Shown here: one piece after another, positions 1-64,000 of the stretch
Layout of the letters: every line of letters begins with the position of its first letter
Numbering within the stretch: the first letter of the stretch is position 1
DNA from: an uncultured Gammaproteobacteria bacterium
GTDB taxonomy: Bacteria; Patescibacteriota; Microgenomatia; CAYXHB01; CAZYTL01
Direction: 5' to 3'
Assembly (NCBI GenBank): GCA_964650355.1
Contig: CAZYTL010000006.1
Location: 11,019 to 75,018, forward strand
DNA: 64,000 nucleotides
Notes under the pieces: generated by a model
Databases searched by the model: none
Seen by the model: the letters and a program-made list of their open reading frames with translations, nothing else
What the model was told of the DNA's origin: nothing
Program-made: the position numbers and the translations under genes

Positions 1-313
1 CCTCGATCTGGCTGGCCTCTTCACACAGTTTTAAAATGTTAGATCCTTCAATATGAACGGCTTTTCTTAGTAATTCGTCTTTTGTCTGATTGGTATCTTG
101 AAGATGTTTTTCAAGGGAGGCCTGGTCTTTTTGTGCTTCCTCTGGGGTTAGTATACCGTCGCTAATTTCCTTTTCTAGTTCCTTCTTGCGAAGAAAAGTG
201 AAAGACAGCTCTCCCATGACATCTGCGTGTCTTTGGGATAAGAGATCATCATAAGAAGTTTCTCTAATTCTGGGTTGTTTTTCTTTATCTTGTTGAGCTT
301 CGTCGTCAGCCAT
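1..313 (-). CDS. hypothetical protein; 5' end complete, 3' end runs off the window
   Basis: Minus-strand ATG at 311-313 opens a frame that stays open to position 1 (MADDEAQQDKEKQPRIRE...). No family recognised. Confidence 0.4.
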   Translation of the reverse strand, partial: MADDEAQQDKEKQPRIRETSYDDLLSQRHADVMGELSFTFLRKKELEKEISDGILTPEEAQKDQASLEKHLQDTNQTKDELLRKAVHIEGSNILKLCEEASQIE

Positions 314-362
314 AATGTTGATTATGAATTCAAACTGATGATTATTTTAAAGTATAACATTT

Positions 363-644
363 TTAATGGGTAACTTCACTTAAGGCTTCTTTAAAGGTCC
401 TTATGCCCCAGACAACGGCTCCCCTGGCCCACATAAAGGCCAGATATCCAGCTAAACCGCCAACGGCTAATAAAGAACCTCGGGTAATACCTGGGATATC
501 TAACGGAATTCGAGCTGGTATATTCCTGGGGAGGGCAACGATAGATGGTCTGTTTTCTGTTATCGGTGGTAAATAGGCGGCTATTTCGGGACGCATATAA
601 GTGATTGAATAAATGAATTTAATCCTATAGCTATAATTATACAA
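363..644 (-). CDS. small hypothetical membrane protein
   Basis: 93-aa ORF with a hydrophobic stretch (GSLLAVGGLAGYLAFMWA). The true start may be the internal Met (MRPEIAAYL). Confidence 0.3.
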   Translation of the reverse strand: MYNYSYRIKFIYSITYMRPEIAAYLPPITENRPSIVALPRNIPARIPLDIPGITRGSLLAVGGLAGYLAFMWARGAVVWGIRTFKEALSEVTH

Positions 645-754
645 TAAATGGTGATTTTGTCAACTTTTTTCTGCCTCTCTTAATCCGGTTTAAGGTTGAT
701 GATGTTGTTACTGATGGTCACAACTAATTACCAGGTCAAGAGTGGATGGACGGA

Positions 755-988
755 TTAAGTTGTGGCAGTAAGTCCTTTGGTGCCCCGGCCGTTAATTAAC
801 TCACGGATGCCTAAGGATGCGAATACTCCAAAGATGGCTAGGGATAGAGCTGGGGTGAGCAGTTTGACGCGGGTGGCGAGGAATTCTTTGATATCGAGGT
901 TTGTTAACGCGCCCCATTGGAGATTAATTGTTTCATGAAGTTGTCGGCCATCCCCTACTGGTGATGAGAGGGATTCTTTGGGTGACAT
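755..988 (-). CDS. small hypothetical membrane protein
   Basis: 77-aa ORF with a C-terminal hydrophobic segment. No recognisable family. Confidence 0.3.
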   Translation of the reverse strand: MSPKESLSSPVGDGRQLHETINLQWGALTNLDIKEFLATRVKLLTPALSLAIFGVFASLGIRELINGRGTKGLTATT

Positions 989-1095
989 TTTTTATACTTT
1001 GATTACCCTGTAATCCCTTAATTATATAGGACCGCGTCAAGCAATTTAAGTAGTGATAAATAAATTTATGTTTGATGATATAAGAACCTATAATA

Positions 1096-1124
1096 TTGAC
1101 GCTTTAGGGTTCTTATGATATAGT
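1096..1124 (+). promoter_or_regulatory. sigma70-like promoter candidate (TTGACG-N17-TATAGT) at the head of a ~400-bp ORF-poor stretch
   Basis: TTGACG at 1096-1101 and TATAGT at 1119-1124. No plus-strand ORF follows until 1482, so this could drive a small RNA. Confidence 0.25.
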
Positions 1125-1464
1125 GGCGGGGAGTTAGTCTGTTTTAACAAATTTAAGGATGGAAAGACATTGTTTTGTTCGTTCATTACGAGATTAAGCC
1201 ACTAATGGCCTGATGGTCAGGGTGGTTTTTTAGTGGAAACCGTCTGTTCTTTGCCACCCGGATCTGATGTGCCGGATAAAAAAATAACCGATAATCAAAT
1301 ATTAGGTCACAGTTGGTATTTTTAACGCTAATTGTGAGACTCGCTCTTTAATAATTGAATAGTAGTAGGGAAGCTGGAATGTTTGAGGCTACTCGCGCAA
1401 ATTGGTCAATTGGCTGATTTTTTTGCGGTTTAGTTTCTCGAACCTTCTTTTTCCCTACTACCGC

Positions 1465-1493
1465 AACCACGTTCAGTTTACATGAACGTGGTT
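1465..1493. repeat. perfect 11-bp inverted repeat AACCACGTTCA-N7-TGAACGTGGTT
   Basis: Read directly from the sequence. It lies between the 3' end of the GIY-YIG gene and the upstream non-coding stretch, with no flanking U-run. It could be an operator or an RNA hairpin. Confidence 0.4.
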
Positions 1494-1615
1494 AAAAGGA
1501 TGTTTTTAACAGTCCCCTACTCTTTCGTTGGGGATTTTGGGAAAAGAAGTTTTTATTGGCTGAGCGAAACCAAGTCTGACTTGGCAGAGTCGAAGCCGCC
1601 TGATGATAATATTTT

Positions 1616-1885
1616 TTACCAATTTTGTTTCCACTCACCGGTGATTAGTTTTTCTTTTTTGGATCTGCTCCAACCTTGAATTTGTTTTTCACGCATTCTG
1701 GCTAATTCCAAGTTTTCATATTCTTCCAGATAGATGATTTTTACAAATCCGTGTTTACTAGTGTATTGGGAACCCTTACCTGATTGATGTTGGAATTCAC
1801 GGTGAGCAGGATTCCAGGTCATTCCCGTGTAATATGATTTGTCCGCACATAAAGCAATACAGACATACCACTTCCATTTAGTCAT
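1616..1885 (-). CDS. GIY-YIG nuclease superfamily protein (YhbQ/UPF0213-like)
   Basis: WYVCIALCADKSYYTGMTWN...REFQHQSGKGSQYTSKHG...KIIYLEEYEN...EKQIQGWSRSKKEKLI matches the short stand-alone GIY-YIG family motif pattern. Confidence 0.75.
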   Translation of the reverse strand: MTKWKWYVCIALCADKSYYTGMTWNPAHREFQHQSGKGSQYTSKHGFVKIIYLEEYENLELARMREKQIQGWSRSKKEKLITGEWKQNW

Positions 1886-1904
1886 GATCTCAGTTTATCA
1901 CTTC

Positions 1905-1940
1905 GACATGCTCAGTGAATAAACTGAGGAATTCTTTTTC
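1905..1940 (-). repeat. TTATTCACTGAGC...GTCGAAG leader/repeat element, minus-oriented copy just upstream of the GIY-YIG start
   Basis: The reverse complement of 1908-1934 reads tttattcactgagcatgtcgaagtg. The same motif family occurs twice at 3479-3652 in plus orientation. Confidence 0.4.
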
Positions 1941-2123
1941 CAGAATCCCCAATGAAAGGAGGTTGGGGCCTTAGGCAACCCAGAAAGTCCGGGTTTGCCA
2001 GGTGGGATGGCTGCGACGACCCACCCTCCCCAAAGGGGAGCAGGATTTCTGCCTGAGGGCTGATGTCCGAGTCGCAATGGATCGCGAAGCAATAGTTTCC
2101 CCGATGAGGGGAAGGAGGAAATC

Positions 2124-3119
2124 ATGAATAAGAAGCTTCGCCAACTGGGGATCGTCGCCACCGGCGTGGCGATCCTCGGGGTTTTTCTGATCGCCGGTAT
2201 CGCGTTTGCACAAGGACCCGCCGAGGAGGCGCGAACCGATGTCACCTTCTTAGCAAGAGGTGGCGCCTACACATTCACCGTCAAGAGTGGACACGAAGTC
2301 ACCTTGACGGACTTTCAAAACCCCGCCCCCCCAATGACGGCGACGCTCCGGGCGATGTCGCCGTTTAGTTTTACACTGACGGCGCCCGGTGAGCCCCCGG
2401 ACCAGGGAATCGGCAAGACGGAGTCGAGAACCGACCCATTCACGGCCGAGTTCCCGGTCGCCCCCGGGGCGACCATCGGAGTCGAGCGGGCTGATGTCCA
2501 AATCCGCCTGGAAGTGGCCGGTGCCGCCCATTTTGTTTTGGCGGATCGGCCTACCACGGAGCCCACGCCCACCCCGGCCGTCACACCCACCGTCCAGGTC
2601 GGCCGGACCCTCGTCCGCACCACCGGCCCCATCACCTTAACAAAAGGTGTGACGCACACAGTAGTGCTCACACCGAGCGAAGGGGAGCGGTGGGGGTTGG
2701 CCGTCCCCACTGGCACGGTCAGGGTCGAAATGGCCAGCGACGGGGCCTTTGGGTTCGGGGACAGTCTGGCGACCCCAGGCGCCGGGGGGTCGGCCACCCT
2801 CCACGCTGCCTTCGGCCCCGGCAGCGTCGACACCGCGCCAATCGTCACCACCCGGTCTGGGCAGAAGGTGACCGTCACCTTAGTGGCGGACACCGACGTG
2901 ATTGCCACCTGGGTGCGGGACGTGCCGGTGGCGGGCGAGACGCCGAAGGCCAAGCCCGGAACGATGCCGGGGACCTCGGGTGTTTTTGGCCCCAACGGAG
3001 GCAACCCCGAGGAGGGACCAGAGGTGGCCGGCCAGGATGAGCCTGACTTTCCGCCGCCATGGTGTGCTGGTGGCCTACTGCCCTTGGGGGCAGTGGTCTT
3101 CGCCAGTCGGCGGCGATAG
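2124..3119 (+). CDS. secreted Thr/Pro/Gly-rich surface protein with signal peptide and a C-terminal W-C-A-G-G/hydrophobic/RRR anchor (PEP-CTERM/MYXO-CTERM-like sorting signal); encoded in a high-GC island
   Basis: - A strong SD (GGAGG) sits 8 nt upstream of the ATG.
- The N-terminus (MNKKLRQLGIVATGVAILGVFLIAGIAFAQ) is a classic signal peptide.
- The C-terminus reads PPPWCAGGLLPLGAVVFASRRR.
- The region is markedly GC-rich compared with its flanks.
- Large minus-strand ORFs over the same region are treated as shadow ORFs. Confidence 0.6.
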   Translation: MNKKLRQLGIVATGVAILGVFLIAGIAFAQGPAEEARTDVTFLARGGAYTFTVKSGHEVTLTDFQNPAPPMTATLRAMSPFSFTLTAPGEPPDQGIGKTESRTDPFTAEFPVAPGATIGVERADVQIRLEVAGAAHFVLADRPTTEPTPTPAVTPTVQVGRTLVRTTGPITLTKGVTHTVVLTPSEGERWGLAVPTGTVRVEMASDGAFGFGDSLATPGAGGSATLHAAFGPGSVDTAPIVTTRSGQKVTVTLVADTDVIATWVRDVPVAGETPKAKPGTMPGTSGVFGPNGGNPEEGPEVAGQDEPDFPPPWCAGGLLPLGAVVFASRRR

Positions 3120-3186
3120 TCACCGTTCGGGAGCCTGACGGCCGCCTCCCTGGCCGGATGTACCGGCCCGAGGGCTCCTGGACCCA

Positions 3187-3217
3187 GACAGGGGGGTACT
3201 TCTGGTGCCCCCCTGTC
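3187..3217 (+). terminator. GC-rich hairpin (GACAGGGGGG-N11-CCCCCCTGTC) downstream of the high-GC gene
   Basis: Perfect 10-bp stem read directly from the sequence, 68 nt after the stop at 3119. Confidence 0.5.
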
Positions 3218-3478
3218 AGTAAGCATCCTTTTCCTCCGATATGCTTCGGAGGACCTGACCAGGTATTTTCGCTTTCACCACTAGCGGTGAAATGGTTTGA
3301 AAATATCCCTCAGGTAGCGGTAGTAGGGGCTTACTTGAGAAATCAATACCGTTTCGAAGTTTCCCCCAAAGGGACCTCTTCGGGGACGTTTCAAGATAAT
3401 CTATTGATTTTTCAAGGGAGCCTAAGAAAGTAGTTTCAGGCTGTTTGTTTCAAGTTAATATAACTGACTCTTTAACGA

Positions 3479-3560
3479 TTTATTCACTGAGCGCAACGTA
3501 GTGAAGTCGAAGTGTTGATAGGGCTTCGACTACGCCAAGTCAAACTTGGCTTCGCTCAGC
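3479..3560 (+). repeat. structured repeat element copy 1 (TTATTCACTGAGCG...CGCTCAGCC, with internal GTCGAAG/CTTCGAC and CCAAGT/ACTTGG hairpins)
   Basis: Nested inverted repeats read directly from the sequence. It is tandem with copy 2 and lies upstream of the 3672 operon. Confidence 0.5.
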
Positions 3561-3579
3561 CAATAATTACTATTATCCA

Positions 3580-3652
3580 CTTATTCACTGAGTGAGCGTA
3601 GCGAATCGAAGTAAAGGCTTCGATTCAGCAAAGCTTCACTCAGCCGATATTA
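3580..3652 (+). repeat. structured repeat element copy 2 (TTATTCACTGAGTGAGCG...CTTCACTCAGCC)
   Basis: Shares the 5' TTATTCACTGAG motif and the hairpin architecture with copy 1. It ends 20 nt before the start codon at 3672. Confidence 0.5.
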
Positions 3653-3671
3653 ATTTCCAAATTCAAAATTC

Positions 3672-6386
3672 ATGCCAAGTAAAGAAACATCATCATCATT
3701 CAGACGGCGGGTTTGGGAGCAAACCAGGGAAACCCTGCCACCGGCTCTGGCTGGTGCGGGTACCAGGCTGGCAGTGGATGCCGGACTGACCTATTTGGGC
3801 GCAGCTACCTTTCCGGCTACAGCAGTAGCGGTAGGGATCGGCAGTGCAGTGCGCAAAGGAATAGTGGAAGGCAGGAGAAGGAGAAAAAGTACCAAAGGGT
3901 TTTATAACTATCAAGTGACTCGCCATGAAAAAGCTCATGAGCAACCATGGAACGAGGGATGGATTGGAAAAAGATTAGTCAGAGGCGTGAAACGGTTAGC
4001 GGATAATGTGGCGCACGGAACTGAAATGAGGATTACCCAGAAAGCTTTTGATGTGAGGATGAACAAATTTATGGTTGAGTATGCGGCGGAGCACACAACC
4101 TCTTTAAAGGAAGATATTCCAGTTAGCTGCAGAGAATTAGCGATGAATGAATTAAGGAACGAGATAGCTCAGTTAGATCCTCAGATTTCTCGAGCCAGCG
4201 GAAAAGCAAAGCATGAGTTACTATTAGAAAAACACGAACCAATTGATAGCAGAACGAAAGATTTGATAGGAGAGCAGGCTGAAAAAGTAAAGGCTTTCTT
4301 CTTGAGAGTGGCCAGAACAGGTGCTGGGCCAGAAGCGTCAGAAGAGGTAGTGAGTCAATATGCGACTGAAATGGTCAAAGAGAAGTTAATTAATTTCTCT
4401 ATGGCGCATTTAACAGCGGGAAGGAATCAAGAGGTAAAGAATCGGGCTAACGACCTGTATATGGCTTACTACAGAGCCGCTGAAGATTTGGTAGGTGGAG
4501 AAGAGGAAATGAGGTCAATCAGAGATGAAATTTGGCAGGCGATTAAGAAAGAGAGAGCGAGCGCGGGTAAAAAAGCGGTGCGAAGAATAGCCGCAGTGCA
4601 ATTGGCAAAAGGACCGGTTAAATTTTACGCAGGCGGGTTCCTGGCAAGAAAAATAGTCCAAGGAGCCCAGTGGGCAAAAGAGACGTGGGGAATTTCCGCA
4701 CCTCAAGTTCCAGAACCAGTGCATGATGCGGCGCAAAAGGTAGTCAAGAAGGTAAAGCAGGTTTGGAACTGGGTGCGAGGTAAAGGGAATCAGCATCATG
4801 AATTGCCACCGCCTAGTGACCCCAGGAACGTGCAACCCGGAGGATTGGAGTCAGCCAGTTCACCCCTAGCTGATGGTGCCAGACCAGGAGCCGGAGGGCT
4901 GGTAAGAGGAACGGAAAATCAACCTGTTGTAATGGCGATTAATGTGCCTCAAGGAGGGACCCTGTCCGGTGCTTTGGCTGATGCAGGAGTGATTAGTCCG
5001 GATTTTACCCAAGCCGGCAGCGGAGAGGAATTTTTAAAAGCCGTCCAGGATTATTGTGTGGGTTGCGGCAAATTAACCCCTGAGCAACTACAGGAATTGC
5101 AGACAGCGATTAGAAAGGATCCCAACATTTCATTGGGGCAGTTATGGCATGAATATCCGGGGCCTTTTACAGGCTTAAATCATGTCGATCCCGGTGAGGA
5201 GATTGTAACTCACGTGAGTCACCGAGGGCCGAGTGTAGCCTATCCCCTACTCGAACACCCAGCAGTTAATCCGCCTGACCCGGCTCACATACCCGCACAG
5301 GAGGCGCCTATTTTATATAAATATGTGGAAGTGAATGAACACGGACAAAAAGTATTCAAATTGGTGCCGGTCAACTCTGCTGATCAACCAGCGGAGGCAG
5401 CGCACCAAATGGCCACGGAAACCCTGCCTCAACCGCTACAGACGATGGCGAATAATGCCCCGGCCAGGGTGCCGACAATGAATTCGACCGCGAACCTAAC
5501 GACAACGGAGCCTGAAGTTAAATATCGGTATGTTAAGGTAAGGGTTCACGGACAAGAAGAGTTCGTGTTGCAGCCGGTTTCTCATGATCCCTCATTACCA
5601 GAGAGTGCGGACAACGCCCCGACACAGGTGGTTGACCAGTCAACCCAAGCGAGGACTGAAACGGTTCTACCGGCACATAACAGACAACCAGTGAGGGTTG
5701 AACATCCCAGACCAGAGAATTTAACTAGACAACTGATTCATGGGGCACCAGAGAGACACAGCGAGGCCTTGGTTCAAGTTGATTTTAACCGGCCGGGAGC
5801 TAATGGGGGAATAAAATTTAGTTCAAACCTGCCTGAGTTAAGTCCTCCAGCTGGGGTGAGCATGAAATACCGACCAATTGCTTTTGGCCACTTTGACGTG
5901 TTTAACGGAACTAATTACGACGCGTTAAATAATCCAGCTCAGGATGGAATTACTGTTTATGGAAATACCCAATTGACTGGCTTACCAGGTGAGCGGGTTG
6001 GGCTGTTAACCTGTGCTGATTTAGGTAAATCCAGAACGGTGTTAGAGTTCGTGTCGGAATCAACCGTGGACCCTTTGACCCAAGTGGACGCAAATCCGAC
6101 AGTGTTAGTCAGTCATGCTGACGGCTGGTATCATCAAAATAAGCCTAACGAGAAAGAATGGTGGTATGCGCTGTTTGAAATATTCCGCCGAGCGGCAAAG
6201 AATGCTTATGAAGCAACCGGATCGACTTATGGACAATGGGTGGATTTAGACAGTGGAATTAAGGTTTATTTGACTAATCAAGAAGGGAACGTGTTAGTTT
6301 ATACAGCCCGTCGGGCTTTTGTGTTTGAAAATGACAATATTGATGATGTCGACATTAATGATGTGATGGAGATGTTGAAGAACTAA
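3672..6386 (+). CDS. large hypothetical protein (904 aa) with an internal tandem YxYVxVxxHGQxxFxLxPV repeat
   Basis: Long uninterrupted ORF. The N-terminal third is helical and charged. Two tandem about 45-aa repeats (ILYKYVEVNEHGQKVFKLVPVNSADQP and VKYRYVKVRVHGQEEFVLQPVSHDPS). No signal peptide and no recognised catalytic motif. Confidence 0.7.
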   Translation: MPSKETSSSFRRRVWEQTRETLPPALAGAGTRLAVDAGLTYLGAATFPATAVAVGIGSAVRKGIVEGRRRRKSTKGFYNYQVTRHEKAHEQPWNEGWIGKRLVRGVKRLADNVAHGTEMRITQKAFDVRMNKFMVEYAAEHTTSLKEDIPVSCRELAMNELRNEIAQLDPQISRASGKAKHELLLEKHEPIDSRTKDLIGEQAEKVKAFFLRVARTGAGPEASEEVVSQYATEMVKEKLINFSMAHLTAGRNQEVKNRANDLYMAYYRAAEDLVGGEEEMRSIRDEIWQAIKKERASAGKKAVRRIAAVQLAKGPVKFYAGGFLARKIVQGAQWAKETWGISAPQVPEPVHDAAQKVVKKVKQVWNWVRGKGNQHHELPPPSDPRNVQPGGLESASSPLADGARPGAGGLVRGTENQPVVMAINVPQGGTLSGALADAGVISPDFTQAGSGEEFLKAVQDYCVGCGKLTPEQLQELQTAIRKDPNISLGQLWHEYPGPFTGLNHVDPGEEIVTHVSHRGPSVAYPLLEHPAVNPPDPAHIPAQEAPILYKYVEVNEHGQKVFKLVPVNSADQPAEAAHQMATETLPQPLQTMANNAPARVPTMNSTANLTTTEPEVKYRYVKVRVHGQEEFVLQPVSHDPSLPESADNAPTQVVDQSTQARTETVLPAHNRQPVRVEHPRPENLTRQLIHGAPERHSEALVQVDFNRPGANGGIKFSSNLPELSPPAGVSMKYRPIAFGHFDVFNGTNYDALNNPAQDGITVYGNTQLTGLPGERVGLLTCADLGKSRTVLEFVSESTVDPLTQVDANPTVLVSHADGWYHQNKPNEKEWWYALFEIFRRAAKNAYEATGSTYGQWVDLDSGIKVYLTNQEGNVLVYTARRAFVFENDNIDDVDINDVMEMLKN

Positions 6387-6436
6387 ATATTGCCTTAGTT
6401 ATTTAAGTTATATACAATAAATATTGAATCTGAAAT

Positions 6437-9115
6437 ATGAATGATCAGAGCGGAGAACAAACACCACCTCCTCCAGATGTCCCACAGCCAGAAGGTGGAG
6501 GGCCAACGAGAGAGCAGGTAATGGCAAAGATCGAGCGCGAAGATAGGGATAAAAAGAAAAAAGAAGTACGGGATGAGATTGAAAACGGAACAGATAGAGA
6601 GGGAGCTTTGTTGCGAAATACTATTGTGGATGTGATTACTACGAATCCTGATGATAATCCTCCAATTCCTAATAAACGGATGGGGAGAATGAATGAATCA
6701 TATCAAAGAGCAAGAACACTGGCCGAAGACATGGATACCAATGCTAATCAGGTTTTGACGACCATCAGAGAATTTCATCGACACGCCAGACTGGGGAGAT
6801 ATGAATTGGATGTTAAAGTTCCTGAAGATGCATCACCTGAACAAAAGAAAGAAGCGATGAGGCAACAATTATTGGCAGACTTAGATAAAATGCCAACAGC
6901 AGCGGCCATGAGAGAACTTCAGCCATATGTGGATGAAAAAGCAGAAGCCAAACTAAAGGAAGATAAATTAAGGGAAACATTGAGTGGAGATCATGTTAAT
7001 AGGGCTAAAACAAGAAAAGCAGCTTATCAATTAGAACGGTCGGAAAATAGAGTTAAGGCCAAACAGAGAGCTTTGGCCATAGAGGCAGGAAGATTACACA
7101 CGGTAGAATTGCAATTAACTGATTTGCGTGAAGAAAGATTATCCTACGTGAGAGAGGAATTTGGCGGCATACCTGATGACCAACGCGATGAAAAGTACGA
7201 CCAAACTGTGCGCCGCTATAAGCAAGGTTTAGGGGAAAGAGACGCAAAGGCTCTCGAAGCGCTTGAGGATAAATTGGCGGAAGTGATTCCAGAAGAGGGT
7301 GAGACGGCTGAAGCAGGAGAAGGCGGAGAACCGGCTGAACCTGCCCCTTCGGAAGAGGCACCCCAAGAAGAAATAAAAGGGTTATTAACCCAAAGAACTA
7401 CGATTGAGGCAGAAATTGGACATCAGAGGCAACAATTAGAAGAAGCGATTCGAATTGCTGACGCGGAAGAGATTTGTAAGCTGGCACGTGAAATATCACA
7501 GAGAGAATTGGACTTATCAGCAAATAATGCCCTCCTGGATGCTTCAGCAGCCGGGTTGAGACGGCAGGCTGCTACTCATCAGTGGAACGAGGCTTTCCGA
7601 GGATTTGCTGATTCGTTTATTGCGGAAGGTGGTGACCCGAATCAAGAGTTCAAAGCACTCACCGGCGCGGCTAAGGAATCGGTGGCGTCATTAGCCAATT
7701 CGGGAAAAGAGTCAGCTAAAAGGATTTTTGGTAAATTAGCCAAACCATTAGGTGCAGCTGCCAGATGGACTGGGGAAAAATGGCGCACTTTTTGGACTGG
7801 AGTAGATAAATATGTAACAGAGAATGTGAGGCGAGCAGGTAGATGGGTAGGGGCAAGAATTAGACATGTGACAGAAGGAGCTCAGTCTAAAATTTCAGCG
7901 GCTGGAGGTCGTTTAGAAAGAGGGTTGACTGAAGTTAAAGACCGGTTTTATCGTACCCAGGATGCAATCCACTTAGGGGCCCATAAAGTGAAACGGTCTT
8001 TATTTGGAAGCGGAGCCTTGAAAAAACACCTCAAGGTGACTACAGGAAGGGCAATCGGGTATATTGCTTATTCTCCGGAGATGCAGGCCGATTTAAGAGA
8101 GAAAGTAAAAACCCGCAGGGAAGAGATTAAAGAGCAAAGGGCCGAATGGATTATAGAACAAGATGAAGAGTACAGAAAAAACCGAAAGGAGCATGACAGA
8201 TTTTCTAAGCTAGCCAGAATGGCTGAAAAAAGAGCCAATTTCCATGCAGAACGGGCTGGAGGTGAAGGTGAACCAGGGACAGTAGAAGAGGTTGAGGCGG
8301 GCGAACCAGGTTTGGATGATCTCGTAGAGAGAGTTGCCACTACTCAGCAGGAGGCTGAAGATATTTGGAATAATGTTCCAGAAGAGGAAAGAAGACGAGA
8401 GTTAAAAAAAGAAACTAAAGAGGCTATAAATATGGCAATTGACGAATCATTGGCAGCAAAAACTGCTTTAAGAGAACATTTAGTAACTTTAGTAACTGAA
8501 TTGCCAAGTGAAGCTGATAAAAGTGAAATTGAGAGCACAGTGGCTCAATTGAGAGAAATTGATGAAAAATTAAGGAAAAACGCCGTAAAGCAAGCAGATT
8601 ATGAATTTCCTATATTTGGCGGAGATGAGGGTAAAAAGGCTTTAATGGATGAGTATGATAAACAGTTAACAGCCTTAAGAGAAGCATATATAAAGGCTTC
8701 AGAAGCAGAACCTGAAGCAGAACCTGAGCGGTTAGATGAAGTAGTAGAAATGCAAGAAGAAGCTGAAAGAATGGTGGATGAACAGGGAAGAGACGAAATT
8801 CTTAGACAAACGGAAGCGCAAACAGATGACACTTTACTCCAATTAGAAGGATTGGTAGATAATAGTATAGCACCGGAAGCTCTGGATGTCCGCTCTTTGA
8901 TGGTCAATGAAAGAGCACTTCTCGTTCTGGCAAGACAAGCATCCGACCAGGAGAGAGGACAATTAAACCTGCTTGCTCGAGAGATGGAATCATTCTGGAA
9001 GGCAACCGAAGCTGCCAGATCAAGCACAGCACAAAATTTAAGAGATCAATCCATATCACAAGCAGCAGAGGCACGTGATAGAATAAAAGCGATGCTTGAT
9101 CAATTTAACCAGTAA
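6437..9115 (+). CDS. large hypothetical coiled-coil protein (892 aa), extremely E/K/R-rich
   Basis: Long ORF 50 nt after the previous gene. Its composition is dominated by Glu, Lys, Arg, Ala and Gln, typical of extended coiled coils. Confidence 0.7.
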   Translation: MNDQSGEQTPPPPDVPQPEGGGPTREQVMAKIEREDRDKKKKEVRDEIENGTDREGALLRNTIVDVITTNPDDNPPIPNKRMGRMNESYQRARTLAEDMDTNANQVLTTIREFHRHARLGRYELDVKVPEDASPEQKKEAMRQQLLADLDKMPTAAAMRELQPYVDEKAEAKLKEDKLRETLSGDHVNRAKTRKAAYQLERSENRVKAKQRALAIEAGRLHTVELQLTDLREERLSYVREEFGGIPDDQRDEKYDQTVRRYKQGLGERDAKALEALEDKLAEVIPEEGETAEAGEGGEPAEPAPSEEAPQEEIKGLLTQRTTIEAEIGHQRQQLEEAIRIADAEEICKLAREISQRELDLSANNALLDASAAGLRRQAATHQWNEAFRGFADSFIAEGGDPNQEFKALTGAAKESVASLANSGKESAKRIFGKLAKPLGAAARWTGEKWRTFWTGVDKYVTENVRRAGRWVGARIRHVTEGAQSKISAAGGRLERGLTEVKDRFYRTQDAIHLGAHKVKRSLFGSGALKKHLKVTTGRAIGYIAYSPEMQADLREKVKTRREEIKEQRAEWIIEQDEEYRKNRKEHDRFSKLARMAEKRANFHAERAGGEGEPGTVEEVEAGEPGLDDLVERVATTQQEAEDIWNNVPEEERRRELKKETKEAINMAIDESLAAKTALREHLVTLVTELPSEADKSEIESTVAQLREIDEKLRKNAVKQADYEFPIFGGDEGKKALMDEYDKQLTALREAYIKASEAEPEAEPERLDEVVEMQEEAERMVDEQGRDEILRQTEAQTDDTLLQLEGLVDNSIAPEALDVRSLMVNERALLVLARQASDQERGQLNLLAREMESFWKATEAARSSTAQNLRDQSISQAAEARDRIKAMLDQFNQ

Positions 9116-9139
9116 TTGACAAGTTAAGTTGTTTAAGTT

Positions 9140-9619
9140 ATGAATCAAAATCCACGCGATCGACTATTACAATTAATCATAGATTTACGAATGCCAATGT
9201 CTCCTGAGGAGGCTAAGGACCATATTGCTCATTTGAACGATGAAGAGGTTGGTTTATTGTTGCCCCGATATGAGGCAATCAAAGATTACGAAGATGCGGT
9301 TGATGCTGCAGCCCAAGAAGCTAATCCTGAAGAGTATGCCAAAATCGAGAATAAACTAAATCATGATTTATTGAGGACAAGACAAAGCGTTAGTTTGCGT
9401 AAAGAGCAGTTGCAAAAGGAAGCTGATGATGAGATGGACAAGATTCAGTTAAAAGCTGAAGCTGATATTAAAGATGTTTTGTACCAACAACAACATGAAT
9501 TAGCGGAAATCGAAGACGAATACAAAGATATATATACCAAGATGTCCACAGCGTTAATGAAAGCCCAAGCAAATAAAACTACCCAACAGGAAGCAACTCC
9601 GGAACAGCCTGAATCTTAA
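9140..9619 (+). CDS. hypothetical acidic coiled-coil protein (159 aa)
   Basis: Third gene of the same plus-strand operon. Acidic, helical composition. Confidence 0.55.
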   Translation: MNQNPRDRLLQLIIDLRMPMSPEEAKDHIAHLNDEEVGLLLPRYEAIKDYEDAVDAAAQEANPEEYAKIENKLNHDLLRTRQSVSLRKEQLQKEADDEMDKIQLKAEADIKDVLYQQQHELAEIEDEYKDIYTKMSTALMKAQANKTTQQEATPEQPES

Positions 9620-9658
9620 TTTTCTCCATCTACCACATAGTCAGATTTCAACTCTCCC

Positions 9659-10363
9659 CTATTCTGATTTTTCTTCTGAAGTTTCTTCTTTGGCCTCGCC
9701 TTTTTCTTCGGATTCGGCCTCTTTAGGTTCTTCCTCACCTTTTTCTTCAGTAGCTTCAACTTCTTCGGGGGAAGGAGCCGGAGCTTCCTCTTCCTCTTCT
9801 TGAGGCGCTTCTACTTTGGCAACGGTGGCTTCGGGTTCGGCCTGGAGAGTCACTTTCTTGGTGTCCACTTTAAGGTCGGAAACGAGTAAACTGTCCTCTA
9901 TTTCTACCAATTTGCTGATATCAAGTTCATATTTTTCAGGAAGATCTGTAGGCAAGGCTTCGACTTCGATTTCGTCCATGACCTGAACTAAGATGCCGCC
10001 CTTCTGCTCAACCGCCGGACTCTCCCCTACCAATTCGATGGGCACGTCAGCGGTGATTTTTTCTTTAAGGTCGACCTGGCGGAAGTCCACGTGTAAAGGC
10101 ATATCGGTAACGGGGTGGGTCTGAATCAAGTGGACCAAGGCGGGCCGAGGAGTTTTTTCTCCCTTAACAGTGAGTTCAATCAAGCCGGTATCACCTACCT
10201 GTTGATAGGTTTTAAGAAAATCTTTTTGGTCAACCTGAATGGCCTGGGACTTGACTTTGGAACCGAAGATGTTGGCGGGAAGCAGGCCTTGCGCCCGAAG
10301 TTTTTTGACTTGGCGGCCGGTAATTTTGCGAGGTTCAGAGGTAAGAGGGTGAAGGTTAGGCAT
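9659..10363 (-). CDS. rplY: 50S ribosomal protein bL25 (Ctc-type) with acidic C-terminal tail
   Basis: LPANIFGSKVKSQAIQVDQKDF...HLIQTHPVTDMPLHVDFRQV is the bL25/Ctc signature, followed by a Glu-rich tail. Confidence 0.8.
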   Translation of the reverse strand: MPNLHPLTSEPRKITGRQVKKLRAQGLLPANIFGSKVKSQAIQVDQKDFLKTYQQVGDTGLIELTVKGEKTPRPALVHLIQTHPVTDMPLHVDFRQVDLKEKITADVPIELVGESPAVEQKGGILVQVMDEIEVEALPTDLPEKYELDISKLVEIEDSLLVSDLKVDTKKVTLQAEPEATVAKVEAPQEEEEEAPAPSPEEVEATEEKGEEEPKEAESEEKGEAKEETSEEKSE

Positions 10364-10424
10364 AAGTTGCGAATTTACTCGATGTAAAGCGAATTAGCAC
10401 AAATAGAAATATGTTAAGGTAAGT

Positions 10425-13400
10425 TTATAGAGATCTGATTTTGTGTTTGTTAAAACTGACGTCGATGGTTTGGTCCTGTGATAATGAGATATTGTACCTG
10501 ATGGTCTGGTTATCGGTCAAGTGTGGGGCAGGACCAGATTGAAGATCCGAAGATGACTGGGTAGTGTTGGTGGGTTGAAAACCGACCGGATACTGAACCG
10601 TAAGCCAATAAGGGTCATTTTGGCTGCCCGCTTGTTTGGAAATTTGCAGTCGGTAGGTAAACTGATTAGGCAAAGACTGAGAGGGCAATGAATAGTCAAC
10701 GCGTACCAGATAATACGTTTGAGGTGGAATAGGAGCCAGAAAACCATAGACTTCATAACCATGTTCCTGAGTATGATCGATAAAATCCAAATCAATAGCC
10801 GGCAAGTCAGCAGAAGACTGATCAGATTCGGGACTCCAATGAGGGTCTGTGACCACACCTAACTGAAGGTTTTGCAACGCAGTACCCAAAGGTAAATAAA
10901 GGCGGAGATAGTTTTTGTAAGCGCCTCCTAGCCAGGAATCTGGTTGAGACTGGTTATGGTAAAAAATTTGCAAGGTTTCTTGAGGAGACGCGGTTTCTTG
11001 AAGTTTGATGTGGTGAAAGATCTGCCGCTCGAGGTACTGGTTGACTTTGTTAACGCCTAGGTTCGCTTCGACGATGAGGAGATGATCTGTAATTAAGTTA
11101 CTCCGGGCACTAAGTACCTGGGTGTTTTCCTGTAATTGTTTAACCTGAGATAGCAAAGGAGCAATATTGGACGTGGTATATGAATAAGGCTGCAAGGAAC
11201 CGCTCCAGCCGAGCTGGGAAATTAGGTCTTGGGCGGGTAGATGATCAAAATAAGCTAGAGCGTGTTTGGATTGAAAACCCGTGTTCAAGGCAGTGGCTAG
11301 CTTTACCCAATCTAATTGAGGACCGTGTTTTAATTTATAGAGGATAGCGTCAGCCACCAGACTAAGATGGTCCCCTTTCTGATGAGACCCGGGAAAGTGA
11401 TCCCCTTCTGACTTTTGTTGCAAGTATTGATAAAAATTATCAGCAGTCAGGGTAATCTGCTGATCGGGTAAATATACAGAATTCATGGCGCCGACCAGAT
11501 TCTGTATAAAGTCCACATCCACGGCCAAAACTCCGGATACTGATTGTTTAAGCTCTTTTTTGACAAACCATTGCAGCTTTTCTGACGTAGTAGGAAAATC
11601 CGGATCCCAATTGGCATCGCGCAGATACCAGCTGGCTTCGCCTAAATATTGATGAATAGGGCCGGGCGGCTCAACATAACCCAGTAACTGCCCATCAGCG
11701 TCGTAGACATCATGAATAGTCCAATTAGTTAATTGTCCCTGATCAAGAGTAAGTAGTCCGACTGAGCCGATAAATCCCCCAGTAGGCCGAAGTTCGCGAT
11801 TATTCTGAAAGATAACCAAATAGGTCTGGGGCTTTTGGTAACCGGCAAGAGCAGGATATTGACCCAGGCTATAAATGAAGGTGGCTAGCTGACCCCTAAC
11901 AAGAGGCAACTTGACTTTCAAACTGGTGTAGGTAGGTTGAGAAACGACTTGGCGAAGATAAAAAGGCAAATGATCAGGCAATACCGCTTGCAACTCACCT
12001 AGTAAGGTTTGGGTTTTTGTCAGATGCATACGAGCCTGATCCAAAGTGACCAAAGGATCAGTTTTCAGGCTAGGATCAAGCGTGGTGCGCAGAGAAGTCT
12101 GGAGTAGCAGCAACGAAGAGGAAGACTCAAAGATGGTTTCACTACTCAGTTGAGCCAGACGAATATGGGCCAAAGCCTGATCAAACTTTGTCCCTAAATA
12201 AGGAAGATGCGAAGCAAAAGACAAAAAGCCTAAACCCTGTCCCAGCTGCTGAAAACGGGCTTGAGCAAAGTCCGATTCCTGAGCAGCAGCCGTAAAGTTC
12301 CCGCTTTGTATTTGTTGAAGACTTTGATTTAAAAATAAGCCGCCTTGAATTAAGGTATAACCGAACACTGTGGGAGGAACGATAAGAGTCAAAACGATAA
12401 GGACCACCAAGGCTGGTTTCCAGGCATAAGATAAATTAGGTACTGCAGGTAAACGTCTAGATACAGGTCCAAATAATCTAGATAGTCCAAAGGTAAATCG
12501 CGGAGGTTTAAGTTTAGAAAAAGTCTTTTTAAAATTGAGAAATAAGTTGTTTTTGGATAGCTGTGACTGAGAATCAGATGGCGCGAACTGTCCAGAAAAG
12601 GCGGATTGTTGCTCTAAAACTTTCAAGTACTCATAGTGCATTCCATCCCAAGGCTGCGAAGCCGGCTTAGTCAATAAAATAGGCGGTTTAAGCCAATCAC
12701 CCATCATTTGCAACCCATGCTCAAGAGCAATTTCAGGCTGCCAATGAAGTCGTTGGCAGGTTCGTCGAATAAGTCGCGGATCAATCATGCTAGCCGCCGA
12801 AGGAGGTTGCGCGCTATAAGAAAAGCTTGTCCGGTGAGGCACAATTTGCTGAAGCAAGTGCAGAAAACTTTCCAGAGGATACGAATGATGATGAGCGAGA
12901 ACAAATTGTTGATGTTTAGTATTAGACATGAGAGTAATTTTGATAAGCGCTTGAACAGCATCCTGTACATGAAGAGGATAGATTTTAGTATGCGGAGAAA
13001 CTGAGAGTTGTCTTCTGGTGACTCCAAATTTAACAGCCGAAAAAACCTGCGACAGAGGTTGTTGACCATTTAGGTCGTAATTCGACCCGTAACAGTCTGC
13101 AAGAAGTACTGTGCGGAAATTGATCTGAGGTTTCCGGTCAAGAGAATTAAGCTGCTGAAAAATAAAAGGTAAGTGTAGATCAGTAAATGGAAATGGGGGT
13201 GTTTTTAATTGAGGATTAAAGTAAGGAGAAACATAGGTTATTTTAATGTGTGAGTTAGGCTCGTAAGGCAAAAGTTGCAACTGATGACGCAGTAAGGAAG
13301 TAACTTGTGCCTGATTAAGTTGAGACGCGGAAAAAGAACTAGCATATAAGTCAGTGAGAAAAAGATAGTCTGGTATAAGATCCGACTGTATCAATGGTGA

Positions 13401-13664
13401 TTGCGGAAATCCTTCAGAATGTAAATTGGAGGAGAAAAAGTATTTTGAAGAAATTAACGATTCTGGCAAGACTGTCTGAGTGGTGAAGATTGATGGAAGT
13501 CCAAGAACATAAATCCCCTGTTTAATTAACTCGTGAGCTAAATAATACCCAAGAAACTGATCTACAGCAGTAACTAATGCTAATGGATGAGGTTGTGAAG
13601 AGGATTGAGAAAGACTTGATTTTGAATGCGGAAAATACTGAGATAAGGATTCGGCAGGATGCAT
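10425..13664 (-). CDS. DUF4012-domain membrane protein with N-terminal (degenerate) NAD-epimerase-like domain
   Basis: The C-terminal half contains NNRELRPTGGFIGSVGLLTLDQGQLTNWTIHDVYDADGQ, typical of DUF4012. There is a single TM segment (PALVVLIVLTLIVPPTVFGY) and an N-terminal Rossmann-like region (ALVTAVDQFLGYY...). Confidence 0.65.
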   Translation of the reverse strand: MHPAESLSQYFPHSKSSLSQSSSQPHPLALVTAVDQFLGYYLAHELIKQGIYVLGLPSIFTTQTVLPESLISSKYFFSSNLHSEGFPQSPLIQSDLIPDYLFLTDLYASSFSASQLNQAQVTSLLRHQLQLLPYEPNSHIKITYVSPYFNPQLKTPPFPFTDLHLPFIFQQLNSLDRKPQINFRTVLLADCYGSNYDLNGQQPLSQVFSAVKFGVTRRQLSVSPHTKIYPLHVQDAVQALIKITLMSNTKHQQFVLAHHHSYPLESFLHLLQQIVPHRTSFSYSAQPPSAASMIDPRLIRRTCQRLHWQPEIALEHGLQMMGDWLKPPILLTKPASQPWDGMHYEYLKVLEQQSAFSGQFAPSDSQSQLSKNNLFLNFKKTFSKLKPPRFTFGLSRLFGPVSRRLPAVPNLSYAWKPALVVLIVLTLIVPPTVFGYTLIQGGLFLNQSLQQIQSGNFTAAAQESDFAQARFQQLGQGLGFLSFASHLPYLGTKFDQALAHIRLAQLSSETIFESSSSLLLLQTSLRTTLDPSLKTDPLVTLDQARMHLTKTQTLLGELQAVLPDHLPFYLRQVVSQPTYTSLKVKLPLVRGQLATFIYSLGQYPALAGYQKPQTYLVIFQNNRELRPTGGFIGSVGLLTLDQGQLTNWTIHDVYDADGQLLGYVEPPGPIHQYLGEASWYLRDANWDPDFPTTSEKLQWFVKKELKQSVSGVLAVDVDFIQNLVGAMNSVYLPDQQITLTADNFYQYLQQKSEGDHFPGSHQKGDHLSLVADAILYKLKHGPQLDWVKLATALNTGFQSKHALAYFDHLPAQDLISQLGWSGSLQPYSYTTSNIAPLLSQVKQLQENTQVLSARSNLITDHLLIVEANLGVNKVNQYLERQIFHHIKLQETASPQETLQIFYHNQSQPDSWLGGAYKNYLRLYLPLGTALQNLQLGVVTDPHWSPESDQSSADLPAIDLDFIDHTQEHGYEVYGFLAPIPPQTYYLVRVDYSLPSQSLPNQFTYRLQISKQAGSQNDPYWLTVQYPVGFQPTNTTQSSSDLQSGPAPHLTDNQTIRYNISLSQDQTIDVSFNKHKIRSL

Positions 13665-13900
13665 ATGATTCAGCGTAGCGAAAATTTTGAACTAATACAA
13701 GACCAGTAAAGCTGCTTAAATATATGTATTTTGTTTTTACTTTATTTTTCTATGGATTTTCTACTCATGCTAAATTTCATTTTCTACTTAATTTATACAT
13801 ATTTTCGTTATTACCTTTTCATGTGACGGTATTGACCTCATACATTTTCCACACGGCCATTACAAATCTTTTGTTACATGTTTGTAAGTCCAGAAGAAAC

Positions 13901-14359
13901 CTACGATGCTTGATCCAAAACCCGGTTCGCCAATTGATCAGCTAATTGATTATGCCGCCGAAGTTGATGCTGAAAATTAATCATTGTTCCTTGATTTTGT
14001 AAACGAATAAGCAATTGCTGGATTTTAATCATCAATGGTTGAAGGTGAGCAGCTTTAATTTTATATTTTCCCGTAATTTGTTTATAAAGAAGTTCGGAGT
14101 CGAGATTGATTGTGATTTCGTAGTTTTGAATTGTCGTAATGTCGCCCGCAAGCCATTGAAGTGCTAGAATCACTGCTTGATACTCGGCCACGTTATTCGT
14201 CTGCTTACCCAAAAAAATTCCCTGTTGATGAACAACATGCTGATGTTGATTTACCACCACAAAGGCCGCAGACGCAGAACCGGGATTCCCACGGCTAGCT
14301 CCGTCACAGAAGATGATAAGTTGTCGATGTGGAGATAATGGTGATTCGAAAGTGGACAT
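13901..14359 (-). CDS. rnhA: ribonuclease HI
   Basis: IFCDGASRGNPGSASAAFVV...NNVAEYQAVILALQ...ADQLAN carries the RNase H catalytic motifs. Confidence 0.85.
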   Translation of the reverse strand: MSTFESPLSPHRQLIIFCDGASRGNPGSASAAFVVVNQHQHVVHQQGIFLGKQTNNVAEYQAVILALQWLAGDITTIQNYEITINLDSELLYKQITGKYKIKAAHLQPLMIKIQQLLIRLQNQGTMINFQHQLRRHNQLADQLANRVLDQAS

Positions 14360-14397
14360 GGGTTTAGTTTAACACTGTTTTATGTTACCATGAGCAC

Positions 14398-15417
14398 ATG
14401 TTAAAGTCTTTAACCCCAGGCCAGCAAATCAATGACAAATTCGGGATATTAAGTATTACAGAAAAAACCACGGCTAATGGAGACCCGTATCTGGTAATAG
14501 AATTGACGCATCCGTCAGGTACAATTGCCGGTAAGGTTTGGTCAGATTCAATTCCTAATGTCAAGGTTAAGGAAGGAGATGTCGCCGAACTGAAAGGCAC
14601 TGTAGACCAATATCGAGGGGTGAATAATTTTAACATTCAAAACGCACGTCAAGTGCCCAATGAAGATTTATTGGATTATGTAACGGAAAAACCGACTCTG
14701 GTCTTTGATATCGAAACAGTGGGAAGGCCGTTTGAAGAATTAGATGAACATGACCAAGATTATTTTCTGAATAATTTGGAAAAAAATTTCGAAGGTACAA
14801 AGCAACAATTACACGACAGAACAGGCCTGTATCCCCTATTCGGATTTGTAGTAACGATTGGAATGTATAACCCAGGAACAGAAAAGGGTGCAGTATATTA
14901 CTTGACGAGTAGTAAAAAACAAAAAGCTACCAACAAAAAACTGCAGACAGGAGATAAGAGTGCCAAGGAATCTCCTGCGCATCAATCCAAGGAAGCTTTC
15001 ATTTATAGAGGCTTCGCAGATGAAAAGTCTTTATTAGAGGGTTTTTGGGAAACTGCCTTGAAGTACGAAAGATTCGTGACTTACAACGGCGCAGGTTTTG
15101 ACTGGCCCTTTTTAGTATTCAGATCAGGAGTACACAGAGTTAAGGTACCTTTTGAAACTAAAGGTAATGGAGATAAATTTATTGATTTATCTCAAAAAAT
15201 CAGAGTCGGATATCGGCCTTATCGTTTGGAACAACTGTGTAAAGCTTTCCAGATTAGCAACCCCAAGGAAGACGGAGTATCCGGTATGGAAGTGGCTAAA
15301 TTATACAGGCAAGGAAAACTAGAGGAAATTTTAAAATATGTATCCAGAGACGCTAAGTCTACGTCAGAACTGTACATGCTGTGGAAGACTTACTTAGCAG
15401 GGAAGATTATTGTATAG
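14398..15417 (+). CDS. predicted 3'-5' exonuclease (RNase H-like, PolB-exonuclease-related, COG3298-like) with N-terminal OB-fold
   Basis: Exo I-like VFDIETVG and Exo II-like YNGAGFDWPFL motifs. The N-terminal roughly 100 aa are OB-fold-like. Confidence 0.55.
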   Translation: MLKSLTPGQQINDKFGILSITEKTTANGDPYLVIELTHPSGTIAGKVWSDSIPNVKVKEGDVAELKGTVDQYRGVNNFNIQNARQVPNEDLLDYVTEKPTLVFDIETVGRPFEELDEHDQDYFLNNLEKNFEGTKQQLHDRTGLYPLFGFVVTIGMYNPGTEKGAVYYLTSSKKQKATNKKLQTGDKSAKESPAHQSKEAFIYRGFADEKSLLEGFWETALKYERFVTYNGAGFDWPFLVFRSGVHRVKVPFETKGNGDKFIDLSQKIRVGYRPYRLEQLCKAFQISNPKEDGVSGMEVAKLYRQGKLEEILKYVSRDAKSTSELYMLWKTYLAGKIIV

Positions 15418-15506
15418 CTAGCAGAAACAACATCAAACCTAGGCTGATCAGCCTTTGGCCGAGATATAACGCAATGAGCGTTGATTAAGAGAAGGGATTT
15501 ACGGCT

Positions 15507-16382
15507 TCAGAATTTCATGCTCGGAGTGACAATCTTCACATCGATTTGGTTAGTTAATGCAGAATATTGTTGTTGATCTTTTTGTTTTAAAGTGTTTAAA
15601 AAATCGGTGGTTTTAATGTCTGCCAGAACAGGTTGCCTGACGTTCTCGGGCAAAACCTTGAGAAAGTGGTAGGATTTGACGAACAAATTCACGGACCAAG
15701 TACTATTATTAAGGTGTAAATAGCCCTGAGCTAATAGTCCGTAAATTTGGGCTAGACGTCGATATTGACTCTCCCCTACTCTATTTTCGCTAATAATACC
15801 AACGCAAGACCAAAGTTTAGTGATCATTTGGTGAAAATCCTGCTGAACAAAGTTCAGTTTGGCCCAGTCTAGCAGTACGGTCATTTCCATGAACCAGCTC
15901 CCCTGCTCTCTGATCAAGGTCAGGCTTTGTTTAAGTAGCAATTTGGCTTTGTCTATTTGATCGGTGGCTAAAAACACCAAAGCTGATTTAGCTAAGGTGA
16001 TGCCCAAAGAGACTTTGTCGTCGGTTTGGCTCAGAAGATGAGAACTTTTGTTAAGCCACTCCAAGGCTTGAGGATATTGTCGTTGCTGAAAGTAGGCCAA
16101 GCCAATATCCCGATTGACATTGCCTATGGCCAGCTGATCTTTTAGGCTCTGATATAAACCGGCTGATTGGCGTAAAGCATCAAGAGCAGCCTGATAGTTC
16201 TGGGACATGGTGTGACAGACACCGATCATTTGTTGACAATAAGCTTGTCCGTTGAGATCCTCTGCTTGTTGATAGAGCTGTTGAGCCTGGTGAAAAGCAT
16301 TGATCGCTTGTTGAGTTTGGCCGTTGTCTTTAAATTTCTGAGCTTGATCGAAAAGTTGGTGAGGATCGTTTTTTTCCGTCAT
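15507..16382 (-). CDS. TPR-repeat protein
   Basis: Repeated AxxxYxxA/L helical hairpins (AINAFHQAQQLYQQAEDLNGQAYCQQMIGVCH...). Confidence 0.55.
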   Translation of the reverse strand: MTEKNDPHQLFDQAQKFKDNGQTQQAINAFHQAQQLYQQAEDLNGQAYCQQMIGVCHTMSQNYQAALDALRQSAGLYQSLKDQLAIGNVNRDIGLAYFQQRQYPQALEWLNKSSHLLSQTDDKVSLGITLAKSALVFLATDQIDKAKLLLKQSLTLIREQGSWFMEMTVLLDWAKLNFVQQDFHQMITKLWSCVGIISENRVGESQYRRLAQIYGLLAQGYLHLNNSTWSVNLFVKSYHFLKVLPENVRQPVLADIKTTDFLNTLKQKDQQQYSALTNQIDVKIVTPSMKF

Positions 16383-16457
16383 ATATTTTATGGTTGAGGT
16401 AGAAATATTTTAACACGACAAAATTGCTTTTTATATACAAAAGCTGTCCTTGCCAAA

Positions 16458-16495
16458 AGGAGATCCTATCGCTTCGCTCCAGGATGACGGAAACT
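16458..16495. repeat. dispersed repeat family A copy (GGAGATCCTATCGCTTCGCTCCAGGATGACGG)
   Basis: Read directly from the sequence, immediately downstream of the methyltransferase stop. The same about 33-nt motif recurs at 24892, 54995, 55196 and 55328. Confidence 0.55.
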
Positions 16496-16501
16496 ACGCA
16501 G

Positions 16502-17047
16502 CTACTTGATATAGAGATGCACCTCTCCCCTACTCTGTTGAGGCTGCCAATGAGGAAATTTAAAATAATTAGAGATGACGCGAGCGCCGGGTTTAAGTTC
16601 TTTTTGAAGTTTAGTTTCCAATTTTTTCATGATGTAAGTGGTACCGTAGACCGTAATGAGATCGTAAGAAGATAAATCTATAAGCCAGTAATTTTTAAAA
16701 TAAATAGTTGCTCGATCTGACACTCCGGCTTTAGCGATCTTTCTCCTGGCCTGCCAAACTAAGACGGGGTTAATTTCATAACCGTGAGCAGTGGCACCGG
16801 TTTTAGCCAAGGCAAGGACTACCCGACCATCACCTGACCCTAAATCAGCCGCCTTATCCCCTTTCTTGATCCGAGCCAGTTTGATCATTTGTTTCAGTTT
16901 TTGTCGCTTTGAACCTACGTATGGTGCACCAAAGAGCATAATTCCGCCAAAAATTAGGGTAAGTATGAGCCAGGCAACTACGGCGATTAAGACAAAGACC
17001 AGCAAGATGGAGATAATGATTAATAACCAATACATAAAAGGGGACAA
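16502..17047 (-). CDS. class I SAM-dependent methyltransferase with N-terminal TM helix
   Basis: Motif I (DLGSGDGRVVLALA) and downstream methyltransferase motifs. N-terminal hydrophobic segment. Confidence 0.65.
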   Translation of the reverse strand: MSPFMYWLLIIISILLVFVLIAVVAWLILTLIFGGIMLFGAPYVGSKRQKLKQMIKLARIKKGDKAADLGSGDGRVVLALAKTGATAHGYEINPVLVWQARRKIAKAGVSDRATIYFKNYWLIDLSSYDLITVYGTTYIMKKLETKLQKELKPGARVISNYFKFPHWQPQQSRGEVHLYIK

Positions 17048-17071
17048 TTAAGTCTAGAGAACAGACTGACT

Positions 17072-17860
17072 TTAATTGGCAGAATTATAATACTTTAGCG
17101 CTCGATGCCAGGTGAGATGAGCCAAGAACATGGTTACACAGGCGGCAAAAGGTACGACAAGCCAGAGCACGATAGGGGAGCGACGCATTAAAGTGAATAC
17201 AGGAATGGTGGTGATGATAATAGTAGGGAAGAGGACAGTGGCAAGGAGTTTGGCTAGACCGGAATAGACAGTGCTGGGGTATTGACCGTAAACCCAAGTG
17301 ATATTGAGTACGTTATTAGTAAAGCCGGACTTTTCACCATGCGGGGCAATCAGGAACAGATAAGTAAACCAGATGCCATAGAGTAATAAACTACTAATGG
17401 GAACGGCGATGAGCAAGAAAAGCAGAAGAGCTAAAGAACTTAAGACATTTAATTGATTAAAGAAGTAAAATGAGGCGATGAATCCGCCGATCAAGTCGGT
17501 GAAGGCAAACAAATTAGGTTTGTAAGTAGAAACTAACCAAAGATGATTCAGAGGTTTGATGAGCATGAAATCCATTTGATTGGTATTAAAAGCCTGATAA
17601 GCGATGAAATTAATATTGATCGAGCAAACAATCCAATACAGTCCTTTGACCGCGTGAAAGAAACTTAAAAAGGCCAGAAGTTCCGTTCTGGAATATTGAA
17701 GATTAAATCCGGTGATAATCACGTCCAGAAAAATATAACTGAGCAGGATATAAGCGGAGTGGGCGAGGAAGGAGAATAAAGCCCACAGAGGCTTGTAGGC
17801 CAGTTGATCCTGGACGGCAATATTGAGAAATTTGAGGTAGAGTTTAAGGTATTTGGTCAT
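17072..17860 (-). CDS. ABC-2 family transporter permease-like membrane protein
   Basis: Six hydrophobic segments. Composition and length resemble ABC-2 type permeases. Paralogous to 20318-21097. Confidence 0.45.
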   Translation of the reverse strand: MTKYLKLYLKFLNIAVQDQLAYKPLWALFSFLAHSAYILLSYIFLDVIITGFNLQYSRTELLAFLSFFHAVKGLYWIVCSININFIAYQAFNTNQMDFMLIKPLNHLWLVSTYKPNLFAFTDLIGGFIASFYFFNQLNVLSSLALLLFLLIAVPISSLLLYGIWFTYLFLIAPHGEKSGFTNNVLNITWVYGQYPSTVYSGLAKLLATVLFPTIIITTIPVFTLMRRSPIVLWLVVPFAACVTMFLAHLTWHRALKYYNSAN

Positions 17861-17886
17861 AAATTTTAAATTCGAAATTGGAGCGA

Positions 17887-18669
17887 TTACCCTCCTACTG
17901 CTTCATAAAGATAAAGCACTCGATTCCAGATATAACGACTAATGATGCTTAAAATGGCCAACCAAACAATTCCGTTAAGGAATACCGGGAGAAAGGTGAC
18001 GTTTTGATTAAATACGGCTTCAATAGGCACGGACACGATCCACCGAGTAGGTAAGATTCTGACCAGCCATTGATAATTGTCGGGTAAAAGCCATAAAGGG
18101 AGTTGAGCGCCAATTAAAAAGGGGAGCAAGATGTCAAATATTAAATATAGTGAATTAGGCCTGATCCACACAAAGGCAATACATCCAAGCAAAAAGCTGA
18201 TCAGCAACGAGATCGTCCAACCGATCACCACTAAAGGTAAGGCCATGATAATTTGGCTGAAGTTTAGAGGGAGTTGCAGCACAGTACCAAATTGCCAGCT
18301 GAGTAAATACAAAGCAATTAAATTAACAAATAAGTTAATCAGGCCGCTAGCCAAAATGTTGCATATGGTTATGCCTATATAGGGGAAAGGCTGGAGCAAA
18401 TATTGGGATAGTTCTCCCCGATGAATATCATGAGCCATGCGATGATAAAAACGCTCGCTAGCGAAGCCGCTAATGATGCCAGCAAGCACATAAAACTGCC
18501 ATAAATGTTGGAAAACATCCTGCGGGCGGAAGGCTTTCCACACGCTAAGGGTAAAAAGTAGAGAGATAAAATCTGAAGTTAGCCAAAGGATCAGGTCGGT
18601 GCGATGTTCAAAGATGATACTGAGACGCAATTGAAACGTGAGCCAGCCGACTCTGAAAAACCTAACCAT
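17887..18669 (-). CDS. ABC-2 family transporter permease-like membrane protein
   Basis: Polytopic membrane protein adjacent to 17072-17860. Paralogous to 21145-21996. Confidence 0.45.
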   Translation of the reverse strand: MVRFFRVGWLTFQLRLSIIFEHRTDLILWLTSDFISLLFTLSVWKAFRPQDVFQHLWQFYVLAGIISGFASERFYHRMAHDIHRGELSQYLLQPFPYIGITICNILASGLINLFVNLIALYLLSWQFGTVLQLPLNFSQIIMALPLVVIGWTISLLISFLLGCIAFVWIRPNSLYLIFDILLPFLIGAQLPLWLLPDNYQWLVRILPTRWIVSVPIEAVFNQNVTFLPVFLNGIVWLAILSIISRYIWNRVLYLYEAVGG

Positions 18670-18731
18670 TAGTTAGCAGTATAGCAAATTCACCCGTTTA
18701 TAAATTTCCAGAGCGATGATATACTTAATTT

Positions 18732-18995
18732 ATGGCAACGCAAAAAGAAAAGATAGAAAAAAAGCAACTAGAAGTAAAGGCTGACACCTTTACGGGTAGC
18801 CTATACTCCCAATTTGTGGGCGTAACAGTTACTGATTTAGACATTACCCTGGAGTTTGTATTTATCAATACCCGAACAGGGAAACACGGTGAGGTGGTTT
18901 CAAGAGTTACTTTGCCCAGACAAGCGGGTGAAGGATTAGCGAAAGTAATCATGGAGTTAATTGAAAAACATGACGCGCGTAAAAAGGAGGTATAA
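18732..18995 (+). CDS. DUF3467 family protein
   Basis: LYSQFVGVTVTDLDITLEFVFIN...VSRVTLPRQAGEGLAKVIMELIEKH matches the DUF3467 pattern. AGGAGG SD precedes the next gene. Confidence 0.5.
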   Translation: MATQKEKIEKKQLEVKADTFTGSLYSQFVGVTVTDLDITLEFVFINTRTGKHGEVVSRVTLPRQAGEGLAKVIMELIEKHDARKKEV

Positions 18996-18997
18996 AA

Positions 18998-19252
18998 ATG
19001 ACCTACACAATTCCTTATGAGGAGCTGATTGAAAGCACTCAAGAAAATTACAATTTAATAGATCAATTTCCATATTCAGCTAAGGTTGGTTATGTGAGTG
19101 CTATGCCTAATGATAAATACTCATTTATGGAAACCTTTACTTTTCCAGATTTGAACCAAATAGAACATTCTTTGACAGCCTCCGGCAAATATTCGAAAAA
19201 ACTGGTACGGGAAATTATTTCTGGTCTAAAAACCCTTCCGGAATATGATTAG
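18998..19252 (+). CDS. hypothetical protein (possible antitoxin partner of the downstream RelE-like toxin)
   Basis: 84-aa ORF located 18 nt upstream of a RelE/ParE-like toxin gene. No recognised fold. Confidence 0.35.
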   Translation: MTYTIPYEELIESTQENYNLIDQFPYSAKVGYVSAMPNDKYSFMETFTFPDLNQIEHSLTASGKYSKKLVREIISGLKTLPEYD

Positions 19253-19270
19253 GCCAAAGGCCTACATGAG

Positions 19271-19522
19271 ATGAATAACATTACAGCCAATGTTGAAATT
19301 ACAAATAATGCTAGACAGAAAGCCAGAAAATTCAACTTGAAAAAGAAGTTTAACAAGCAAGTTGGTTTTCTGGAGTCTAATCCGAGACATAACTCTCTAA
19401 ACTTCAAGCCCTTGGAATCAGCCCATGGCATATGGAGATTTAGGATCGATAAGCACTTCTGGGGCCTAGTGATAAAGACTTCAAATGGTTTAAGAGTATA
19501 CGATGTGATTAAACATCCTTGA
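19271..19522 (+). CDS. type II toxin-antitoxin toxin, RelE/ParE (StbE) family
   Basis: NPRHNSLNFKPLESAHGIWRFRIDKHFWGLVIKTSNGLRVYDVIKH matches the RelE/ParE pattern NPxxG..LkG...g.wr.RiGdyRiiY.i.dd...v..igHRkdvY. Confidence 0.6.
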   Translation: MNNITANVEITNNARQKARKFNLKKKFNKQVGFLESNPRHNSLNFKPLESAHGIWRFRIDKHFWGLVIKTSNGLRVYDVIKHP

Positions 19523-19547
19523 GACGAGGTCCCGTTACTGTTAATAA

Positions 19548-20303
19548 TCAATAAATTCGTTGATTTAATTGATAGAGTAGGGAAGTGAAGAAGAGTAAGT
19601 TGAGACAATGCTTCTTAAGTAGTCGCTGAGCTTCTTGGTAGCGAAGTTGAAGGTGATATTTTTGACTTAGGTTAAGGACTTGGCGGGCAGATTTCTGGGC
19701 CAGGGAATGGTTATTAGTGGCTAGATAATATTCGGCCAAGGTAAGTTGGGCATGGGTGAGCCAGATGTGGAGATACAATGAGTCTGACTGGTGTTGGGAT
19801 TCCCGGGTTAAAGTTTTGACGGCTTGGCGCAGTTCTTTTAAAGCCAAGGAGGATCGCTGTTGATTGGTATGTACTCCCCCTAAATAGCTTAAGGCATAAG
19901 CTGCCAAGGCCTGATTCTGCTGTTGCTGCGCCAAGCTTAGTGCTTGTTTGAACTTAGATTCGGCTAAAGAAAGGTTTTTTAAATCTTTGGCTGCCTGTCC
20001 GCAGTGAAGGATGGAGGAAACCTGACCTTCGCCAGTAGAATTAATCGAAGCCTTATCAAACAAGAAGTAGGCGATTTTTATTAAGAAGGTCTGTTGCCAA
20101 TGATGTTTATGATAGTTTTTAAAAGCAATTCCCAGGTGCCCGTAAGCGCCAGCCAACCCTTCCCGGTCACGGATCAGGGAATAGTAAATAATGCCGACCA
20201 GGAATACGGGCATGGACAAAAGCAGGCCCCAGTCTTTTTCTCTAATGGTTTCCCCGGTCAAAAGAAGTTTTCTTTGTTCGTGGGAAGTTAGTTTTTTAGT
20301 CAT
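19548..20303 (-). CDS. TPR-like helical repeat protein
   Basis: Helical repeat composition (AAYALSYLGGVHTNQQRSSLALKELRQAVK...). Positional paralog of 15507-16382. Confidence 0.45.
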   Translation of the reverse strand: MTKKLTSHEQRKLLLTGETIREKDWGLLLSMPVFLVGIIYYSLIRDREGLAGAYGHLGIAFKNYHKHHWQQTFLIKIAYFLFDKASINSTGEGQVSSILHCGQAAKDLKNLSLAESKFKQALSLAQQQQNQALAAYALSYLGGVHTNQQRSSLALKELRQAVKTLTRESQHQSDSLYLHIWLTHAQLTLAEYYLATNNHSLAQKSARQVLNLSQKYHLQLRYQEAQRLLKKHCLNLLFFTSLLYQLNQRIY

Positions 20304-20317
20304 AATTAATGGGACCG

Positions 20318-21097
20318 TTAGCTGCTGGCTGAGGCATATTGGGTAACGGCATAGCGCCAGTATTTAAGACTTAACAAGAGGGCGGCTAAGCCGATGAACA
20401 AAGAGCCAACAATCACATCCGGATGTGTGAGACCCAGGAGGGCTTTGGCAGGAATGGTCATCATGATACCCACGGGAATGACGGTGGTAAAGATGAGATT
20501 GATGGGCCAGCGGTACACGTCAATGGGGATTTTGCCTAAAGAGGTGACGTCACGGTAAATCATGACAGCGTGATCTACCTCAGTGGTAGTAATGCCCAGG
20601 CCGAGGACAAAGATGTGAAAGGCGGTGGCTAGAGTAAGTGCGTTGACGAGTAGTAAGAGAAAGATACCCAAATTCAACCAGGAAGTAGTTACCTGAGGGA
20701 TGATCCAGAGGGTGACGCCTATCAACGGGAGGAGGACGCTAAAGTCAAGGATGTCAATGCCACCGAGAAGGGAGCGGGCCAGGGCATTAAAAGGTTTAAG
20801 AAAGTAGTAGTCAAGTTCGCCGTTAACCACCCGAGAGCGGAAGCGGTACACATCGCGGAAGAGAAACTGGGAGCCGGTATCCACTAAGTTAAAGACCAGA
20901 AAGAAGAAGATGGTTTGGGTGACAGTATAGCCGGATAGGGTCTGAGTACGGGAAACCAGCAGATAAAGGAAGTAGATAAAGGTAATGATACGGGCCACTT
21001 TGCCAAAGATAAAGAGTACGGCGCCGTAACGGGAATAGAGAGCGCCGGAAATGGCTTGGGAATTGATGATCCAGAGGATTTTGAGATTACGGGACAT
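20318..21097 (-). CDS. ABC-2 family transporter permease-like membrane protein
   Basis: Polytopic membrane protein. Paralog of 17072-17860. Confidence 0.45.
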   Translation of the reverse strand: MSRNLKILWIINSQAISGALYSRYGAVLFIFGKVARIITFIYFLYLLVSRTQTLSGYTVTQTIFFFLVFNLVDTGSQFLFRDVYRFRSRVVNGELDYYFLKPFNALARSLLGGIDILDFSVLLPLIGVTLWIIPQVTTSWLNLGIFLLLLVNALTLATAFHIFVLGLGITTTEVDHAVMIYRDVTSLGKIPIDVYRWPINLIFTTVIPVGIMMTIPAKALLGLTHPDVIVGSLFIGLAALLLSLKYWRYAVTQYASASS

Positions 21098-21144
21098 AAG
21101 TTAAATTTCTAATCCGCCAGTTGGCGGACTAATTACTAAGGTAT

Positions 21145-21996
21145 TTACCTCCCGGCAGCTTCGTAGCGGCGGAGACCTAAATGCCAGACGATTTGCTGGC
21201 TAAGATAGGCGATGATCAACCAGGCGCTACCGACCAGGAGGCCGATGGCCACGTCGACCAATGGTAACTGTCCTAAATAGACTTTCATGGGGAAAAAGAG
21301 GATGTAAGGAAAAGGTAAATAGAGCAGGAATTTGGCAAAAAAAGCCGGCAGGATGTCGATAGGGAACAGGCCGCCGGCCAGAAAGTCCAACAGGATCCCA
21401 AACACGAATCTGGGGGCCCACCAGTCTTCGACTAACCAAAAGGCGGTAGAGCTAATGAGCAGATTGGCAAAAAAGTAGAGGGAGAGGGCAATGAGAATGC
21501 TAACGAAGGTGGCTAAAAGGTAAAGGGGATGGGTTTGGAAAGTTAAAGGCGGGCGAAAAAGCCAGACAATGGCTAGTACTTCCACGGAAGAGAAACCTAC
21601 GTTGATTAGTTTATCGCTGAGATCTTTGACAAATACATAGCGTAGATAACTAATAGGTTTGAGGAGCGTGTTGGTGAGGTTGCCGGTGACGATTTCTGCG
21701 CCCACGCCTTCACTCAGGTGGGCTGCTAAAATGTAAGACCTGATCAAGGAAATACCCAGAACATAAGTCATGATTTGGGCATGGGAATAGCCAAAGATAG
21801 TGGTGTGGTGTTGATAAACAGTGGTCCAAAGGAAAAAGAGGATGGCTAACTGGAGAACGGCCCGCACCCGCCAGAGGAAGAAGTTGAGCCGGTAAACCAA
21901 GTATTCTTGGAGAGTGGCTTGGATGAGCAGCCAGTACTTGCGCATAAGACAATGATCAACCAAATAGACTAATGACCAATGCATTAATTTTAGCAA
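21145..21996 (-). CDS. ABC-2 family transporter permease-like membrane protein
   Basis: LQEYLVYRLNFFLWRVRAVLQLAILFFLWTTVY is typical of ABC-2 permeases. Paralog of 17887-18669. Confidence 0.5.
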   Translation of the reverse strand: MLKLMHWSLVYLVDHCLMRKYWLLIQATLQEYLVYRLNFFLWRVRAVLQLAILFFLWTTVYQHHTTIFGYSHAQIMTYVLGISLIRSYILAAHLSEGVGAEIVTGNLTNTLLKPISYLRYVFVKDLSDKLINVGFSSVEVLAIVWLFRPPLTFQTHPLYLLATFVSILIALSLYFFANLLISSTAFWLVEDWWAPRFVFGILLDFLAGGLFPIDILPAFFAKFLLYLPFPYILFFPMKVYLGQLPLVDVAIGLLVGSAWLIIAYLSQQIVWHLGLRRYEAAGR

Positions 21997-22020
21997 ATAT
22001 TGAAAGGAGACGAAGGAGGT

Positions 22021-23016
22021 TTATATGCTAGTTGGTTTATTGGGGTGTTTGCGCTGCCACCAGCGGCGGCCAAAGATGAAGAGGAGAAGAGCTGGCACCC
22101 AGATGACAGCATAGACGGCCAGCCAAATGGCTTTAGCGGCCAGGTTTTGCAGGGTCTGTAAGAGAGAGCGGACTGCCAGTTTGAATACCACCGCAGGGCG
22201 GAAGGTTTCGGAAGGCGTGTAGGGCAAGGCGAGTTCGTCAGTAGACAGGTAGATGGTGAGTTTGGCCAGCTTGGCGGTTTGTTCCAGGTATTGTTGGCGG
22301 CCAATAAGGTTGTCGATCTGATCCTGAAGGTTAAGCACTTCTCTTTGCGCTTGAAGGATTTGGTCAAAGTTGGTGGCTTGATCCAGAAGTTGCTCAAATT
22401 TAGCCTGGGTTTTGCGCAGGCGGGAGATTCTGGTTTCCAGGTCCTGATACTGATCAGTCACGTCATGGCCGTAAAGGTTTTCAGAGGAGACTTTGATGGA
22501 TAGGGAGCGATAGTATTCTAAGGTTTGGTCTAAGGTCTCTGAAGGCACCCTAACTACCACGGTGGCAAAGGGGGCGTCTTCCGGTTGGTTGAGGGTGCTG
22601 GAAACCATATAACCGCCGGATTGAGAAGCGTAGGTGATGATTTGGTTGACTGTTTGTCTGACATTGTTAACGACCAAAGACAAATAGGACTCCTGGACGA
22701 CCATCCGGTTGGAAACGTCCGTGGTGGGAGGGGCTTCGGCTGGAGCAGGAACACGAGGAAGGGAAAGGCCTGAAGTTTTGGCGTTTGTAGGCATGCTTAA
22801 GCCGGCTGATTCGCCCATGGCCATGTCGCTGGTGTAGGAGGGGAACGTTGCCTGGCGGGAAAGATTAGAAACGGAAATGCCGAAGAAAGAGTTAATGAAG
22901 GAACGGCCAAATAAAAAGACAATCACCAAAATTAAGAAGCTGGCCAGTTTGTTACGCTTGATCCAAGAGATGATACTCATTAAGTTTAATTTAGGCGAAA
23001 AGGAGGGGTAAGTCAA
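22021..23016 (-). CDS. DUF4349 domain protein (TM - coiled coil - TM)
   Basis: N-terminal TM segment, central DVTDQYQDLETRISRLRKTQAKFEQLL coiled-coil region, and a C-terminal TM segment. Confidence 0.5.
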   Translation of the reverse strand: MTYPSFSPKLNLMSIISWIKRNKLASFLILVIVFLFGRSFINSFFGISVSNLSRQATFPSYTSDMAMGESAGLSMPTNAKTSGLSLPRVPAPAEAPPTTDVSNRMVVQESYLSLVVNNVRQTVNQIITYASQSGGYMVSSTLNQPEDAPFATVVVRVPSETLDQTLEYYRSLSIKVSSENLYGHDVTDQYQDLETRISRLRKTQAKFEQLLDQATNFDQILQAQREVLNLQDQIDNLIGRQQYLEQTAKLAKLTIYLSTDELALPYTPSETFRPAVVFKLAVRSLLQTLQNLAAKAIWLAVYAVIWVPALLLFIFGRRWWQRKHPNKPTSI

Positions 23017-23058
23017 GTAGAGAGAGATAGGCTTTTAGAGGCGGGTTAAGTTAATTGA

Positions 23059-25059
23059 TTGCGAAGATTATATTGTAAAACGGATGATAAATGGCTAATG
23101 AAAAGTGGTGTCCTAACCGCATATAATAGAGATATGAAACTGGAGGAATTGGAACAGTTAAGTAAGTTGATGCGCTATTGGGTGTTGAAGATGACTACTG
23201 AATCCGGGTCCGGACACCCGACCAGTTGTTTATCTAGCGTGGAATTGATGATAGGGTTGATGTTCGGGGGTTTCTTTAGATTCAAGATTCAAGATTCAAG
23301 ATTCGAGAATAATGACAGGTTGATTTTTTCCAAGGGACATGCGGCGCCGTTGTTGTATGCCTTGTGGGCCGGAGCGAAGGATAGCTCGATTACAGAACAG
23401 GATTTAATGAGTCTAAGAAAATTTGACAGTCCGTTGGAAGGGCATCCCACGCGGCGGTTTGCTTATACCGAAGTGGCCACCGGATCCTTGGGGCAAGGTT
23501 TGTCTGTGGGAGTAGGCATGGCTTTGAATGCCAAGCTGAACAAGTTACCTTACCGCACCTTTGTGTTGCTGGGGGACAGCGAGATGGCGGAAGGGTCGAA
23601 TTGGGAAGCGATTCAACTGGCTAAACATTACAAATTAGACAATTTGATGGGGATCATTGACGTGAACCGCCTGGGCCAGAGAGGACAAACCATGTACGGG
23701 CACGATGTGGTGGCTTACAAACGGAGGTTAAAAGGGTTTGGCTGGCAAACGTACACGGTTGACGGGCATGACCTGGAGCAGATTTTAAGTGTTTATAAGC
23801 AGGCGATGAAGATTAAAGGTCGGCCGGTGATGGTGATTGCGAAGACGGTTAAGGGCAAGGGAGTGTCATTTTTGGAAGATAAGAACGGTTGGCACGGCAA
23901 AGCGCTGTCAAAAACAGAATTGGATCAGGCGATGAAGGAATTGGGTGAAGTGAATACGGAAATCAGAGGAATATTGATGAAGCCCGAAGAAGTTGAACAG
24001 TCCAAGAAGCAAAAAAAGGCGGTAGTTGAGGTGGATGATGATTATGGTCAGCCTCTGGCTACCCGGAAGGCTTACGGGCACGCGCTGGTAAAACTGGCTC
24101 CGGCTTACCCCCAAATGGTGGTACTGGACGCGGAAGTGAGCAATTCAACTTACAGTCAGGAGTTTAAGCAGGCTTATCCGCAACGATTTTTGGAGATGTT
24201 TATTGCCGAACAAAACATGGTAGGTACAGCAGTGGGTTTGGCTTTGCGAGGCAAGATTCCCATGGTGTCCACGTTCGCAGCGTTTTTTACCAGGGCGGTG
24301 GATCAGATCCGGGTGGCCCAATATTCTGAAGTAAACGTGAATTTTGTGGGGTCACACGGTGGAGTGTCGATAGGGGAAGACGGGCCTACCCAGATGGGAT
24401 TGGAGGATTTGTCTATTTTCAGGTCTATCCTGGGGAGCACGGTGTTGTACGCAGCGGATCATGTATCTGAAGAGCAGCTGGTGAAGGCAATGATTGAGCA
24501 GCCGGGAATTTGTTATATGCGCACCACCAGGATGGATACGCCGTCTTTGTATCAGCCGGATGAGGAATTTAAGATCGGAGGCAGCATGGTAGTGAAACAA
24601 AGCAAAGAAGACCAGGTGACGGTGATGGGGGCGGGGGTGACGTTGTATGAGGCTTTGAAGGCTTACGAGGAGTTGCTAAAGGAAGGGATCAAGGTGCGGG
24701 TGATTGATTTGTATTCGATCAAGCCTTTGGACGTGGAAACCTTGAAGAAGGCGGCTGAAGAGACCAAAGCTATGATCACGGTTGAAGATCACTTTGCTGA
24801 GGGAGGAATGGGAGAGGCGGTGGCGAGTGGGTTACGTCATCCTGGAGGGACTCCGATGTTACAGCGGAGGACCGATAGGATCTCATCCCAAGGGGATTCT
24901 ATCGCTTCGCTCCAGAATGACGGACGTTATCCGATTTACTCCCTGGCGGTGCGCAAGATGCCAAGAAGCGGCAAACCGGAAGAGTTATTAGCTTATGAAG
25001 AGATCGACTCTGGAGCGATTGTGAAGAAGGTAAAGGAGATAATAAAGAGTGAGATTTAA
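23059..25059 (+). CDS. tkt: transketolase, single-chain fusion of the short-form N- and C-terminal subunits
   Basis: - TPP-binding N-terminal domain (SGHPTSCLSSVELM...FSKGHAAPLLYA...GSLGQGLSVGVGMA).
- C-terminal domain (VEDHFAEGGMGEAVAS...SGKPEELL).
- A more likely start is the ATG at 23134 (MKLEELEQ).
- It contains an (AGATTCA)3 microsatellite and an in-frame family-A repeat copy. Confidence 0.85.
   Translation: MRRLYCKTDDKWLMKSGVLTAYNRDMKLEELEQLSKLMRYWVLKMTTESGSGHPTSCLSSVELMIGLMFGGFFRFKIQDSRFENNDRLIFSKGHAAPLLYALWAGAKDSSITEQDLMSLRKFDSPLEGHPTRRFAYTEVATGSLGQGLSVGVGMALNAKLNKLPYRTFVLLGDSEMAEGSNWEAIQLAKHYKLDNLMGIIDVNRLGQRGQTMYGHDVVAYKRRLKGFGWQTYTVDGHDLEQILSVYKQAMKIKGRPVMVIAKTVKGKGVSFLEDKNGWHGKALSKTELDQAMKELGEVNTEIRGILMKPEEVEQSKKQKKAVVEVDDDYGQPLATRKAYGHALVKLAPAYPQMVVLDAEVSNSTYSQEFKQAYPQRFLEMFIAEQNMVGTAVGLALRGKIPMVSTFAAFFTRAVDQIRVAQYSEVNVNFVGSHGGVSIGEDGPTQMGLEDLSIFRSILGSTVLYAADHVSEEQLVKAMIEQPGICYMRTTRMDTPSLYQPDEEFKIGGSMVVKQSKEDQVTVMGAGVTLYEALKAYEELLKEGIKVRVIDLYSIKPLDVETLKKAAEETKAMITVEDHFAEGGMGEAVASGLRHPGGTPMLQRRTDRISSQGDSIASLQNDGRYPIYSLAVRKMPRSGKPEELLAYEEIDSGAIVKKVKEIIKSEI
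24870..24925. repeat. dispersed repeat family A copy inside the tkt coding sequence (CGATAGGATC...GGGGATTCTATCGCTTCGCTCCAGAATGACGG)
   Basis: Read directly from the sequence. It is in frame and encodes ...DRISSQGDSIASLQNDGR... within an unusually long linker before the conserved C-terminal SGKPEEL motif. Confidence 0.55.
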
Positions 25060-25070
25060 TTATCAGTGTT

Positions 25071-25739
25071 TTGGTACTTTTTATGAATGAATTTGAGGTT
25101 AAACTTGAGCAAAGGTTAAAAGACATGTTTGCTAATGAATCAAGCGGACATGATCCGAATCATTTAAAGCGGGTTTATAATCTGGCTACTCGCATTCAAG
25201 ATCAAGAAGGTGGTGATCGACTGGTAATCGGAGCTGCTGCCTTTTTGCATGATTTACATAGATTAATGGGAAAGGATCGGGGTAAGTATTGTGACCCCAA
25301 GGAGTCTCTGCCTTTGGTGGAAAAACTGTTGAAGGAGGTAGAATTTCCGGCTACCAAAATTCCTCCGGTTCTACACTGCGTCGAATTTCATGAAGAGTAT
25401 GCCTTTTCAGATCAAGGCAAAACAGTAACTGACCTGGAAACTTTGATCATTCAGGACGCGGATAATTTAGACGCCATAGGAGCAATTGGAATCGGGAGAA
25501 CTTTTACTTTTGGCGGAGCGCATGGGGTGCCCATGTGGGTACCAGAGAGACCCTTTGACAGAGATACTTATGATGAGGCGGTGGGCGATCCTTCGACGAT
25601 CCATCATTTTTATAGCAAATTATTAAAATTAAAAGACAATATGAATACTGAAACAGGTAAACGGATGGCTGAAGCCAGGCATGAATTTATGGAATTATTT
25701 TTGGATCACTTTTTTAAAGAGTGGAAAGGTGAATTATAA
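25071..25739 (+). CDS. HD-domain phosphohydrolase
   Basis: H..R and HDxxR motifs (AFLHDLHRL) and DADNLDAIGAIGIGR. Confidence 0.7.
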   Translation: MVLFMNEFEVKLEQRLKDMFANESSGHDPNHLKRVYNLATRIQDQEGGDRLVIGAAAFLHDLHRLMGKDRGKYCDPKESLPLVEKLLKEVEFPATKIPPVLHCVEFHEEYAFSDQGKTVTDLETLIIQDADNLDAIGAIGIGRTFTFGGAHGVPMWVPERPFDRDTYDEAVGDPSTIHHFYSKLLKLKDNMNTETGKRMAEARHEFMELFLDHFFKEWKGEL

Positions 25740-25764
25740 TTCGTAGGGATAGAGGAAGTAGTTA

Positions 25765-26277
25765 TTGGTATATAATCCAGGTATGGGGATTTATTTGAGT
25801 CGAAAGTATGTGGAGTGGATTGACGTGGTGAAGGTGCTGCAGAAATGCTCGGTGGTGAATAGTGAAGGGAAGATTCTGGCTGTGAAACGCAGGAGTGGAG
25901 CTCATGTGCGGCCGAATAAGTGGGATTTGCCCGGAGGTAACCTAGACCCGGAAGACATTGCCAACCGAAGTTTTAAAAGCGGGAAAGGTGATGATGATGA
26001 TATTTTGGTTCAGGCAGTGAAGAGGGAGGTGCAAGAAGAGACAGGTCTGAAAGCGGCCAAGGGATCGATGAAGTCGATTCATGCGGCGTCGGGGTTTGAC
26101 GAGAACAAGAAGTTATTGGCGATCGGGATCGGTTATCAGTGCAGAGTCACAGATTCTAAGGTGAAGTTAAGCAAAGAGCACCAAGATTTCAAATGGGTGA
26201 CGAAGGAGGAGTTTTTGCAACTGGATGTGGGTGATGACGGAGGATTGATTAAGGGGATTGTGGAGAAGGTGAAGTGA
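25765..26277 (+). CDS. NUDIX hydrolase
   Basis: Nudix box GG-x5-E-x7-REVQEETGL. Confidence 0.75.
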   Translation: MVYNPGMGIYLSRKYVEWIDVVKVLQKCSVVNSEGKILAVKRRSGAHVRPNKWDLPGGNLDPEDIANRSFKSGKGDDDDILVQAVKREVQEETGLKAAKGSMKSIHAASGFDENKKLLAIGIGYQCRVTDSKVKLSKEHQDFKWVTKEEFLQLDVGDDGGLIKGIVEKVK

Positions 26278-26347
26278 AGATAATGTCTTGTCCCTGGAGA
26301 TTTATAGCGTTTGGTTAAAGTTAGAGATTCCCTAGACAGTTAATGAA

Positions 26348-27139
26348 TTGCGGATCAGCAAAGATTTAAGTATGATTAATTTAGGGAACGATGGTATGAA
26401 AAACTTGCTGCGGAGGTTTATTTATCCCAATATAATCTGGTGGCCATTAATAGCTATATTCGTGGGTTGGTTTTATAAATCTGGTTGGTCTTTGTATTGG
26501 GGAGGACCCTGGTTAAGATCTTTATTTAGATTTTTTTATTATCCGTTTGTGTTTTTGCCTAAATCTTTTTTTATAGGAGGACGTGATATTTTTGACTTTA
26601 AAATACCTCAAATAATAGGGGCATTTTTAGTTGTCATGTTAACTGCAGTCGGATGGGGATGGTTGGTGAGGACTTTAGTAAAGAGATTGAAATTAAAAGA
26701 GATTCTTTTCTTACCTATAACAGTGATTCTTTTATGCGGATTAGGTTTGATAGGTCATTGGAGTTATATGAATAACTGTGTGGCTAATTACGAAAATAAC
26801 TCTGCTTACCTACACCATACAGGGTTAGTCCATTTTGTGTTTAGTTCTCAGGGTATTTCGTCAACAATGGCTGATTATTTCTATCAAATGAATAATATGG
26901 AGTATATTTCCGGCAAACCTGATTATACAAGAATTATCGCCAAAGTTACTCCGGGTACAGAATTCAAAACGATATGCAAGATTAAGGCCTATGATCGAAT
27001 ATCTGAGGTGACCAGGCCGTTAATTGTCGAGGACGTGATTTTTGGTCCCAATCAAGACATTAGAGAGAATCTAGACTCTAGCTTCTGTGACACCGGGCAA
27101 ATTGAAAAGAATCAATGTCTGGAGTATTTGAATAGATAA
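26348..27139 (+). CDS. hypothetical integral membrane protein
   Basis: Several hydrophobic helices. AT-rich gene with no recognised family. Confidence 0.45.
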   Translation: MRISKDLSMINLGNDGMKNLLRRFIYPNIIWWPLIAIFVGWFYKSGWSLYWGGPWLRSLFRFFYYPFVFLPKSFFIGGRDIFDFKIPQIIGAFLVVMLTAVGWGWLVRTLVKRLKLKEILFLPITVILLCGLGLIGHWSYMNNCVANYENNSAYLHHTGLVHFVFSSQGISSTMADYFYQMNNMEYISGKPDYTRIIAKVTPGTEFKTICKIKAYDRISEVTRPLIVEDVIFGPNQDIRENLDSSFCDTGQIEKNQCLEYLNR

Positions 27140-27238
27140 GTTGTTTCTATCAGAGGAATTTGCGAATTGAACTTGAGAGATGGAGGATTGATTAAAGAGA
27201 TTGTGGAGAAGGTGATGATCGTTAAGATGGCCCAAAAA

Positions 27239-27877
27239 CTATAAATTTATTTGTTCGCCTTTTCCAATGAGTTTGACGGTTTGGTCTTGAACTAAAAGAG
27301 CTTGGTCGTTGGTAAGTAGACGAACCGGGTATGGGGATTTGTGGCTGCCAGATTTGATTTCGGGATGTTGATCCTCGGAATAATGGGCTTTGATTAAAAA
27401 AGGCACCAGGTTCATGGCGGTTAAATCGGTGACTCCATAACGATTCCAGGGTTTGGAACTCCAGGTATGCATTTCTAAACTGGGACAAGCCAGATAGCTA
27501 CCGCCGCTTTTACCGATGTAAATTAGTTTTCCTTGTTCGACTAGTTGCTTGCCTAATTTAAGGAAACCTGTACGACGAGCATGTTTAAGAAGATAGAAGC
27601 CGTTTCCGCCTTGAACATACACAATTTGTTTTTTTGCCAGTTGCGATTTCAGTTGATGGGGTTCGATTTGAGCCAAGTCGATTTCTACTACGTGAAAGCC
27701 CAGGCAGTTCATGATGAAAACCTCATTTTGGGCGTTGGAGTCATCGGCAATCACTTTGGAAGCCGTGGAGATGTAGGCGACTTGGTAGTGGCTTGGTTTT
27801 TCCGGCAATGCCCTAAGAATTTCTTCCCTAATAATGGGGCGAATAAAACCAGAGGAGGTAAGAATAAGAGTTTTCAT
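27239..27877 (-). CDS. peptidase S51 (dipeptidase E/cyanophycinase-like)
   Basis: Length and motif pattern (YVQGGNGFYLLKH...IYIGKSGGSYLACPS) fit the PepE-like class I glutamine amidotransferase-like fold. Confidence 0.55.
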   Translation of the reverse strand: MKTLILTSSGFIRPIIREEILRALPEKPSHYQVAYISTASKVIADDSNAQNEVFIMNCLGFHVVEIDLAQIEPHQLKSQLAKKQIVYVQGGNGFYLLKHARRTGFLKLGKQLVEQGKLIYIGKSGGSYLACPSLEMHTWSSKPWNRYGVTDLTAMNLVPFLIKAHYSEDQHPEIKSGSHKSPYPVRLLTNDQALLVQDQTVKLIGKGEQINL

Positions 27878-28032
27878 AAGATTCCTATCAAAAGTTTAAC
27901 ATGAATAGTTTGTAGGTTAGAATCCAGATTTTTGTTTAGTTCGAACTACGGACTATTTATTTTGAATAACGGTTGCGATAATTTGTTTTTTAATATCTTG
28001 TAACTTCTTGGAGGATTTTGTAAGGTGAGGTA

Positions 28033-29082
28033 ATGAAAAAATATACTTATAAACGCACCCGGGAGATTAAGGATTTACTGAAGCGGATTGAACGGGTGCA
28101 GGTGCTAGTTGCGGAGCTGCCGGTGGGGCCTTATCGGGAGGAGTCTTTGCGGCGGGCGTCTTTATTAAAAAGTTCTTTGTTTTCAGCCAAGATCGAAGGC
28201 AATCCTTTGAAGTTGAAAGAGATCTCATTGGAGTCGTTAAACAAGAGCAAGTCTAAGGCCAAGGACCAACTGGAAGTGGCCAATGTATTGCGGGGATTGC
28301 GGTGGATTAGAAGTAAGAGAAGCCCCAGGCGGTTGTCGCTGAAATTGTTAAGAGAGTTGCACGGGATCGTGATGAAAAATCTAGCTGGAGACGCAGGGCA
28401 ATTAAGAACTCAACCATCAGGAATTTTTACCCACGCCGGAGTGGCAGTGCGCTTAAATCCATCGCCGCAACAGATCAAATCCTGGTTAAAAGACTGGTTG
28501 GTATGGGTGAAGTCCTTGGTAAAGACAGAGCCGATTCCCGTAGTCGCGGCATTGGCGCATTTGGGTTTGGAAAAGATTCACCCGTTCAGAGACGGGAACG
28601 GCAGGGTAGGGCGGCTGGTTAGCCAGTTTATTCTGGATAGAGGAAACTCCGCCTCGACCCGCGGAAGCCAGTCGACGCGAGACAGGTATGATTTTAAAGG
28701 GCTGGTATCGTTTGAGGAGTATGTGGCTAATCACCGAACCGCTTATTATGATTTATTGGCTGAAGATAAAAAGGTAGCTACGGAGTGGGTGGGGTTCTTT
28801 TTGGAAGCGATAGCTGAATCCGGGGAAAAGACGGTCACGAAGTTGAAGAGAAGGTCGAACAAGAAAAAACGACTGGCTAAGGCGGAGGAGAAGCTGTTGC
28901 CCCGGCGAAAAGAGCTGTTAGAGATCATGCGAGATCACAAACTGGTGTCGTTTGATTTTCTGCAAAGACGGTTTGCCAAGATTAATCAGTACACGTTAAG
29001 GTATGACTTACGGCAGTTAATGAAAGCGGGATTGGTAAAGAAGTTAGGCGGCACCAGGGGAGCCAGGTATGAGGCTGCGTGA
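28033..29082 (+). CDS. Fic/DOC family protein with C-terminal winged-helix domain
   Basis: Fic motif HPFRDGNGRVGR. The C-terminal region (LLEIMRDHKLVSFDFLQRRFAKINQYTLRYDLRQLMKAGLV) is winged-helix-like. Confidence 0.8.
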   Translation: MKKYTYKRTREIKDLLKRIERVQVLVAELPVGPYREESLRRASLLKSSLFSAKIEGNPLKLKEISLESLNKSKSKAKDQLEVANVLRGLRWIRSKRSPRRLSLKLLRELHGIVMKNLAGDAGQLRTQPSGIFTHAGVAVRLNPSPQQIKSWLKDWLVWVKSLVKTEPIPVVAALAHLGLEKIHPFRDGNGRVGRLVSQFILDRGNSASTRGSQSTRDRYDFKGLVSFEEYVANHRTAYYDLLAEDKKVATEWVGFFLEAIAESGEKTVTKLKRRSNKKKRLAKAEEKLLPRRKELLEIMRDHKLVSFDFLQRRFAKINQYTLRYDLRQLMKAGLVKKLGGTRGARYEAA

Positions 29083-29091
29083 TACAATGCA

Positions 29092-29553
29092 ATGGTAAAT
29101 CTGGTTATGAAGACGAAGGATAAGGCTAAATTCAATATTGTGCTGGTAGTAGGAGCGGTGGTGAAGGACGGAAAGGTGTTAATTGGACAACGGAGTTGGG
29201 ATGAGGTGCAGGCCCCAGGTGTATGGTCTTTACCCGGCGGCAAGGTGGAGGTGCAAGGGGAATTTAACAGCGGAGTGATTGAGAAGGCTTTGAAGAGAGA
29301 AATTATGGAAGAGATGGGGGTAAAAGTAGAAGATGAAATAGTTTATATCCGCAGCGGGTCGTTTGTTCGGGTGGATGGAGCGCCGGTAGTGGTCCTACTG
29401 TTTGCGTGCAAATGGAAATCAGGAGAGCCCAAACCATTGGAAGATACGATTGAGGTAGCTTGGGTAGGAAAGAAGGATTTGGATAAGTATGAGTGGGCAG
29501 CGGGGATAAAGGAAGCGGTGAAGCTGGTGTTGGAGAGGTCGAAGGCAAGATAA
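29092..29553 (+). CDS. NUDIX hydrolase
   Basis: Nudix box PGGKVE-x7-ALKREIMEEMGV. Confidence 0.75.
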   Translation: MVNLVMKTKDKAKFNIVLVVGAVVKDGKVLIGQRSWDEVQAPGVWSLPGGKVEVQGEFNSGVIEKALKREIMEEMGVKVEDEIVYIRSGSFVRVDGAPVVVLLFACKWKSGEPKPLEDTIEVAWVGKKDLDKYEWAAGIKEAVKLVLERSKAR

Positions 29554-29617
29554 AATGAAAGAGGAGACAACTAAATAATTCGTTTAACTTATTGGGGGAA
29601 TGCAAAAAATAAAAAGT

Positions 29618-32600
29618 TTATAGCTGAAGCCATTCTAAGTAGTCAAGACTATTGACAAGATGGTCGGAACTAAGATCGATTATGGAATGAGGTTTTTTCT
29701 GGCCCCATGTTTGGAGTAGGATTTGAATATCGAAGACATTTATGTTGCCATCATCGTTAAAGTCTCCCTTTAAATTTGGGGGAGACCAGGCACCAGTATG
29801 CCTCTCGTCGTGAAGATATTGTGGCCATTCAAGGGAGTCAATTTCTGAATCTAGGTTAAATACGTACAGTTCTATTCTGCTCGAATTCCTGTAGGTAGTT
29901 ATCACTTCTCCATGTCTATCCAGTTCTAGGTCGGTGAGGATCGGAGTATCCTTAGATGTTGGAGGACCGAGGAGTTTCGGATAGCCTGGGTGTTGGGTAA
30001 CTCCTTCAGCATGGTATTCGAGAATGGTAAAGCCCTTGCTGGCACCTTGACTTCTGCCGATGGTACCGAAGGAGATGATATCCTGAAGCTGGTTTTTTCC
30101 AATGTCAGCTATGACATTTGAAGCAGAATATGGATAATCTAATCGTTGAGGAAAAGGTGGAAGTCCAACTAGACGCTGGCCATTTTTATCCAGAACAATC
30201 CAGTTTCCGGATAAATCCTGTACCAAAATTTCTGGAAGTTTATCGTTATTAATGTCGGCTAAAAGCAGATCGGTGAAGGGGATCTCTACATCTTTAAACT
30301 GTTTAGGCCAATTCGATAAGTATTGGCCTTCTGAGTTAAATACGTGAATTGTAATAATTGGCTGCGGATGGGTGGGATCAGTTCTATCTAGCTTCCCGGC
30401 AGCAATGATTAATTCAGCTTTTTGATTGTTGTCCAGGTCCCCCAAGACAAAGTTCAGATTGGCGTAAATTCCCATATCGATGATTACGGGCCAACCGCTA
30501 TCATTCAGTTTTTGTCCTGCTGCATTATAGGCATAAAAATAATATTTATTTGAAGATATGGTGTGATCAAAGCTGATGGAATATAAAACGATGTCTTTTA
30601 AACCATCACCATTTAGGTCAGCTACTTGGGGAGAATGGAAACTATTGGTCAAGCTATCAAATTTGGGAATAATGACAGGGAAACCAGTAAGATTATTCCC
30701 CTGCGCATCCCAAGCGTATAACTTTTGATCTACACCACTTAAGGCAATTGAATCAAGGAAAATAATTTCAGGTTGGCCATCTTGGTTAAGGTCGTCTGCG
30801 ACAGCACCATATTCAAGTGATTGCTTATTCCCAACGGGAAGGGCACCGAATGGCCAAACAGACTCACCTTGACCATCAAGGGCTAATATGCCTCTTTGGT
30901 GGCTGTCGTTGATCAATGTTTCACCTGGAATAATAATTTCCAGGCCCGGTGAAGGAGAGATATCTGCCAAAATGGGCTCAGCACTAACATAAATAACATG
31001 ATCTGACAAAGAGGATATTTGTTTAGGCCATCCGGGAAGACTTGTTCCCGAAGGGTTGAAGGCATAAAGTTGGGAACGACTTTCGCCTGTAGCGGTTAAG
31101 ATATCTTGACAGTGGATAATGATTTCTTTGAGCAGATCACCATTAATATCGCCTACAATCGGCCGGGAACAATGCTCGGCATCGCCAGGTTGAAGTGGGA
31201 TAGTTATAGGCCAATTTGGCTTTAAGTCTGAGTCGATCTGAAAAGGCTGGGAGGTACTGTTAGAGTAATTGTTGGTAGTGACTGTGAGTTTAAGCAGATA
31301 ATTTCCTGCTGATAAGCCAGGAATTTCCCATATTCCTAAGATGTTGTTATCCACCCGTGAGTTACCTGAGATACCTGTTTCGTGCCACGTTGTAGGGCTG
31401 GTGGCTGATGTGTATTGGATTTGATAGGTGAGGGGTTCAGGGCCGATGACCGTGCCTCTGATGGTTAATTTGCCCTTGGATGCGACTAGCTGGTTATTCC
31501 TGGGGCTATTGATGGCTACTTTAAGAGGTGGTTCCGTGTGCTTAATCTCTGAAAGTGCCCGAAAAGCATTTAGTCGGCCATATCCGAATCTGGTGTCAAA
31601 ACCAGGGGGGCCCAGATCATCTGCGGTATTGAGGAGAATATTTCTTACTTTATCAGGAGAAGTAATCAGCGTAGGCTCTTGGGCGATTACCAACCCTGCG
31701 ACGGCCGCAACATGGGGAGTAGCAAATGAGGTGCCGTTTGCGCGCCAATATTTGAGACTGTCTTCAGGAGGATTGCCCGCTAATGAGAGAGAATCCCAAA
31801 ATGCTTCTGACTCGCATGCCGGATGAGTACAATTTTGGGCGGCAATCAAAGGAATGGTGCCGCCGTCGCTCACCGATACCGAGTTGCCACCCGGGGCTGA
31901 CAGATCGATTTGTTCACCGTAGTTAGAATAGGGGGCGATATGATCACTTTGGTCTGTGGCTGATACAGCTATTACTTGTTCGTATGACGCAGGTGCAACG
32001 TTGGCAATATCTCGGTTATCATTGCCGGCCGCGGCTACCATCACTATATGGTGGTCATAAGCATATGCGACTGCTAATCGCAGACTCTCATCCGCAGTAT
32101 CAGTGTAGGTACCAAAACTCATGTTAATAATATTGGCCCCATGATCAGCCGCGTAGATGATTGAGTTGGCAACGGTGGAGGAGTCACCGCCATTGGGGCC
32201 AAGAGCCTTGATCACTAATAGCTTAGTTTCCCAGAGTATCCCTGCTAATCCTACTTGATTGTTGGTTTTTGCACCTATAATACTGGCTACAGCTGTTCCG
32301 TGGCCGTTACTATCTTGAGGTTCTGAATCGTTTTCATAAAAGTCGTACCCCTTGAGGATTTGTACTCCCTCGAAATCTTTATGGAGGAATGAAGCGTCAA
32401 AATCAAAACCGGTATCGATGATGGCAATGGTGATCTCTGGTGCGCCTGTTTGTAAATCCCAAGCCTCAGGTACTTTTATCTGTTTTAGACTCCACTGATA
32501 GTCAAACGGCGGATTCCATTGGAGCTTTTGGGTATCTGTTCTGTTTTCCGGTGTGTCTCTGATAAAGGGGTCATTTGATAAAATAGCCGGGGTATAAAGA

Positions 32601-33247
32601 TAGTTTGGATGCGCATATTCGATTAAAGGGTGAGATTGCAATTGGCGAACTTTTGAGCTGACGGGAATGTCTTTATCAAAACTAATTTTATAAGTGCGAG
32701 AGAGGTCTGACTCTAAAAATTTTTGCTGCTTACCGCTTTGGGCAAGTAGACTGGAGTTTATTTGAGTAAGGTTTTTTTGAGGATTAGAGTGCCCTTTAAA
32801 AATTTTGTCTACTTTGGTGATTCTTTGCTGTTGGAGAAAACTGACGAGAGACCTGCTTGACGAGTCAGTGGTCTCTAATTCATTGATAGTTATCTCTGCT
32901 TGGTCTAGATTTTTTCCACTAGCTTTTATTGCTTGTTTAACGGATAGTTCAACTTTCGTTCTAATGAGTATTTCTCCTTTGACATAATTAGGAGGTGTCA
33001 TTGCCGACGCCGATAGGGTTGAGAAGGATAAGTTGTTTGGTTTATTTTGTGCAACTTGGGCATGAGTGATAAGAGGAATAAATAAGAGAAGGGAAATTGT
33101 TGTTAGGTAGATTAAAGTTTTACTTGAATAGGAGATTTTAACCATCAAGTCATTATTGAATACCCGATTAAGTAAGTCAAAACTAGTTTCTCGTTTATTA
33201 AATTTCAATATTGTACTTGTGATGAGGGCGGTGGTGAAGAGCGGCAA
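29618..33247 (-). CDS. subtilisin-like S8 serine peptidase with FG-GAP/beta-propeller repeats and C-terminal dockerin-like module
   Basis: - Catalytic triad motifs AIIDTGFD, NGHGTAVASI and GTSFATPHVAAVAGL.
- Repeated D-x-N-x-D-G-x-x-E/D calcium-binding-loop motifs (DINGDLLKEIII, DLNQDGQPEIIF, DLNGDGLKDIVL).
- The C-terminus (GDFNDDGNINVFDIQILL) resembles a dockerin repeat.
- The signal/TM segment suggests the true start is near Met35. Confidence 0.8.
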   Translation of the reverse strand: MPLFTTALITSTILKFNKRETSFDLLNRVFNNDLMVKISYSSKTLIYLTTISLLLFIPLITHAQVAQNKPNNLSFSTLSASAMTPPNYVKGEILIRTKVELSVKQAIKASGKNLDQAEITINELETTDSSSRSLVSFLQQQRITKVDKIFKGHSNPQKNLTQINSSLLAQSGKQQKFLESDLSRTYKISFDKDIPVSSKVRQLQSHPLIEYAHPNYLYTPAILSNDPFIRDTPENRTDTQKLQWNPPFDYQWSLKQIKVPEAWDLQTGAPEITIAIIDTGFDFDASFLHKDFEGVQILKGYDFYENDSEPQDSNGHGTAVASIIGAKTNNQVGLAGILWETKLLVIKALGPNGGDSSTVANSIIYAADHGANIINMSFGTYTDTADESLRLAVAYAYDHHIVMVAAAGNDNRDIANVAPASYEQVIAVSATDQSDHIAPYSNYGEQIDLSAPGGNSVSVSDGGTIPLIAAQNCTHPACESEAFWDSLSLAGNPPEDSLKYWRANGTSFATPHVAAVAGLVIAQEPTLITSPDKVRNILLNTADDLGPPGFDTRFGYGRLNAFRALSEIKHTEPPLKVAINSPRNNQLVASKGKLTIRGTVIGPEPLTYQIQYTSATSPTTWHETGISGNSRVDNNILGIWEIPGLSAGNYLLKLTVTTNNYSNSTSQPFQIDSDLKPNWPITIPLQPGDAEHCSRPIVGDINGDLLKEIIIHCQDILTATGESRSQLYAFNPSGTSLPGWPKQISSLSDHVIYVSAEPILADISPSPGLEIIIPGETLINDSHQRGILALDGQGESVWPFGALPVGNKQSLEYGAVADDLNQDGQPEIIFLDSIALSGVDQKLYAWDAQGNNLTGFPVIIPKFDSLTNSFHSPQVADLNGDGLKDIVLYSISFDHTISSNKYYFYAYNAAGQKLNDSGWPVIIDMGIYANLNFVLGDLDNNQKAELIIAAGKLDRTDPTHPQPIITIHVFNSEGQYLSNWPKQFKDVEIPFTDLLLADINNDKLPEILVQDLSGNWIVLDKNGQRLVGLPPFPQRLDYPYSASNVIADIGKNQLQDIISFGTIGRSQGASKGFTILEYHAEGVTQHPGYPKLLGPPTSKDTPILTDLELDRHGEVITTYRNSSRIELYVFNLDSEIDSLEWPQYLHDERHTGAWSPPNLKGDFNDDGNINVFDIQILLQTWGQKKPHSIIDLSSDHLVNSLDYLEWLQL

Positions 33248-33329
33248 CGCAGGTAGGGGTGGTTCAGGCTAAATTTTACTAAAGTGGACTTTACTAGATT
33301 TTTAGTGGTTAAAGGTTAGAATACGGTTA

Positions 33330-34047
33330 ATGGCGATTGAGATTGAGCTTCACCCTGCTCAGGCGGAGGTGTTAAAGATATTATTGTTTAGACCGAAGGC
33401 GCGATTCAGGGATTTGAATCTGACGGGGTTAACCAATGATCATTTTACCTGGCATTTGAATAGATTAGTGGAAGTGGGTTTGGTGGAGAAAACAGGAAAA
33501 GGAGAATATCGATTGTCAGTGCAAGGCAAAGAGTTTGCCAATCGCATGGATTCGGAGACGGTCAAGATTGAGAAACAAGCAAAAATAGCAGTGCTAATCG
33601 TGTGTGTGCGGGCAAAAAACGGAAAAACGGAGTATTTTGCAACAACGGTTAAAACAGCCGTATTTTGGATTCTATGGCTTTGTGAGCGGAAAAGTGAAGT
33701 GGGGAGAGTTGGTGGAAGAAGCTGGCAAACGGGAGTTGTGGGAAGAAACCGGCTTGAAAGGCGAACCGCAGTTGACAGGCATCGAGCACAAGGTGGATTA
33801 TGATGGTGGCGGGAAATTATTAGAGGATAAGTTCTTTTACATCATGCGGGTGGACCTGCCTGCACAGGCAGGTGAGCCGGAAGGCCAACTGGTGGCTGAT
33901 TTTGAAGGCGGTAAAAATGTGTGGGTGGAAGAAGGCAAAATAAAGCAGATAGAGAAATTGTTTCAGGATGTGTTGGAAATTATTGAGATAGTGAAGAAAC
34001 GAGGAGTACAGATTTGGGAGCAGAGGTATACGGAAAAGGAATATTAG
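33330..34047 (+). pseudogene. wHTH-NUDIX fusion regulator/hydrolase disrupted by a frameshift near 33614-33650
   Basis: Frame 1 encodes a winged-helix N-terminus ending ...KIAVLIVCVRAKNGKTEYF. The Nudix box (GKVKWGELVEEAGKRELWEETGL) continues in the +1 frame. The shift falls in an A6/A5 homopolymer region. Confidence 0.5.
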
Positions 34048-34537
34048 AGGATTTTAGTAAGAAAAGACCGGGGAGAGATTTAACTGATGATTGAAGAATA
34101 TCAGCGGTGCTCTTGAATCGGGTTGGTGATCTGCATATAATGACAGGATTCTATTTGTGTGGTGATGATGATATGGGAAGGAATCGCGGATCAGGTGAAT
34201 TTGATTGTGCCGGTGTTTGTTATGTTGGCAATGAGAAAATGGCAGTATTGACCCAACGCGTTCAAGTAGGAAAATTTATAAATGGTAGACCTACCTGCGA
34301 TTTCTTGGCGGGGACTGGTATTTGCACTCTGGGGCCAAGCGTGTTTGGACAAGGAACAAGACGGAGAGGAAAAATATATTTACAAAGTGTGAAGGCTAAT
34401 TTCGATATAGATGACAGAGTGTCGGGTACAGAATGCGAGGTGCGGGGGGCTCGACCGGCACCTGGCGCACCTAATCCGGGAATAAGGTAGAAAGTGAGGC
34501 GTCGATCGGTTTCCAGAGGCTGATGTTGTTTAAGTTC

Positions 34538-34852
34538 CTAATCTGGGGTGAATTTAATTTGGAGATGCTTGTTCGTTGCATCGGCAACGCGGTAGAGGGT
34601 TTCCAGGGTGATGTTTTGCTGCCCGCTTTCCATTCGGGAAATAAATTCCCGTTTGACTTGCATTTTAGAGGCCAAGTTTTGCTGGGAGAGTTTAGCACTT
34701 TTTCTTAAGGCACGAATAGCCATGGCCACTTGAAGGTATTTGGCTTTGGACAAGATTTGCTGTTGGTCTTTTTGGGAATAACTATCAAAGACTTGGTTGT
34801 AGGTGATGAGATCGCCGTCTTTGATGGCTTGGTTGACTTTTTGTTTATTCAT
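34538..34852 (-). CDS. HTH XRE-family antitoxin (HigA-like)
   Basis: HTH motif LSQQNLASKMQVKREFISRMESGQQNITLETLYRVADA. Overlaps the upstream toxin gene by 8 nt. Confidence 0.6.
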   Translation of the reverse strand: MNKQKVNQAIKDGDLITYNQVFDSYSQKDQQQILSKAKYLQVAMAIRALRKSAKLSQQNLASKMQVKREFISRMESGQQNITLETLYRVADATNKHLQIKFTPD

Positions 34853-35156
34853 AGGCGTGTAATCTTTGTTTGGCTAGTTTAAGATTTTTTAATGGTGTTT
34901 TCTGGGTTTTCTTTTGGAAAAAATGCAGGATGATGATGTGGTCCTGCCAAACGTAGGCATAAAATCCTCGGAAGGTACCCTGGCTTGAGACTCGCATTTC
35001 AAATAGGTTTGGGCCAACTTTTTTAGCTTCGGGGGGTTCGAGCCGACCGAGCTCTTTTAGAACTTGGATTAAGGCTAAAAAGTCTGTCTGGACTCTTTTA
35101 CTAAAATTTTTAAGTTCTTTTTGCGCTCGTTTGTCGAAGAGGATTTGTTTGGGCAT
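34845..35156 (-). CDS. RelE/ParE-superfamily toxin, phage Gp49/HigB-like
   Basis: FEMRVSSQGTFRGFYAYVWQDHIIILHFFQKKTQKTP matches the Gp49-like/HigB pattern. A toxin-first arrangement with a downstream XRE antitoxin is typical of HigBA. Confidence 0.6.
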   Translation of the reverse strand: MPKQILFDKRAQKELKNFSKRVQTDFLALIQVLKELGRLEPPEAKKVGPNLFEMRVSSQGTFRGFYAYVWQDHIIILHFFQKKTQKTPLKNLKLAKQRLHAYE

Positions 35157-35314
35157 GGTTAATGTAACTTAAAAGTTACTACTTGTCAAGTAACTATTGT
35201 GCGTAAGTTTTCCCTAATTTCAAACTAGGTTGAATTTTACTCGAAGTCAAATGGGGTTTGGCGAGACCCTAAAAGTATGAAGTAAGAGTAGGGTGGTGAA
35301 TTCTCTGAGAGATT

Positions 35315-35686
35315 TTAGGGGTTACTATTTCCCATGTCTACTGCAACTTTCCACTTGCCGTCGGATTGCTTCCGCCAGATATTGAGATATTTTCCCTTTA
35401 TTTCTTTGCCGTTTTCAAGGGTAATAGTATACATTCCCCAGGTGTATCCCAGATCGCCTGATCGGGCAACTATGGCTGTCTGAGGCTCCCAAGTTAAGAC
35501 TTCTTTTTCGTCTGTCTGCATGGCTTGGCTGATGGCCTCAACTCCGGTTACGGGATTCTGGTTATTAGGAAGCATGATGGCATCTTTAACCAAGTATTGG
35601 GCAAAAGCATGGGAAGCACCTTTTTCCTGGGACAACCGGGAAAATGCTCTGTCAGCGGCGAGTAATTCTTCGGTTTCTTTGGACAT
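35315..35686 (-). CDS. SnoaL-like/NTF2-like (DUF4440-type) protein
   Basis: Size and pattern (ADRAFSRLSQEKGASHAFAQYL...GKYLNIWRKQSDGKWKVAVDM) fit the NTF2-like fold. Confidence 0.45.
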   Translation of the reverse strand: MSKETEELLAADRAFSRLSQEKGASHAFAQYLVKDAIMLPNNQNPVTGVEAISQAMQTDEKEVLTWEPQTAIVARSGDLGYTWGMYTITLENGKEIKGKYLNIWRKQSDGKWKVAVDMGNSNP

Positions 35687-35710
35687 ATGTTGCTTTTATG
35701 TCGCTACTCA

Positions 35711-36097
35711 TTAACGATCATTCACTTCATATAAGGTGTTTAACTTTTGTTCAGGATGAACACAATATCCATAGGATTTTGAGTCAAAAGCAACTCCCAA
35801 ATTTTCGCAGCACGGGGACTTTGTATCATCAATCAAGGGGGATACCCACCCCTCTCCTGGTCCAGCACATTCACCAGTGACTTGGGCATTTTTCTTAACA
35901 CAATAGGTGTTTCTGTTAGAAGCAGTAAATGGCTCTAATCCTTGGCAACATACTGACTGAGGCTCGCTTAACATTCTGCCTGGTTCAATACAGTTTTTGG
36001 TCGTCAATGACGGCACCTCAGGTACCAAAACAAAATACAGGCCTAATAAACAAAAACCTAAAAGTCCTATAAGGAGATACTTTTGCTTAGTTTTCAT
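35711..36097 (-). CDS. small secreted cysteine-rich protein
   Basis: N-terminal signal peptide (MKTKQKYLLIGLLGFCLLGLYFVLV) and 10 Cys in the mature part. Confidence 0.5.
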   Translation of the reverse strand: MKTKQKYLLIGLLGFCLLGLYFVLVPEVPSLTTKNCIEPGRMLSEPQSVCCQGLEPFTASNRNTYCVKKNAQVTGECAGPGEGWVSPLIDDTKSPCCENLGVAFDSKSYGYCVHPEQKLNTLYEVNDR

Positions 36098-36129
36098 GTT
36101 TTCCGGACAGATGGTTATTTTTTAACAAC

Positions 36130-38070
36130 TCACTCCACCACTTCTCCTTCTTCCGCGCCTTTGGTGTCGGTATCTGAGGAACCGGGTTTAGTGTCGCCCT
36201 TGGGTGCTTTGTCTGAAGTTTTTGAAGCCTTGTCAGAGCTCTTCTGATCGCCGGCAGGAGGTGTTTGCTGTTGTTGCTGGTACATGGCCTGGCCGATCTT
36301 TTGCAAGGTGTCTGAGAGGTCTTTGGATTTGGCCTCGATGTCCTCCTTGGATTCTTTATCCAGAACTTCTTTGAGGGCTTTGACTTTGTCTTCGACTTCT
36401 TTTTTGGTGGCTTCTTCGACTTTGTCGCCGGCATCTTTGAGGGCTTTTTCAGCGGTGAAGATGAGGCCGTCAGCCATATTGCGGGCATCAATGACTTCCT
36501 TTTTCTTTTCGTCTTCGGCTTTGTGTTTGTCAGCCTCGGCTTTGGCTTTTTCAACTTCTTCGTCAGACATGCCCACGGCGCCGGTGATGGTGATTTTTTG
36601 TTCTTTGCCGGTGGCTTTGTCTTTGGCGGTGACGTTTAAGATACCGTTGGCGTCGATGTCAAAGGTGACTTCGATTTGAGGCACGCCGCGGGGAGCAGGG
36701 GGAATACCGTCCAGGCGGAAGGTGCCCAGGGATTTGTTGTCGGAAGCCATGGGGCGCTCGCCCTGAAGCACATGAACCTCGACCTGAGTTTGATTATCGG
36801 CAGCGGTGGAAAAGATCTGAGATTTGGAACTGGGGATGGTGGTATTGCGGTCAATCATGGGAGTGGCCACGCCGCCCAAGGTTTCGATGCTGAGGGTCAG
36901 GGGGGTGACGTCGAGGAGGAGGATGTCTTTGACGTCGCCGGCCAGGACGCCACCCTGGATAGCAGCGCCTACAGCCACGACTTCATCAGGGTTAACACCT
37001 TTGTGAGGTTCTTTGCCAAAGAAGTCTTTGACGACTTGCTGGACTTTAGGCATGCGGGTCATGCCGCCGACCAGGATAACTTCGTTGATGTCTTTAGCGT
37101 CGAGTTTGGCGTCTTTAAGAGCGTCTTTGACGGGTTTGATGGTTTTCTGGATCAGATCGTCAACCAGGGATTCAAGTTTGGCGCGGGTAAGTTTGAGGCT
37201 GAGATGAAGGGGATTACCGTCTTTGGACTGGGTGATGTAGGGTTGGTTGATTTCGGTTTCCTGAGCTGAGGAGAGTTCGATTTTGGCTTTTTCAGCAGCG
37301 TCGCGGATGCGCTGGAGGGCTTGTTTGTCTTTTTTAAGATCCAGGCCATTGTCTTTTTTGAATTCTTCAACGATCCAGTCCACGATGACTTCGTCAAAGT
37401 CGTCGCCGCCCAGGTGGGTGTCGCCGTTGGTGGATTTGACTTCGAAGACGCCGTCGCCGATTTCCAGGATGGAGATGTCAAAGGTGCCACCTCCAAGGTC
37501 GTAAACGGCGATTTTTTCATTGGTTTTTTTATCCAACCCGTAGGCCAGGGCAGCAGCAGTGGGTTCGTTGATGATGCGTTCGACTTTGAGGCCGGCGATT
37601 TCACCGGCTTGTTTGGTGGCCTGGCGCTGGGAATCGTCAAAGTAGGCGGGTACGGTGATGACAGCTTGTTCGACTTTTTCTCCCAGGAATTCTTCGGCGT
37701 GTTTTTTCATGTAGATAAGGACTTTGGCAGAGATTTCCTGAGGGGTGTATTCTTTGTCGCCAACTTTGATCATGGGGGAGCCGTCTTTGCCTTTGACGAT
37801 TTCGTAAGGAACCATTTCTTTGGTGCGCTGGACTTCGGGATCGTCATAGCGGCGGCCGATAAGGCGTTTGGCAGAATAGATGGTGTTTTTGGGGTTAAGC
37901 ACCATCTGGCGTTTGGCCACGTCGCCTACCAGGTTTTTAATGGGTTCGACCACTGAAGGGGTGGTATTTTTACCGGTGTCGTGCGCGGGGATGACTTTGG
38001 GCTGGCCACCCTGCATGATAGCCACGCAGGAGTTGGTAGTGCCGAGGTCAATGCCAATGATTTTTGCCAT
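36130..38070 (-). CDS. dnaK: molecular chaperone DnaK (Hsp70)
   Basis: [17 protein letters not shown]..., [19 protein letters not shown]. Full-length Hsp70. Confidence 0.97.
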
Positions 38071-38132
38071 AAGTTAGTTACCTCAAAAATAAAAGATTAA
38101 ATAGTAAATATAAAAAGGAGAATTAAAAATAC

Positions 38133-38636
38133 TTAGTTATTACGAGGTAAACATGCCAACAAAGCGTCACTCTGGTTATTAATTAAAGTCAAAGTTGGAA
38201 CATCAGTTAAACCCTTTTTGGCCTCCCCTATTCTGCCATTTAAACCGGCAAGAAAGTTGGTTCGAATATTAGGGTCCTCTTGCTCTCTTAAAAATCCTGC
38301 AATTCCTGCAACAACCGCAATAAATTCATCGCCTCTAAAACCCTGCATGCCGGTAATTAAGGCAAATTCATTAGGTTCTTCCTCGGATCTAAGCATTTCA
38401 GTATATTGCATAATTAGTTCGGGAACGTGGGTACCTGAGGTACTTAATCGGACAATTTGTTCTGCTAGAAGTCGCCTCTGTCCTGGGTCAGGAAACGTCG
38501 CCCTTGTTTCTAATAACATTGCACTGGCGATTGAAGGATTAATTCCCTCTACAGTGGTTGTTAGAAATTTTTGAACGTGGTCATGACCTCCTACTGGGCC
38601 ATCAAATCTAGTTGAAGGTTGGAGTTGTTCTGACAT
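38133..38636 (-). CDS. hypothetical protein inserted between grpE and dnaK, with its own CIRCE-controlled promoter
   Basis: 167-aa ORF with no recognised family. Preceded by TTGACA-N17-TACATT overlapping a CIRCE-like palindrome. Confidence 0.5.
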   Translation of the reverse strand: MSEQLQPSTRFDGPVGGHDHVQKFLTTTVEGINPSIASAMLLETRATFPDPGQRRLLAEQIVRLSTSGTHVPELIMQYTEMLRSEEEPNEFALITGMQGFRGDEFIAVVAGIAGFLREQEDPNIRTNFLAGLNGRIGEAKKGLTDVPTLTLINNQSDALLACLPRNN

Positions 38637-38661
38637 ACAGCAGTTATTTTGAGTGTTTTAT

Positions 38662-38698
38662 TTAGCAGTAATGTAACATGAGTGCTAAGGGGTGTCAA
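38662..38698 (-). promoter_or_regulatory. CIRCE operator (TTAGCAGTA-N9-GAGTGCTAA) overlapping a sigma70-like promoter (TTGACA-N17-TACATT) for the 38133 gene and dnaK
   Basis: Read directly from the sequence. The right half-site is a perfect CIRCE consensus and the left half matches 7 of 9. Confidence 0.65.
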
Positions 38699-38798
38699 GA
38701 ATAAATTAGTTTCTAGTTTCAAGTTGCTAGTTTCGAGTGATTATAATGATGTTAGACTTCACGTTTTGTTGCTTTTATGTTTATGTGTTTTCTTGAGT

Positions 38799-39284
38799 TT
38801 ATGTTTCTATATTCTTTGGTTCTTCAGTTGCCTTATATACTTTGACTTTGGCGTGACGGATCACATAGCCGTCAGTATATTTATAGCCGATTTGGGTGAC
38901 TGTGGCAATTTGGTTTTGTTGATCCGCGGATCCTTCTAGGACTTCGATGCATTCGTGTTCGGCTTCGTTAAACTGGGAACCTATTTCGGGATTGATCTCC
39001 TCAATGCCTTCGTCAGTTAAGAGTTGCTGGAATTGTTTGATGATCATGTCCAAGCCTTGATCCTGCAAGTGGCTTTGGGCTGACTGGAGGTGATCGAGTA
39101 GGGGAAGGATTTGGGAGATGAGCTGGGTGTTGGCGTATTTAAGGTATTCCTGGCGTTCTTTTTGAGTTTGTTTAATCAGGTTTTGGTAATCGGCCAAGGC
39201 GCGTTTGTATTTGTCGTCAAGTTCCTCGAGGCGAGGCTGGAGATCCTGGGTCTGGTCCTGTTTGGTAGGTTTTTTCTTTACCAT
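38799..39284 (-). CDS. grpE: nucleotide exchange factor GrpE
   Basis: Coiled-coil N-terminus, then ALADYQNLIKQTQKERQEY...ISQILPLLDHLQSA and the C-terminal beta domain. Confidence 0.85.
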   Translation of the reverse strand: MVKKKPTKQDQTQDLQPRLEELDDKYKRALADYQNLIKQTQKERQEYLKYANTQLISQILPLLDHLQSAQSHLQDQGLDMIIKQFQQLLTDEGIEEINPEIGSQFNEAEHECIEVLEGSADQQNQIATVTQIGYKYTDGYVIRHAKVKVYKATEEPKNIET

Positions 39285-40006
39285 GATCGGGCGATTTCGT
39301 TTATCAGGTCGCTGAAGTAGCGGAGGCGGGGAATGGCGTAAGGAAAGTTAAGTCTGGCTGGTCCGATGAGGCCAATTTTTCCATAGAGATCAGGATTGAC
39401 TTGAAAATCGGCATAGACGTAACTGACGGGCTCCAAATAAGGATCGTTAAGTTCTTCGCCAAAGAGAATATGGATGGGGCCTTGGCTGGCTGAACGGGAG
39501 AAGAGTTTCATGAGTTGTTCTGTTTGGTCAAGCATGGCCAGCACGTGACGGGTAACGTCAATGTCATAAAATTCGGGCATGTTAAGGAGATGGGCGTAGC
39601 CGGCAGAGTACACCTGGCCCTGATTAGTACAAGCCACAGCCACGGTTTGGGCTTGGTTAGCCAAGGCTAAAGTGGCTTGTTGAAGCAGCCGGTCAATATC
39701 GTGTCGATAATCCCAAACTTTTTCTTTGGTGGAAACTTCTTCGGATACGGAAAGGGGCTTTTCCTGCATGAGTTCGTTAACGTAGAGTTTGAGGGCGACA
39801 GCGCTGGGCACCCGACCGGCTGAGGTATGCGGTTGTTTAAGGTAGCCAAGTTGGGTTAAAGAGCTCATTTCGTTGCGAATAGTAGCGGGGGAGACGCCAA
39901 TGTTGTATTTGCGTTCAATGGTTTCTGAGCCCACGGCTTCAGCGGTGTCAATGAATTCTTCAATGATGGCTTTGAGGATTTGGAGTTGGCGGGGAGTGAG
40001 GTTCAT
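39278..40006 (-). CDS. hrcA: heat-inducible transcription repressor HrcA
   Basis: MNLTPRQLQILKAIIEEFIDTAEAVGSETI...SPATIRNEMSSLTQLGYLKQPHTSAGRVPS. The start is placed at ATG 40004-40006 rather than 40039, because the upstream 11 codons are built from the promoter-region repeats. Confidence 0.85.
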   Translation of the reverse strand: MNLTPRQLQILKAIIEEFIDTAEAVGSETIERKYNIGVSPATIRNEMSSLTQLGYLKQPHTSAGRVPSAVALKLYVNELMQEKPLSVSEEVSTKEKVWDYRHDIDRLLQQATLALANQAQTVAVACTNQGQVYSAGYAHLLNMPEFYDIDVTRHVLAMLDQTEQLMKLFSRSASQGPIHILFGEELNDPYLEPVSYVYADFQVNPDLYGKIGLIGPARLNFPYAIPRLRYFSDLINEIARSW

Positions 40007-40076
40007 AACACGTAGCATGTAACACGTAGCACGTAACAATTTGTTCCAGGTTACGTGTTAGGTGTTACTTGACTCT

Positions 40077-40114
40077 TTGGCACTAATTTACCACGAGTGC
40101 TAGGGGAATGTCAA
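40077..40114 (-). promoter_or_regulatory. CIRCE operator (TTGGCACTA-N9-GAGTGCTAG) overlapping promoter TTGACA-N18-TAAATT upstream of hrcA-grpE
   Basis: Read directly from the sequence. Same architecture as the 38662 element. Confidence 0.65.
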
Positions 40115-40186
40115 TTGGTCTGGAGTAGATAGACGAAACAGATATTTACCTGATTAACGGATTTTTTTGCGTGTTATGATGCATTT

Positions 40187-40504
40187 ATGGACGGATCTGG
40201 TTCAGTGATAGTGAATTTATTATTAGGGATTATTTCAGGATTTCTGGGAGTGCAGTTTTTTTATTATGGAGTAAAGGCGGTAAGAAGGAAGGAGTTTATT
40301 TTCTTTCCTTTTTATGTTCTTTTTGGTGCGTATCATTTTTATGATGACACTTTGTTTAAGAAGGGATATCCTACTGTGAAAGGATGGTGGGGGGTGGTAA
40401 TTGGATCTTTCGTGGTTCTAGTATCAGTACCGCTGATCTGGTTTGCCTGGCAGTTTTTAAATGAAGCGGGAGTAGGAATTTTAAAAGATCTTAATCGTCC
40501 TTAA
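40187..40504 (+). CDS. small hypothetical membrane protein
   Basis: 105-aa ORF with three hydrophobic helices. Confidence 0.4.
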   Translation: MDGSGSVIVNLLLGIISGFLGVQFFYYGVKAVRRKEFIFFPFYVLFGAYHFYDDTLFKKGYPTVKGWWGVVIGSFVVLVSVPLIWFAWQFLNEAGVGILKDLNRP

Positions 40505-41869
40505 TTAGAATAGCTGTTTGCGGTCGAAGATGAGGTTTTTTAGGGTGCCGGGAAGATTCAGCAGGTGGGGAGCAAGGTGTTGTTTTCTGATTAGGTAGGT
40601 GAGGGAGAAGACGAGCACAAAGCTTTCGGTGACGATGGTAATGGTAGCGGAGGCGTAGTAGGAGTATACAGGGATGAACAGGTAGTTCAGGATTAAGTTG
40701 AGGACTAAGGCGGCTGAAGCAATAGCTAGGGAAATGCGTTGCAGACCCAGGGCGGCCAGGGTATAGCCGGTAAGATGATTAAGGTAGGAGACCAGGGTGG
40801 CCAGCATGAGGATGCGGATGAGCACCGCAGAGACCAGGAATTGCTGGCCTCCAAGGAGGAGGACAATGGGTTGGGCCAGTAAAGCAAAGATGACGGCGAC
40901 CAAGGTACCGGCGACCAGGAGGAGATGAAATCCGGTGGTAAAGAATTTTTTGGTTTGGACAGAGCCTTGTCCGGAGCGGGAGATGAGGGGATAGAGGGTG
41001 TTCATAAAGAAGGCAGCGCCCATCACCAGGTTGTCGTGAACTTTGTAAGCCAGGCCATAGAGGCCAACGGCCTGATCGCCCTGGAAATGCTGGAGCAGGA
41101 AGGTGTCTAAGCGGTTGTAGATGCTGAACACCACCAGCAAAGCGCCCATGGGAGCGGCTTCGCGGATGAGGTATTTAAGAAGCGCGGTTGAGAGTTGGTA
41201 GTTGATGGTTGTGAGTTGGTAGCCGAAATATAGGCCAATTAACCCGGCGAGGCCGCTGGCGATGAGCAAATACATAACTACTGACTGGGGGGTAATGGCG
41301 GATTGGGTAACAGCCAGGAAGGTTAAGGAGAGAAAAAGGATGCTGGTAATGACTTCGACCAGGGCACCGTATTGAAATTTGAGATGAACCTGAAAGATGA
41401 CTTGCATGGTATTGCGCAAGGCCAGGGAAAAGAGGACCAGGCTGCCAAGCAGGAAGAGAGGAACAGGCAGGTCCACTATCCGAAAGTACCCGATGAAGAT
41501 CATTAAGAGGGCGCCGACGGTAGTAGCAATGAGGCGAAGAATTAACAGGTTGCCATAGACTTGAGGTGGGGAAAATTGCGGTGTTTCCTTTGTCGAGGCT
41601 TGGGAAGATAAATCCGCTTTCCCCGGTGGGGCGCTGGTTTGCGGAGAACTGAATTGCGATGCCAGGCGGGTGGCAATGAAACCGGTGCCCCAGTCAGTGA
41701 CGGAGCCAAAGAAGATGATCACGGTAGTGATCAGGGTATACTGACCATAGCCGGCCTGACCGAGATGGCGGGTAAGCAAGGCCGTGGTAATCAGGCTGAG
41801 AAGGATGGAAACAGCCTTGCCGGCGGCTTGGTAAAAGGTATTGGCGGTAACGGTGCGGAAAAGGGACAC
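40505..41869 (-). CDS. MOP-superfamily polysaccharide/oligosaccharide flippase (Wzx-like)
   Basis: About 14 hydrophobic segments. The N-terminus (FYQAAGKAVSILLSLITTALLTRHLGQAGYGQY) is typical of Wzx/polysaccharide biosynthesis proteins. Confidence 0.6.
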   Translation of the reverse strand: MSLFRTVTANTFYQAAGKAVSILLSLITTALLTRHLGQAGYGQYTLITTVIIFFGSVTDWGTGFIATRLASQFSSPQTSAPPGKADLSSQASTKETPQFSPPQVYGNLLILRLIATTVGALLMIFIGYFRIVDLPVPLFLLGSLVLFSLALRNTMQVIFQVHLKFQYGALVEVITSILFLSLTFLAVTQSAITPQSVVMYLLIASGLAGLIGLYFGYQLTTINYQLSTALLKYLIREAAPMGALLVVFSIYNRLDTFLLQHFQGDQAVGLYGLAYKVHDNLVMGAAFFMNTLYPLISRSGQGSVQTKKFFTTGFHLLLVAGTLVAVIFALLAQPIVLLLGGQQFLVSAVLIRILMLATLVSYLNHLTGYTLAALGLQRISLAIASAALVLNLILNYLFIPVYSYYASATITIVTESFVLVFSLTYLIRKQHLAPHLLNLPGTLKNLIFDRKQLF

Positions 41870-41955
41870 GGGAATAAGTTGATATTAGAAATACGGATAT
41901 ACATCGAGTTTAGCACTTAAAGGAAGAGGAGATGGGGAGCAACGGGGTTTCAAAT

Positions 41956-43404
41956 TTATATCTCAGTAGAATTGTTAAGCTGAGGAGGCGAATAACCTGG
42001 GAGTTGGTCCTGAAAATCTTCGGGAGAGAATTGGTCCATACTCGGGGAAGGAGCGATCGAAGGATAGTATTGGAAGAACGGATCAGATTCTTTACATTGA
42101 GATTGTTGGTTTTCATCCTGATAACAAAGCCGGTAATTCTGGCCGTCATCAAGCACCTGATACTCATATGGCTGGGAGGTAGTGGGATCAACGGGGATTT
42201 GAATCAGTTCTCCTTCTTCGATCAGTTGGTCTAAGGTAGCAGGAAATTCGCCGTAGGTGGCCCAATATCGTTCCAGTGCGGATTGGATTTCCATTTGGGA
42301 ACTGCGACGGGAGGCGTCACGAGCCCTCTGCATCTGCTTTACTGGGTTGATAGCGACTAAGATGATGGCGGCGGGGACGGCCAACATGGCTAAAATGCCC
42401 CATAAACTGATGAGGATAAATGCCAGTTTGGACTTACCTGAAGGAGTGAATTCCTGGCCGGATTTAAGGGATTTGAGTTGACGGTACATTATGAATTGAT
42501 AGATTAGTAAGATAGGGCCAATAACAAATCCGCTGAGAGTCATTAAGAGATCGATGACGATTTTCAGGGCGCCCAGATCCACCCGTTCTAAAACTAAGGA
42601 GAGGGGAACATAGATAAGGAAGTAAAGGATCATTACCGCTAGAATTCTGAAAAACACGCCCCACCAATGCCCCTGGACGTAAAATTTACTTTTGAGTAAG
42701 GCAGTGAGGCCGCCCTGGTCCTCAGTGACGAGAATCCAAAAGGCAAAGTAGAACCAGATCATGAAGATCAATCCCGGAAGGGCAAAGAGCATGAGCCCGC
42801 CCATGAGAATCAACATAAATAAGATGGCCATCCACCAATAGGCAAGGATTTTGTGCCAAGCCCGGCCGTAGGAGGCTTTGACTCCCAGACGCTCTTGATG
42901 GTTGGCAACCGCATAAAACATGGCCAGGGCGGACCAGGTGTAAATATAAATGATGGCAAGGAATAAGAGGAAGAAGCTGACTCCGATCAAAATCCAGAAT
43001 GAAGTGGGTAGTTGAGGAAGACTGGTTGGGGACAGCATGGGAGACAAACCACCTTGCTTAAGGGCAAAGGAGGAAAGAGACACTCCTACCCATAAGAGGA
43101 AGGCTACGAAGGTAACGGCCCCGACAATCATGCCCACCACATAGGGAATCAGGGTGATGACGATCAGAGTGAGCCAACGGGAAACAAAGATGGCGATTGA
43201 TTGTTGTAAGAGGTCGAGGGGGCCGGAAAGGGAAGTGACGGGAGGGTCCGGATCTGGAGAAGAAGGATCACTCGAAGGTGAGAAGGCTTGATCAACATCA
43301 CTTGGCTGCCAGCCGATTTGAAGAAGTTGTTGACGGATAAAATCATCGGTTTGACCGAGTTGGCGTTGCTGCTGAATGTAGCTGGTCAGGTCGGAATTGG
43401 CCAT
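41956..43404 (-). CDS. polytopic membrane protein with C-terminal type IV pilin/pseudopilin-like domain
   Basis: The C-terminal TM helix followed by QMQRARDASRRSSQMEIQSALERYW resembles the pilin N-terminal helix plus beta-domain signature. It is internal, so there is no prepilin cleavage site. Confidence 0.45.
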   Translation of the reverse strand: MANSDLTSYIQQQRQLGQTDDFIRQQLLQIGWQPSDVDQAFSPSSDPSSPDPDPPVTSLSGPLDLLQQSIAIFVSRWLTLIVITLIPYVVGMIVGAVTFVAFLLWVGVSLSSFALKQGGLSPMLSPTSLPQLPTSFWILIGVSFFLLFLAIIYIYTWSALAMFYAVANHQERLGVKASYGRAWHKILAYWWMAILFMLILMGGLMLFALPGLIFMIWFYFAFWILVTEDQGGLTALLKSKFYVQGHWWGVFFRILAVMILYFLIYVPLSLVLERVDLGALKIVIDLLMTLSGFVIGPILLIYQFIMYRQLKSLKSGQEFTPSGKSKLAFILISLWGILAMLAVPAAIILVAINPVKQMQRARDASRRSSQMEIQSALERYWATYGEFPATLDQLIEEGELIQIPVDPTTSQPYEYQVLDDGQNYRLCYQDENQQSQCKESDPFFQYYPSIAPSPSMDQFSPEDFQDQLPGYSPPQLNNSTEI

Positions 43405-43589
43405 GATTGTTACGGGCTACGAGAATTATGCGCTTATATCCAGTGTAGACTAAATGAGAGGAATTTGACAAGCAGATGAGAAATGAATTTAGCTATTAGC
43501 TTTTGGCTTTTAGCTGTTAGAGAAAATATAAATTTGTCAGGTGATTTTGCAATTATTAAAGAGTTGGTTTAGAGTGATATCTTAGGCTT

Positions 43590-44597
43590 ATGGCAAAGAA
43601 GTTGGTATTGGTGACTGGTTCCTCTGGATTTATTGGCACTAATTTAGTGGGTCGGTTGTTGAAGGAAGGAGATGCGGTGCTGGGGATGGATAATTTTTGC
43701 ACCTCGGAGAGATGGAAGGCGGATTTATATTCTGCAAAGCAGAACTATGAGTTTCTGGAGCAGGATATTGTTGAAGATGTTAAACCGGCGTTAAAGACGT
43801 CTAAATTGTTAAAGAAGTATAAAAAGATTGATGAGATTTACAATTTTGCCTGTCCGGCTTCGCCGCCGCGGTATATGAAGTTGCGGATTGAAACTCTGCG
43901 CGCCTGCACTGAAGGGTTAAGGCAGATGTTGGATTTGGCCCAGAAATATAAGGCGAAGATTTTGCAGGCATCGACTTCGGAAATTTACGGAGAGCCTTTG
44001 GAACACCCGCAAAAGGAAAGTTATTGGGGGAATGTGAATCCGATAGGGAACCGATCTTCTTATGACGAAAGCAAACGGTTAGGGGAAACCCTATGCTACG
44101 AATACCGGAGTTTACACGGGGTGGATACCAAGATTGTACGGATTTTTAATGCTTACGGGCCGTACATGGAGAAAGATGACGGGCGGGTGATCAGTAATTT
44201 TGTGATGCAAGCGTTGGAGGACAAGGATTTAACGATTAACGGTGACGGGCAGCAAACCAGATCGTTTCAATATATCGATGATTTAGTGGAGGGGTTGTTA
44301 AAACTGATGGCCACGGAAAAAGGATTTATGGGTCCGGTGAATATCGGCAATCCGGAAGAGTTTACGATTCTGGAGTTGGCCAAGTTGGTGAGGAAGATAA
44401 TGAAGTCAAAGAGTAAGCTGACTTATCTGCCCTTGGATGCCGGGGATCCCACGCGGAGAAAACCGGATATCAGTCTGGCCAAGAAGAAGTTGCATTGGCA
44501 ACCCCAGGTGAAGTTGGAGGAAGGGCTGGAAAAGACGGTTGAGTATTTTGAGAAGATATTGGAGAATAAGCAAGTTAAGATTAATAGAAGGAGGTGA
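43590..44597 (+). CDS. UDP-glucuronate decarboxylase (UDP-xylose synthase, SDR family)
   Basis: VLVTGSSGFIGTNLV, YDESKRLGETLCYEY and IFNAYGPYM...DGRVISNFV. The order of motifs fits UXS-type NAD-dependent decarboxylases. Confidence 0.8.
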   Translation: MAKKLVLVTGSSGFIGTNLVGRLLKEGDAVLGMDNFCTSERWKADLYSAKQNYEFLEQDIVEDVKPALKTSKLLKKYKKIDEIYNFACPASPPRYMKLRIETLRACTEGLRQMLDLAQKYKAKILQASTSEIYGEPLEHPQKESYWGNVNPIGNRSSYDESKRLGETLCYEYRSLHGVDTKIVRIFNAYGPYMEKDDGRVISNFVMQALEDKDLTINGDGQQTRSFQYIDDLVEGLLKLMATEKGFMGPVNIGNPEEFTILELAKLVRKIMKSKSKLTYLPLDAGDPTRRKPDISLAKKKLHWQPQVKLEEGLEKTVEYFEKILENKQVKINRRR

Positions 44598-44602
44598 TAA
44601 AT

Positions 44603-44800
44603 GTGTCAGAAACTACAGAAGGAATGACTTCCGGTTCCTTGGAAGGAAGCCAACCGGGCGCCCAAGATCGAGGACCGTTCGGATCGGTGAACCAAGAAAT
44701 GGGACAATTTCAACCAGGAAAATCTACAGAGACCGAAGATACTACCACGACAAGATCAACAGGTGCCGGGGGGAGGAAAGAGACTGGACAGACCGACTAA
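44603..44800 (+). CDS. candidate graspetide (omega-ester RiPP) precursor peptide
   Basis: Short ORF. GTG at 44603 lies 8 nt after AGGAGG (the alternative GTG at 44594 overlaps the UXS stop). The C-terminal core is rich in Thr/Ser and Asp/Glu (KSTETEDTTTTRSTGAGGRKETGQTD). It sits immediately upstream of an MdnC-like ATP-grasp ligase. Confidence 0.45.
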   Translation: MSETTEGMTSGSLEGSQPGAQDRGPFGSVNQEMGQFQPGKSTETEDTTTTRSTGAGGRKETGQTD

Positions 44801-44909
44801 CCGTTAAGAATAATCAAAGAGATAAAAACCTATTCGTTATTGAAGAGAGGGATAATTGTAGTGCGTCAGATAGACTTTTATGTTTATGTTAAGACAAAAG
44901 AGTTTTTGA

Positions 44910-45908
44910 ATGGGCAAGAGAAGCAGCAAGGTATTCATCGTCACCAATGAAGATGACCCTCACGTTGACTCGTTAACCCCTCAATTGCAAGCACTGGGTG
45001 CGGAAGTTTTTAGATTTGATACTGAATACTTCCCCACAAAGATAAAGATCAATTTGCAATATACGAGTGGAGACTTGAACGGGGTAATAGAGTGGCCTAC
45101 TGCGAGAGCTAACTTATTTGAGTTTACGAGTGTTTGGTATAGAAGGCCTGTTCGAGGAAAAATATCTAATGAGATTACTAACCCCATTTACAAAAAATTA
45201 GCTAATTCAGAGACAGAGCAATTCTTGTTGCAATTATGGAACGTGATGTTTGAAAAAGGAGTTTTTTTTGTCAGTCCTTGGCAATCCTTGGAAATTGGCG
45301 AAAGGAAACTAGGGCAATTGAAGGTGGCCTCAAAACTGGGAATGCGCACTCCTCAAACACTAGTCACTAACAATATTGATGAGGCAAAAGGATTTTGTAA
45401 ATTTTTAAATAATGATGTGGTGGTTAAGCACATTAGATCCACTTCTTTTATTGATAGCGGACGCAGGCGTCTTTGGTTGGCCACCAAGCATTTGTCTGCT
45501 CAACATTTAAAAAATGTTAGCTATATAAAATACGCCCCTTCCTTTTTGCAAGAGAATATTCACAAAAAATATGATATTAGAGTGACGGTGATTGGTAAAA
45601 AGGTATTTGCGGTTAAAATTGACAGCCAACAATATGAGGACACTAAAATCGATTGGAGGTTTGCAGAACACTCAGAAAGTTTAAAATATGAAGTGATTAA
45701 GTTGCCACAGAGGGTGACAAATTTTTGTTTACAACTAGTCGAGTATTATAAGCTGGCGTTTGGAGCCATTGATTTGGCATTATCTGAAAATGATGAGTAT
45801 GTATTTTTTGAAATAAACCCTAATGGACAATTTCTTTGGCTTGATGATAAAACTGATTTGCAATTGGGAAAAGAGATGGCAAAATTTCTAATACGTGGCA
45901 AAATGTAA
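44910..45908 (+). CDS. ATP-grasp RiPP macrocyclase (microviridin MdnC/MvdD family, graspetide maturase)
   Basis: VFRFDTEYFPTKIKINL, SVWYRRP, PSFLQENI...IRVTVIGKKVFAVKIDSQQYEDTKIDWR and FGAIDLAL...YVFFEINPNGQFLWL track MdnC-family motifs along the whole length. Confidence 0.7.
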   Translation: MGKRSSKVFIVTNEDDPHVDSLTPQLQALGAEVFRFDTEYFPTKIKINLQYTSGDLNGVIEWPTARANLFEFTSVWYRRPVRGKISNEITNPIYKKLANSETEQFLLQLWNVMFEKGVFFVSPWQSLEIGERKLGQLKVASKLGMRTPQTLVTNNIDEAKGFCKFLNNDVVVKHIRSTSFIDSGRRRLWLATKHLSAQHLKNVSYIKYAPSFLQENIHKKYDIRVTVIGKKVFAVKIDSQQYEDTKIDWRFAEHSESLKYEVIKLPQRVTNFCLQLVEYYKLAFGAIDLALSENDEYVFFEINPNGQFLWLDDKTDLQLGKEMAKFLIRGKM

Positions 45909-45910
45909 CT

Positions 45911-47002
45911 ATGTCTGAAAATAACCCATCTACTACTGCAGAGATGCGCTTGCAAATTCCTCTGAAAGGAAAACTGGCTAAGACGGCACAGGATGCTGAG
46001 TCGCCGATTCACTTTGTAGGCAAGAGGCTGGCAGAGAAAGTGGGGGCAAAATTCAGTTTCACAAGTGAAAAAGGAGGCGAAAAAATGAAAATGGGTTCTT
46101 TTTTTGCGGAAATGCTCGAATATGATGGAAAAGAGCAAGTGCCGGAGAGTGACGCCCCGCCGGAAGAATGGAACACCTTTATGAATACATACTTTCAGGA
46201 GTTGGCCGAAAATCCAGACACAGTTAGATTATTCCGCGCTGAAAGATATGGAGAGGGAAAAGTTCCCCGGTTATTGGAAATGCATTTGCCGCCGATGCCA
46301 AAAACTAAAGAGGGCTACCGAGATTTCCTGAGGTCCAGGCATCTATTGGCTGGATTACTAGCCGCGTATCAGCAGGAAATTGTGATGATGGTAGGAGTTA
46401 CCAGAATTATGGATGAATCTGTAATAAAACCTGACCATGAAAGAAGGTTGGGCTTTAATTTCAGTAAAATTGAATTAGACAAACTCGATACCAAACATAG
46501 ATTAGCACAACGAATGATAGCGAAATCACCTAACTTGCCACATAAAGATTTACCAATAAAGGGTATTTATATGCCGACGAAAGAATTTTTAGAAAGGGAT
46601 GAGGTGAGTCTGGCGACAGACGAAGAAGGCTGGTTTTTGCAAGCGGGTCCGGTGAAATTTAATTTTTATAAAGCAGGTGAACTAGACATGGAACGTTTAA
46701 GTGCTGATGAGCCGTCCGATAATGTGGACGAAATTGAGGTGGAAATGCCTGGAAATATTAATGAAATAAGTGCAAAAGATAGAGAAAGAGCAAAGTATGT
46801 ACTGGCTGGGTTTTTAAGAAATTTATTACTAGTAGGGACGGTTTCAATGGTCGTAGACGCTGAGAATCCTGACCAAATCCAATTGGCAAAGGATTTGGGG
46901 ATGAAGAGGGGACGGCGTGAAGGGGAAGGTAAAATCAGACTACAGACTACGAGGGCCCTTTTGGAAGAGGAGTGTTATGTACCAACGGGAGAATTCAAGT
47001 AA
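45911..47002 (+). CDS. hypothetical protein, third gene of the graspetide-like operon
   Basis: 363-aa ORF starting 3 nt after the ATP-grasp stop. No TM segment and no recognised family. Confidence 0.5.
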   Translation: MSENNPSTTAEMRLQIPLKGKLAKTAQDAESPIHFVGKRLAEKVGAKFSFTSEKGGEKMKMGSFFAEMLEYDGKEQVPESDAPPEEWNTFMNTYFQELAENPDTVRLFRAERYGEGKVPRLLEMHLPPMPKTKEGYRDFLRSRHLLAGLLAAYQQEIVMMVGVTRIMDESVIKPDHERRLGFNFSKIELDKLDTKHRLAQRMIAKSPNLPHKDLPIKGIYMPTKEFLERDEVSLATDEEGWFLQAGPVKFNFYKAGELDMERLSADEPSDNVDEIEVEMPGNINEISAKDRERAKYVLAGFLRNLLLVGTVSMVVDAENPDQIQLAKDLGMKRGRREGEGKIRLQTTRALLEEECYVPTGEFK

Positions 47003-47499
47003 TTAAAGTGGAGTGGTTTATTCGCGGGATAAAGGTGGGAATGGGTGTTAGGGAGAGAGTGAAGATAACTAAACCAGAAATAAGAAGCACACTTAATTTT
47101 TGTATATTTAACCCAAGTTCGCTTTCTAAGCGTACAGGGACTTTAGATTCTTTAACTTTAGGAGCTACTCCTAAGAGGGTTATCTCTTCTTTGTTTTTTC
47201 CCTTCCTTGCCACGCTCCTCCTGTCTTTTTTGATGTTGTTGATCGATTGTTCTCCTAGCTGCTCCTCTGGGTCGAAAGGGGTCAAATTGTCTATTAAATC
47301 CTGACATATCTTCACGCATTGACCATCACCTCCTTTCTAGTAATGATTATATTACGTGAGTTTGAGACTAATGGCAAATTGAGTCGAAAGAATGGGAGAA
47401 GAGAGTTGTTAAAGGAATATTCAGTTGGGTGATGGGAATGAGGTATTGAAGTGATTGACGAAGGATTCTATGTGGTGGATTGGGGCAGTTCTATTTGAC

Positions 47500-49488
47500 C
47501 TATACTGGGATGCCTGGAGGAGGTGGTGCGGTAACTGCTTTGATTCGTTCTAGTCGCTTTTTGTCTTTGAAGGCGGCGGTTAATGTCTGTCCTAATTCCT
47601 GAGCATCATGAGCAAGGGTTGATTTCTCGGTTACTTTTCCAGCAGCGGTTTCTGTCGTAGGAACAATTTTTTCGACAGCTTTTTCAGCCAGACCTGGTTC
47701 GGGCGCGTTTAATTTTTGGAGCGTATTATCTACAATTCGATAGCCGATAAGAGCTGGTTGTTGTGCTTGGCGTAAACCATCGTTAACCCGTTCATCAACA
47801 TCGTGGGTGCCTCTAAGTAAGGCAACTACTGACATGACTGCGATACTTTCGGCTTCAAGCTGCGTTGCTCCAGCATGTTCAGATGCGGCACTAAGGAGAT
47901 GGATAATTTCTAGCCCGTGATGGCTTTGCATCCAAGAAGCCCAATGATCGTAAGCGAGACCGTTCGCAAAACGGATGGCTTCATTGATATCGGGATGCTC
48001 GCTAATTCTTCCCGGAATAACTTGCCTTTTCTTGCCTCCTTCTGGCTGATAATCTGGTGCAGCGGCAGCCAGTTCTCTTACAGAATCGCCAACTTGATCA
48101 AGAGCGTCGCTTCCTAATTTATCACTGTTGTCATTAACGACTCTGACTTCCACAGATGCAGCATAAAGAGAAAGTGCTCTTTTGGCCACTTCTTGGGCAT
48201 GATTCCTAGCTTCAGGTGATTTTATACCTTCAGGCCCGAGTAACTTTTCAACGTTGGCAGGATCGGCCAGAAATTCTGCGGCTTTTACGGATGAGAAACC
48301 TTCAGTGTCGGGTTCCTTTTTACTTTCTAAACCGTCTTCGAGAGCTCCGGCTAGATAAGCGATGGCTGTCATTTGATCTTTTAATTGTTGTTGTTCTGCG
48401 AGCTTTTCTCCATTTCGTTTGTCGTTTTCATCCAATTTAGTGGGGCGCATCATGACTTCGGTTTCTCTCTGGGTGAACCATTCCTTTAACACTCCTTGAC
48501 TTCTCTCAAATCTTGCTCCGGTAAGCGGGACAACCTTGATAGCTTCTTGGGATAATAGGCGCATGCGTTTGAGTTCCGCCTGGTCGGCTCCTATTCTTCC
48601 TTGTCTATCGGCTAAATCTATTAAAGGGACATTGTCGGCTGTATCCGGATCCTTATCAATATAGGTAGCCATTCTAACTCGTTCTGCAGGCAGTTCATGC
48701 ACCGGATCGAGTTTAGCCTCAGAGAGAGGAGAATTTTCACCACTGAGAAAGATGCGATAGAATGCCATCCTGGTCGTATCTACCGTTCTGGCTACTTGAT
48801 CAGAATCTTTTATTTTGATTTCTTTCAGGCCTTGGCGACAATCAGCGACAAGCTTGGCTTCTTTACTAGCAATTGTGCCTTCAACAATGGTCTTCCAGCG
48901 ATTATTGAGCTCGGCTCTCGCAATACCAGATTCAGGAGAGAGGGTGTAGGTGGCCACAAATTCGTTGACAGCTTGGCTGTTATCAACAGCATTAGCTACA
49001 GTACCTTCAAGTTCACCTGCGCGTTCTTTCTGAAGGATAGCTATCACGTCCTCTTCGGCGGCGCGATAAGCTTGACGGTAGGCTTCAATCTTACCTTGAT
49101 ACCCCTCAAGTTGATGCGCGAGCTGGCCGTACCGTTTTTCCCCATTTAGTTCTACGAGTCTTTGATCCTTTTCTTGCCTAAGTTGTTGTTCATAACGTGC
49201 TTGTGCCTCTTGAGGATCTGCAGGCTCAGCGAGGGTGGCCCGATTAGCACCATTCAGCTGGTCGAGGATACGTAAATTGCGAAGAGCGGTTTCTGCTCCA
49301 AGTTTAAATATGTCAACTTCATGTGGTTGCGTAAGGGCGTCAAAGGCAGCGCCGGCTGCTGTTTCTAATTGTGGACTGGTAGCCTCAGGCTGAGGTGCAA
49401 GTCTGGTTATTTTGAATTCCTCTGTTGTTTCTGTGGGTGTTTCGGACATCTTGAGTGTGAGTATGGCTGAAAAGGGGAATTGTGTCAA
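47500..49488 (-). CDS. large hypothetical protein (662 aa)
   Basis: Long ORF (start possibly at the internal MSETPTE). Helical, with no recognised motif. Co-oriented with 49510-50124. Confidence 0.5.
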   Translation of the reverse strand: MTQFPFSAILTLKMSETPTETTEEFKITRLAPQPEATSPQLETAAGAAFDALTQPHEVDIFKLGAETALRNLRILDQLNGANRATLAEPADPQEAQARYEQQLRQEKDQRLVELNGEKRYGQLAHQLEGYQGKIEAYRQAYRAAEEDVIAILQKERAGELEGTVANAVDNSQAVNEFVATYTLSPESGIARAELNNRWKTIVEGTIASKEAKLVADCRQGLKEIKIKDSDQVARTVDTTRMAFYRIFLSGENSPLSEAKLDPVHELPAERVRMATYIDKDPDTADNVPLIDLADRQGRIGADQAELKRMRLLSQEAIKVVPLTGARFERSQGVLKEWFTQRETEVMMRPTKLDENDKRNGEKLAEQQQLKDQMTAIAYLAGALEDGLESKKEPDTEGFSSVKAAEFLADPANVEKLLGPEGIKSPEARNHAQEVAKRALSLYAASVEVRVVNDNSDKLGSDALDQVGDSVRELAAAAPDYQPEGGKKRQVIPGRISEHPDINEAIRFANGLAYDHWASWMQSHHGLEIIHLLSAASEHAGATQLEAESIAVMSVVALLRGTHDVDERVNDGLRQAQQPALIGYRIVDNTLQKLNAPEPGLAEKAVEKIVPTTETAAGKVTEKSTLAHDAQELGQTLTAAFKDKKRLERIKAVTAPPPPGIPV

Positions 49489-49509
49489 GCGCCAGCGTGT
49501 CTGATTTAT

Positions 49510-50124
49510 TTAAATCCGGTAATCCATGATAGGCACCAAGGTTCTTTCAACTGGGGAAATAGCCAACCTACCTTCGCTCAATTCGGCGAGAATTTGGGCG
49601 GCATGCAAGACAGCAATGTGGGGTTTTGCCTGATAAGTACAAACGACATCATCAGTCAACCTTTGTTCAGGAGTTCTAGAGTCAAAAGATGGACCTAGAA
49701 ATATATCGACTTTTGGTGATGGCCCAAAATTAAGCCCCTCAAGCTGAAGTCGAGACTGGCTTTCTCTGAGAGCCGTTGTTAATTCTTCATCTGAGACTTT
49801 TTGTTCGTTATTGCGTGCTGTATCTGCTTGGCGAAGAAAGTGCATCATATAATTTCCCATAGTAAGTCTGTATCCTGTCAGAATTAATTGTCTTGCCTGA
49901 TCAGGCGATAAACCGTCTATAGGTAAGTTTCTTTCTAGCTCTCTATGCCTAATGGCACGAGCTTCAGACAAGAATTGATGATCTGTTTCTGAAGAATGAG
50001 TGAATGGGGAGATGTCTGGACACCCAACTCTATCACCGATAAAAGCTCTTACTACCTTTCTGTTCTGATCAATCCAGTAAGAATAAGGTTGAGATCTATT
50101 TTCTCTTGACTTGTTGTTCAACAT
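49510..50124 (-). CDS. hypothetical protein (204 aa)
   Basis: ORF lying 21 nt upstream of the 662-aa gene. No recognised family. Confidence 0.45.
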   Translation of the reverse strand: MLNNKSRENRSQPYSYWIDQNRKVVRAFIGDRVGCPDISPFTHSSETDHQFLSEARAIRHRELERNLPIDGLSPDQARQLILTGYRLTMGNYMMHFLRQADTARNNEQKVSDEELTTALRESQSRLQLEGLNFGPSPKVDIFLGPSFDSRTPEQRLTDDVVCTYQAKPHIAVLHAAQILAELSEGRLAISPVERTLVPIMDYRI

Positions 50125-50499
50125 AGTTGTTTGTTTTTGTTTACGACCTATAGTCTACATTATGGAAGAAGATTTGTCAACTTTTAATTTGTTTCAGATT
50201 TAGATTTGATGTTTTAAGGAAAAATTAATAGTTGACAGGGGAGAAGAAATACAGCATATTAGGGAATTGAAAAGACTTCTTCTGCCCGATGCTTCTTTTC
50301 ACAAGTTTGTACCGATGACACTGATCGGGATCAGCGCAGACGGTATCAATTTTTGTTTATACATAATTAAGGTAATTTACTTCACTGGCCGCAATCGGAG
50401 GTGATTGTCTGGAATTAGGAATTATGAATTAGGGGATAGTTGTTGATTGATTCATGATTCTTGATTCATAATTTCATAATTCTTTTTTCGACTTTTATG

Positions 50500-51921
50500 A
50501 ATTCGAGATTCAGACTCATCAGCAGCGTGCTAGTGATCGGGGTAATCATCGCAGCAGTTTTGGGCGCAAGCAGCGCCTTTTTTAGTGACAAAGAAACGAG
50601 TCCTGACAACACGCTGGTGGCCGGAGCAGTGGATTTGAAGATTGATAACACGAGTTATTACAACGGAGAACCTTCTCCGGACACGAGTTGGACTTTGAAT
50701 GATTTGACGGATCAGTTGTTTTTTAATTTCTTGGACGTGAAGCCAGGGGACAGGGGAGAGGACACGATTTCTTTGCATGTGGATGACAATGACGCCTGGG
50801 CGTGCATGAATGTGGAGTTGACCAAGGATGATGACGCGACTTGTACTGAACCGGAACAAATAGATGATCCCACGTGTGATGAACCGGATGAGCCGGAAGA
50901 TTTGTGGGACGGAGAACTGGGAGGGTTGATTAATTTTATTTTCTGGGGTGATGACGGAGACAATGTGTTGGAGCAAGACGAAACTGATTTGGTATTTAAG
51001 GAAGGCACGGCGTCAGCGGTGCTGGCCAATGGGGTATGGAAGCTGGCTGATTCAACAGGCAATATCTGGGATGAGTTTCAGCATCCTCTGCAGGGAGGCA
51101 AGGATTATTACATTGGCAAGGCCTGGTGTTTGGGCCAGCTGACTGAAGCGCCTCTGGAGCAAGACGGCAAAGGGGCGGATAGCGACAGAACACCCGCGAA
51201 TTCCACAGGCGGAGTGCTTTGTGACGGGTCAGGATTGAACAACGCGGCGCAGTCTGATATTTTGATGGCCAATATCGGGTTTTCTGCGATTCAGTCCAGG
51301 CACAACCCGGACTTTACCTGCGGGGAAAACGGGGGAGAGCCGTGCTTTAAGAAGGCTGATTTGATGTTGGTATTGGATCGGTCAGGCAGCATCAATGATA
51401 CAGAATTGGCAACGTTGAAGACGGCGGCCAAAGCGTTTGTGGATGCGCTGGCATTGTCTGCTAATGGCCCGCATGCCGGGGAGGTGAGTTTTGCGACCAC
51501 GGCCAATCTGGACCAGCACTTGACTGATAATCCGGCATCAGTGAAGGCGGTGATTGACGCTCTGGTGCACAACGGGTTTACTGATTTGAAAGACGCGCTT
51601 GATCTGGCTACCGGAGAGCTGGCCAATCCGGGAGACTTACATGACAGACCTGACCTTGAATCACCTGATTATATTATTTTGATTACTGATGGGAATCCGA
51701 ACCGGCCAGACCCGAACACAGCAGTGGCTGAGGGAAGTGCGGCGGCGACCGCGGCTAAGAATGCAGGGATCACGATTTATGTGGTAGGAGTGGGAAGTGA
51801 TGTGGACACGGCTTATTTGCGGGATGATATTGCCACCGACCCGGCGCACTATTTCGCAGCAAATGATTTTGGAGATTTGTCAACGATCCTGGCAACGATA
51901 GCCCAGTGCCCGAATGAATAG
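50500..51921 (+). CDS. TasA/camelysin-like protein with SipW-cognate signal peptide and C-terminal vWA domain
   Basis: The N-terminus (MNSRFRLISSVLVIGVIIAAVLGASSAFFSDKETSPDNTLVAGAVDLKIDN) matches the SipW-cognate signal class. The C-terminal MIDAS motif (VLDRSGSINDTE...ILITDGNPN...IYVVGVGSD) indicates a vWA domain. The start at 50500 is chosen over 50461 by comparison with the two paralogs. Confidence 0.7.
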   Translation, partial: NSRFRLISSVLVIGVIIAAVLGASSAFFSDKETSPDNTLVAGAVDLKIDNTSYYNGEPSPDTSWTLNDLTDQLFFNFLDVKPGDRGEDTISLHVDDNDAWACMNVELTKDDDATCTEPEQIDDPTCDEPDEPEDLWDGELGGLINFIFWGDDGDNVLEQDETDLVFKEGTASAVLANGVWKLADSTGNIWDEFQHPLQGGKDYYIGKAWCLGQLTEAPLEQDGKGADSDRTPANSTGGVLCDGSGLNNAAQSDILMANIGFSAIQSRHNPDFTCGENGGEPCFKKADLMLVLDRSGSINDTELATLKTAAKAFVDALALSANGPHAGEVSFATTANLDQHLTDNPASVKAVIDALVHNGFTDLKDALDLATGELANPGDLHDRPDLESPDYIILITDGNPNRPDPNTAVAEGSAAATAAKNAGITIYVVGVGSDVDTAYLRDDIATDPAHYFAANDFGDLSTILATIAQCPNE

Positions 51922-51932
51922 AGAATCGTTGT

Positions 51933-51960
51933 GCGTTTCGACGTTTCACGTTTCAACGTT
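51933..51960. repeat. GAAACG/CGTTTC-heptamer repeat block flanking the four-helix-bundle gene (left)
   Basis: gcgtttcgacgtttcacgtttcaacgtt. A direct copy is at 52350-52379 and an inverted copy at 52390-52431. Confidence 0.5.
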
Positions 51961-51987
51961 GGTGGTTTTTGTGTTTAAAAGTTATTT

Positions 51988-52305
51988 ATGTCTAGTTCGT
52001 ATCAAGAATTGGATGTGTGGAAGCTTGGTGTAGAACTAGCAGTGTTGGTATATAGAGTAACCAGTCAATTTCCTCAACATGAATTGTACGGCCTCACCAG
52101 TCAAATGCGCAGAGCCTCGGTAGCCGTGGCTTCGAACATTGCGGAAGGTCAAGGCCGGGGATCGAGGAAGGAATTTCGACAATTTTTAAGGATTGCATTT
52201 GGTTCGCTTTTAGAATTAGAAACTCAAGTCGTAATAGCTGAAAGAATTGGATATTTAAATCAAGCTGAGAAGGATAAAATTTTGGAGATGAGCTTGAGGG
52301 TTTAG
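51988..52305 (+). CDS. four-helix-bundle protein (23S rRNA intervening-sequence protein/Avd-like family)
   Basis: ELDVWKLGVELAVLVYRVTSQFPQHELYGLTSQMRRASVAVASNIAEG...EFRQFLRIAFGSLLELETQVVIAER is the family signature. Confidence 0.75.
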   Translation: MSSSYQELDVWKLGVELAVLVYRVTSQFPQHELYGLTSQMRRASVAVASNIAEGQGRGSRKEFRQFLRIAFGSLLELETQVVIAERIGYLNQAEKDKILEMSLRV

Positions 52306-52348
52306 CAAATGATTTTTAAGTTAGAAAAATCTTTAATAAAGTAAAGTA

Positions 52349-52433
52349 AGCGTTGCACGTTTCTCGTTTTTCGTTTCGGCATTCGATCGCGAAACTTAAC
52401 GATGAAACGTTGAAACGAGAAACGCGAAACGTT
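52349..52433. repeat. right-hand direct + inverted GAAACG-type repeat block after the four-helix-bundle gene
   Basis: gcgttgcacgtttctcgtttttcgtttcgg followed by cgaaacttaacgatgaaacgttgaaacgagaaacgcgaaacg. Together they form a long imperfect hairpin. Confidence 0.5.
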
Positions 52434-52454
52434 TTAGAGAGGAGGTGAGAAAAA

Positions 52455-53327
52455 ATGCAAAAGAGAATTTTATTCAGTTTGATGATTATCGGCATTGTCG
52501 GAGCAGTAGTGTTCGGAGCCACCAGAGCGTTTTTCAGCGACACAGAAACGTCATATGATAATACTTTTGTGGCCGGAGATATTGACTTGCAAATTGACAA
52601 TGAAAGTTACGCCATTGACTACAACATCCCCCAGTATGACGGGACGCCGGTCGGCGCGTTGGTATTGAGCGGACTTACCTCATGGCCGATGGGGGATCTA
52701 GATCTTGAGAAGTTTTTCGACTTTAGAGACCTGAAGCCAGGGGACTACGGCGAAGATACCATTTCCGTGCACGTGGGCAGCAATAATGCCTGGTTGTGCG
52801 CCGCAGCGCAAATCACTGATGATTCAGACCAGACCTGTACAGAACCAGAGTTAGAGGATGATGCCAATTGTGCTGAACCCGGAGAAGGATTGGGCGAACT
52901 TGATGAAGGAGTCAATTTCGCTTTCTGGGTTGATGATGGGGACAACGTGCTTGAATCAGACGAAAAAGGATCGATCTTCCTTAACGGTCCGCTAAGCGGA
53001 TTAAGCGAAGCCGGGCAGATCGCACTGGCTGATTCAGAGCACAGCATCCTAGGCGGTAATGAACCTATTCCCGGAGGAACGACCTTTTATATCGGGAAAG
53101 CCTGGTGCTTTGGAAACCTAACCCCAGATCCAGTTGAACAAGGCGAAGGTGGTCCACTAGATCGGGAAACAACCGGATTTAACTGCGATGGTTCCCAAGT
53201 GAAAAATGCGGCCCAGACCGATCAGGTGGTGGGCGATTTGCAGTTCTACGCAGAACAGTCCCGCAACAATGGTCAATTCCTGTGCAGCAATTGGACGCCA
53301 AACTGGGAGCGGCCAGAAGAACCTTAG
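52455..53327 (+). CDS. TasA/camelysin-like protein with SipW-cognate signal peptide
   Basis: MQKRILFSLMIIGIVGAVVFGATRAFFSDTETSYDNTFVAGDIDLQIDN, and blocks shared with its paralogs (KPGDYGEDTISVHV, TCTEPE, YYIGKAWCFG). A GGAGG SD is present. Confidence 0.7.
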   Translation: MQKRILFSLMIIGIVGAVVFGATRAFFSDTETSYDNTFVAGDIDLQIDNESYAIDYNIPQYDGTPVGALVLSGLTSWPMGDLDLEKFFDFRDLKPGDYGEDTISVHVGSNNAWLCAAAQITDDSDQTCTEPELEDDANCAEPGEGLGELDEGVNFAFWVDDGDNVLESDEKGSIFLNGPLSGLSEAGQIALADSEHSILGGNEPIPGGTTFYIGKAWCFGNLTPDPVEQGEGGPLDRETTGFNCDGSQVKNAAQTDQVVGDLQFYAEQSRNNGQFLCSNWTPNWERPEEP

Positions 53328-53450
53328 GACTAACCTAGAACCTGAGTGTCTACCGAGCTCTCCTGTCCGATCTGAAGATCAGAGCCGGAGATTCGGTGGG
53401 CAGTCAGAGGTGCGAAGTGTAAGGCTTCGCGCTTGTGACTGCCCCTCCAA
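53322..53450 (+). repeat. repeat family B copy (CCTTAG.AACCT...CCGAGCTCTCCTGTCC...GCCGGAGATTCGGTGGGCA)
   Basis: Read directly from the sequence. A second copy is at 55430-55545. Confidence 0.4.
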
Positions 53451-53503
53451 AATGTTTCCAGGTTTTTATTAGCTGTTATCTGCTCGGAAGGAGGTGTATG
53501 TAA

Positions 53504-54889
53504 ATGAAAAAGGTGCTTTATAGTATAATGTTGATCGGGATTGTAGGAACTGTAGTTTACGCAGCCACCAATGCCTTTTTCAGCGATACGGAAACTTCGG
53601 TCGGGAATACGTTCGAAGCCGGAGCCATTGATTTGCAGATTGATAATGAGAGCTGGTATAACGGTGAGCCGCGCGAGGATTTATCCTGGGATTTAAGAGA
53701 TTTGACGATTGAAAAGTTCTTTGATTACGCGGATTTGAAACCCGGAGATTGGGGCGAAGATACAGTGAGTCTGCACGTGACCAGCAACCCGGCTTACGCG
53801 TGTGTAGCTTTCCGGATTACGGAAAACAGTGACAACGGGATTACTGAGCCTGAAGACGAAGTTGACGGCAATATTGACCAGGCTGACGGCACGGCTGACG
53901 GTGATCTGGCCCAAGAACTGCATTTCGCTTTCTGGGTAGATGACGGAGACAACGTGCTGGAAGACAATGAGGTTGAATCGCTGGTGGGAGGCCAGGCGGC
54001 TGATGTGTTTGAACAAGGCATATATGCTTTGGCTGATTCCCAGGGCGGGTTGTTTGAAGAAGCGTTGCAGCCGGAAACCGATTATTACATTGGCAAGGCC
54101 TGGTGTTACGGAGACATGAGTCCGGAGCCGGTACCAGCCGGACAAAGCGAGGATCCAAGTGTGGCATCAGGAATTACCTGTAACGGGCAGCCGGTGAGTA
54201 ATATTTCCCAGACAGACAAGTTGGTGGGGGATATTCAGTTCTACGCGGTGCAGACCAGGCACAATGAAGAGTTCCTGTGTAGCAGGGATTATGAACCTAC
54301 ATGGCCAAGACAAATCACGTCAACTACTGGTGACGGCTGGGCAAGCGTGGGTGGAGATTTCACCGAAGCTTGGCAAGCCGACGGTCGCTGGGGTGACGGA
54401 GGGACTTCCAATGCAGAAAATGAAGTTCGTGTTGGACTGGCTGGCGGTGGAAGCCCACAAGCTCAACACCAGAGCGATAACTCTACCGGCCCTTGGAGAA
54501 ATGGGGTAACTGAAAGCTTTACTCTCACCTATGACGGTGGGACTGAAGCAGCCTTGACTATCGGTGATACCACGGCAGATACCACAGTTGACTTACCTTT
54601 GGGTGATGTTCCCGGTGCTAACGGAAAAATCGGGATTACAGTCAAGACTTACGTGGATGATACCGAAGTTAAAGTTGAAAACGTAAAACTTGACGGGATG
54701 TCTCCAGTAGGTCCTGACAGCGTTAGCGAATCAGTCAATGGATCAAAAGAATACCTGGTCATCAGTGGCCTGACAGAGTTGTCTGACGGGTTCACTTTGA
54801 CAGGTGATTTGACATTCACTTGGGGCGGAACAACGCCTTCCTCAGCAGAGGATATGTCCATGCTCATCCAAGTGGAAAATGCGCCTTAG
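53504..54889 (+). CDS. TasA/camelysin-like protein with SipW-cognate signal peptide and extra C-terminal domain
   Basis: MKKVLYSIMLIGIVGTVVYAATNAFFSDTETSVGNTFEAGAIDLQIDN and shared paralog blocks. About 170 aa of additional C-terminal sequence. Confidence 0.7.
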   Translation: MKKVLYSIMLIGIVGTVVYAATNAFFSDTETSVGNTFEAGAIDLQIDNESWYNGEPREDLSWDLRDLTIEKFFDYADLKPGDWGEDTVSLHVTSNPAYACVAFRITENSDNGITEPEDEVDGNIDQADGTADGDLAQELHFAFWVDDGDNVLEDNEVESLVGGQAADVFEQGIYALADSQGGLFEEALQPETDYYIGKAWCYGDMSPEPVPAGQSEDPSVASGITCNGQPVSNISQTDKLVGDIQFYAVQTRHNEEFLCSRDYEPTWPRQITSTTGDGWASVGGDFTEAWQADGRWGDGGTSNAENEVRVGLAGGGSPQAQHQSDNSTGPWRNGVTESFTLTYDGGTEAALTIGDTTADTTVDLPLGDVPGANGKIGITVKTYVDDTEVKVENVKLDGMSPVGPDSVSESVNGSKEYLVISGLTELSDGFTLTGDLTFTWGGTTPSSAEDMSMLIQVENAP

Positions 54890-54923
54890 TTTTGAGACTA
54901 AGTCTGCCCAATTTAACTTGGAG

Positions 54924-54986
54924 GTTGCCAAGTCTTTGGAGGCTTGGCAATCTGCCGCAGTCCCGAAGGGAATCGGGGTTGCGGCA
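54924..54986 (+). terminator. two consecutive hairpins (TTGCCAAG-N10-CTTGGCAA; CTGCCGCA-N20-TGCGGCAG) after the third TasA-like gene
   Basis: Perfect 8-bp stems read directly from the sequence, 35 nt after the stop. Confidence 0.4.
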
Positions 54987-54994
54987 GGTTAGTT

Positions 54995-55037
54995 AGAGAT
55001 CCTTCGATCCACCAAATGGCGGACTCAGGATGACATG
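54995..55037. repeat. repeat family A, degenerate copy (GAGATCCTTCGATCC...GGACTCAGGATGACATG)
   Basis: Read directly from the sequence. Confidence 0.4.
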
Positions 55038-55182
55038 AATTAATATTAAATTGAGGAATGTCAATTTCCGCAAATTTACCGCGGAATTACCGCAGCCTAG
55101 TGGGTGGGCTGTCAAAGCCTTGATTGAACGTAGGTCTTGTCATTCTGGAACAAGCCAGGTGCCAGAAGATACCTGGCGCAGT

Positions 55183-55245
55183 GATAGAATCTCGGAGATC
55201 CTATCGGCCCGATAAGAATCGGACCTCCAGGATGACGGAAGGCGT
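55183..55245. repeat. repeat family A copy with internal expansion (GATAGAATC..GGAGATCCTATCGGCCCGATAAGAATCGGACCTCCAGGATGACGGAAGGCGTCAT)
   Basis: Read directly from the sequence. Contains ATGACG/CGTCAT and ATCGG/CCGAT inverted repeats. Confidence 0.5.
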
Positions 55246-55327
55246 CATGTTAATCAGGGTTTTGACAGCTTAACTACATGATAAATGTGATTTGGAGTTG
55301 TGTACTTTGAGGCTAATTTAGCCTTAA

Positions 55328-55362
55328 GGGGATCCTATCGCTACGCTCCAGGATGACGGGGG
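55328..55362. repeat. repeat family A copy (GGGGATCCTATCGCTACGCTCCAGGATGACGGGGGG)
   Basis: Read directly from the sequence. Confidence 0.5.
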
Positions 55363-55429
55363 GAGTAAGTCCTGCTGTTAGTTTAAGCTGGCGACAAGTT
55401 CCTGGACAAAAGTGAAGGGACTTGCAAAA

Positions 55430-55545
55430 ACCTTAGAACCTATCATGGTGAACCGATGCTAAATTCGGTTCTCATGGTTGATCTGCCGAGCTCTCCTGTC
55501 CTGTAAAAAGAGTTTGGTGCCGGAGATTCGGCGGGCAACCACAGT
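55430..55545 (+). repeat. repeat family B copy
   Basis: CCTTAGAACCT...CTGCCGAGCTCTCCTGTCC...GTGCCGGAGATTCGGCGGGCA. Confidence 0.4.
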
Positions 55546-55649
55546 TCTGCAAACCTGTCTGCATGCCGGGTAAAATAGGAGTTGAAGGATTGTGGCAGCC
55601 GAAGTAAAACCTTACTGAGCAATAAAAGGTTATAATTAAGGGGAAACTT

Positions 55650-56000
55650 ATGGCTGTTCTGTTAACGGGAGAGATCCTTGACGAGATAAGGACCAAGGGG
55701 GAGGAGATGGAAATGGGGTATTATTTCCGTCTTGGTCCGGACATTTATATCAGAATCACTAATCCGGAAGAAGAGATCCCGGAAGCAGGTAGAGGTGGCA
55801 TAGAGGAGCGGGTTGATGACTCAGGCACTTACGAAGTACTGAATGACCCGACGATGATGCAATTTATCAGCGATTTTCATGATCCTAGCCGGATTAAAGA
55901 GACCCGAGGTTATTTGCTACCTATTTTAGTGCCAAGAGGATTTATGTTATTAACTGCTCAACGGGATTTTTTCCGTAGAATTCCCGAGGAATTTCAGTAG
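55650..56000 (+). CDS. hypothetical protein
   Basis: 116-aa ORF with a weak SD and no recognised family. Confidence 0.35.
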   Translation: MAVLLTGEILDEIRTKGEEMEMGYYFRLGPDIYIRITNPEEEIPEAGRGGIEERVDDSGTYEVLNDPTMMQFISDFHDPSRIKETRGYLLPILVPRGFMLLTAQRDFFRRIPEEFQ

Positions 56001-56049
56001 CCGTATCACGTAATACGTAGCACGTAACAATATATTAATTCCTGATTCA

Positions 56050-57165
56050 TTGTTAAATACTATGCAGTCTTTACATTACTTATTCAGAATTTTTCAATTA
56101 TTAGTGACTATTTTGGTGGTGGTGTTCGCCGGGGTGCTGATTCTGACGGCTTTGCCGGTGAAAGGGAATATTAAATTGTTAACGGTGCTGTCCGGTTCAA
56201 TGGGGCCCACGATTCCGGTGGGCAGCGCGGTGTTGATCAAGCCGGTTGATCATTACCTAACCAATGAGGTGATTACTTATGCCCGCGGGGGCAATGAAAA
56301 GCAGCTGGTAACGCACAGGATTGTGGCTACGCAGTTTGTGAACGGGGAAAAGCAGTATATTACTAAAGGAGACGCCAACGAGGATCCGGATCCGGCCGTG
56401 GTAAAAGCTGATCAGGTGAAGGGGCAGGTGTTGCTGACGGTGCCGTATCTGGGATATGTGGCGAATTGGATCAAGACGCCGGCCGGGTTTGTGAGTCTGA
56501 TTGTGTTGCCGGCGGCGATTTTGATTTACGGAGAGTTGATGGCAGTGAAAAATGAGATGGTGAGAGCATGGAAGAAAAGGCATTTGGGAGTGCTGGCGTT
56601 GTTAGTGGTGATAGCGGCCGGATGGCAGTTAAACAGTAATACTCAGGCGATGCTGGAAGACAGGGAAGTGAGCGAGATGAATACGATCCAGGCGTGGGTA
56701 GAAGGTACGGCCGTGGAAGTTCAGACGGACGGAACGCAGGAAACAACCCCGACAGGTGAGCCGTCTCCAACGCCTCCTGAAGGAGCCAATTTGGTGATTA
56801 ATGAGTTGTTAGCCAATCCTCAAACAGATTTTACTTATGAATGGGTGGAAATTTATAATCCCACCGGAGCGGATGTGGATCTGACTGACTGGGCGTTGAA
56901 GGATGCGGCAAATCCTGCAAAAAGTTTATCCGGATTAGGGACAATTTCGGCCGGAGGATTTAAGGTTTATAGCGACCATAATTGGTTAAATAATAGTGGG
57001 AGTGAAACTTTGCAATTAATGTTTCCGGGTACCAATGTAGTAGACGAGGTCACATACACTGGCACGTCAGCTGACGTGTCGCATGGTAGGGAAACTGACG
57101 GAGGGCTGCCGTGGAAAGACTGCGGCACGGCAACTCAAGGCAGTTCGAATAATGGCAGCTGCTAA
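56050..57165 (+). CDS. SipW-type (archaeal-type) signal peptidase I fused to a C-terminal lamin-tail domain
   Basis: N-terminal TM segment, then LSGSMGPTIPVGSAVLIKP...VTHRIV...ITKGDANEDPDPAVV (catalytic Ser/His region of SipW-like SPases). The C-terminus (LVINELLANPQTDFTYEWVEIYNPTGADVDLTDWAL) is an LTD signature. Confidence 0.75.
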   Translation: MLNTMQSLHYLFRIFQLLVTILVVVFAGVLILTALPVKGNIKLLTVLSGSMGPTIPVGSAVLIKPVDHYLTNEVITYARGGNEKQLVTHRIVATQFVNGEKQYITKGDANEDPDPAVVKADQVKGQVLLTVPYLGYVANWIKTPAGFVSLIVLPAAILIYGELMAVKNEMVRAWKKRHLGVLALLVVIAAGWQLNSNTQAMLEDREVSEMNTIQAWVEGTAVEVQTDGTQETTPTGEPSPTPPEGANLVINELLANPQTDFTYEWVEIYNPTGADVDLTDWALKDAANPAKSLSGLGTISAGGFKVYSDHNWLNNSGSETLQLMFPGTNVVDEVTYTGTSADVSHGRETDGGLPWKDCGTATQGSSNNGSC

Positions 57166-57175
57166 ATGAATCAGG

Positions 57176-58324
57176 ATGTTAAAAAGGCGAATTTTAACTA
57201 TTTTATTTTTGGCTTTGTTGGTAGGGATCGGTTGGTGGGGAGTGGATCACCAGGGGTGGTTGATTCAGGCGGCCGGACCGCTGGTGGTGACCTGGGAGGA
57301 CACGCCATTGTTTTATGTGACTAATATGCTGCCCGGAGACAGCGAGTCCAAGACGATCGGATTTGATAATCAAAAGGACCAGAGTGTGCAGATCGGGTTA
57401 AGAGCGATAAAAGTGGAAGAGGATCCGACTGATCCGGCGATTTCTCAGGTGTTGGATGTGGTAGTGGAAAAGGTGGGAGGAAGTGTGTTGTATGGACAGG
57501 GTAGTCCGGGCGGAGCAAAGACGTTGGCAGATTTGTTAATGGAATTTGACGGCAGCGACTCGCTGGTGTTGGGAACTTTGGCGCCTGGAGATAAAGCTGA
57601 TTACATGATGACGGTGGAGATGCCTACATGGGTCGGGAATGAATACCAGGGCGCCAAGGTGGTGTTTAATTTGCAGGTGATTACTGATCATAAGGCCTTG
57701 GATTTGCCGCCGGAATGTGAGCATTTGAGAGGCACGATCACGGCAGTGATTGAAGGCACGGAGGGGAAGGATGTGCTGCGAGGGACTTCGGCCAATGAGC
57801 TGATTATCGGATACGGAGAAAAGGATAATATCAAAGGCAATGGAGGCGATGATTGCCTGGTGGGAGGAGACGGGGATGACCATATTAACGGGGGAACAGG
57901 GAATGATGTGCTGATCGGGGGAGAAGGTAATGATGATTTGGACGGGCATTTTGGCAATGATTTGATCTACGGAGGCAATGGAAATGATTTGCTGAAAGGC
58001 AAGCAGGGACAGGATGTGTTTTACGCCGGAGAAGGGGATGACAAAGTGCGTGCCGGGTCAGGCGAAGACCTGATTTTCGGAGGACCAGGGAATGACCAAT
58101 TGGAAGGAGGAGGAGACGATGATTTGATTTTTGGGGAAGCGGGAAATGACATGATTAAAGGTGACAGTGGGGATGATGTGATTGAAGGGGGACAGGGAGA
58201 TGATGACATGAACGGCAACAGCGGGGATGATCATTTGACCGGGGATGCGGACACGGACAAGGCTAACGGGAGCTCGGGAACTGATACCTGCGACGCGGAG
58301 ACGGAAATTCACTGCGAGCTATGA
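57176..58324 (+). CDS. membrane-anchored protein with RTX-type (GGxGxDxUx) calcium-binding repeats
   Basis: N-terminal TM helix and a central domain. The C-terminal array (GGDGDDHINGGTGNDVLIGGEGNDDLDG...) is a run of hemolysin-type repeats. Confidence 0.6.
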   Translation: MLKRRILTILFLALLVGIGWWGVDHQGWLIQAAGPLVVTWEDTPLFYVTNMLPGDSESKTIGFDNQKDQSVQIGLRAIKVEEDPTDPAISQVLDVVVEKVGGSVLYGQGSPGGAKTLADLLMEFDGSDSLVLGTLAPGDKADYMMTVEMPTWVGNEYQGAKVVFNLQVITDHKALDLPPECEHLRGTITAVIEGTEGKDVLRGTSANELIIGYGEKDNIKGNGGDDCLVGGDGDDHINGGTGNDVLIGGEGNDDLDGHFGNDLIYGGNGNDLLKGKQGQDVFYAGEGDDKVRAGSGEDLIFGGPGNDQLEGGGDDDLIFGEAGNDMIKGDSGDDVIEGGQGDDDMNGNSGDDHLTGDADTDKANGSSGTDTCDAETEIHCEL

Positions 58325-58393
58325 TCAGCGGTCAGAAGAAGGTAATCCTGACCAGGTGATGACAAATGAGGTATAATTTGACTGGAGTCTAAT

Positions 58394-59695
58394 ATGTCTG
58401 AAGGAATGACCGGGCAGGTGGAAGTACGGAAAGGGCCACGAGCGCAAGCCTTAACACCTCTTTATGAAAAGGCAATGGAGGCGGCAGGCGCGCCGTTGCC
58501 CGCACTCTCGTCTGATAGATTACTGGAATGCTCAACGAAAATCGACAAGGAAAGAAGCGATCCCAAATTTGTTCTAGATGGAGATGATTTGCGAGATATA
58601 TTGGAAATACATGGGATAAACGGCTTTTTACGAGATCAAGTGGTTGACCAAGTAAGCGGACTGCGAAGTGATGTGGAAACCCTCACCAACGCTCACCCTG
58701 ACCGGCAGACGAATATCTCCCTGATCTTGTCAACACTGCGAGAACAATCGCGAGTGCAACAGGCATGGGAGGCGGTACCAAACGAAATACAAAAATTGGT
58801 GGCAGATTATAATGAGCGCTGGACGCCAGGAAGGCGACAATGGACGGTGAGAAAAAACATGGGTGGGGGAAAATTCGTAGAAGAGGAGGGGAAGGAAACT
58901 CAAGAAGAAGCCGATGCAAGGCTGCAAAAAAATAAAGATAAGTTAGGAATATGGAAAAGTGTAGCGGTAACTGATGAACAGCGATATTTATTGCCTGCAG
59001 TGAAGTTTCTGAACAAAGAATTTTCTGTCGACAAGCTGACAGAGTTAGGTTATACAAATGAGGTCAGGGAGCGATTAATCCAGATGATGAAACTTCTGGA
59101 TGATCCCGAGGCCTATCCAGAACTCCAAAAGACATATCCGACCACAGTTTGGAAGCATAGAGATGAATTCTATTATTCAAGACTGGCCCAAATAGCGATG
59201 CCGTTGGTAGAGGCACAAATAAAGGAAGAAAAAAGGAATCGGAATACCGTTCTCGTAGAGACGGCAGCGCAAACCATGAGATCAATGCGAGAAAGAGGAG
59301 GAGGTAACCCCCAAGCACAGGATACAGGTTTGGCAGATCTCTATGCTGACCTTCAATTATTAGCGCGGTCTGATAATGAGAACCGGATACGAAGACAAGG
59401 AGGAAAGTTAGTTGGCACGCAAAGAGAAGACCAGATTCAAGCGCGAAAGCAATTAGTGCAAAAAATAAGATCCAGATTGGGTAACCATTTACCCGGGGTG
59501 ATGATAGTAGGGAATCAGGGATATGAAGGAGTAAGTCTTGACGGTCAAATGTATGACGGATCTAATCCGGCAATGACTTTCTGGTTGGCAAGAAAGCTAG
59601 AAACCCGGCTGTCGGACAAGAGCCACCTGCGACAGATACCTTTGGCCCGGTTACAAGAGTGGCAACAAGGAAAAGCCGAGTTAAAAGAAGAGTAA
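58394..59695 (+). CDS. hypothetical protein (433 aa)
   Basis: Long ORF with charged/helical composition and no recognised family. Confidence 0.45.
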   Translation: MSEGMTGQVEVRKGPRAQALTPLYEKAMEAAGAPLPALSSDRLLECSTKIDKERSDPKFVLDGDDLRDILEIHGINGFLRDQVVDQVSGLRSDVETLTNAHPDRQTNISLILSTLREQSRVQQAWEAVPNEIQKLVADYNERWTPGRRQWTVRKNMGGGKFVEEEGKETQEEADARLQKNKDKLGIWKSVAVTDEQRYLLPAVKFLNKEFSVDKLTELGYTNEVRERLIQMMKLLDDPEAYPELQKTYPTTVWKHRDEFYYSRLAQIAMPLVEAQIKEEKRNRNTVLVETAAQTMRSMRERGGGNPQAQDTGLADLYADLQLLARSDNENRIRRQGGKLVGTQREDQIQARKQLVQKIRSRLGNHLPGVMIVGNQGYEGVSLDGQMYDGSNPAMTFWLARKLETRLSDKSHLRQIPLARLQEWQQGKAELKEE

Positions 59696-59872
59696 ACCAC
59701 GAAGAGAGACTTAAATTAGCCGAGGATACAGGAGGATGGTTTAGAGGACGAGCGACTATCTAATGGCTTGGTTGACAAAGGGGACCTTTGGTGGAATAAG
59801 TGAGGAGGATGTGTGGGGTGAACTTTTTACATTGATTGACGAGACCTATAGATATAATTTATAATAGTTTGG

Positions 59873-60364
59873 ATGGGAACGGAGTATCGCTTAATCACAG
59901 CAATTGAGGAAAGAAATCTTACGAAAAGAGCGCGTTTTGTTAATTGGGTAATGGATAAAGAAACCTTTTTGGGAGTAGTTTGGACGGCGAATACCCGCCA
60001 CTCACTATTGAGATTATCTCCTCCTTTTGAATCGTTAGTGATAAAGCCTCGAGGTTGGAAGGAGATCTCAGTCGTGAATGAAGGAAGAGAAGAATTCTAC
60101 TGGGACAGAAATAAGATAGGGGCGCTTCTACCTCCAGAGGAAGAGAAGATACTGTCTTTAACGTCAGGAGAGCAAGGTCGTATTATGAAGGCGGGTACTG
60201 ATCTGGAGAGAGCGATTGTGGCCAGAATAAATGTGAGAGGAGCCTTGGATAATCTAAACTTAGCAAATCCCATGGCGGATCTACAGTCAGGAGAATTTTT
60301 CAACTTATGGTGGATGGGATATGTAAGAAGGATAAGCGGAGAGCTTGCTCAATTGGCTGGTTGA
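59873..60364 (+). CDS. hypothetical protein
   Basis: 163-aa ORF. The 3' end overlaps the end of the convergent large minus-strand gene. Confidence 0.3.
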   Translation: MGTEYRLITAIEERNLTKRARFVNWVMDKETFLGVVWTANTRHSLLRLSPPFESLVIKPRGWKEISVVNEGREEFYWDRNKIGALLPPEEEKILSLTSGEQGRIMKAGTDLERAIVARINVRGALDNLNLANPMADLQSGEFFNLWWMGYVRRISGELAQLAG

Positions 60365-62820
60365 TCGAGAGTGTCTCTCATCCAGATCTGGAGGTGGGGA
60401 TGATCAAAGACGGAAAAGGTTTCTTCGGCCAAGGCTTCGTCGGTGATGGCGAAAGGCCCGATGCGGGGAGCGTTATAGAAGTCGGCGACTTTGGTGAAGC
60501 CCAGGTCTCCGGAAAACAGTTGCTGGTAAAATTTAGCGGCTTGAGGAAATTGGTCTGGGTGATCAAGGGTATGTTTCCAGAGGCGACGGGAAAGGAGGAC
60601 GATGACGGCGGTTTGGGGAAGGGTAGCGGCTAGTTCCTGCTGACGTTGATAAGAGATGCTGGTTTCTGGAGGCAAAGATTCGTCGGATGATTGATCAAGT
60701 TCGTAAAAATTGAACAAGGTAATATGAGACATAAATCTCGGATTGAAGGGAATAATGCCCAGGTCCCAGACTTCGGAAATAATGCGGGAATTTTGCGGAA
60801 TATGTTGAACGGCCCACTGAGCGGCTTGGATGCGAGGATCAGGCTGAAGGTAGACGGAGAATAAAGACAAGCCTTGAATTACTTGCCAACCAATGATGAT
60901 CAAGAGAAACAGTGGGTATATTTTCAATCTTTTGTTTAATTGTTTCATGGTTTCATTGTTCCATTGTTGAAGTGCGATTAATATCCAAACAGCAGCAAAT
61001 ATCAAATAAGGCAGAGTGGGGATAGTATATCTAGTCCATTTGACGTAGAGTTGACCGATGAAGCCGAATTGGAGGAGGAAAAAGATCACTAGTAGGGAGG
61101 AAGCAGGAAGTAGAGATGGAGACGGTTTCGGAGTGCGGAGAGACAAAATTAGTCCGAGGAGACCCAGGATGAGTACTGGCCAGGAAAGGATCCAGGGGTA
61201 GACGTGGGTGAATTGGTAAAGGTAAGGGATGGTGTTAATAAAGTGACGGGTGTAGAAGGTGGAAATGGTGCCGCGGGCGATGTCGCCTTCGATACCGATA
61301 GAATAAGCAAAGGCAGGATTCAAATTATCCTCGGCTGATTTAATCAGTTCGAGAGGGTGGAGCAAAGTGTACGCTTCAGAAGATGGCTGAGGATGGACGG
61401 CTGGCGGGGGTGGAGGGTTGCCTCCTTTGTCTAAGGGAAGGAGGGCACGGAGAGTAAAAGGGTTAGTAACAAAGAAAATAACCGAACTGGCCAAAATCAG
61501 AGCGGATGATTTAAGAATGAGACTAAATAACCGGTTGACGAAGGCCGGAACCGGAGATTGGAAATAGGCGGGAGAAAGGGAAAGAGGAGCGAGAAGAGTG
61601 CGCGTTTTATGAAAGATGATTCTGGGAAGATTAATGAGCAGGAGGATGGTTTCCCAAACCCAATTAATGATGGAGCCGGCGGGAATACTTGATCCGTAAG
61701 CGGCAATGCCACAAGCCCAGAAGGCTAACAATGACCAAGCAAGATGGTAATCGCTGGTGACGACTAAAATCGACTGATAATCTGCCTGTTTAATTAGTTT
61801 GGTGACGGCTTGGGCGTTGCCCATGGTAGTATGAGACCGAGCTTCAAGGGTAAGATGGGAAGGCTTGACGCCGGCTTTAAGAGCCATCTCCTGCATAGCC
61901 TGAGCTTCGCTGGAGGCTGAATCAGAGAGGCGGTGCCCGGACCCGCCACTGAAGATCAGTTGCGGCGCCAAGCCCTGCTGGTAAAGTTTGAGGGCATGGC
62001 TAACCCTGTTTTTAAGCTCAACTGAAGGTTTACCAGAAGAAGATAAGGATTTGCCCAAGACCACAATGGCATCGTATTTTTCAAGATGAGAAGGATGGAC
62101 GGTTTGTTTGATTAACCACCAAAATAAGGCGAAACACAAAGCAGGAAGAAGGACAAGGCTGGTGACTTTAGTGCCCACGGCCAGACCAAGAAGCAGAGCG
62201 GCCCAGGTGATCCACTTCCAGGTGGGATTTCTGGCCAGTTCAAGAGCAACCACGAATAAGAGGAGGCGAAGAAAGGTGAGCCAGATCTCAAAGGTGCCGA
62301 AATGAGCGAACTGGATGAAACCAAAGCTAAAGGTGGTGAGAGTGGCGGATAAGAGAGGAATTAAGGTGGAGGGTTTAGGGTTTAGGGTGGATTTATTAAT
62401 GGGGCTAAAATATCTTTGGGTGATCCAATACATCAAAGGGATGAGAGCGGTAGAGAGGAGGGCGGAGATAATCCGACCGACTTTGATGGCAGTGAAAAAA
62501 GGGTCTTCAGTGACGCTCAGCCAGTGTTGAGCGGCTTTAACCAGGAAGAAGTTAAGGTAGATGGGCACGGTGCCGTAAGCAAAGAAATCAGGATCCATGT
62601 TATACGGCCAGCTGAGACGGGTGACGGCAGAGGCAATGTTGCGCTCGTCAGGATGGAACCACCAGGGTTCTCCCCAGTTGAGGTTGGTGAAGCGCAGGTA
62701 AGCGCCGATGAGGGTAAGGATGAACAATAAGAAGATTTCCACACGAATGAACCCGAATAGAACTCGAATTGGCGCGAAAAGGTGGCTTTTGTGTAGTGAC
62801 CGTAGGGATAGTTTACTCAT
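60349..62820 (-). CDS. GT-C (GT39/ArnT-like) membrane glycosyltransferase fused with an internal DUF218 (YdcF/SanA-like) domain
   Basis: The N-terminal region (LRFTNLNWGEPWWFHPDERNIASAV...) is typical of GT39/ArnT-family proteins. The mid-protein block (IVVLGKSLSSSGKPSVELKNRVSHALKLYQQGLAPQLIFSGGSG...VTSDYH) is a DUF218 signature. Many TM helices. Confidence 0.55.
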   Translation of the reverse strand: MSKLSLRSLHKSHLFAPIRVLFGFIRVEIFLLFILTLIGAYLRFTNLNWGEPWWFHPDERNIASAVTRLSWPYNMDPDFFAYGTVPIYLNFFLVKAAQHWLSVTEDPFFTAIKVGRIISALLSTALIPLMYWITQRYFSPINKSTLNPKPSTLIPLLSATLTTFSFGFIQFAHFGTFEIWLTFLRLLLFVVALELARNPTWKWITWAALLLGLAVGTKVTSLVLLPALCFALFWWLIKQTVHPSHLEKYDAIVVLGKSLSSSGKPSVELKNRVSHALKLYQQGLAPQLIFSGGSGHRLSDSASSEAQAMQEMALKAGVKPSHLTLEARSHTTMGNAQAVTKLIKQADYQSILVVTSDYHLAWSLLAFWACGIAAYGSSIPAGSIINWVWETILLLINLPRIIFHKTRTLLAPLSLSPAYFQSPVPAFVNRLFSLILKSSALILASSVIFFVTNPFTLRALLPLDKGGNPPPPPAVHPQPSSEAYTLLHPLELIKSAEDNLNPAFAYSIGIEGDIARGTISTFYTRHFINTIPYLYQFTHVYPWILSWPVLILGLLGLILSLRTPKPSPSLLPASSLLVIFFLLQFGFIGQLYVKWTRYTIPTLPYLIFAAVWILIALQQWNNETMKQLNKRLKIYPLFLLIIIGWQVIQGLSLFSVYLQPDPRIQAAQWAVQHIPQNSRIISEVWDLGIIPFNPRFMSHITLFNFYELDQSSDESLPPETSISYQRQQELAATLPQTAVIVLLSRRLWKHTLDHPDQFPQAAKFYQQLFSGDLGFTKVADFYNAPRIGPFAITDEALAEETFSVFDHPHLQIWMRDTLDQPAN

Positions 62821-62877
62821 GGTTGACTGTTTTATTTTAAGCCAGAGAAGAGGGTGAAGTGAAGGGATGACCAGACG

Positions 62878-63555
62878 TTAGTCTGCAAGACTACAGACAG
62901 GTACGCAGACCTGGATACAGGCTCGAGTACTGGGTTGATGGCGGCAGGCAGAAGCACAGGAGTCATAAGTACCCCCGAGAATTTGAGTGCAATCCTGATC
63001 TTTGATGTTTTCACACTCCTGATATTGATCCAGCCACTGGCCACCTAACTGTTCACAGAGTGACTGGTGGTCAGAAGATCGGGGTTGTTCGCAGGTTTGC
63101 TGGCATTGTTCAAGGGTGTTAAAGGGGACCACACCTTGACAACCGCCCCAGAGAAATTGCTGGCACGACTGTGTTTGGTGGTCAAAGTAATATTTGGGAA
63201 AAGCTGCCTCGCAGGGGCCGGCTTTAGGAACCAAGTTACAGCGGAAGGTACATTTGGCAGGTTGATAATCGCAACTATCTGGATCACAGGGGTCAAGATT
63301 GGGTTGGCATTTGGAGATTCTGTCTCGATCGACCGGGGAACCGGTGGTGGAATCAGGTGAGGGGCTGGGGTTTACAACAGGTGAAGATTGAAAGGTGGGT
63401 GGACCTTTAAATATCTGCTGTCCGGTGAGGAGGATGATGACCAGGGCAGGGATGAAAATGATGATGAGGAGCACAAATGGCAACACATACCACCACGGAA
63501 GGCGGGGAAGGATTGATGGGTGTTTGTCAGAGGATGAGGTGGAAGGTGCGTCCAT
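62878..63555 (-). CDS. membrane-anchored protein with Kunitz/BPTI-type domain and a second Cys-rich domain
   Basis: TM helix (WWYVLPFVLLIIIFIPALVIILL). The block CNLVPKAGPCEAAFPKYYFDHQTQSCQQFLWGGCQGVVPFNTLEQCQQTC has Cys spacing 8/15/7/11/2 and the F-x-(Y/W)-GGC motif characteristic of Kunitz domains. Confidence 0.55.
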   Translation of the reverse strand: MDAPSTSSSDKHPSILPRLPWWYVLPFVLLIIIFIPALVIILLTGQQIFKGPPTFQSSPVVNPSPSPDSTTGSPVDRDRISKCQPNLDPCDPDSCDYQPAKCTFRCNLVPKAGPCEAAFPKYYFDHQTQSCQQFLWGGCQGVVPFNTLEQCQQTCEQPRSSDHQSLCEQLGGQWLDQYQECENIKDQDCTQILGGTYDSCASACRHQPSTRACIQVCVPVCSLAD

Positions 63556-63627
63556 GGTGATAACGAATTTTAAAGGATTGGCAGTGAGATTAGCAAAAGG
63601 ATTTTGATTTCTAAAGGTTTGAAAAAA

Positions 63628-64000
63628 TTAATCTATACATAACTCCGGGGCCAGTTGGCTGTTCTCAACAAAGCTGAAACAGCCAAAGATATGCTCGTAA
63701 TTAGCACACTGGCCAGGAATCTTGCCTTCATAACTAATACACCGACCCGATTGACATTGACCACCGTCAGTACAAGATTGATCGGCATCTGAATAAGGGA
63801 TCTGGCAAAACTCCCGGCCGACTATCCCCCAAGCCCGCCAGTCTCCGCCAGCTGCTTCACAGGCTTCCTTGGTTGAAGGCGCTTCTGAAGGGGTGGGAGA
63901 AGGAATCGGAGTCAGTGACTGATCCAAAAACCGGAAGGTGGAGAGGATTTGGTTGATAAGTTGGTGTTTTTTTAGACCTCCACCAAACTCTTCATCATCC
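63628..64000 (-). CDS. cysteine-rich protein, N-terminus beyond window edge
   Basis: The frame stays open to position 64000. The C-terminal part has 9 Cys (CEAAGGDW...CTDGGQCQSGRC...) and resembles the second Cys-rich domain of the adjacent Kunitz protein. Confidence 0.4.
   Translation of the reverse strand, partial: DDEEFGGGLKKHQLINQILSTFRFLDQSLTPIPSPTPSEAPSTKEACEAAGGDWRAWGIVGREFCQIPYSDADQSCTDGGQCQSGRCISYEGKIPGQCANYEHIFGCFSFVENSQLAPELCID

Follow-up and report, generated by a model that had tools for sequence, protein, structure and literature searches.

Ssn nucleases are ~90-aa single-domain GIY-YIG enzymes whose recognition sites are the NTS/SRM repeats (Chenal et al. 2025, Nat Commun, PMC11893778). 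The NTS, CGTCATTCCCGCGMAVGCGGGAATCYRG, is an extended form of the Neisseria dRS3 element, and 2% of the NTS copies in N. meningitidis are intragenic; SsnA binds ssDNA and not RNA, Ssn cleavage is limited to one strand and spares dsDNA, the tag and the 3' C are critical for both its cleavage and its binding, and the C just 3' of the palindrome is the base most critical for binding (PMC11893778). These repeats overlap the "CGTC-tagged REPs" (Di Nocera 2013, PMC3733652), for which four families with uninterrupted 8–9 bp stems and 4–5 nt loops were described, mostly from alphaproteobacteria. The same study identified Rickettsia RPE-4 and RPE-6 as intragenic CGTC REPs, reported no transposase associated with CGTC REPs, and argued that many REPs are transcribed and that G.T pairs are tolerated (PMC3733652). 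The general phenomenon is already known, including REP hairpins with a tag, copies lying in frame and a partner of the GIY-YIG kind.

The window, a 64-kb stretch of DNA, contains seven hairpin arms of a related kind, namely three singlets (16460–16489, 54996–55035 and 55329–55358) and four arms paired as two inverted doublets, one inside a transketolase gene (24835–24922) and one intergenic (55138–55237). The first-pass annotation had listed five dispersed copies; all of them are real, although the first, placed at 16458, was off by one and the total is seven arms. Matches to the 32-mer lie at 16459–16490 (no mismatch), 24892–24923 (two mismatches) and 55328–55359 (one mismatch), with none in shuffled sequence, and the 14-mer CTCCAGGATGACGG allowing up to two mismatches gave six matches against 0.25 expected. 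The arm copies are far more frequent in the window than chance. A covariance model run over the whole window with filters off revealed no further significant copy beyond these seven, and the same model found no arm in 8.4 kb more leftward on the same contig. Every arm in the window carries a CGTC or TGTC tag.

The singlet at 16460–16489 (minus strand, 52.6 bits, E=5e-13; tag-strand sequence CGTCATCCTGGAGCGAAGCGATAGGATCTC) lies just 3' of a methyltransferase gene, as had been noted, 12 nt beyond the stop codon of the methyltransferase-domain ORF at 16502–17047(-), and is located 5' of a TPR ORF at 15507–16382(-), both assigned by Pfam. The three-site cluster at ~55 kb does follow camelysin/TasA-like ORFs recognized by Pfam. 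Its first member (54996–55035, minus strand, 18.8 bits, E=0.004 for the window alone) reads TGTC-ATCCT-GAG-[TCCGCC..GGTGGA hairpin]-TCGA-AGGAT-C and also folds; the copy recorded as degenerate at ~54995 is present but is a sister variant, GATCCTTCG...CTCAGGATGAC, with a hairpin of its own. The intergenic doublet combines a left arm of T/A flavour with a 34-nt inner hairpin (55138–55193, plus strand, 31.3 bits, E=1e-5) and a right arm of C/G flavour (55195–55237, minus strand, 24.4–33.3 bits). The latter corresponds to a real copy that had been called near-identical at 55196, but an 18-nt inner hairpin, CCGAT..ATCGG, stands in place of the short GCTTCGC. The last arm (55329–55358, minus strand, 50.5 bits, E=2e-12), CGTCATCCTGGAGCGTAGCGATAGGATCCC, has the triloop GTA.

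Contigs from an independent assembly (Logan, run SRR14802573) match the window at 100% identity over 15848–24861 and 50349–64000, and recover the arm at 16460, the cluster at ~55 kb and the junction between the tkt coding sequence and its left arm (contig L123); the 55329–55358 arm is 100% identical in contig L120. One Logan contig stops within the tkt element, a break of the sort that repeats are expected to cause, and assemblies are affected in that contigs break at arms.

Comparison of the copies yielded the arm consensus YGTC-AT[Y]CT-GGA-[GCGNAGC or longer hairpin]-GAT-AG[R]AT-C-Y. The unpaired YGTC tag is followed by a 5-bp outer stem, in which AT[Y]CT pairs with AG[R]AT and which is closed by a conserved G.T pair; inside this come two tandem G.A mismatches (together with the G.T pair, GGA opposite GAT) and then an inner hairpin whose sequence is free, most commonly the mini-hairpin GCGNAGC, in which GNA forms the triloop. 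Inner stems of 2–9 bp vary in sequence while pairing is kept, and the loop is mostly 3 nt, with the triloop N being A in 74, T in 26, C in 21 and G in 14 copies. Within the outer stem, the Y and R positions covary (138 T/A, 82 C/G, 3 T/G and 0 C/A), which might in part reflect two faithfully copied sublineages and to that extent counts against a structural reading; further compensated outer stems, ATGCT/AGCAT, ACCCT/AGGGT and ACTCT/AGAGT, also occur. In a formal count, 99.5% of the cells were paired and three pairs showed two-sided changes, a level that none of 500 shuffles equalled. Minimal single arms displayed no extra stability over shuffled sequences under nearest-neighbour DNA parameters (z ~+0.5 to +1), so that thermodynamics backs the hairpin of such arms, taken alone, only weakly.

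All 58 distinct minimal arms carry [T/C/A, once G]GTCAT. In a set of 135 copies recovered by the internal motif alone, hence unselected for the tag or the 3' C, positions -5 to -1 were G in 109, T in 103, C in 106, A in 103 and T in 108, and the conserved C directly 3' of the palindrome was present in 108 of 135, the next base being Y in 111 of 135. The tandem purine mismatches and the GNA triloop occur on the tag strand only, a location that, judged from sequence, fits strand-specific recognition. The orientation of singlets relative to GC skew showed no bias (60 versus 56).

The arms share with SRM/NTS an unpaired HGTC tag, a palindrome beginning with AT, a C right after the palindrome, and the form of a directional 20–50 nt hairpin in many dispersed copies; with the CGTC REPs they share the unpaired CGTC/TGTC tag, the stem beginning with AT, a short tail on the 3' side, an arrangement in inverted dimers, many of them heterodimers, and in-frame intragenic units in housekeeping genes. 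The repeats thus probably belong, as ssDNA hairpin elements, to the CGTC/TGTC-tagged REP superfamily, the class that serves as Ssn sites (NTS/SRM), and the family, so placed, is a divergent addition to that class. Its stem is interrupted, with 5 bp, a G.T pair, tandem G.A and an inner hairpin capped by a GNA triloop, unlike that of SRM/NTS, and the division of the stem into two parts, the inner one a hairpin that varies and mostly has a triloop, likewise differs from the described CGTC families. The hosts are also very different, being Patescibacteria, Fibrobacter, Clostridia and Bacteroidales, whereas SRM hosts are mainly Pseudomonadati. The published SRM search motif, HGTCWYN(0-2)YYVSBRHN(0-5)WNVSBRGN(0-2)RNCYNB, matched 0 of 233 arms and none in the window, while the canonical NTS used as a control matched. 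The motif accordingly overlooks a large interrupted-stem subfamily, and the Ssn/SRM system, characterised in 2025 mostly in Proteobacteria, would extend to Patescibacteria, Fibrobacter and gut anaerobes.

By analogy with the Neisseria work, an arm in single-stranded DNA would fold and be bound by a cognate Ssn-type nuclease, with replication, transformation or repair as possible single-stranded occasions. The bound enzyme would nick the DNA shortly before the tag, a few nucleotides to its 5' side. The spread of the hairpins leaves no target-site duplication. Nuclease recognition in this organism and mobility of the repeat are both inferred.

Arms exist as singlets, which make up half of all copies, or as inverted doublets, of which ~36 of 38 are heterodimers joining one C/G-flavour arm to one T/A-flavour arm. 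It is the single arm, and not the 90-nt palindrome, that makes up the functional unit; pairing is kept within the arm and is systematically imperfect between the arms of a doublet. The palindromic unit proposed in the first-pass annotation thus holds insofar as arms are hairpins that occur in inverted doublets, and the half-sites seen at 24870 and 55183 are indeed inverted, but they are parts of complete left arms at 24835–24884 and 55138–55193. A classical MITE, a non-autonomous derivative of a DDE transposon with termini bound by transposase in trans and a duplicated target, would likewise be short, non-coding and dispersed, and the ~90-nt doublets do have inverted termini, GTCATYCTGGAG...CTCCAGRATGAC, and fold as long hairpins (z -3.8 to -4.8). 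A direct flanking repeat of at least 2 nt was nevertheless found in 0 of 38 doublets, ORF clustering over ~825 kb of loci placed no transposase family near the arms, and both the abundance of singlets and the systematic difference between paired arms conflict with such an origin, making it very unlikely. Of the earlier description as a REP/MITE-like repeat, the REP-like part stands, given YGTC-tagged hairpins in singlets and inverted doublets.

The doublet at 24835–24922 lies in frame in the transketolase gene tkt (23059–25059, plus strand; likely start codon ATG at 23098), whose product matches Pfam Transketolase_N, Transket_pyr and Transketolase_C, and adds ~27–29 codons (RHPGGTPMLQRRTDRISSQGDSIASLQNDG). 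Its left arm, of C/G flavour (24835–24884, plus strand, 32.8 bits, E=3.7e-6), reads CGTC-ATCCT-GGAG-GGA-[CTCCG..CGGAG hairpin]-GACC-GAT-AGGAT-C, and its right arm, of T/A flavour (24893–24922, minus strand, 52.8 bits, E=4e-13), has the minimal GCGAAGC inner hairpin and encodes DSIASLQND in the tkt frame. Homologues are 59–65% identical, and the 27–29 aa segment is missing from 116 of the 119 nearest, so that the insertion is lineage-specific and not a segment common to all transketolases, in keeping with the tolerated in-frame copy that had been suggested. Two other homologues contain unrelated insertions at the same loop. The insert maps between human TKT residues 581 and 584 in a loop of the C-terminal domain, and the Pfam Transketolase_C match ends at aa 594 of the product; annotation of arm-bearing genes in general shows odd loops and broken domain matches. 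The doublet sits in a permissive surface loop, into which it probably inserted. It probably persists there because it contains no stop codon and does not shift the frame, and it is presumably translated as a loop of 27–29 aa.

This insertion parallels the Rickettsia palindromic elements. Ogata et al. (2000) reportedly found such elements in frame within conserved essential proteins, surface-exposed and tolerated. RPE-1, at ~100–150 bp, is confined to Rickettsia and is longer than the present arms, as compared by description.

Additional copies are present in large numbers elsewhere: over 119 loci, belonging to Patescibacteria, Fibrobacter, Clostridia, Bacteroidales and further groups, contain the identical 27-mer. 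Long ORFs enclose ~50 of the 223 arms (~22%), as against 2% for N. meningitidis NTS, and in-frame arms fall within Pfam domains of seven genes, GatB, MnmA, PheT, GT1, QueA, PurD and DNA ligase. Small gene-dense genomes often carry hairpins in frame within essential enzymes (tkt, GatB, PheT, MnmA, QueA and PurD), and these core-gene insertions bear on the question of how repeats spread. A TGA closes one sense frame of the arm, leaving two sense frames open, and intragenic single arms mostly read DSIA[SAP]LQ[ND]D (frame s0 in 21 versus 4 in the other open sense frame). Such a preference is what an ancestral coding sequence or a functional motif DSIASLQND, with secondary similarity to the repeat, would produce. 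For tkt this origin is refuted by the homologues without the segment, the same DNA is intergenic and recurs in unrelated proteins at unrelated positions, and two sense frames are open in any case; this account is hardly credible, and insertion of a hairpin element is preferred.

The arms could have a role as RNA alongside one as DNA. That they are mainly RNA elements, either 3' stem-loops stabilising or terminating transcripts or other structured RNA, is unlikely. The position of the 16460 arm on the transcribed strand shortly after a stop codon, its hairpin being followed by CTCCTTTTGG, would suit such a 3' stem-loop, and the G.T pair closing the outer stem would suit the argument of Di Nocera et al. 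for transcribed REPs (PMC3733652). Rfam 15 nonetheless gave no match at the gathering threshold in the 64 kb, and relaxation to E up to 10 over 54900–55450 returned one spurious lncRNA match only, so the suggestion of a conserved RNA motif finds no curated family behind it. Moreover, the arms lie in either orientation relative to genes and within coding sequence, the stabilising G.A pairs and GNA triloop stay on one strand irrespective of the direction of transcription, and the ligand specificity of SsnA is for ssDNA (PMC11893778). The companion suggestion of a protein-binding motif holds, by analogy with the Ssn system, as arms flank GIY-YIG genes in related genomes.

A survey of gene associations covered ~825 kb of arm-containing loci, in which ORF clustering singled out GIY-YIG: no other family of small genes had arms on its flanks time and again. 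Six of seven GIY-YIG genes had an arm no more than 150 nt away at either end, compared with 51 of 2875 ORFs overall (1.8%); the six are small ORFs (Pfam PF01541) in loci L020, L035, L053, L087, L109 and L111. Arms on both sides of small GIY-YIG genes reproduce the NTS-ssnA-NTS layout. An NCBIfam search of the arm-flanked proteins yielded no specific model, and Pfam PF01541 alone was confirmed. The arms may offer, in CGTCATYCTGGAGCGNAGCGATAGRATC, a candidate substrate for the discovery of new ssDNA-specific nucleases.

The association also bears on a mobilisation of REP/REPIN type, in which a Y1 HUH transposase (RAYT/TnpA-REP, related to IS200/IS605) acts through a hairpin and a 5' guide tetranucleotide. 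GTAG REP/REPIN-RAYT systems resemble the present one in their logic, with hairpins that bear a tag and occur both singly and as inverted doublets, in-frame intragenic copies, no duplication, ssDNA chemistry and a REPtron-like placement of repeats around the enzyme gene. However, the tag is YGTC and not GT[AG]G, the CGTC REPs of Di Nocera et al. came without a transposase (PMC3733652), and none of the ORF clusters that recurred close to arms in the surveyed ~825 kb was a Y1 family, GIY-YIG being found there instead of HUH/Y1. Mobilisation by a Y1 enzyme is therefore quite unlikely, and an Ssn-type partner is preferred. A bolder reading, speculative and somewhat on the unlikely side, is that this arm subfamily and a small GIY-YIG nuclease form an autonomous selfish element that crosses phyla, since exact 27-mers are common to Patescibacteria, Fibrobacter, Clostridia and Bacteroidales. 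The Ssn-type nuclease would then be the missing "transposase" of the CGTC REPs, spreading them through ssDNA without duplication, and the hairpin would be shaped for openness in four of six frames, enabling it to settle in essential genes where genomes are densely packed, as in Patescibacteria.

The window's only GIY-YIG gene, at 1616–1885 on the minus strand, was found by tblastn and encodes a small single-domain, Ssn-like protein of 89 aa (PF01541, E=9e-12), which from its sequence is a possible partner nuclease of the ATYCT arms. The hairpins flanking it belong to a different, TTATT-tagged family and are not ATYCT arms. Five of these hairpins (1553+, 1922-, 3480+, 3566- and 3581+) form a cluster at 1548–3650 that brackets both this gene and a 1.5-kb segment rich in G+C (58%), and they have a GAG...TCGA internal loop in common with the 54996 arm.

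The dispersed repeat is real, and its interpretation in the first-pass annotation was essentially right. The 32-mer GGRGATCCTATCGCTTCGCTCCAGGATGACGG was found at three sites, 16459–16490 (no mismatches), 24892–24923 (two) and 55328–55359 (one), and was absent from shuffled sequence, which bears out the claim of near-identical dispersed copies; the terminal 14-mer of the repeat was matched six times against 0.25 expected. Sequence reading showed that the copies at 24892 and 55195 each form the right half of an inverted doublet about 90–100 nt long, and the inverted half-sites from which a palindromic unit had been suspected belong to full left arms (GTCATYCTGGAG...GATAGRATC) at 24835–24884 and 55138–55193. 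In the copy at 55195, GCTTCGC is replaced by an 18-nt inner hairpin. The copy near 54995, annotated as degenerate, is a true arm but a sister variant with its own hairpin, GATCCTTCG-[hairpin]-CTCAGGATGAC, at 54996–55035. Each arm is a single hairpin repeat with a YGTC tag, an outer stem ATYCT..AGRAT, an inner hairpin and a 3' C; CGTCATCCTGGAGCGAAGCGATAGGATCTC is a candidate nuclease substrate from this subfamily. A regular-expression scan found exactly seven arms in the window, three singlets and two doublets, and the covariance model R1, built on minimal arms, returned the same seven; the 8.4 kb preceding the window on the same contig contained no further arm. Rfam and tRNA scans of the 64-kb window gave no match.

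Logan assemblies of run SRR14802573 were 100% identical to window 15848–24861 and 50349–64000, recovering the arm at 16460, the 55-kb cluster and the junction between the transketolase gene tkt (23059–25059, plus strand) and the left arm of its doublet at 24835–24922. This junction was recovered via the neighbouring gene, and the independent support for the tkt element concerns its left side. The Logan contigs (L120–L124) end at 24861, within the tkt hairpin doublet, at 27523 and at about 37414–37426; the end at 24861 arises because repeats break assemblies.

The anatomy of the arm was defined on 223 arms from the window and the listed loci sharing the exact 27-mer GATYCTATCGCTNCGCTCCAGRATGAC. 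The Y and R positions of the outer stem covary within the arm (T..A in 138, C..G in 82, T..G in three, C..A in none), and a relaxed anchor yielded other compensated stems, namely ATGCT/AGCAT, ACCCT/AGGGT, ACTCT/AGAGT and ACTCC/GGAGT. A formal pair count on the model-made alignment gave 99.5% of cells paired, with two-sided changes at three pairs, and the covariation score was reached by none of 500 shuffles. The arms of a doublet differ in flavour (Y/R being C/G or T/A) in about 36 of 38 doublets, and pairing between them carries one mismatch and one wobble whereas pairing within each arm is perfect, which makes the single arm the functional unit and the doublets heterodimers. A cross-arm hairpin, or cruciform, was ruled out as the conserved structure, since in nearly every doublet the covarying pair is not the same in the two arms. 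The sequence of the inner segment varies freely while its hairpin is kept, as in GGCC-GAA-GGCC, CCCGCCG-AAT-CGGCGGG and GTCCCGAC-CTGC-GTCGGGAC, and in minimal arms it is GCGNAGC with a GNA triloop (N is A in 74, T in 26, C in 21 and G in 14). As a DNA mini-hairpin, d(GCGNAGC) is unusually stable. Where the outer stem meets the inner one, GGA stands opposite GAT on the tag strand and forms one G.T pair plus two tandem G.A pairs, and these purine mismatches all lie on the strand reading YGTCAT.... In nearest-neighbour folding, single minimal arms scored no better than shuffles, so the structural case rests on covariation.

Copies elsewhere were numerous: in the species-representative genome collection the exact 27-mer occurs at more than 119 loci, often several times per genome and, among the loci listed, also at contig ends. 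By the labels of the database (MAG) records, taken as given, these include Patescibacteria (Roizman-, Curtiss-, Levy-, Gottesman-, Woese- and Daviesbacteria, Saccharibacteria, Paceibacterota and WWE3), many Fibrobacter, Clostridia, Bacteroidales, Cloacimonadota, Anaerolinea and "uncultured Gammaproteobacteria". The nearest named tkt homologues, together with the repeat-sharing loci, point to a patescibacterial host for the window. Phages were rejected as the vehicle of cross-phylum spread, since 2.9 million viral contigs yielded a single exact match. The only "archaeal" locus among the 27-mer matches listed, L004, is labelled Candidatus Methanomethylophilaceae archaeon; its flanks (ttctaagctc..., aaagcgtggct-arm-agggtggttgc) closely resemble those of Fibrobacter- and Bacteroidales-labelled loci such as L115 and L006, and the contig is therefore probably mis-binned. 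Head-to-tail arm arrays, absent from the window, occur in some Clostridia and Fibrobacter loci (L078 2922–3229, L017 327–394, L060 5540–5615 and L027 26–148, with periods of about 92, 38, 46 and 93 nt), and the Fibrobacter tandem arms lie within long ORFs with the antisense reading VILERSDRI.

The first-pass annotation had also considered a MITE-like repeat, and this part did not hold: none of 38 doublets carried a direct flank duplication of at least 2 nt, a result that speaks against a classical MITE. The GTC of the tag is preceded by T or C, occasionally by A and hardly ever by G. In 135 copies unselected by the search pattern, the tag is conserved (G in 109, T in 103, C in 106), as are the AT opening the palindrome and the C directly after it (108 of 135). 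The orientation of singlets showed no bias with respect to GC skew, a proxy for replication strand (60 vs 56).

These features recall two described groups. The CGTC-tagged REP superfamily has a CGTC or TGTC tag, a stem starting with AT and a 3-nt tail, forms inverted dimers that are often heterodimers, includes intragenic units, and counts Neisseria dRS3 and Rickettsia RPE-4 and RPE-6 among its members, with no transposase known at the time (Di Nocera et al. 2013, PMC3733652). The extended dRS3, NTS (CGTCATTCCCGCGMAVGCGGGAATCYRG), and related SRM hairpins lie to either side of ssnA, whose product is a 94-aa single-domain GIY-YIG protein that binds the folded hairpin of one strand as ssDNA only and cleaves a few nucleotides upstream; cleavage is sensitive to the three bases preceding the palindrome, and for binding the most important base is the C directly 3' (Chenal et al. 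2025, PMC11893778). No later literature on Ssn was found.

When all ORFs were clustered across about 825 kb of repeat loci, one small gene family recurred beside arms, encoding single-domain GIY-YIG proteins of about 90–100 aa (Pfam PF01541). Arms lie within 150 nt of both ends of six of seven complete GIY-YIG genes compared with 51 of 2875 ORFs overall (1.8%), establishing the association of arm and gene in relatives; ATYCT arms do so in L020, L035 and L109, for example, and a covarying variant, GTC-ATTTC...GAAAT-C, takes their place in L087 and L053. Because the tag, AT start, 3' C, directionality and, in related loci, the repeat-gene-repeat layout are shared, the arms were assigned to the Ssn/SRM class. 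However, they differ from SRMs in their interrupted stem and triloop, and the published degenerate SRM motif, used as a regular expression, matches none of 233 arms; the stem and loop geometry of the four CGTC REP families is not that of the arms, and their host range differs from that of the known Ssn/CGTC class. The arms represent no new type of element, but a divergent subfamily of one already described. From the Neisseria work, an Ssn-type nuclease would recognise and nick the folded tag strand when the DNA is single-stranded. The arms may be selfish, or may benefit the host, for example by limiting the integration of incoming ssDNA.

The window's own candidate nuclease is an 89-aa, Ssn-like GIY-YIG protein (1616–1885, minus strand), flanked by TTATT-tagged hairpins and by no ATYCT arms. 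Five such hairpins occur in 1548–3650: 1553+ and 1922- bracket the gene, and 3480+, 3566- and 3581+ form a second group. Within their span is also a 1.5-kb segment with 58% G+C, the window being mostly about 40–49%, and in it a 331-aa ORF (2124–3119) that has a signal-peptide-like N-terminus and no Pfam match. A GAG...TCGA internal loop is common to the TTATT hairpins and the sister-type arm at 54996. The layout resembles a repeat-nuclease-repeat unit that carries cargo.

The doublet in tkt is an in-frame insertion, as had been proposed, and it is lineage-specific and stop-free. The ORF encodes a human-type transketolase whose Pfam C-terminal domain match ends at residue 594, right before the element. 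Alignment with the 119 closest homologues (59–65% identical, about 610 aa) showed a 6-residue loop between GEAVxSxL and [IV][YH]SLAV in 116, all without the segment, compared with 33 residues (RHPGGTPMLQRRTDRISSQGDSIASLQNDGRYP) in the window protein; two other homologues carry unrelated insertions in the same loop. The alignment to human TKT splits between residues 581 and 584, and the insert therefore comprises 27–29 codons in an insertion-tolerant loop, at about residues 596–624, with ISSQGDSIASLQNDGR as an example of the predicted junction peptide. Its exact boundaries cannot be fixed because the databases searched hold no closely related empty site, and no filled/empty orthologous pair was found among 119 repeat loci. 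The open frame and the 45 conserved C-terminal residues downstream suggest that the insert is translated. A full-text search found no literature match for in-frame palindromic repeats in Patescibacteria, and arm sequences searched as text strings returned chance primer matches only.

Insertion into genes is common in the family. About 50 of 223 arms lie within open frames of at least 200 codons, an intragenic fraction much higher than the 2% reported in Neisseria. Seven of eight arm-spanning ORFs checked are bona fide conserved genes in which Pfam domain alignments bridge the insert, encoding GatB, MnmA, PheT (tRNA-binding domain), a GT1 glycosyltransferase, QueA, PurD and an ATP-dependent DNA ligase. 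Sense-oriented single arms mostly read as DSIA[SAP]LQ[ND]D, and of the three sense frames one is interrupted by TGA.

Several other repeats were observed. In the 5' part of tkt, 23275–23319 consists of tandem TCAAGAT heptamers followed by GAGAATAATGACAGG (encoded peptide ...FRFKIQDSRFENNDR...), with a weak covariance-model match at 23298–23317 (E=0.55) and 77% similarity to a 31-mer at 30649–30679; this segment may represent another small insertion in the gene. A 37-nt direct repeat (92% identical) lies at 26236–26272, the 3' end of ORF 25765–26277, and in the intergenic sequence right after ORF 26348–27139 (27179–27215). At 50461–54889, three paralogous camelysin/TasA-like genes, the first with a VWA domain, have repeat families D1–D3 in common and a perfect 28-nt identity (51103–51130 and 54080–54107), suggesting gene conversion; LTD-domain and HemolysinCabind genes follow. 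A 44-nt direct repeat, 80% identical and rich in ACGTAGCACGTAACA, lies at gene boundaries, beside ORF 39278–40039 (minus strand; 40002–40045) and at the end of ORF 55650–56000 (plus strand; 55993–56036), and may serve as an operator or promoter or belong to a further small repeat family.

What the first reader, a model, noticed from the sequence alone, without database searches (positions are those of the whole stretch)
36130..40114. hrcA-grpE-dnaK operon interrupted by an unknown 167-aa gene that has its own CIRCE-controlled promoter
Two near-consensus CIRCE palindromes (40077-40103 and 38662-38688) each overlap a TTGACA-Nx-TAnATT promoter. The two promoters share a core (TTGACA + CCCCTTAGCACTC / TCCCCTAGCACTC). 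The second drives a gene of unknown function inserted between grpE and dnaK. A novel HrcA-regulon member embedded in the canonical chaperone operon is a candidate co-chaperone or stress factor.
Basis: partly seen in the sequence, partly recalled or inferred. Interest (0 to 1): 0.55.

Follow-up and report, generated by a model that had tools for sequence, protein, structure and literature searches.

The report
Foreign orphan gene behind dnaK promoter
In this uncultured Patescibacteria-like bacterium, a recently acquired gene of unknown function sits between the dnaK chaperone gene and dnaK's own heat-shock promoter, so it probably borrows that promoter and is unlikely to be a conserved new chaperone partner.

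Summary
On the minus strand lie hrcA, grpE, a 167-aa ORF (X167) and dnaK. The window's only two CIRCE-like palindromes each overlap a TTGACA/extended -10 promoter (2 sites found, 0.03 expected by chance).

All six non-redundant relatives with GrpE at least 55% identical that span grpE-dnaK carry the same second CIRCE promoter, almost base for base. In five of them it lies 4-168 nt upstream of dnaK with no gene between. It is therefore the lineage's own dnaK promoter, not a promoter X167 brought with it.

X167 is missing from all 50 related loci. Billions of database proteins yielded one homologous cluster (about 25% identity), at an unrelated locus with no CIRCE. X167 has the lowest GC3 (0.30) of 50 ORFs in the window and lacks the genome's strand skew, which points to recent foreign origin.

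In relatives the grpE-dnaK gap holds other, unrelated extras: Hsp20, 23S-rRNA-IVP four-helix-bundle proteins and small orphans. One relative has an unrelated 75-aa ORF downstream of the promoter.

X167 is predicted to be all-alpha (pLDDT 75) and matched no family or known fold.

Best reading: X167 is an accessory gene inserted into the dnaK leader and co-transcribed with dnaK under HrcA control. Its function is unknown. Interest is modest.

The parts
40085..40114 (-). P1, a sigma-70-type promoter for hrcA-grpE: -35 TTGACA 40114-40109, 18-nt spacer, TG-extended -10 TAAATT 40090-40085.
   Evidence: Promoter scan, 10/12 match. The same architecture lies upstream of hrcA in about 30 related loci.
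40077..40103 (-). CIRCE-1, the inferred HrcA operator: CTAGCACTC-GTGGTAAAT-TAGTGCCAA. It overlaps the spacer, the -10 and the predicted start site of P1.
   Evidence: Nearly identical operators occur in L014, L015, L016 and L017.
39278..40018 (-). hrcA, a short-form HrcA repressor. The start is probably ATG 40018 or 40006; the longest ORF starts at TTG 40039.
   Evidence: Pfam HrcA C-terminal and winged-helix domains. The N-terminal 80 aa align to T. maritima HrcA 1STZ at E 4e-15. The independent gene call is 246 aa.
38799..39284 (-). grpE (161 aa). Its ATG overlaps the hrcA stop codon (ATGGTAA).
   Evidence: Pfam GrpE 9e-33; sequence read directly.
38699..38798 (-). A-rich spacer between grpE and P2, with no terminator-like hairpin.
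   Evidence: No minus-strand terminator found. RNA fold z-score -0.44.
38670..38698 (-). P2, the ancestral dnaK promoter: -35 TTGACA 38698-38693, 17-nt spacer, TG-extended -10 TACATT 38675-38670.
   Evidence: The block TCTTGAC...TTAGCACTC.TG.TA..TTA.TGCTA is invariant in an alignment with six related dnaK-upstream regions.
38662..38688 (-). CIRCE-2: TTAGCACTC-ATGTTACAT-TACTGCTAA. It overlaps P2.
   Evidence: The same operator (0-2 base differences in L015/16, L018-20, L048 and L049/50; more diverged in L051) lies 4-168 nt upstream of dnaK in L015/16, L018/20, L048, L049/50 and L051. In L019 it lies 262 nt upstream, with a 75-aa ORF in between.
38133..38636 (-). X167, a 167-aa orphan ORF inserted between P2 and dnaK. 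It is predicted to be all-alpha and cytoplasmic, and its composition is foreign.
   Evidence: No hit in Pfam, NCBIfam, PHROGs or PADLOC. Only one distant homologous cluster, P0002/P0041. GC3 0.30, the lowest of 50 ORFs, and no strand skew. AF2 pLDDT 75, 8 helices. No Foldseek match.
38071..38132 (-). 62-nt AT-rich spacer between X167 and dnaK, with a GAGG Shine-Dalgarno motif about 12 nt before the dnaK ATG. No promoter-like or terminator-like site.
   Evidence: RNA fold z-score -0.34.
36130..38070 (-). dnaK (646 aa).
   Evidence: Pfam HSP70 1e-258. 61-88% identical to the dnaK of relatives.

Best explanation
This is a classical HrcA/CIRCE-repressed chaperone locus of a Patescibacteria-like lineage with two operator-overlapped sigma-70-type promoters. 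P1 drives hrcA-grpE, and P2 is the lineage's own dnaK promoter. X167 is a recently and horizontally acquired accessory gene that landed in the short leader between P2 and dnaK. It is therefore the first cistron of the P2 transcript. With no terminator after grpE, it probably also lies on read-through transcripts from P1. HrcA bound to CIRCE would occlude the -35/-10 region at both promoters. When HrcA is inactivated by heat or protein-folding stress, X167 and DnaK should be induced together. X167 is most likely a passenger that benefits from, or is merely tolerated at, a strong inducible promoter, not a dedicated partner of the chaperones. The grpE-dnaK gap of this subclade behaves as a variable slot that holds different unrelated small genes in different genomes. 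Shown here: the gene identities, the two operators and promoters, their conservation, the ancestry of P2, the absence of X167 from relatives, and its foreign composition. Inferred: HrcA binding, heat induction, co-transcription, and the passenger status of X167.
For: (1) Gene identities and the operators and promoters.
(2) P2 is ancestral. A CIRCE promoter of nearly the same sequence (TTAGCACTC[A/G]TGnTACATTACTGCTAA; more diverged in L051) sits between grpE and dnaK in L015/16, L018-20, L048, L049/50 and L051. Those are all six non-redundant loci with GrpE at least 55% identical that span the gap. It also occurs in L035 (GrpE 46% identical). In every locus but L019 it lies 4-168 nt from the dnaK ATG with no ORF between. 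The P1-type operator (TAAATTAGTGC) and the P2-type operator (TACATTACTGC) are each conserved across genomes, so the two promoters diverged before these genomes split.
(3) X167 is not part of the conserved operon. tblastn with X167 and with P0002 finds nothing at E<=1 in 50 related loci. A word-seeded search of 5.8 billion clusters finds only X167 itself. Exhaustive phmmer over 1.84 billion representatives adds only P0002 (25% identity, full length, E 1e-4). A profile search adds nothing new.
(4) P0002 lies beside a MacB-type ABC transporter and housekeeping genes, with no chaperone gene and no CIRCE.
(5) Foreign composition. X167 has GC3 0.30 and C3 0.16. hrcA, grpE and dnaK have GC3 0.52-0.61 and C3 0.38-0.49. 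X167 has the lowest GC3 of 50 ORFs and lacks the strand skew of resident genes.
(6) The slot is variable. It holds Hsp20 in distant relatives, 23S_rRNA_IVP/bAvd proteins in L015-17 and L048, a 146-aa orphan in L049, an 81-aa membrane protein in L051, a different ORF start in L014, and an unrelated 75-aa ORF downstream of P2 in L019.
(7) There is no terminator or promoter between X167 and dnaK, or between grpE and P2.
(8) X167 looks like a real protein. It aligns full-length to P0002 (pairwise E 2e-13), G at first codon positions is 0.33, and AF2 with 3 sequences gives pLDDT 75 and pTM 0.76.
Against: There are no expression data, so promoter activity, HrcA binding and co-transcription are inferred from sequence and from what is known in Bacillus and other bacteria. 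No very close relative spans the junction. The best GrpE matches are 73% identical (contig ends 119 nt after grpE) and 65% identical (a different gene follows), so an X167-bearing sister lineage that has not been sequenced cannot be excluded. Position directly behind a heat-shock operator and ahead of dnaK is what one would expect of a functional stress gene, and passenger status is not proven. Low GC3 could in principle reflect something other than recent transfer. The L018/L019 comparison (insert present or absent with identical upstream DNA) could be a metagenome assembly chimera.
Confidence: 0.75

Rival explanations
1. X167 is a genuine lineage-specific stress factor. It could be a DnaK co-factor or adaptor, or a feedback modulator of HrcA, placed under CIRCE control because its function is needed with DnaK. 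The precedent is chlamydial HagF, a lineage-specific, HrcA-repressed, heat-induced protein that binds HrcA and blocks its dimerisation.
For: X167 sits immediately downstream of a conserved CIRCE promoter and immediately upstream of dnaK. It is predicted to be a folded, soluble helical protein. The HagF precedent is PMC12154930. In more distant relatives the same slot holds a real chaperone, Hsp20.
Against: X167 is absent from all related operons. The homologue whose locus was read is neither chaperone-linked nor CIRCE-controlled. Its composition is foreign and unameliorated. It has no similarity to a J-domain, GrpE, Hsp20, a TPR domain or any other Pfam, NCBIfam or PDB family. In close relatives the slot holds functionally unrelated genes.
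Confidence: 0.15
2. X167 is not a functional protein gene here. It would be a decaying or untranslated ORF in an expanded dnaK leader.
For: There is no Shine-Dalgarno motif upstream. It occurs in a single genome. It matches no known family.
Against: Only 7 of 37 genes in the window have an SD-like motif, so its absence says little. The 167-codon ORF is intact and aligns end to end with a 164-aa protein from another organism. Its codon-position composition is coding-like. The AF2 model is confident for so shallow an alignment.
Confidence: 0.07
3. The grpE-X167-dnaK arrangement is an assembly chimera joined at the conserved CIRCE promoter sequence.
For: The 40-nt promoter/operator is conserved among strains and could mislead an assembler. 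The L018/L019 pair shows identical upstream DNA and different downstream DNA.
Against: An independent Logan assembly of run SRR14802573 gives the identical hrcA-grpE-X167-dnaK sequence. The flanking synteny matches relatives: a Polysacc_synt flippase and an epimerase lie upstream of hrcA, as in L015 and L049. The dnaK that follows X167 is of the expected clade (84-97% identity to the dnaK N-termini of close relatives).
Confidence: 0.03

Closest known systems
Class I heat-shock operon hrcA-grpE-dnaK(-dnaJ) under HrcA/CIRCE control (Bacillus subtilis paradigm, Zuber & Schumann 1994, cited from general knowledge and via PMC3192767)
   Same: The gene order hrcA-grpE-...-dnaK is the same. The operator type is TTAGCACTC-N9-GAGTGCTAA at a sigma-70/sigma-A-type promoter. 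The repressor is encoded as the first gene of its own operon.
   Different: There is a second, internal CIRCE promoter dedicated to dnaK. The operators overlap the -35/-10 spacer and the -10 itself; in B. subtilis, from general knowledge, CIRCE lies downstream of the -10. HrcA is about 90 aa shorter. No dnaJ follows dnaK. A foreign orphan gene is inserted in the dnaK leader.
hrcA-grpE-hsp20-dnaK-dnaJ operons of other Patescibacteria MAGs (L002-L011)
   Same: An extra small gene occupies the grpE-dnaK gap, and a CIRCE promoter lies upstream of hrcA.
   Different: There the extra gene is a bona fide Hsp20 (Pfam 1e-21) and there is a single CIRCE with the -35 inside its loop. X167 has no Hsp20 similarity.
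HagF (CT016/CTL0271) of Chlamydia, a lineage-specific HrcA-repressed anti-HrcA protein (PMC12154930)
   Same: Both are lineage-restricted small proteins that are, or here are predicted to be, repressed by HrcA and heat-induced. HagF is a functional analogy for the most interesting reading of X167.
   Different: HagF is conserved across Chlamydia species and its function was shown experimentally. X167 is found in one genome only, no sequence comparison with HagF was made, and no interaction data exist.
23S_rRNA_IVP / bAvd-like four-helix-bundle genes embedded in the same operon of close relatives (L015-18, L020, L048)
   Same: They are small all-helical accessory proteins inserted next to grpE in the same subclade.
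   Different: They lie upstream of P2, not behind it. Profile-profile comparison with X167 gives a probability of 0.1%. The window has its own IVP gene elsewhere, at 51988-52305.

Membership tests
HrcA/CIRCE regulon (class I heat-shock operon) | An HrcA repressor gene is present. | tested here: met
   Pfam HrcA 4.7e-19 plus the winged-helix domain. The N-terminus aligns to 1STZ at E 4e-15.
HrcA/CIRCE regulon (class I heat-shock operon) | The inverted repeat TTAGCACTC-N9-GAGTGCTAA is present in the promoter region. | tested here: met
   Two sites with 2 and 3 mismatches, the only ones in 64 kb, against 0.03 expected. Both overlap the best promoter matches.
HrcA/CIRCE regulon (class I heat-shock operon) | The operator is conserved at the orthologous position in relatives. 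| tested here: met
   P1-type operators lie upstream of hrcA in all 26 non-redundant loci that include the hrcA upstream region. P2-type operators lie upstream of dnaK in 7 loci, including all six with GrpE at least 55% identical.
HrcA/CIRCE regulon (class I heat-shock operon) | HrcA binds the operator, and the genes are derepressed by heat. | not testable with these tools
   This needs EMSA or ChIP and transcript measurements.
[quoted passage not shown] | Orthologues are present at the same position in related genomes. | tested here: not met
   No X167 or P0002 hit at E<=1 in 50 related loci. Other genes or nothing occupy the slot.
Known co-chaperone, chaperone or defence families (J-domain, GrpE, Hsp20, TPR and others) | Sequence or fold similarity to a described family. 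| tested here: not met
   Pfam, NCBIfam, PHROGs and PADLOC gave 0 hits. The PDB profile search gave only whole-sequence hits to designed repeat proteins, with no matched stretch passing the threshold on its own. Foldseek against PDB and BFVD gave best E 0.46 and 0.66, with TM<=0.36.
23S_rRNA_IVP / bAvd four-helix-bundle family | Profile similarity to PF05635 members found in relatives' operons. | tested here: not met
   hhalign probability 0.1%, E 0.43. No Pfam hit.
Mobile-element insertion (IS or transposon cassette) | Terminal inverted repeats, a target-site duplication, or a transposase or integrase gene. | tested here: not met
   Only short repeats of 9-24 nt at chance level flank X167, and none brackets the insert. 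No recombinase gene lies next to it.

The most novel reading that the evidence does not exclude
The stretch between grpE and dnaK, including the leader just downstream of the CIRCE-controlled dnaK promoter, may be a recurrent landing pad in this Patescibacteria subclade where unrelated accessory genes are placed under heat-shock control. X167, with a fold not matched in the PDB, would then be a lineage-specific HrcA-regulon effector that acts on HrcA or DnaK, for example a HagF-like feedback modulator or a DnaK adaptor.
Probability: 0.12. Interest if true: 0.6.

Novelty: new variant of a known kind. Interest (0 to 1): 0.3.

Why it matters
The regulation itself is textbook HrcA/CIRCE. Three points are new. 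First, this subclade of candidate-phyla-radiation bacteria has a dedicated, deeply conserved CIRCE promoter for dnaK inside the operon. Second, the grpE-dnaK gap is a variable slot that holds different small genes in different genomes. Third, in this genome a foreign orphan gene has been wired into the heat-shock regulon by inserting behind that promoter. It shows how a new gene can gain stress-inducible expression by promoter capture in a streamlined genome. It also cautions against inferring function from position alone. If X167 did act on HrcA or DnaK, it would be a second example, after chlamydial HagF, of a lineage-specific add-on to the HrcA circuit.

Tried and rejected
- Function for X167 from sequence. 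Pfam, NCBIfam, PHROGs and PADLOC gave nothing.
- More family members. The word-seeded search found only X167 itself. The exhaustive search found one distant homologue. A profile search added nothing new. The family has three known sequences, two of them in one 90% cluster.
- Solved structures. The profile matched only designed armadillo-type proteins as whole sequences, with no matched stretch passing the threshold on its own, so I treat these as non-significant.
- Fold. The single-sequence AF2 model (pLDDT 56) gave generic helical-repeat hits at E>=0.03. The better model (pLDDT 75) gave no hit in the PDB or BFVD. The two models differ in topology, so I make no fold claim beyond 'all-alpha, about 8 helices'.
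- X167 as a diverged Hsp20 (the gene in this slot in distant relatives) or a diverged IVP/bAvd protein (the gene in close relatives). Rejected.
- Mobile-element signatures around the insert. None found.
- Terminator or extra promoter between grpE, X167 and dnaK. None found. The MFE fold does contain an 8-bp pairing between the 3' end of X167 and the dnaK Shine-Dalgarno region, but it is not better than shuffled sequence (z -0.34).
- A CIRCE near the P0002 homologue. None found.
- P2 as a recent duplicate of P1. The shared core is what a promoter plus operator requires. P1-type and P2-type sequences are each conserved across genomes, so any duplication is old.
- Other chaperone genes in the window. 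No dnaJ, hsp20 or groESL.
- L014's partial ORF after grpE. From memory it looks like a BrnT/DUF497 toxin N-terminus (FEWDxxNxxKNxxKH), but Pfam gave no hit on the 31-aa fragment, so this stays unverified.
- Literature on HrcA in Patescibacteria. Nothing relevant.


Full report
**1. What is there**

On the minus strand the window carries four ORFs:
- hrcA, 39278-40039 as the longest ORF. Relatives and an independent gene call point to ATG 40018 or 40006 as the start.
- grpE, 38799-39284. Its ATG overlaps the hrcA stop codon.
- A 167-aa ORF, 38133-38636, called X167 here.
- dnaK, 36130-38070.

Pfam confirms HrcA, GrpE and HSP70 and finds nothing for X167. The HrcA N-terminus aligns to the solved T. 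maritima HrcA at E 4e-15.

The CIRCE consensus with up to 3 mismatches occurs exactly twice in 64 kb, at 38662-38688 and 40077-40103, against 0.03 expected by chance. A clade-specific version of the operator also finds only these two sites. The two best sigma-70-like promoter matches in the region coincide with them: TTGACA-18-TAAATT and TTGACA-17-TACATT, both TG-extended. In each, the left CIRCE arm lies in the -35/-10 spacer, the -10 sits in the loop, and the right arm starts with the last T of the -10.

**2. Relatives show that the second promoter belongs to dnaK**

- *Distant relatives.* The nearest species representatives in GTDB are Patescibacteria MAGs with GrpE 37-46% identical. Their operon is hrcA-grpE-hsp20-dnaK-dnaJ with one CIRCE, upstream of hrcA.
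- *Closer relatives.* A GrpE protein search found homologues at 47-73% identity, and I fetched the contigs of eight of them (51-73% identical).
- *Metagenome scan.* An exact-pattern scan for the promoter/operator gave 27 more loci.
- *Summary table.* Thirty non-redundant loci contain both grpE and dnaK. Seven of them have a second CIRCE between the two genes. These seven include all six with GrpE at least 55% identical to the window's (L015, L018, L019, L048, L049, L051).
- *Sequence and position.* In five of those six the operator is almost identical to the window's (TTAGCACTC[A/G]TGnTACATTACTGCTAA); L051's is more diverged. It is preceded by the same TCTTGACA. In all but L019 it lies 4-168 nt before the dnaK ATG with no ORF in between.
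- *Age.* The hrcA-type operator (TAAATTAGTGC) and the dnaK-type operator (TACATTACTGC) are each conserved across genomes. The two promoters are therefore old and orthologous within the subclade.

P2 is therefore the lineage's dnaK promoter, and X167 sits inside what is elsewhere a short dnaK leader.

**3. X167 is not conserved and looks foreign**

- tblastn with X167 finds nothing at E<=1 in any of the 50 related loci.
- The word-seeded search of 5.8 billion protein clusters returned only X167 itself.
- The exhaustive phmmer search of 1.84 billion representatives added one protein, P0002 (164 aa, 25% identity over the full length, E 1e-4). The pairwise BLASTP E-value is 2e-13.
- A profile search added nothing new. 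P0002's 90% cluster holds one more sequence, P0041.
- P0002 lies next to a MacB-type ABC exporter and housekeeping genes, with no chaperone gene and no CIRCE.
- X167 has GC3 0.30, the lowest of 50 ORFs in the window. Its third-position C is 0.16, against 0.38-0.49 in hrcA, grpE and dnaK. Resident genes carry a very strong replication-type strand skew that X167 lacks.
- No transposon-like repeats bracket it.

Recent horizontal acquisition is the simplest reading.

**4. The slot is variable**

| Locus | What sits between grpE and dnaK (unless stated) |
|---|---|
| L015-17, L048 | 23S_rRNA_IVP/bAvd four-helix-bundle gene |
| L018, L020, L013 | The same family, but between hrcA and grpE |
| L049 | 146-aa orphan |
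| L051 | 81-aa membrane protein |
| L014 | A different ORF start |
| L052 and many wider relatives | Nothing |

All of these extras lie upstream of P2. Only L019 resembles the window. It has an unrelated 75-aa Cys-rich ORF between P2 and dnaK, while L018 and L020, with an identical GrpE and upstream DNA, have dnaK 4 nt after the operator. That pair suggests strain-level polymorphism downstream of P2, but an assembly chimera cannot be excluded.

**5. What X167 is**

- It looks like a real protein. The full-length homologue, a coding-like codon-position composition and an AF2 model with pLDDT 75 and pTM 0.76 from only three sequences (eight helices) all support this.
- It has no signal peptide or membrane segment that I could see in the sequence.
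- It matches nothing in Pfam, NCBIfam, PHROGs or PADLOC.
- It has no convincing match to PDB sequences and no Foldseek match in the PDB or BFVD.
- It is not related to the IVP family.
- The missing Shine-Dalgarno motif is uninformative, because only 7 of 37 genes in the window have one.

**6. Mechanism (inferred)**

HrcA bound to CIRCE-1 and CIRCE-2 would occlude both promoters. On stress, P1 gives hrcA-grpE and P2 gives X167-dnaK. No terminator-like hairpin separates grpE from P2, or X167 from dnaK, and no promoter-like site lies in the 62-nt X167-dnaK spacer. Two things follow:
- dnaK expression must pass through X167.
- X167 should be co-induced with DnaK.

I rate 'foreign passenger that captured the dnaK promoter' at about 0.75. 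'Genuine stress factor or HrcA/DnaK modulator', for which chlamydial HagF is a precedent (PMC12154930), gets about 0.15. Non-functional ORF gets about 0.07 and assembly artefact about 0.03. The identical sequence in an independent Logan assembly argues against an artefact.

**7. Verdict**

The regulatory system is a known kind. The internal dnaK CIRCE promoter, the variable slot and the promoter-capturing orphan make it a new variant. Interest is modest (0.3).

Noticed in passing
window 2000-3300: A 65-70% GC island sits in a 45.5% GC window. The plus-strand ORF 2124-3119 (331 aa) has an N-terminal signal/TM segment and a C-terminal hydrophobic stretch ending in RRR. It has no Pfam hit and no plasmid DNA match. 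It looks like a surface protein gene acquired from a high-GC donor.
   Followed up: partly
whole window: There is a very strong strand asymmetry. The plus strand is G-rich at third codon positions whatever the gene orientation: G3 is about 0.35-0.45 and C3 about 0.09-0.20 in resident plus-strand genes, and C3 is about 0.26-0.50 and G3 about 0.12-0.20 in resident minus-strand genes. A second class of about 12 genes has low GC3 (0.30-0.40) and weak skew, including X167, 35711-36097, 44910-45908 and 47500-50124. These are probably recent acquisitions.
   Followed up: partly
window 35711-36097 (-): Where relatives have dnaJ, dnaK is followed by a 128-aa Cys-rich orphan with an N-terminal signal/TM segment and low GC3 (0.35). 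No dnaJ, hsp20 or groESL lies anywhere in the window.
   Followed up: partly
window 34538-35156 (-): A Gp49-like (HigB/RelE-type) toxin gene overlaps an HTH_3 antitoxin gene. This is a type II toxin-antitoxin pair about 1 kb downstream of dnaK.
   Followed up: no
window 44910-47002 (+): An MvdD-like ATP-grasp enzyme (pre-ATP-grasp plus RimK domains) is followed by a 363-aa protein with no family. This could be a graspetide/microviridin-type peptide-modification cluster. No precursor peptide was looked for.
   Followed up: no
window 51988-52305 (+): A 23S_rRNA_IVP four-helix-bundle gene (Pfam 7.6e-35). It belongs to the family that is embedded inside the hrcA-grpE-dnaK operon of close relatives, but here it lies 12 kb away.
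   Followed up: partly
window 39278-40018 (-) and L002-L052: HrcA in this clade is short, 229-258 aa against 338 aa in T. maritima. Only the winged-helix domain aligns to 1STZ by phmmer, and the Pfam C-terminal profile is matched only from position 75. Part of the canonical HrcA architecture therefore seems to be missing.
   Followed up: partly
L002, L007, L009, L011 (about 4540-5411); L003, L005, L010 (about 4770-5435): In distant Patescibacteria relatives GrpE is fused at its N-terminus to a NUDIX hydrolase domain (Pfam-checked in L002) or to a DUF1653 domain (Pfam-checked in L003). The other loci are listed by ORF length and N-terminal sequence only. The window has a separate NUDIX gene at 33604-34047.
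   Followed up: partly
L018 1845-1900: In this relative the dnaK ATG lies 4 nt after the CIRCE right arm. The predicted transcript would therefore be leaderless or nearly so.
   Followed up: no
window 40019-40060 (-): The hrcA leader contains repeated ACGTG(C/T)TAC motifs (gttacgtgctacgtgttacatgctacgtgtt) of unknown meaning.
   Followed up: no
L035 about 4879: This relative (GrpE 46% identical) has a third CIRCE-like site, immediately downstream of dnaK. The gene it precedes was not examined.
   Followed up: no

Follow-up and report, generated by a model that had tools for sequence, protein, structure and literature searches.

A probable minimal graspetide cassette on a lineage-specific insert in a Woesebacteria-like CPR bacterium

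In the 64-kb window analyzed here, by which the whole stretch of DNA is meant, a UXS-like SDR gene is followed on the same strand by a small ORF, an ATP-grasp gene and a gene for a 363-aa protein (Table 1). These four genes had been described in the original prediction as a graspetide locus and its upstream neighbor, and all of them were recovered where it had placed them. Graspetides are macrocyclic, protease-inhibiting peptides. The host genome is a small genome of a Woesebacteria-like member of the CPR.

Table 1. Features of the locus and its surroundings (window positions).
Feature	Position	Strand	Remarks
UXS-like SDR	43590-44597	+	TGA at 44595-97
Lineage-specific insert	44570-50370		about 5.8 kb; missing in syntenic relative L085
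Shine-Dalgarno-like AGGAGGTG	44589-44596	+	before small ORF; overlaps last UXS codons and stop
Small ORF, long form	44594-44800	+	68 aa from GTG 44594; overlaps UXS TGA
Candidate graspetide precursor	44603-44800	+	65 aa from GTG 44603
Graspetide ATP-grasp macrocyclase, predicted (MvdD/MdnC/CdnC type)	44910-45908	+	332 aa; HMM, PDB and fold evidence
Third ORF, orphan	45911-47002	+	363 aa; begins 2 nt past ligase stop; alternative internal start ATG 46085 behind AAGGAGG
Possible gene in insert	46995-47315		106 aa
Orphan in insert	47500-49488	opposite to cassette	662 aa
Orphan in insert	49510-50124	opposite to cassette	204 aa

A syntenic relative (L085) with 81% identity in DnaK, 81% in HrcA and 71% in UXS reveals how the locus is embedded. 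There, UXS is directly followed by the M73-like genes and none of the insert ORFs are present, while DNA homology to the window stops within the last UXS codons and restarts at a conserved CTTCACTGxCCGCAAxCGGAGGTG block. Because L085 lacks this whole segment, the cassette represents a lineage-specific insert, and because L085 has UXS without the small ORF, the latter is part of the insert and not of a UXS operon. UXS itself was considered as a cluster member and rejected, since the ligase occurs in none of 80 other UXS loci and L085 has UXS without the cassette. Around the insert, no mobile-element signatures were detected in the form of flanking repeats, a tRNA or an integrase, and the 64-kb window contains no detectable Rfam RNAs, no second ligase paralog and no paralogs of the insert's proteins. 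The cassette itself has no protease or transporter gene.

The assignment of the 332-aa protein to the graspetide-type ATP-grasp ligases was originally based on the motifs FRFDTEYFP, SVWYRR, FLQENI, DWR and EINPNGQFLWL, all of which are found in the translation, and it is borne out by profile searches. The NCBIfam models TIGR04184, TIGR04187 and TIGR04185 match with E-values of 1e-67, 6e-63 and 4e-56, respectively, as compared with 4.8e-14 for the RimK family (TIGR00768; 52.4 bits, under the cut-off of 143.4), so that the better score with RimK or D-Ala ligase named beforehand as counter-evidence was not found. In addition, the MvdD pre-ATP-grasp domain (PF21068) scores 64.2 bits against a Pfam threshold of 27. 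All NCBIfam equivalog cut-offs are missed, namely those of MvdD (TIGR04184, 228.7 versus 475), MvdC (TIGR04185, 190.6 versus 425), GRASP_SAV_5884 (TIGR04187, 212.8 versus 350) and grasp-with-spasm (TIGR04192, 124.4 versus 230); by these scores, the protein is placed inside the superfamily and outside these four subfamilies. Sequence matches in the PDB are graspetide ligases exclusively, and the AF2 model (pLDDT 93) has graspetide ligases as its top 32 PDB chains in Foldseek, with CdnC at a TM of 0.84, followed from rank 33 downward by RimK/LysX structures at a TM of about 0.65. An alignment of 21 sequences has 29 invariant columns, and the protein conforms to every one of them. On the strength of profiles, alignment and model, the protein is established as an intact predicted ATP-grasp macrocyclase of the MvdD/MdnC/CdnC type. 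A search among 5.8 billion proteins returned no ortholog, the best non-self match having 39% identity, and in a quick tree, built without the sequences of PMC8939145, the ligase forms a long orphan branch outside any CPR clade.

CdnC and MdnC, from the chryseoviridin and microviridin (MdnA-E) systems, are the best sequence and fold matches of the ligase, and by analogy the chemistry expected at the locus would be the same, that is, ATP-dependent formation of side-chain esters or amides. In contrast to these systems, the window has one ligase instead of two, and the locus lacks the PFFARFL leader, the GNAT acetyltransferase and the ABC transporter. The TxKYPSDWEEY core is absent as well, in agreement with the original prediction that the small-ORF core would differ from the microviridin type.

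The small ORF has the signals of a gene. Its preferred start is GTG 44603, located 8 nt past GGAGG at 44590-94, over GTG 44594. The octamer AGGAGGTG occurs in eight copies in the window versus 2.6 expected, and it is found in this form in front of the genes at 52455 and 53504 as well, while an SD-like site of any sort is seen in just seven of the window's 45 long ORFs. The codon-usage log-likelihood of the ORF is +15 bits (0.23 per codon), which equals the median of 65-codon windows of real genes, the other five frames have negative scores, and a score this high is reached by just two of 107 shadow ORFs. An alternative 117-aa ORF (44539-44892) was rejected as a gene on account of its negative codon-usage score. 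The small ORF ends 110 nt 5′ of the ligase.

The encoded peptide consists of a hydrophilic leader with the segment PFGSVNQE, followed by a core that ends in KSTETEDTTTTRSTGAGGRKETGQTD, the tail quoted in the original prediction. The last 25 residues comprise 11 Thr/Ser and five Asp/Glu. At least eight Thr/Ser together with at least four Asp/Glu in this stretch are found in the small ORF alone among the 661 ORFs of the window (stop-to-stop, at least 40 aa, all six frames), and an ending of the form TxxxTx(6-10)[DE]x(1-4)[DE] in two of the 661, including the small ORF, both tests having been devised after the peptide had been seen. Position, coding signal and composition are as anticipated for a graspetide precursor. 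The leader is less typical: PFGSV fits the loose pattern Phhx(1,2)h provided that Gly counts as hydrophobic, and hydrophobic positions that characterize the typical leader helix (PF[GA][LM]x[FY]xE or Phhx(1,2)h) are missing from the segment. With a matrix derived from 15 related leaders, its score of −6.5 bits lies among the top 4% of positions in the window and is not significant; likewise, the match of the peptide to a profile HMM of 14 homolog-adjacent precursors is not significant (E = 2.5, rank 6 of 1059). No Pfam or NCBIfam family matches the peptide, precursor families included, and no relatives were found in metagenome contigs; the 68-aa form, to which the look-up applied, is absent from a collection of 15 billion proteins. 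Precursors of CPR clusters have been described as sharing features without sequence similarity between clusters (Makarova et al., 2022, PMC8939145).

The arrangement is familiar from other loci that encode related ligases. An adjacent ORF on the same strand that satisfies a Thr/Ser and Asp/Glu criterion is present at 29 of 81 homolog loci, compared with 0.54% of the ORFs elsewhere in these loci. At the loci of the five nearest ligase homologs examined (P0002/L088, P0004/L001, P0005/L089, P0007/L002 and P0013/L090), whose ligases are 34-39% identical to that of the window, the gene order is the same, with one or more precursors, the ligase and a tightly coupled third gene, and in each of the five a precursor-like ORF whose C-terminus is Thr-rich and acidic lies upstream. 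The Thr-rich and then acidic ends of such precursors (TETQTVTKIAREGNDTD, TATVTITRIGREEDDHDD, TGTTVRDITQKDD) can be compared with that of the window peptide (TETEDTTTTRSTGAGGRKETGQTD). Their leaders carry PF[GA][LM]x[FY]xE and often G[RQE]Y[DN]xxxQxW, whereas the window peptide matches just P-F-G...E and G-Q-F.

That RiPP loci are unexpected in reduced genomes, as initially supposed, does not hold. CPR graspetide loci were published in 2022, with ATP-grasp enzymes of branches 1 and 2 (Makarova et al., 2022, PMC8939145), and again in 2026, within RODEO groups 27 and 42 (Carter et al., 2026, PMC13097080), and CPR bacteria account for 11 of the 80 best genome matches obtained here. The locus is a further example of these loci and no new kind. 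It shares with them the CPR host, the single ligase, a small candidate precursor restricted to its own cluster and accessory genes of no known family, and the core matches the CPR signature TxxxTx(6-10)Dx(1-4)D when Glu is accepted as the first acidic residue (T49, T53, E60, D65). It differs in that the leader has no clear Phhx(1,2)h, that the ligase falls outside the CPR clades of the tree mentioned above, and that a cluster-23/DUF6624-type protein, a peptidase, a SPASM protein and a methyltransferase are lacking. Cluster 23 is here taken to be DUF6624, a gene of which lies beside the ligase in L089 and in one further locus (L003).

The 363-aa protein is an orphan by every search applied. In a word-index search of 5.8 billion proteins it matched itself alone, and full HMMER against 1.84 billion representatives gave no true non-self match, the sole extra hit (P0123) being a translated tandem repeat and rejected as an artefact; Pfam (E ≤ 0.1), NCBIfam, PHROGs, PADLOC, PDB sequences and viral contigs returned nothing. 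The protein has no clear membrane segments, and single-sequence AF2 yielded no usable model (pLDDT 35); none of these results connects it with the tailoring or export function suggested in the original prediction. The codon usage of its ORF is gene-like (+84 bits), and the 58 codons 5′ of ATG 46085 are coding-like in frame (+10 bits; the other frames score below zero). Coupling to the ligase as tight as the 2-nt gap seen here recurs at all five nearest loci, at which the third genes (a membrane protein, DUF6624, HEAT-like) show no relationship to the orphan. The orphan fills the slot of a tightly coupled, family-variable gene and is most plausibly a locus-specific accessory, which may act as a partner or in export or immunity.

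Taken together, the reading that we favor, with a probability of roughly 60%, is that of a minimal graspetide (omega-ester/amide RiPP) cassette on the 5.8-kb insert, of which the 65-aa peptide is the presumed ligase substrate. Translation would start at GTG 44603 behind the AGGAGGTG ribosome-binding site, and the N-terminal leader of ~40 residues would be bound by the pre-ATP-grasp domain of the ligase. With ATP, the ligase would then phosphorylate core carboxylates (E43, E45, D46, E60 and D65 in the numbering of the 65-aa form), and attack by Thr/Ser hydroxyls (T42-T53, T61, T64) or by the Lys amines of K40 and K59 would close macrolactone or macrolactam rings, respectively. One arrangement that would fit is T49...T53...E60...D65, as in the CPR signature. 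Leader cleavage and export would depend on proteins encoded outside the cassette.

The most serious competing reading, although clearly less probable, is that the ligase is genuine and acts on something other than the product of the small ORF. Its precursor would then be encoded elsewhere or by an ORF that escaped recognition, and the small ORF would be a chance frame or an unrelated gene. The weak leader motif and the lack of detectable homology to the precursors of neighboring loci are consistent with this, several CPR homolog loci have their candidate precursor 3′ of the ligase or on the opposite strand, and for many CPR branch-2 loci precursors were not found (Makarova et al., 2022, PMC8939145). 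By contrast, the small ORF lies directly 5′ of the ligase and combines a unique composition with gene-like codons and a strong ribosome-binding site, which argues for it as the precursor gene, as does its arrival with the insert, and no other ORF of the 64 kb has a comparable C-terminus.

It is unlikely, though worth considering, that the product belongs to a new topological group of graspetides, in which the unusually hydrophilic leader, devoid of the hydrophobic recognition helix, would be recognized in a new mode, possibly with the 363-aa protein as an obligatory partner or tailoring protein, and that the product would act toward the host or competitors. Partner-dependent graspetide synthesis was reportedly first described in 2026. 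Somewhat less probable still is that the cassette is a horizontally acquired, nonfunctional remnant with a ligase left intact by chance and a decaying peptide and orphan. Its location on a lineage-specific insert, the long orphan branch of the ligase and the degenerate leader motif would be in line with decay, but the ligase retains all family-invariant residues and folds confidently in AF2, and the ORFs are uninterrupted, with gene-like codon usage matching that of the host.

That the 363-aa protein, or its 305-aa form from ATG 46085, is itself the substrate is improbable. It would use an N-terminal, leader-like MKMGSFFAEMLEY and a C-terminal QTTRALLEEE, the latter presumably showing the TTxxxxEE spacing of the plesiocin core, and a strong SD-like site lies 7 nt 5′ of ATG 46085. 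Candidate precursors of CPR loci are often found directly 3′ of the ligase and start with M..PF[GA]xxFAE, and a promiscuous graspetide synthetase reported to cyclise peptides and proteins suggests that protein substrates are possible (PMC12291112). However, SFFAEMLEY is not significant by the leader matrix (top 2.4% of positions), the frame is coding-like 5′ of the internal ATG, a precursor of ~300 aa with one core would be atypical, and both the leader-like and the C-terminal motif were spotted post hoc. Finally, a non-RiPP ligase (RimK, LysX or glutathione-synthetase-like) with a metabolite or the C-terminus of a protein as its target is hardly credible, since beyond the RimK match the weak secondary matches amount to PF08443 (1.4e-06) and PHROG 2599 “S6 glutaminyl transferase,” while the E-values of the graspetide families are better by about 50 orders of magnitude, the MvdD pre-ATP-grasp domain, which is specific to the family, exceeds its Pfam threshold and 32 graspetide-ligase chains outrank every RimK/LysX chain.

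The preferred reading, a minimal graspetide cassette with the 65-aa peptide as substrate, leaves the picture of the graspetide family unaltered and adds one more example to it. The position of the cassette on a recently acquired insert shows that cassettes of this kind pass from one CPR lineage to another. The role of graspetides in episymbiotic, small-genome CPR bacteria has been raised explicitly as a question (Makarova et al., 2022, PMC8939145), and the locus offers a compact test case, with three genes on about 2.4 kb that comprise a divergent ligase, a candidate precursor without relatives and a coupled orphan.

The open reading frames of the locus lie as in the original prediction, and the quoted ligase motifs and the Thr- and acid-rich tail of the small peptide were all found in the window translations (see the table). 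The locus is real and is of the graspetide kind that had been proposed. In NCBIfam the 332-aa ATP-grasp ligase matches MvdD (TIGR04184, E 1e-67), GRASP_SAV_5884 (TIGR04187, E 6e-63), MvdC (TIGR04185, E 4e-56) and the grasp-with-spasm family (TIGR04192, E 6e-36), far ahead of RimK (TIGR00768, E 5e-14), and it passes the Pfam threshold for the MvdD pre-ATP-grasp domain (64 bits, threshold 27). Its sequence matches in the PDB are exclusively graspetide ligases (CdnC, MdnC, AMdnB, MdnB, PruB and PsnB), and chains of the same six enzymes fill the top 32 places when the confident AF2 model, built from a 21-sequence alignment (pLDDT 93, pTM 0.90), is compared with the PDB by Foldseek (TM 0.84 for CdnC and 0.83 for MdnC), while RimK/LysX follow from rank 33 onward with a TM of ~0.65. 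Since all of these comparisons favor graspetide ligases, the preset check for a better-scoring non-RiPP family was negative, and the assignment of the enzyme as a graspetide ligase is upheld. Furthermore, none of the 29 columns that are invariant in the family alignment is changed in the ligase, the E-x-N of EINPNGQ included.

Features of the cassette and its surroundings (window positions)
Feature	Position	Strand	Remarks
UXS-like short-chain dehydrogenase	43590-44597	+	Epimerase/GDP_Man_Dehyd, E ~1e-48 (Pfam)
Small ORF, candidate precursor	44594-44800	+	ORF map
ATP-grasp ligase, 332 aa	44910-45908	+	ORF map
363-aa ORF	45911-47002	+	Start 2 nt past ligase stop codon
Candidate unannotated 106-aa gene	46995-47315	-	In 500-nt gap between 363-aa and 662-aa genes
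Orphan, 662 aa	47500-49488	-	On insert
Orphan, 204 aa	49510-50124	-	On insert

Because every NCBIfam score stays under the curated equivalog cut-off, the ligase belongs to the superfamily but lies outside each named subfamily. In a set of 5.8 billion clustered proteins no ortholog was found, the closest match apart from the ligase itself being 39% identical, and in a quick neighbor-joining tree the ligase stands alone on a long branch outside the clades of the Candidate Phyla Radiation (CPR).

That the small ORF encodes the graspetide precursor is probable, at about 0.6. A GGAGG, located inside a AGGAGGTG octamer, ends 8 nt before the preferred start GTG 44603; this octamer occurs eight times in the window (2.6 expected), the same form precedes two other window genes, and an SD-like site of any sort is found for only 7 of 45 long ORFs. 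The codon-usage log-likelihood of +15 bits equals the median of real-gene windows of the same length; the other five frames score below zero, and this value is reached by 2 of 107 shadow ORFs. It stands alone among the 661 window ORFs with a length of 40 aa or more in having at least eight Thr/Ser and at least four Asp/Glu in the last 25 residues, by criteria that were set after the peptide had been seen. All five of the nearest ligase homologs that could be placed on contigs are preceded by a precursor-like ORF whose C-terminus is Thr-rich and then acidic, and an adjacent same-strand ORF passing the Thr/Ser and Asp/Glu criterion is present at 29 of 81 homolog loci, as compared with 0.54% of ORFs elsewhere there. 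With Glu allowed at the first acidic position, the tail agrees with TxxxTx(6-10)Dx(1-4)D, the CPR signature published by Makarova et al. (2022; PMC8939145). A matrix of 15 related leaders (PF[GA][LM]x[FY]xE) gives -6.5 bits for PFGSVNQE (top 4% of positions), a profile HMM of 14 homolog-adjacent precursors places the small ORF sixth of 1059 ORFs (E=2.5), and no relatives of the peptide were found in metagenome contigs. Such missing homology is expected rather than damning, since CPR precursor clusters lack sequence similarity to one another (Makarova et al., 2022; PMC8939145).

The ORF that best qualifies as precursor is not upstream of the ligase at several CPR homolog loci, but just downstream of it (L003/L004, L017, L058, L064 and L065) or on the opposite strand (L021 5506-5709); such candidates include MKKQPFGVQFAETPEMVSSADCGDSTQFITGKDWDFDSD and, in Woesebacteria Ch104a, ...TTCQRITKVGDKHWTTDTYVDD. 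Precursors of L088, L089, L037, L065, L012 and L021 carry a second conserved leader element, G[RQE]Y[DN]xxxQxW, ~10 residues past PF[GA][LM]x[FY]xE, which spans unrelated taxa including one Heimdallarchaeota contig.

By its codon usage, the 363-aa ORF resembles a gene. Its product retrieved itself alone in a word-index search, itself and one repeat artefact in an exhaustive HMMER search of 1.84 billion representatives, and nothing in curated families, PDB sequences or viral contigs; no signal peptide is predicted, there is at most one hydrophobic segment, a borderline one, and a single-sequence structure model was unusable. In five homolog loci (L001, L002, L088, L089 and L090) the gene following the ligase overlaps it or starts a few nt away, and the families differ (membrane protein, DUF6624, HEAT-like protein), so that a tightly coupled but variable third slot is a trait of this neighborhood. 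Many graspetide groups have co-occurring proteins outside any family, and the first partner-dependent ligases have been described (Carter et al., 2026; PMC13097080). Within the ORF (46066-46087), a strong AAGGAGG stands 7 nt upstream of an internal ATG 46085, from which a shorter 305-aa product beginning MKMGSFFAEMLEY may be made. The 363-aa protein, or this form with MKMGSFFAEMLEY exposed, could itself be the ligase substrate, but this is improbable, since the leader-motif score of the region is non-significant and the 58 codons before ATG 46085 appear coding.

The cassette rides on a recent insert. L085, a syntenic relative found in a JGI metagenome (81% identity for DnaK and HrcA, 71% for UXS), is collinear with the window across HrcA, the flippase and UXS and then continues directly with M73-like genes for secreted proteins. 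It has neither the small ORF nor the ligase, and the 363-aa gene and both opposite-strand orphans are missing as well. DNA alignment places the left junction at ~44570, within the final UXS codons, so that the insert supplies the UXS stop and the ribosome-binding site of the small ORF, and the right junction at ~50370, at a conserved block 5' of the next gene. No repeats, tRNA or integrase were found around the insert. UXS was ruled out as a cluster member, the ligase being absent from 80 other UXS loci. The 662-aa and 204-aa proteins have no match in Pfam, NCBIfam, PHROG or PADLOC and no paralog within the window; the start of the former (...MSETPTETTEEF) resembles the (M)SETTEG of the small peptide. 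The 106-aa candidate is preceded by AGGAGGTG at 47327-47334, scores +15 bits in codon usage and shares 8 nt with the end of the 363-aa ORF; its C-terminal segment is hydrophobic, and it has no Pfam match.

Elsewhere in the window, a secreted-protein gene run (50461-58324), shorter in L085, comprises genes with paralogous camelysin (M73)-like N-termini at 50461 (plus vWA domain), 52455 and 53504, followed by a lamin-tail-domain protein and an RTX-repeat protein. L085 carries a bAvd/23S-rRNA-IVP-type gene (9342-9731) between GrpE and DnaK, two genes that in the window are separated by only ~60 nt (GrpE 38133-38636, DnaK 36130-38070). The segment 2001-4000 has 58% G+C (window ~45%) and no Rfam match, and each of its strands carries a long ORF that overlaps the other (2124-3119, +, no Pfam match; 2315-3226, -). 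GC skew is positive in all 2-kb bins independently of gene strand, and most long ORFs lack an SD-like site, a few having a perfect AGGAGGTG.

A small-genome bacterium as host is backed by DnaK, which is 77-78% identical to named Candidatus Woesebacteria and Patescibacteria matches. The view that such loci are unexpected in reduced genomes does not hold, since CPR graspetide loci, forming two ATP-grasp branches and having cluster-specific precursors, were published in 2022 (PMC8939145), a 2026 RODEO survey distinguished 43 graspetide groups, of which two contain many members from candidate phyla (PMC13097080), and CPR lineages account for 11 of the best 80 loci in the genome scan, including one complete Woesebacteria genome. 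What is new here is only one more example of an already known sort of locus, and what is particular to it is the divergent ligase, a relative-less precursor with an unusually hydrophilic leader, the orphan partner gene and the recent insert.
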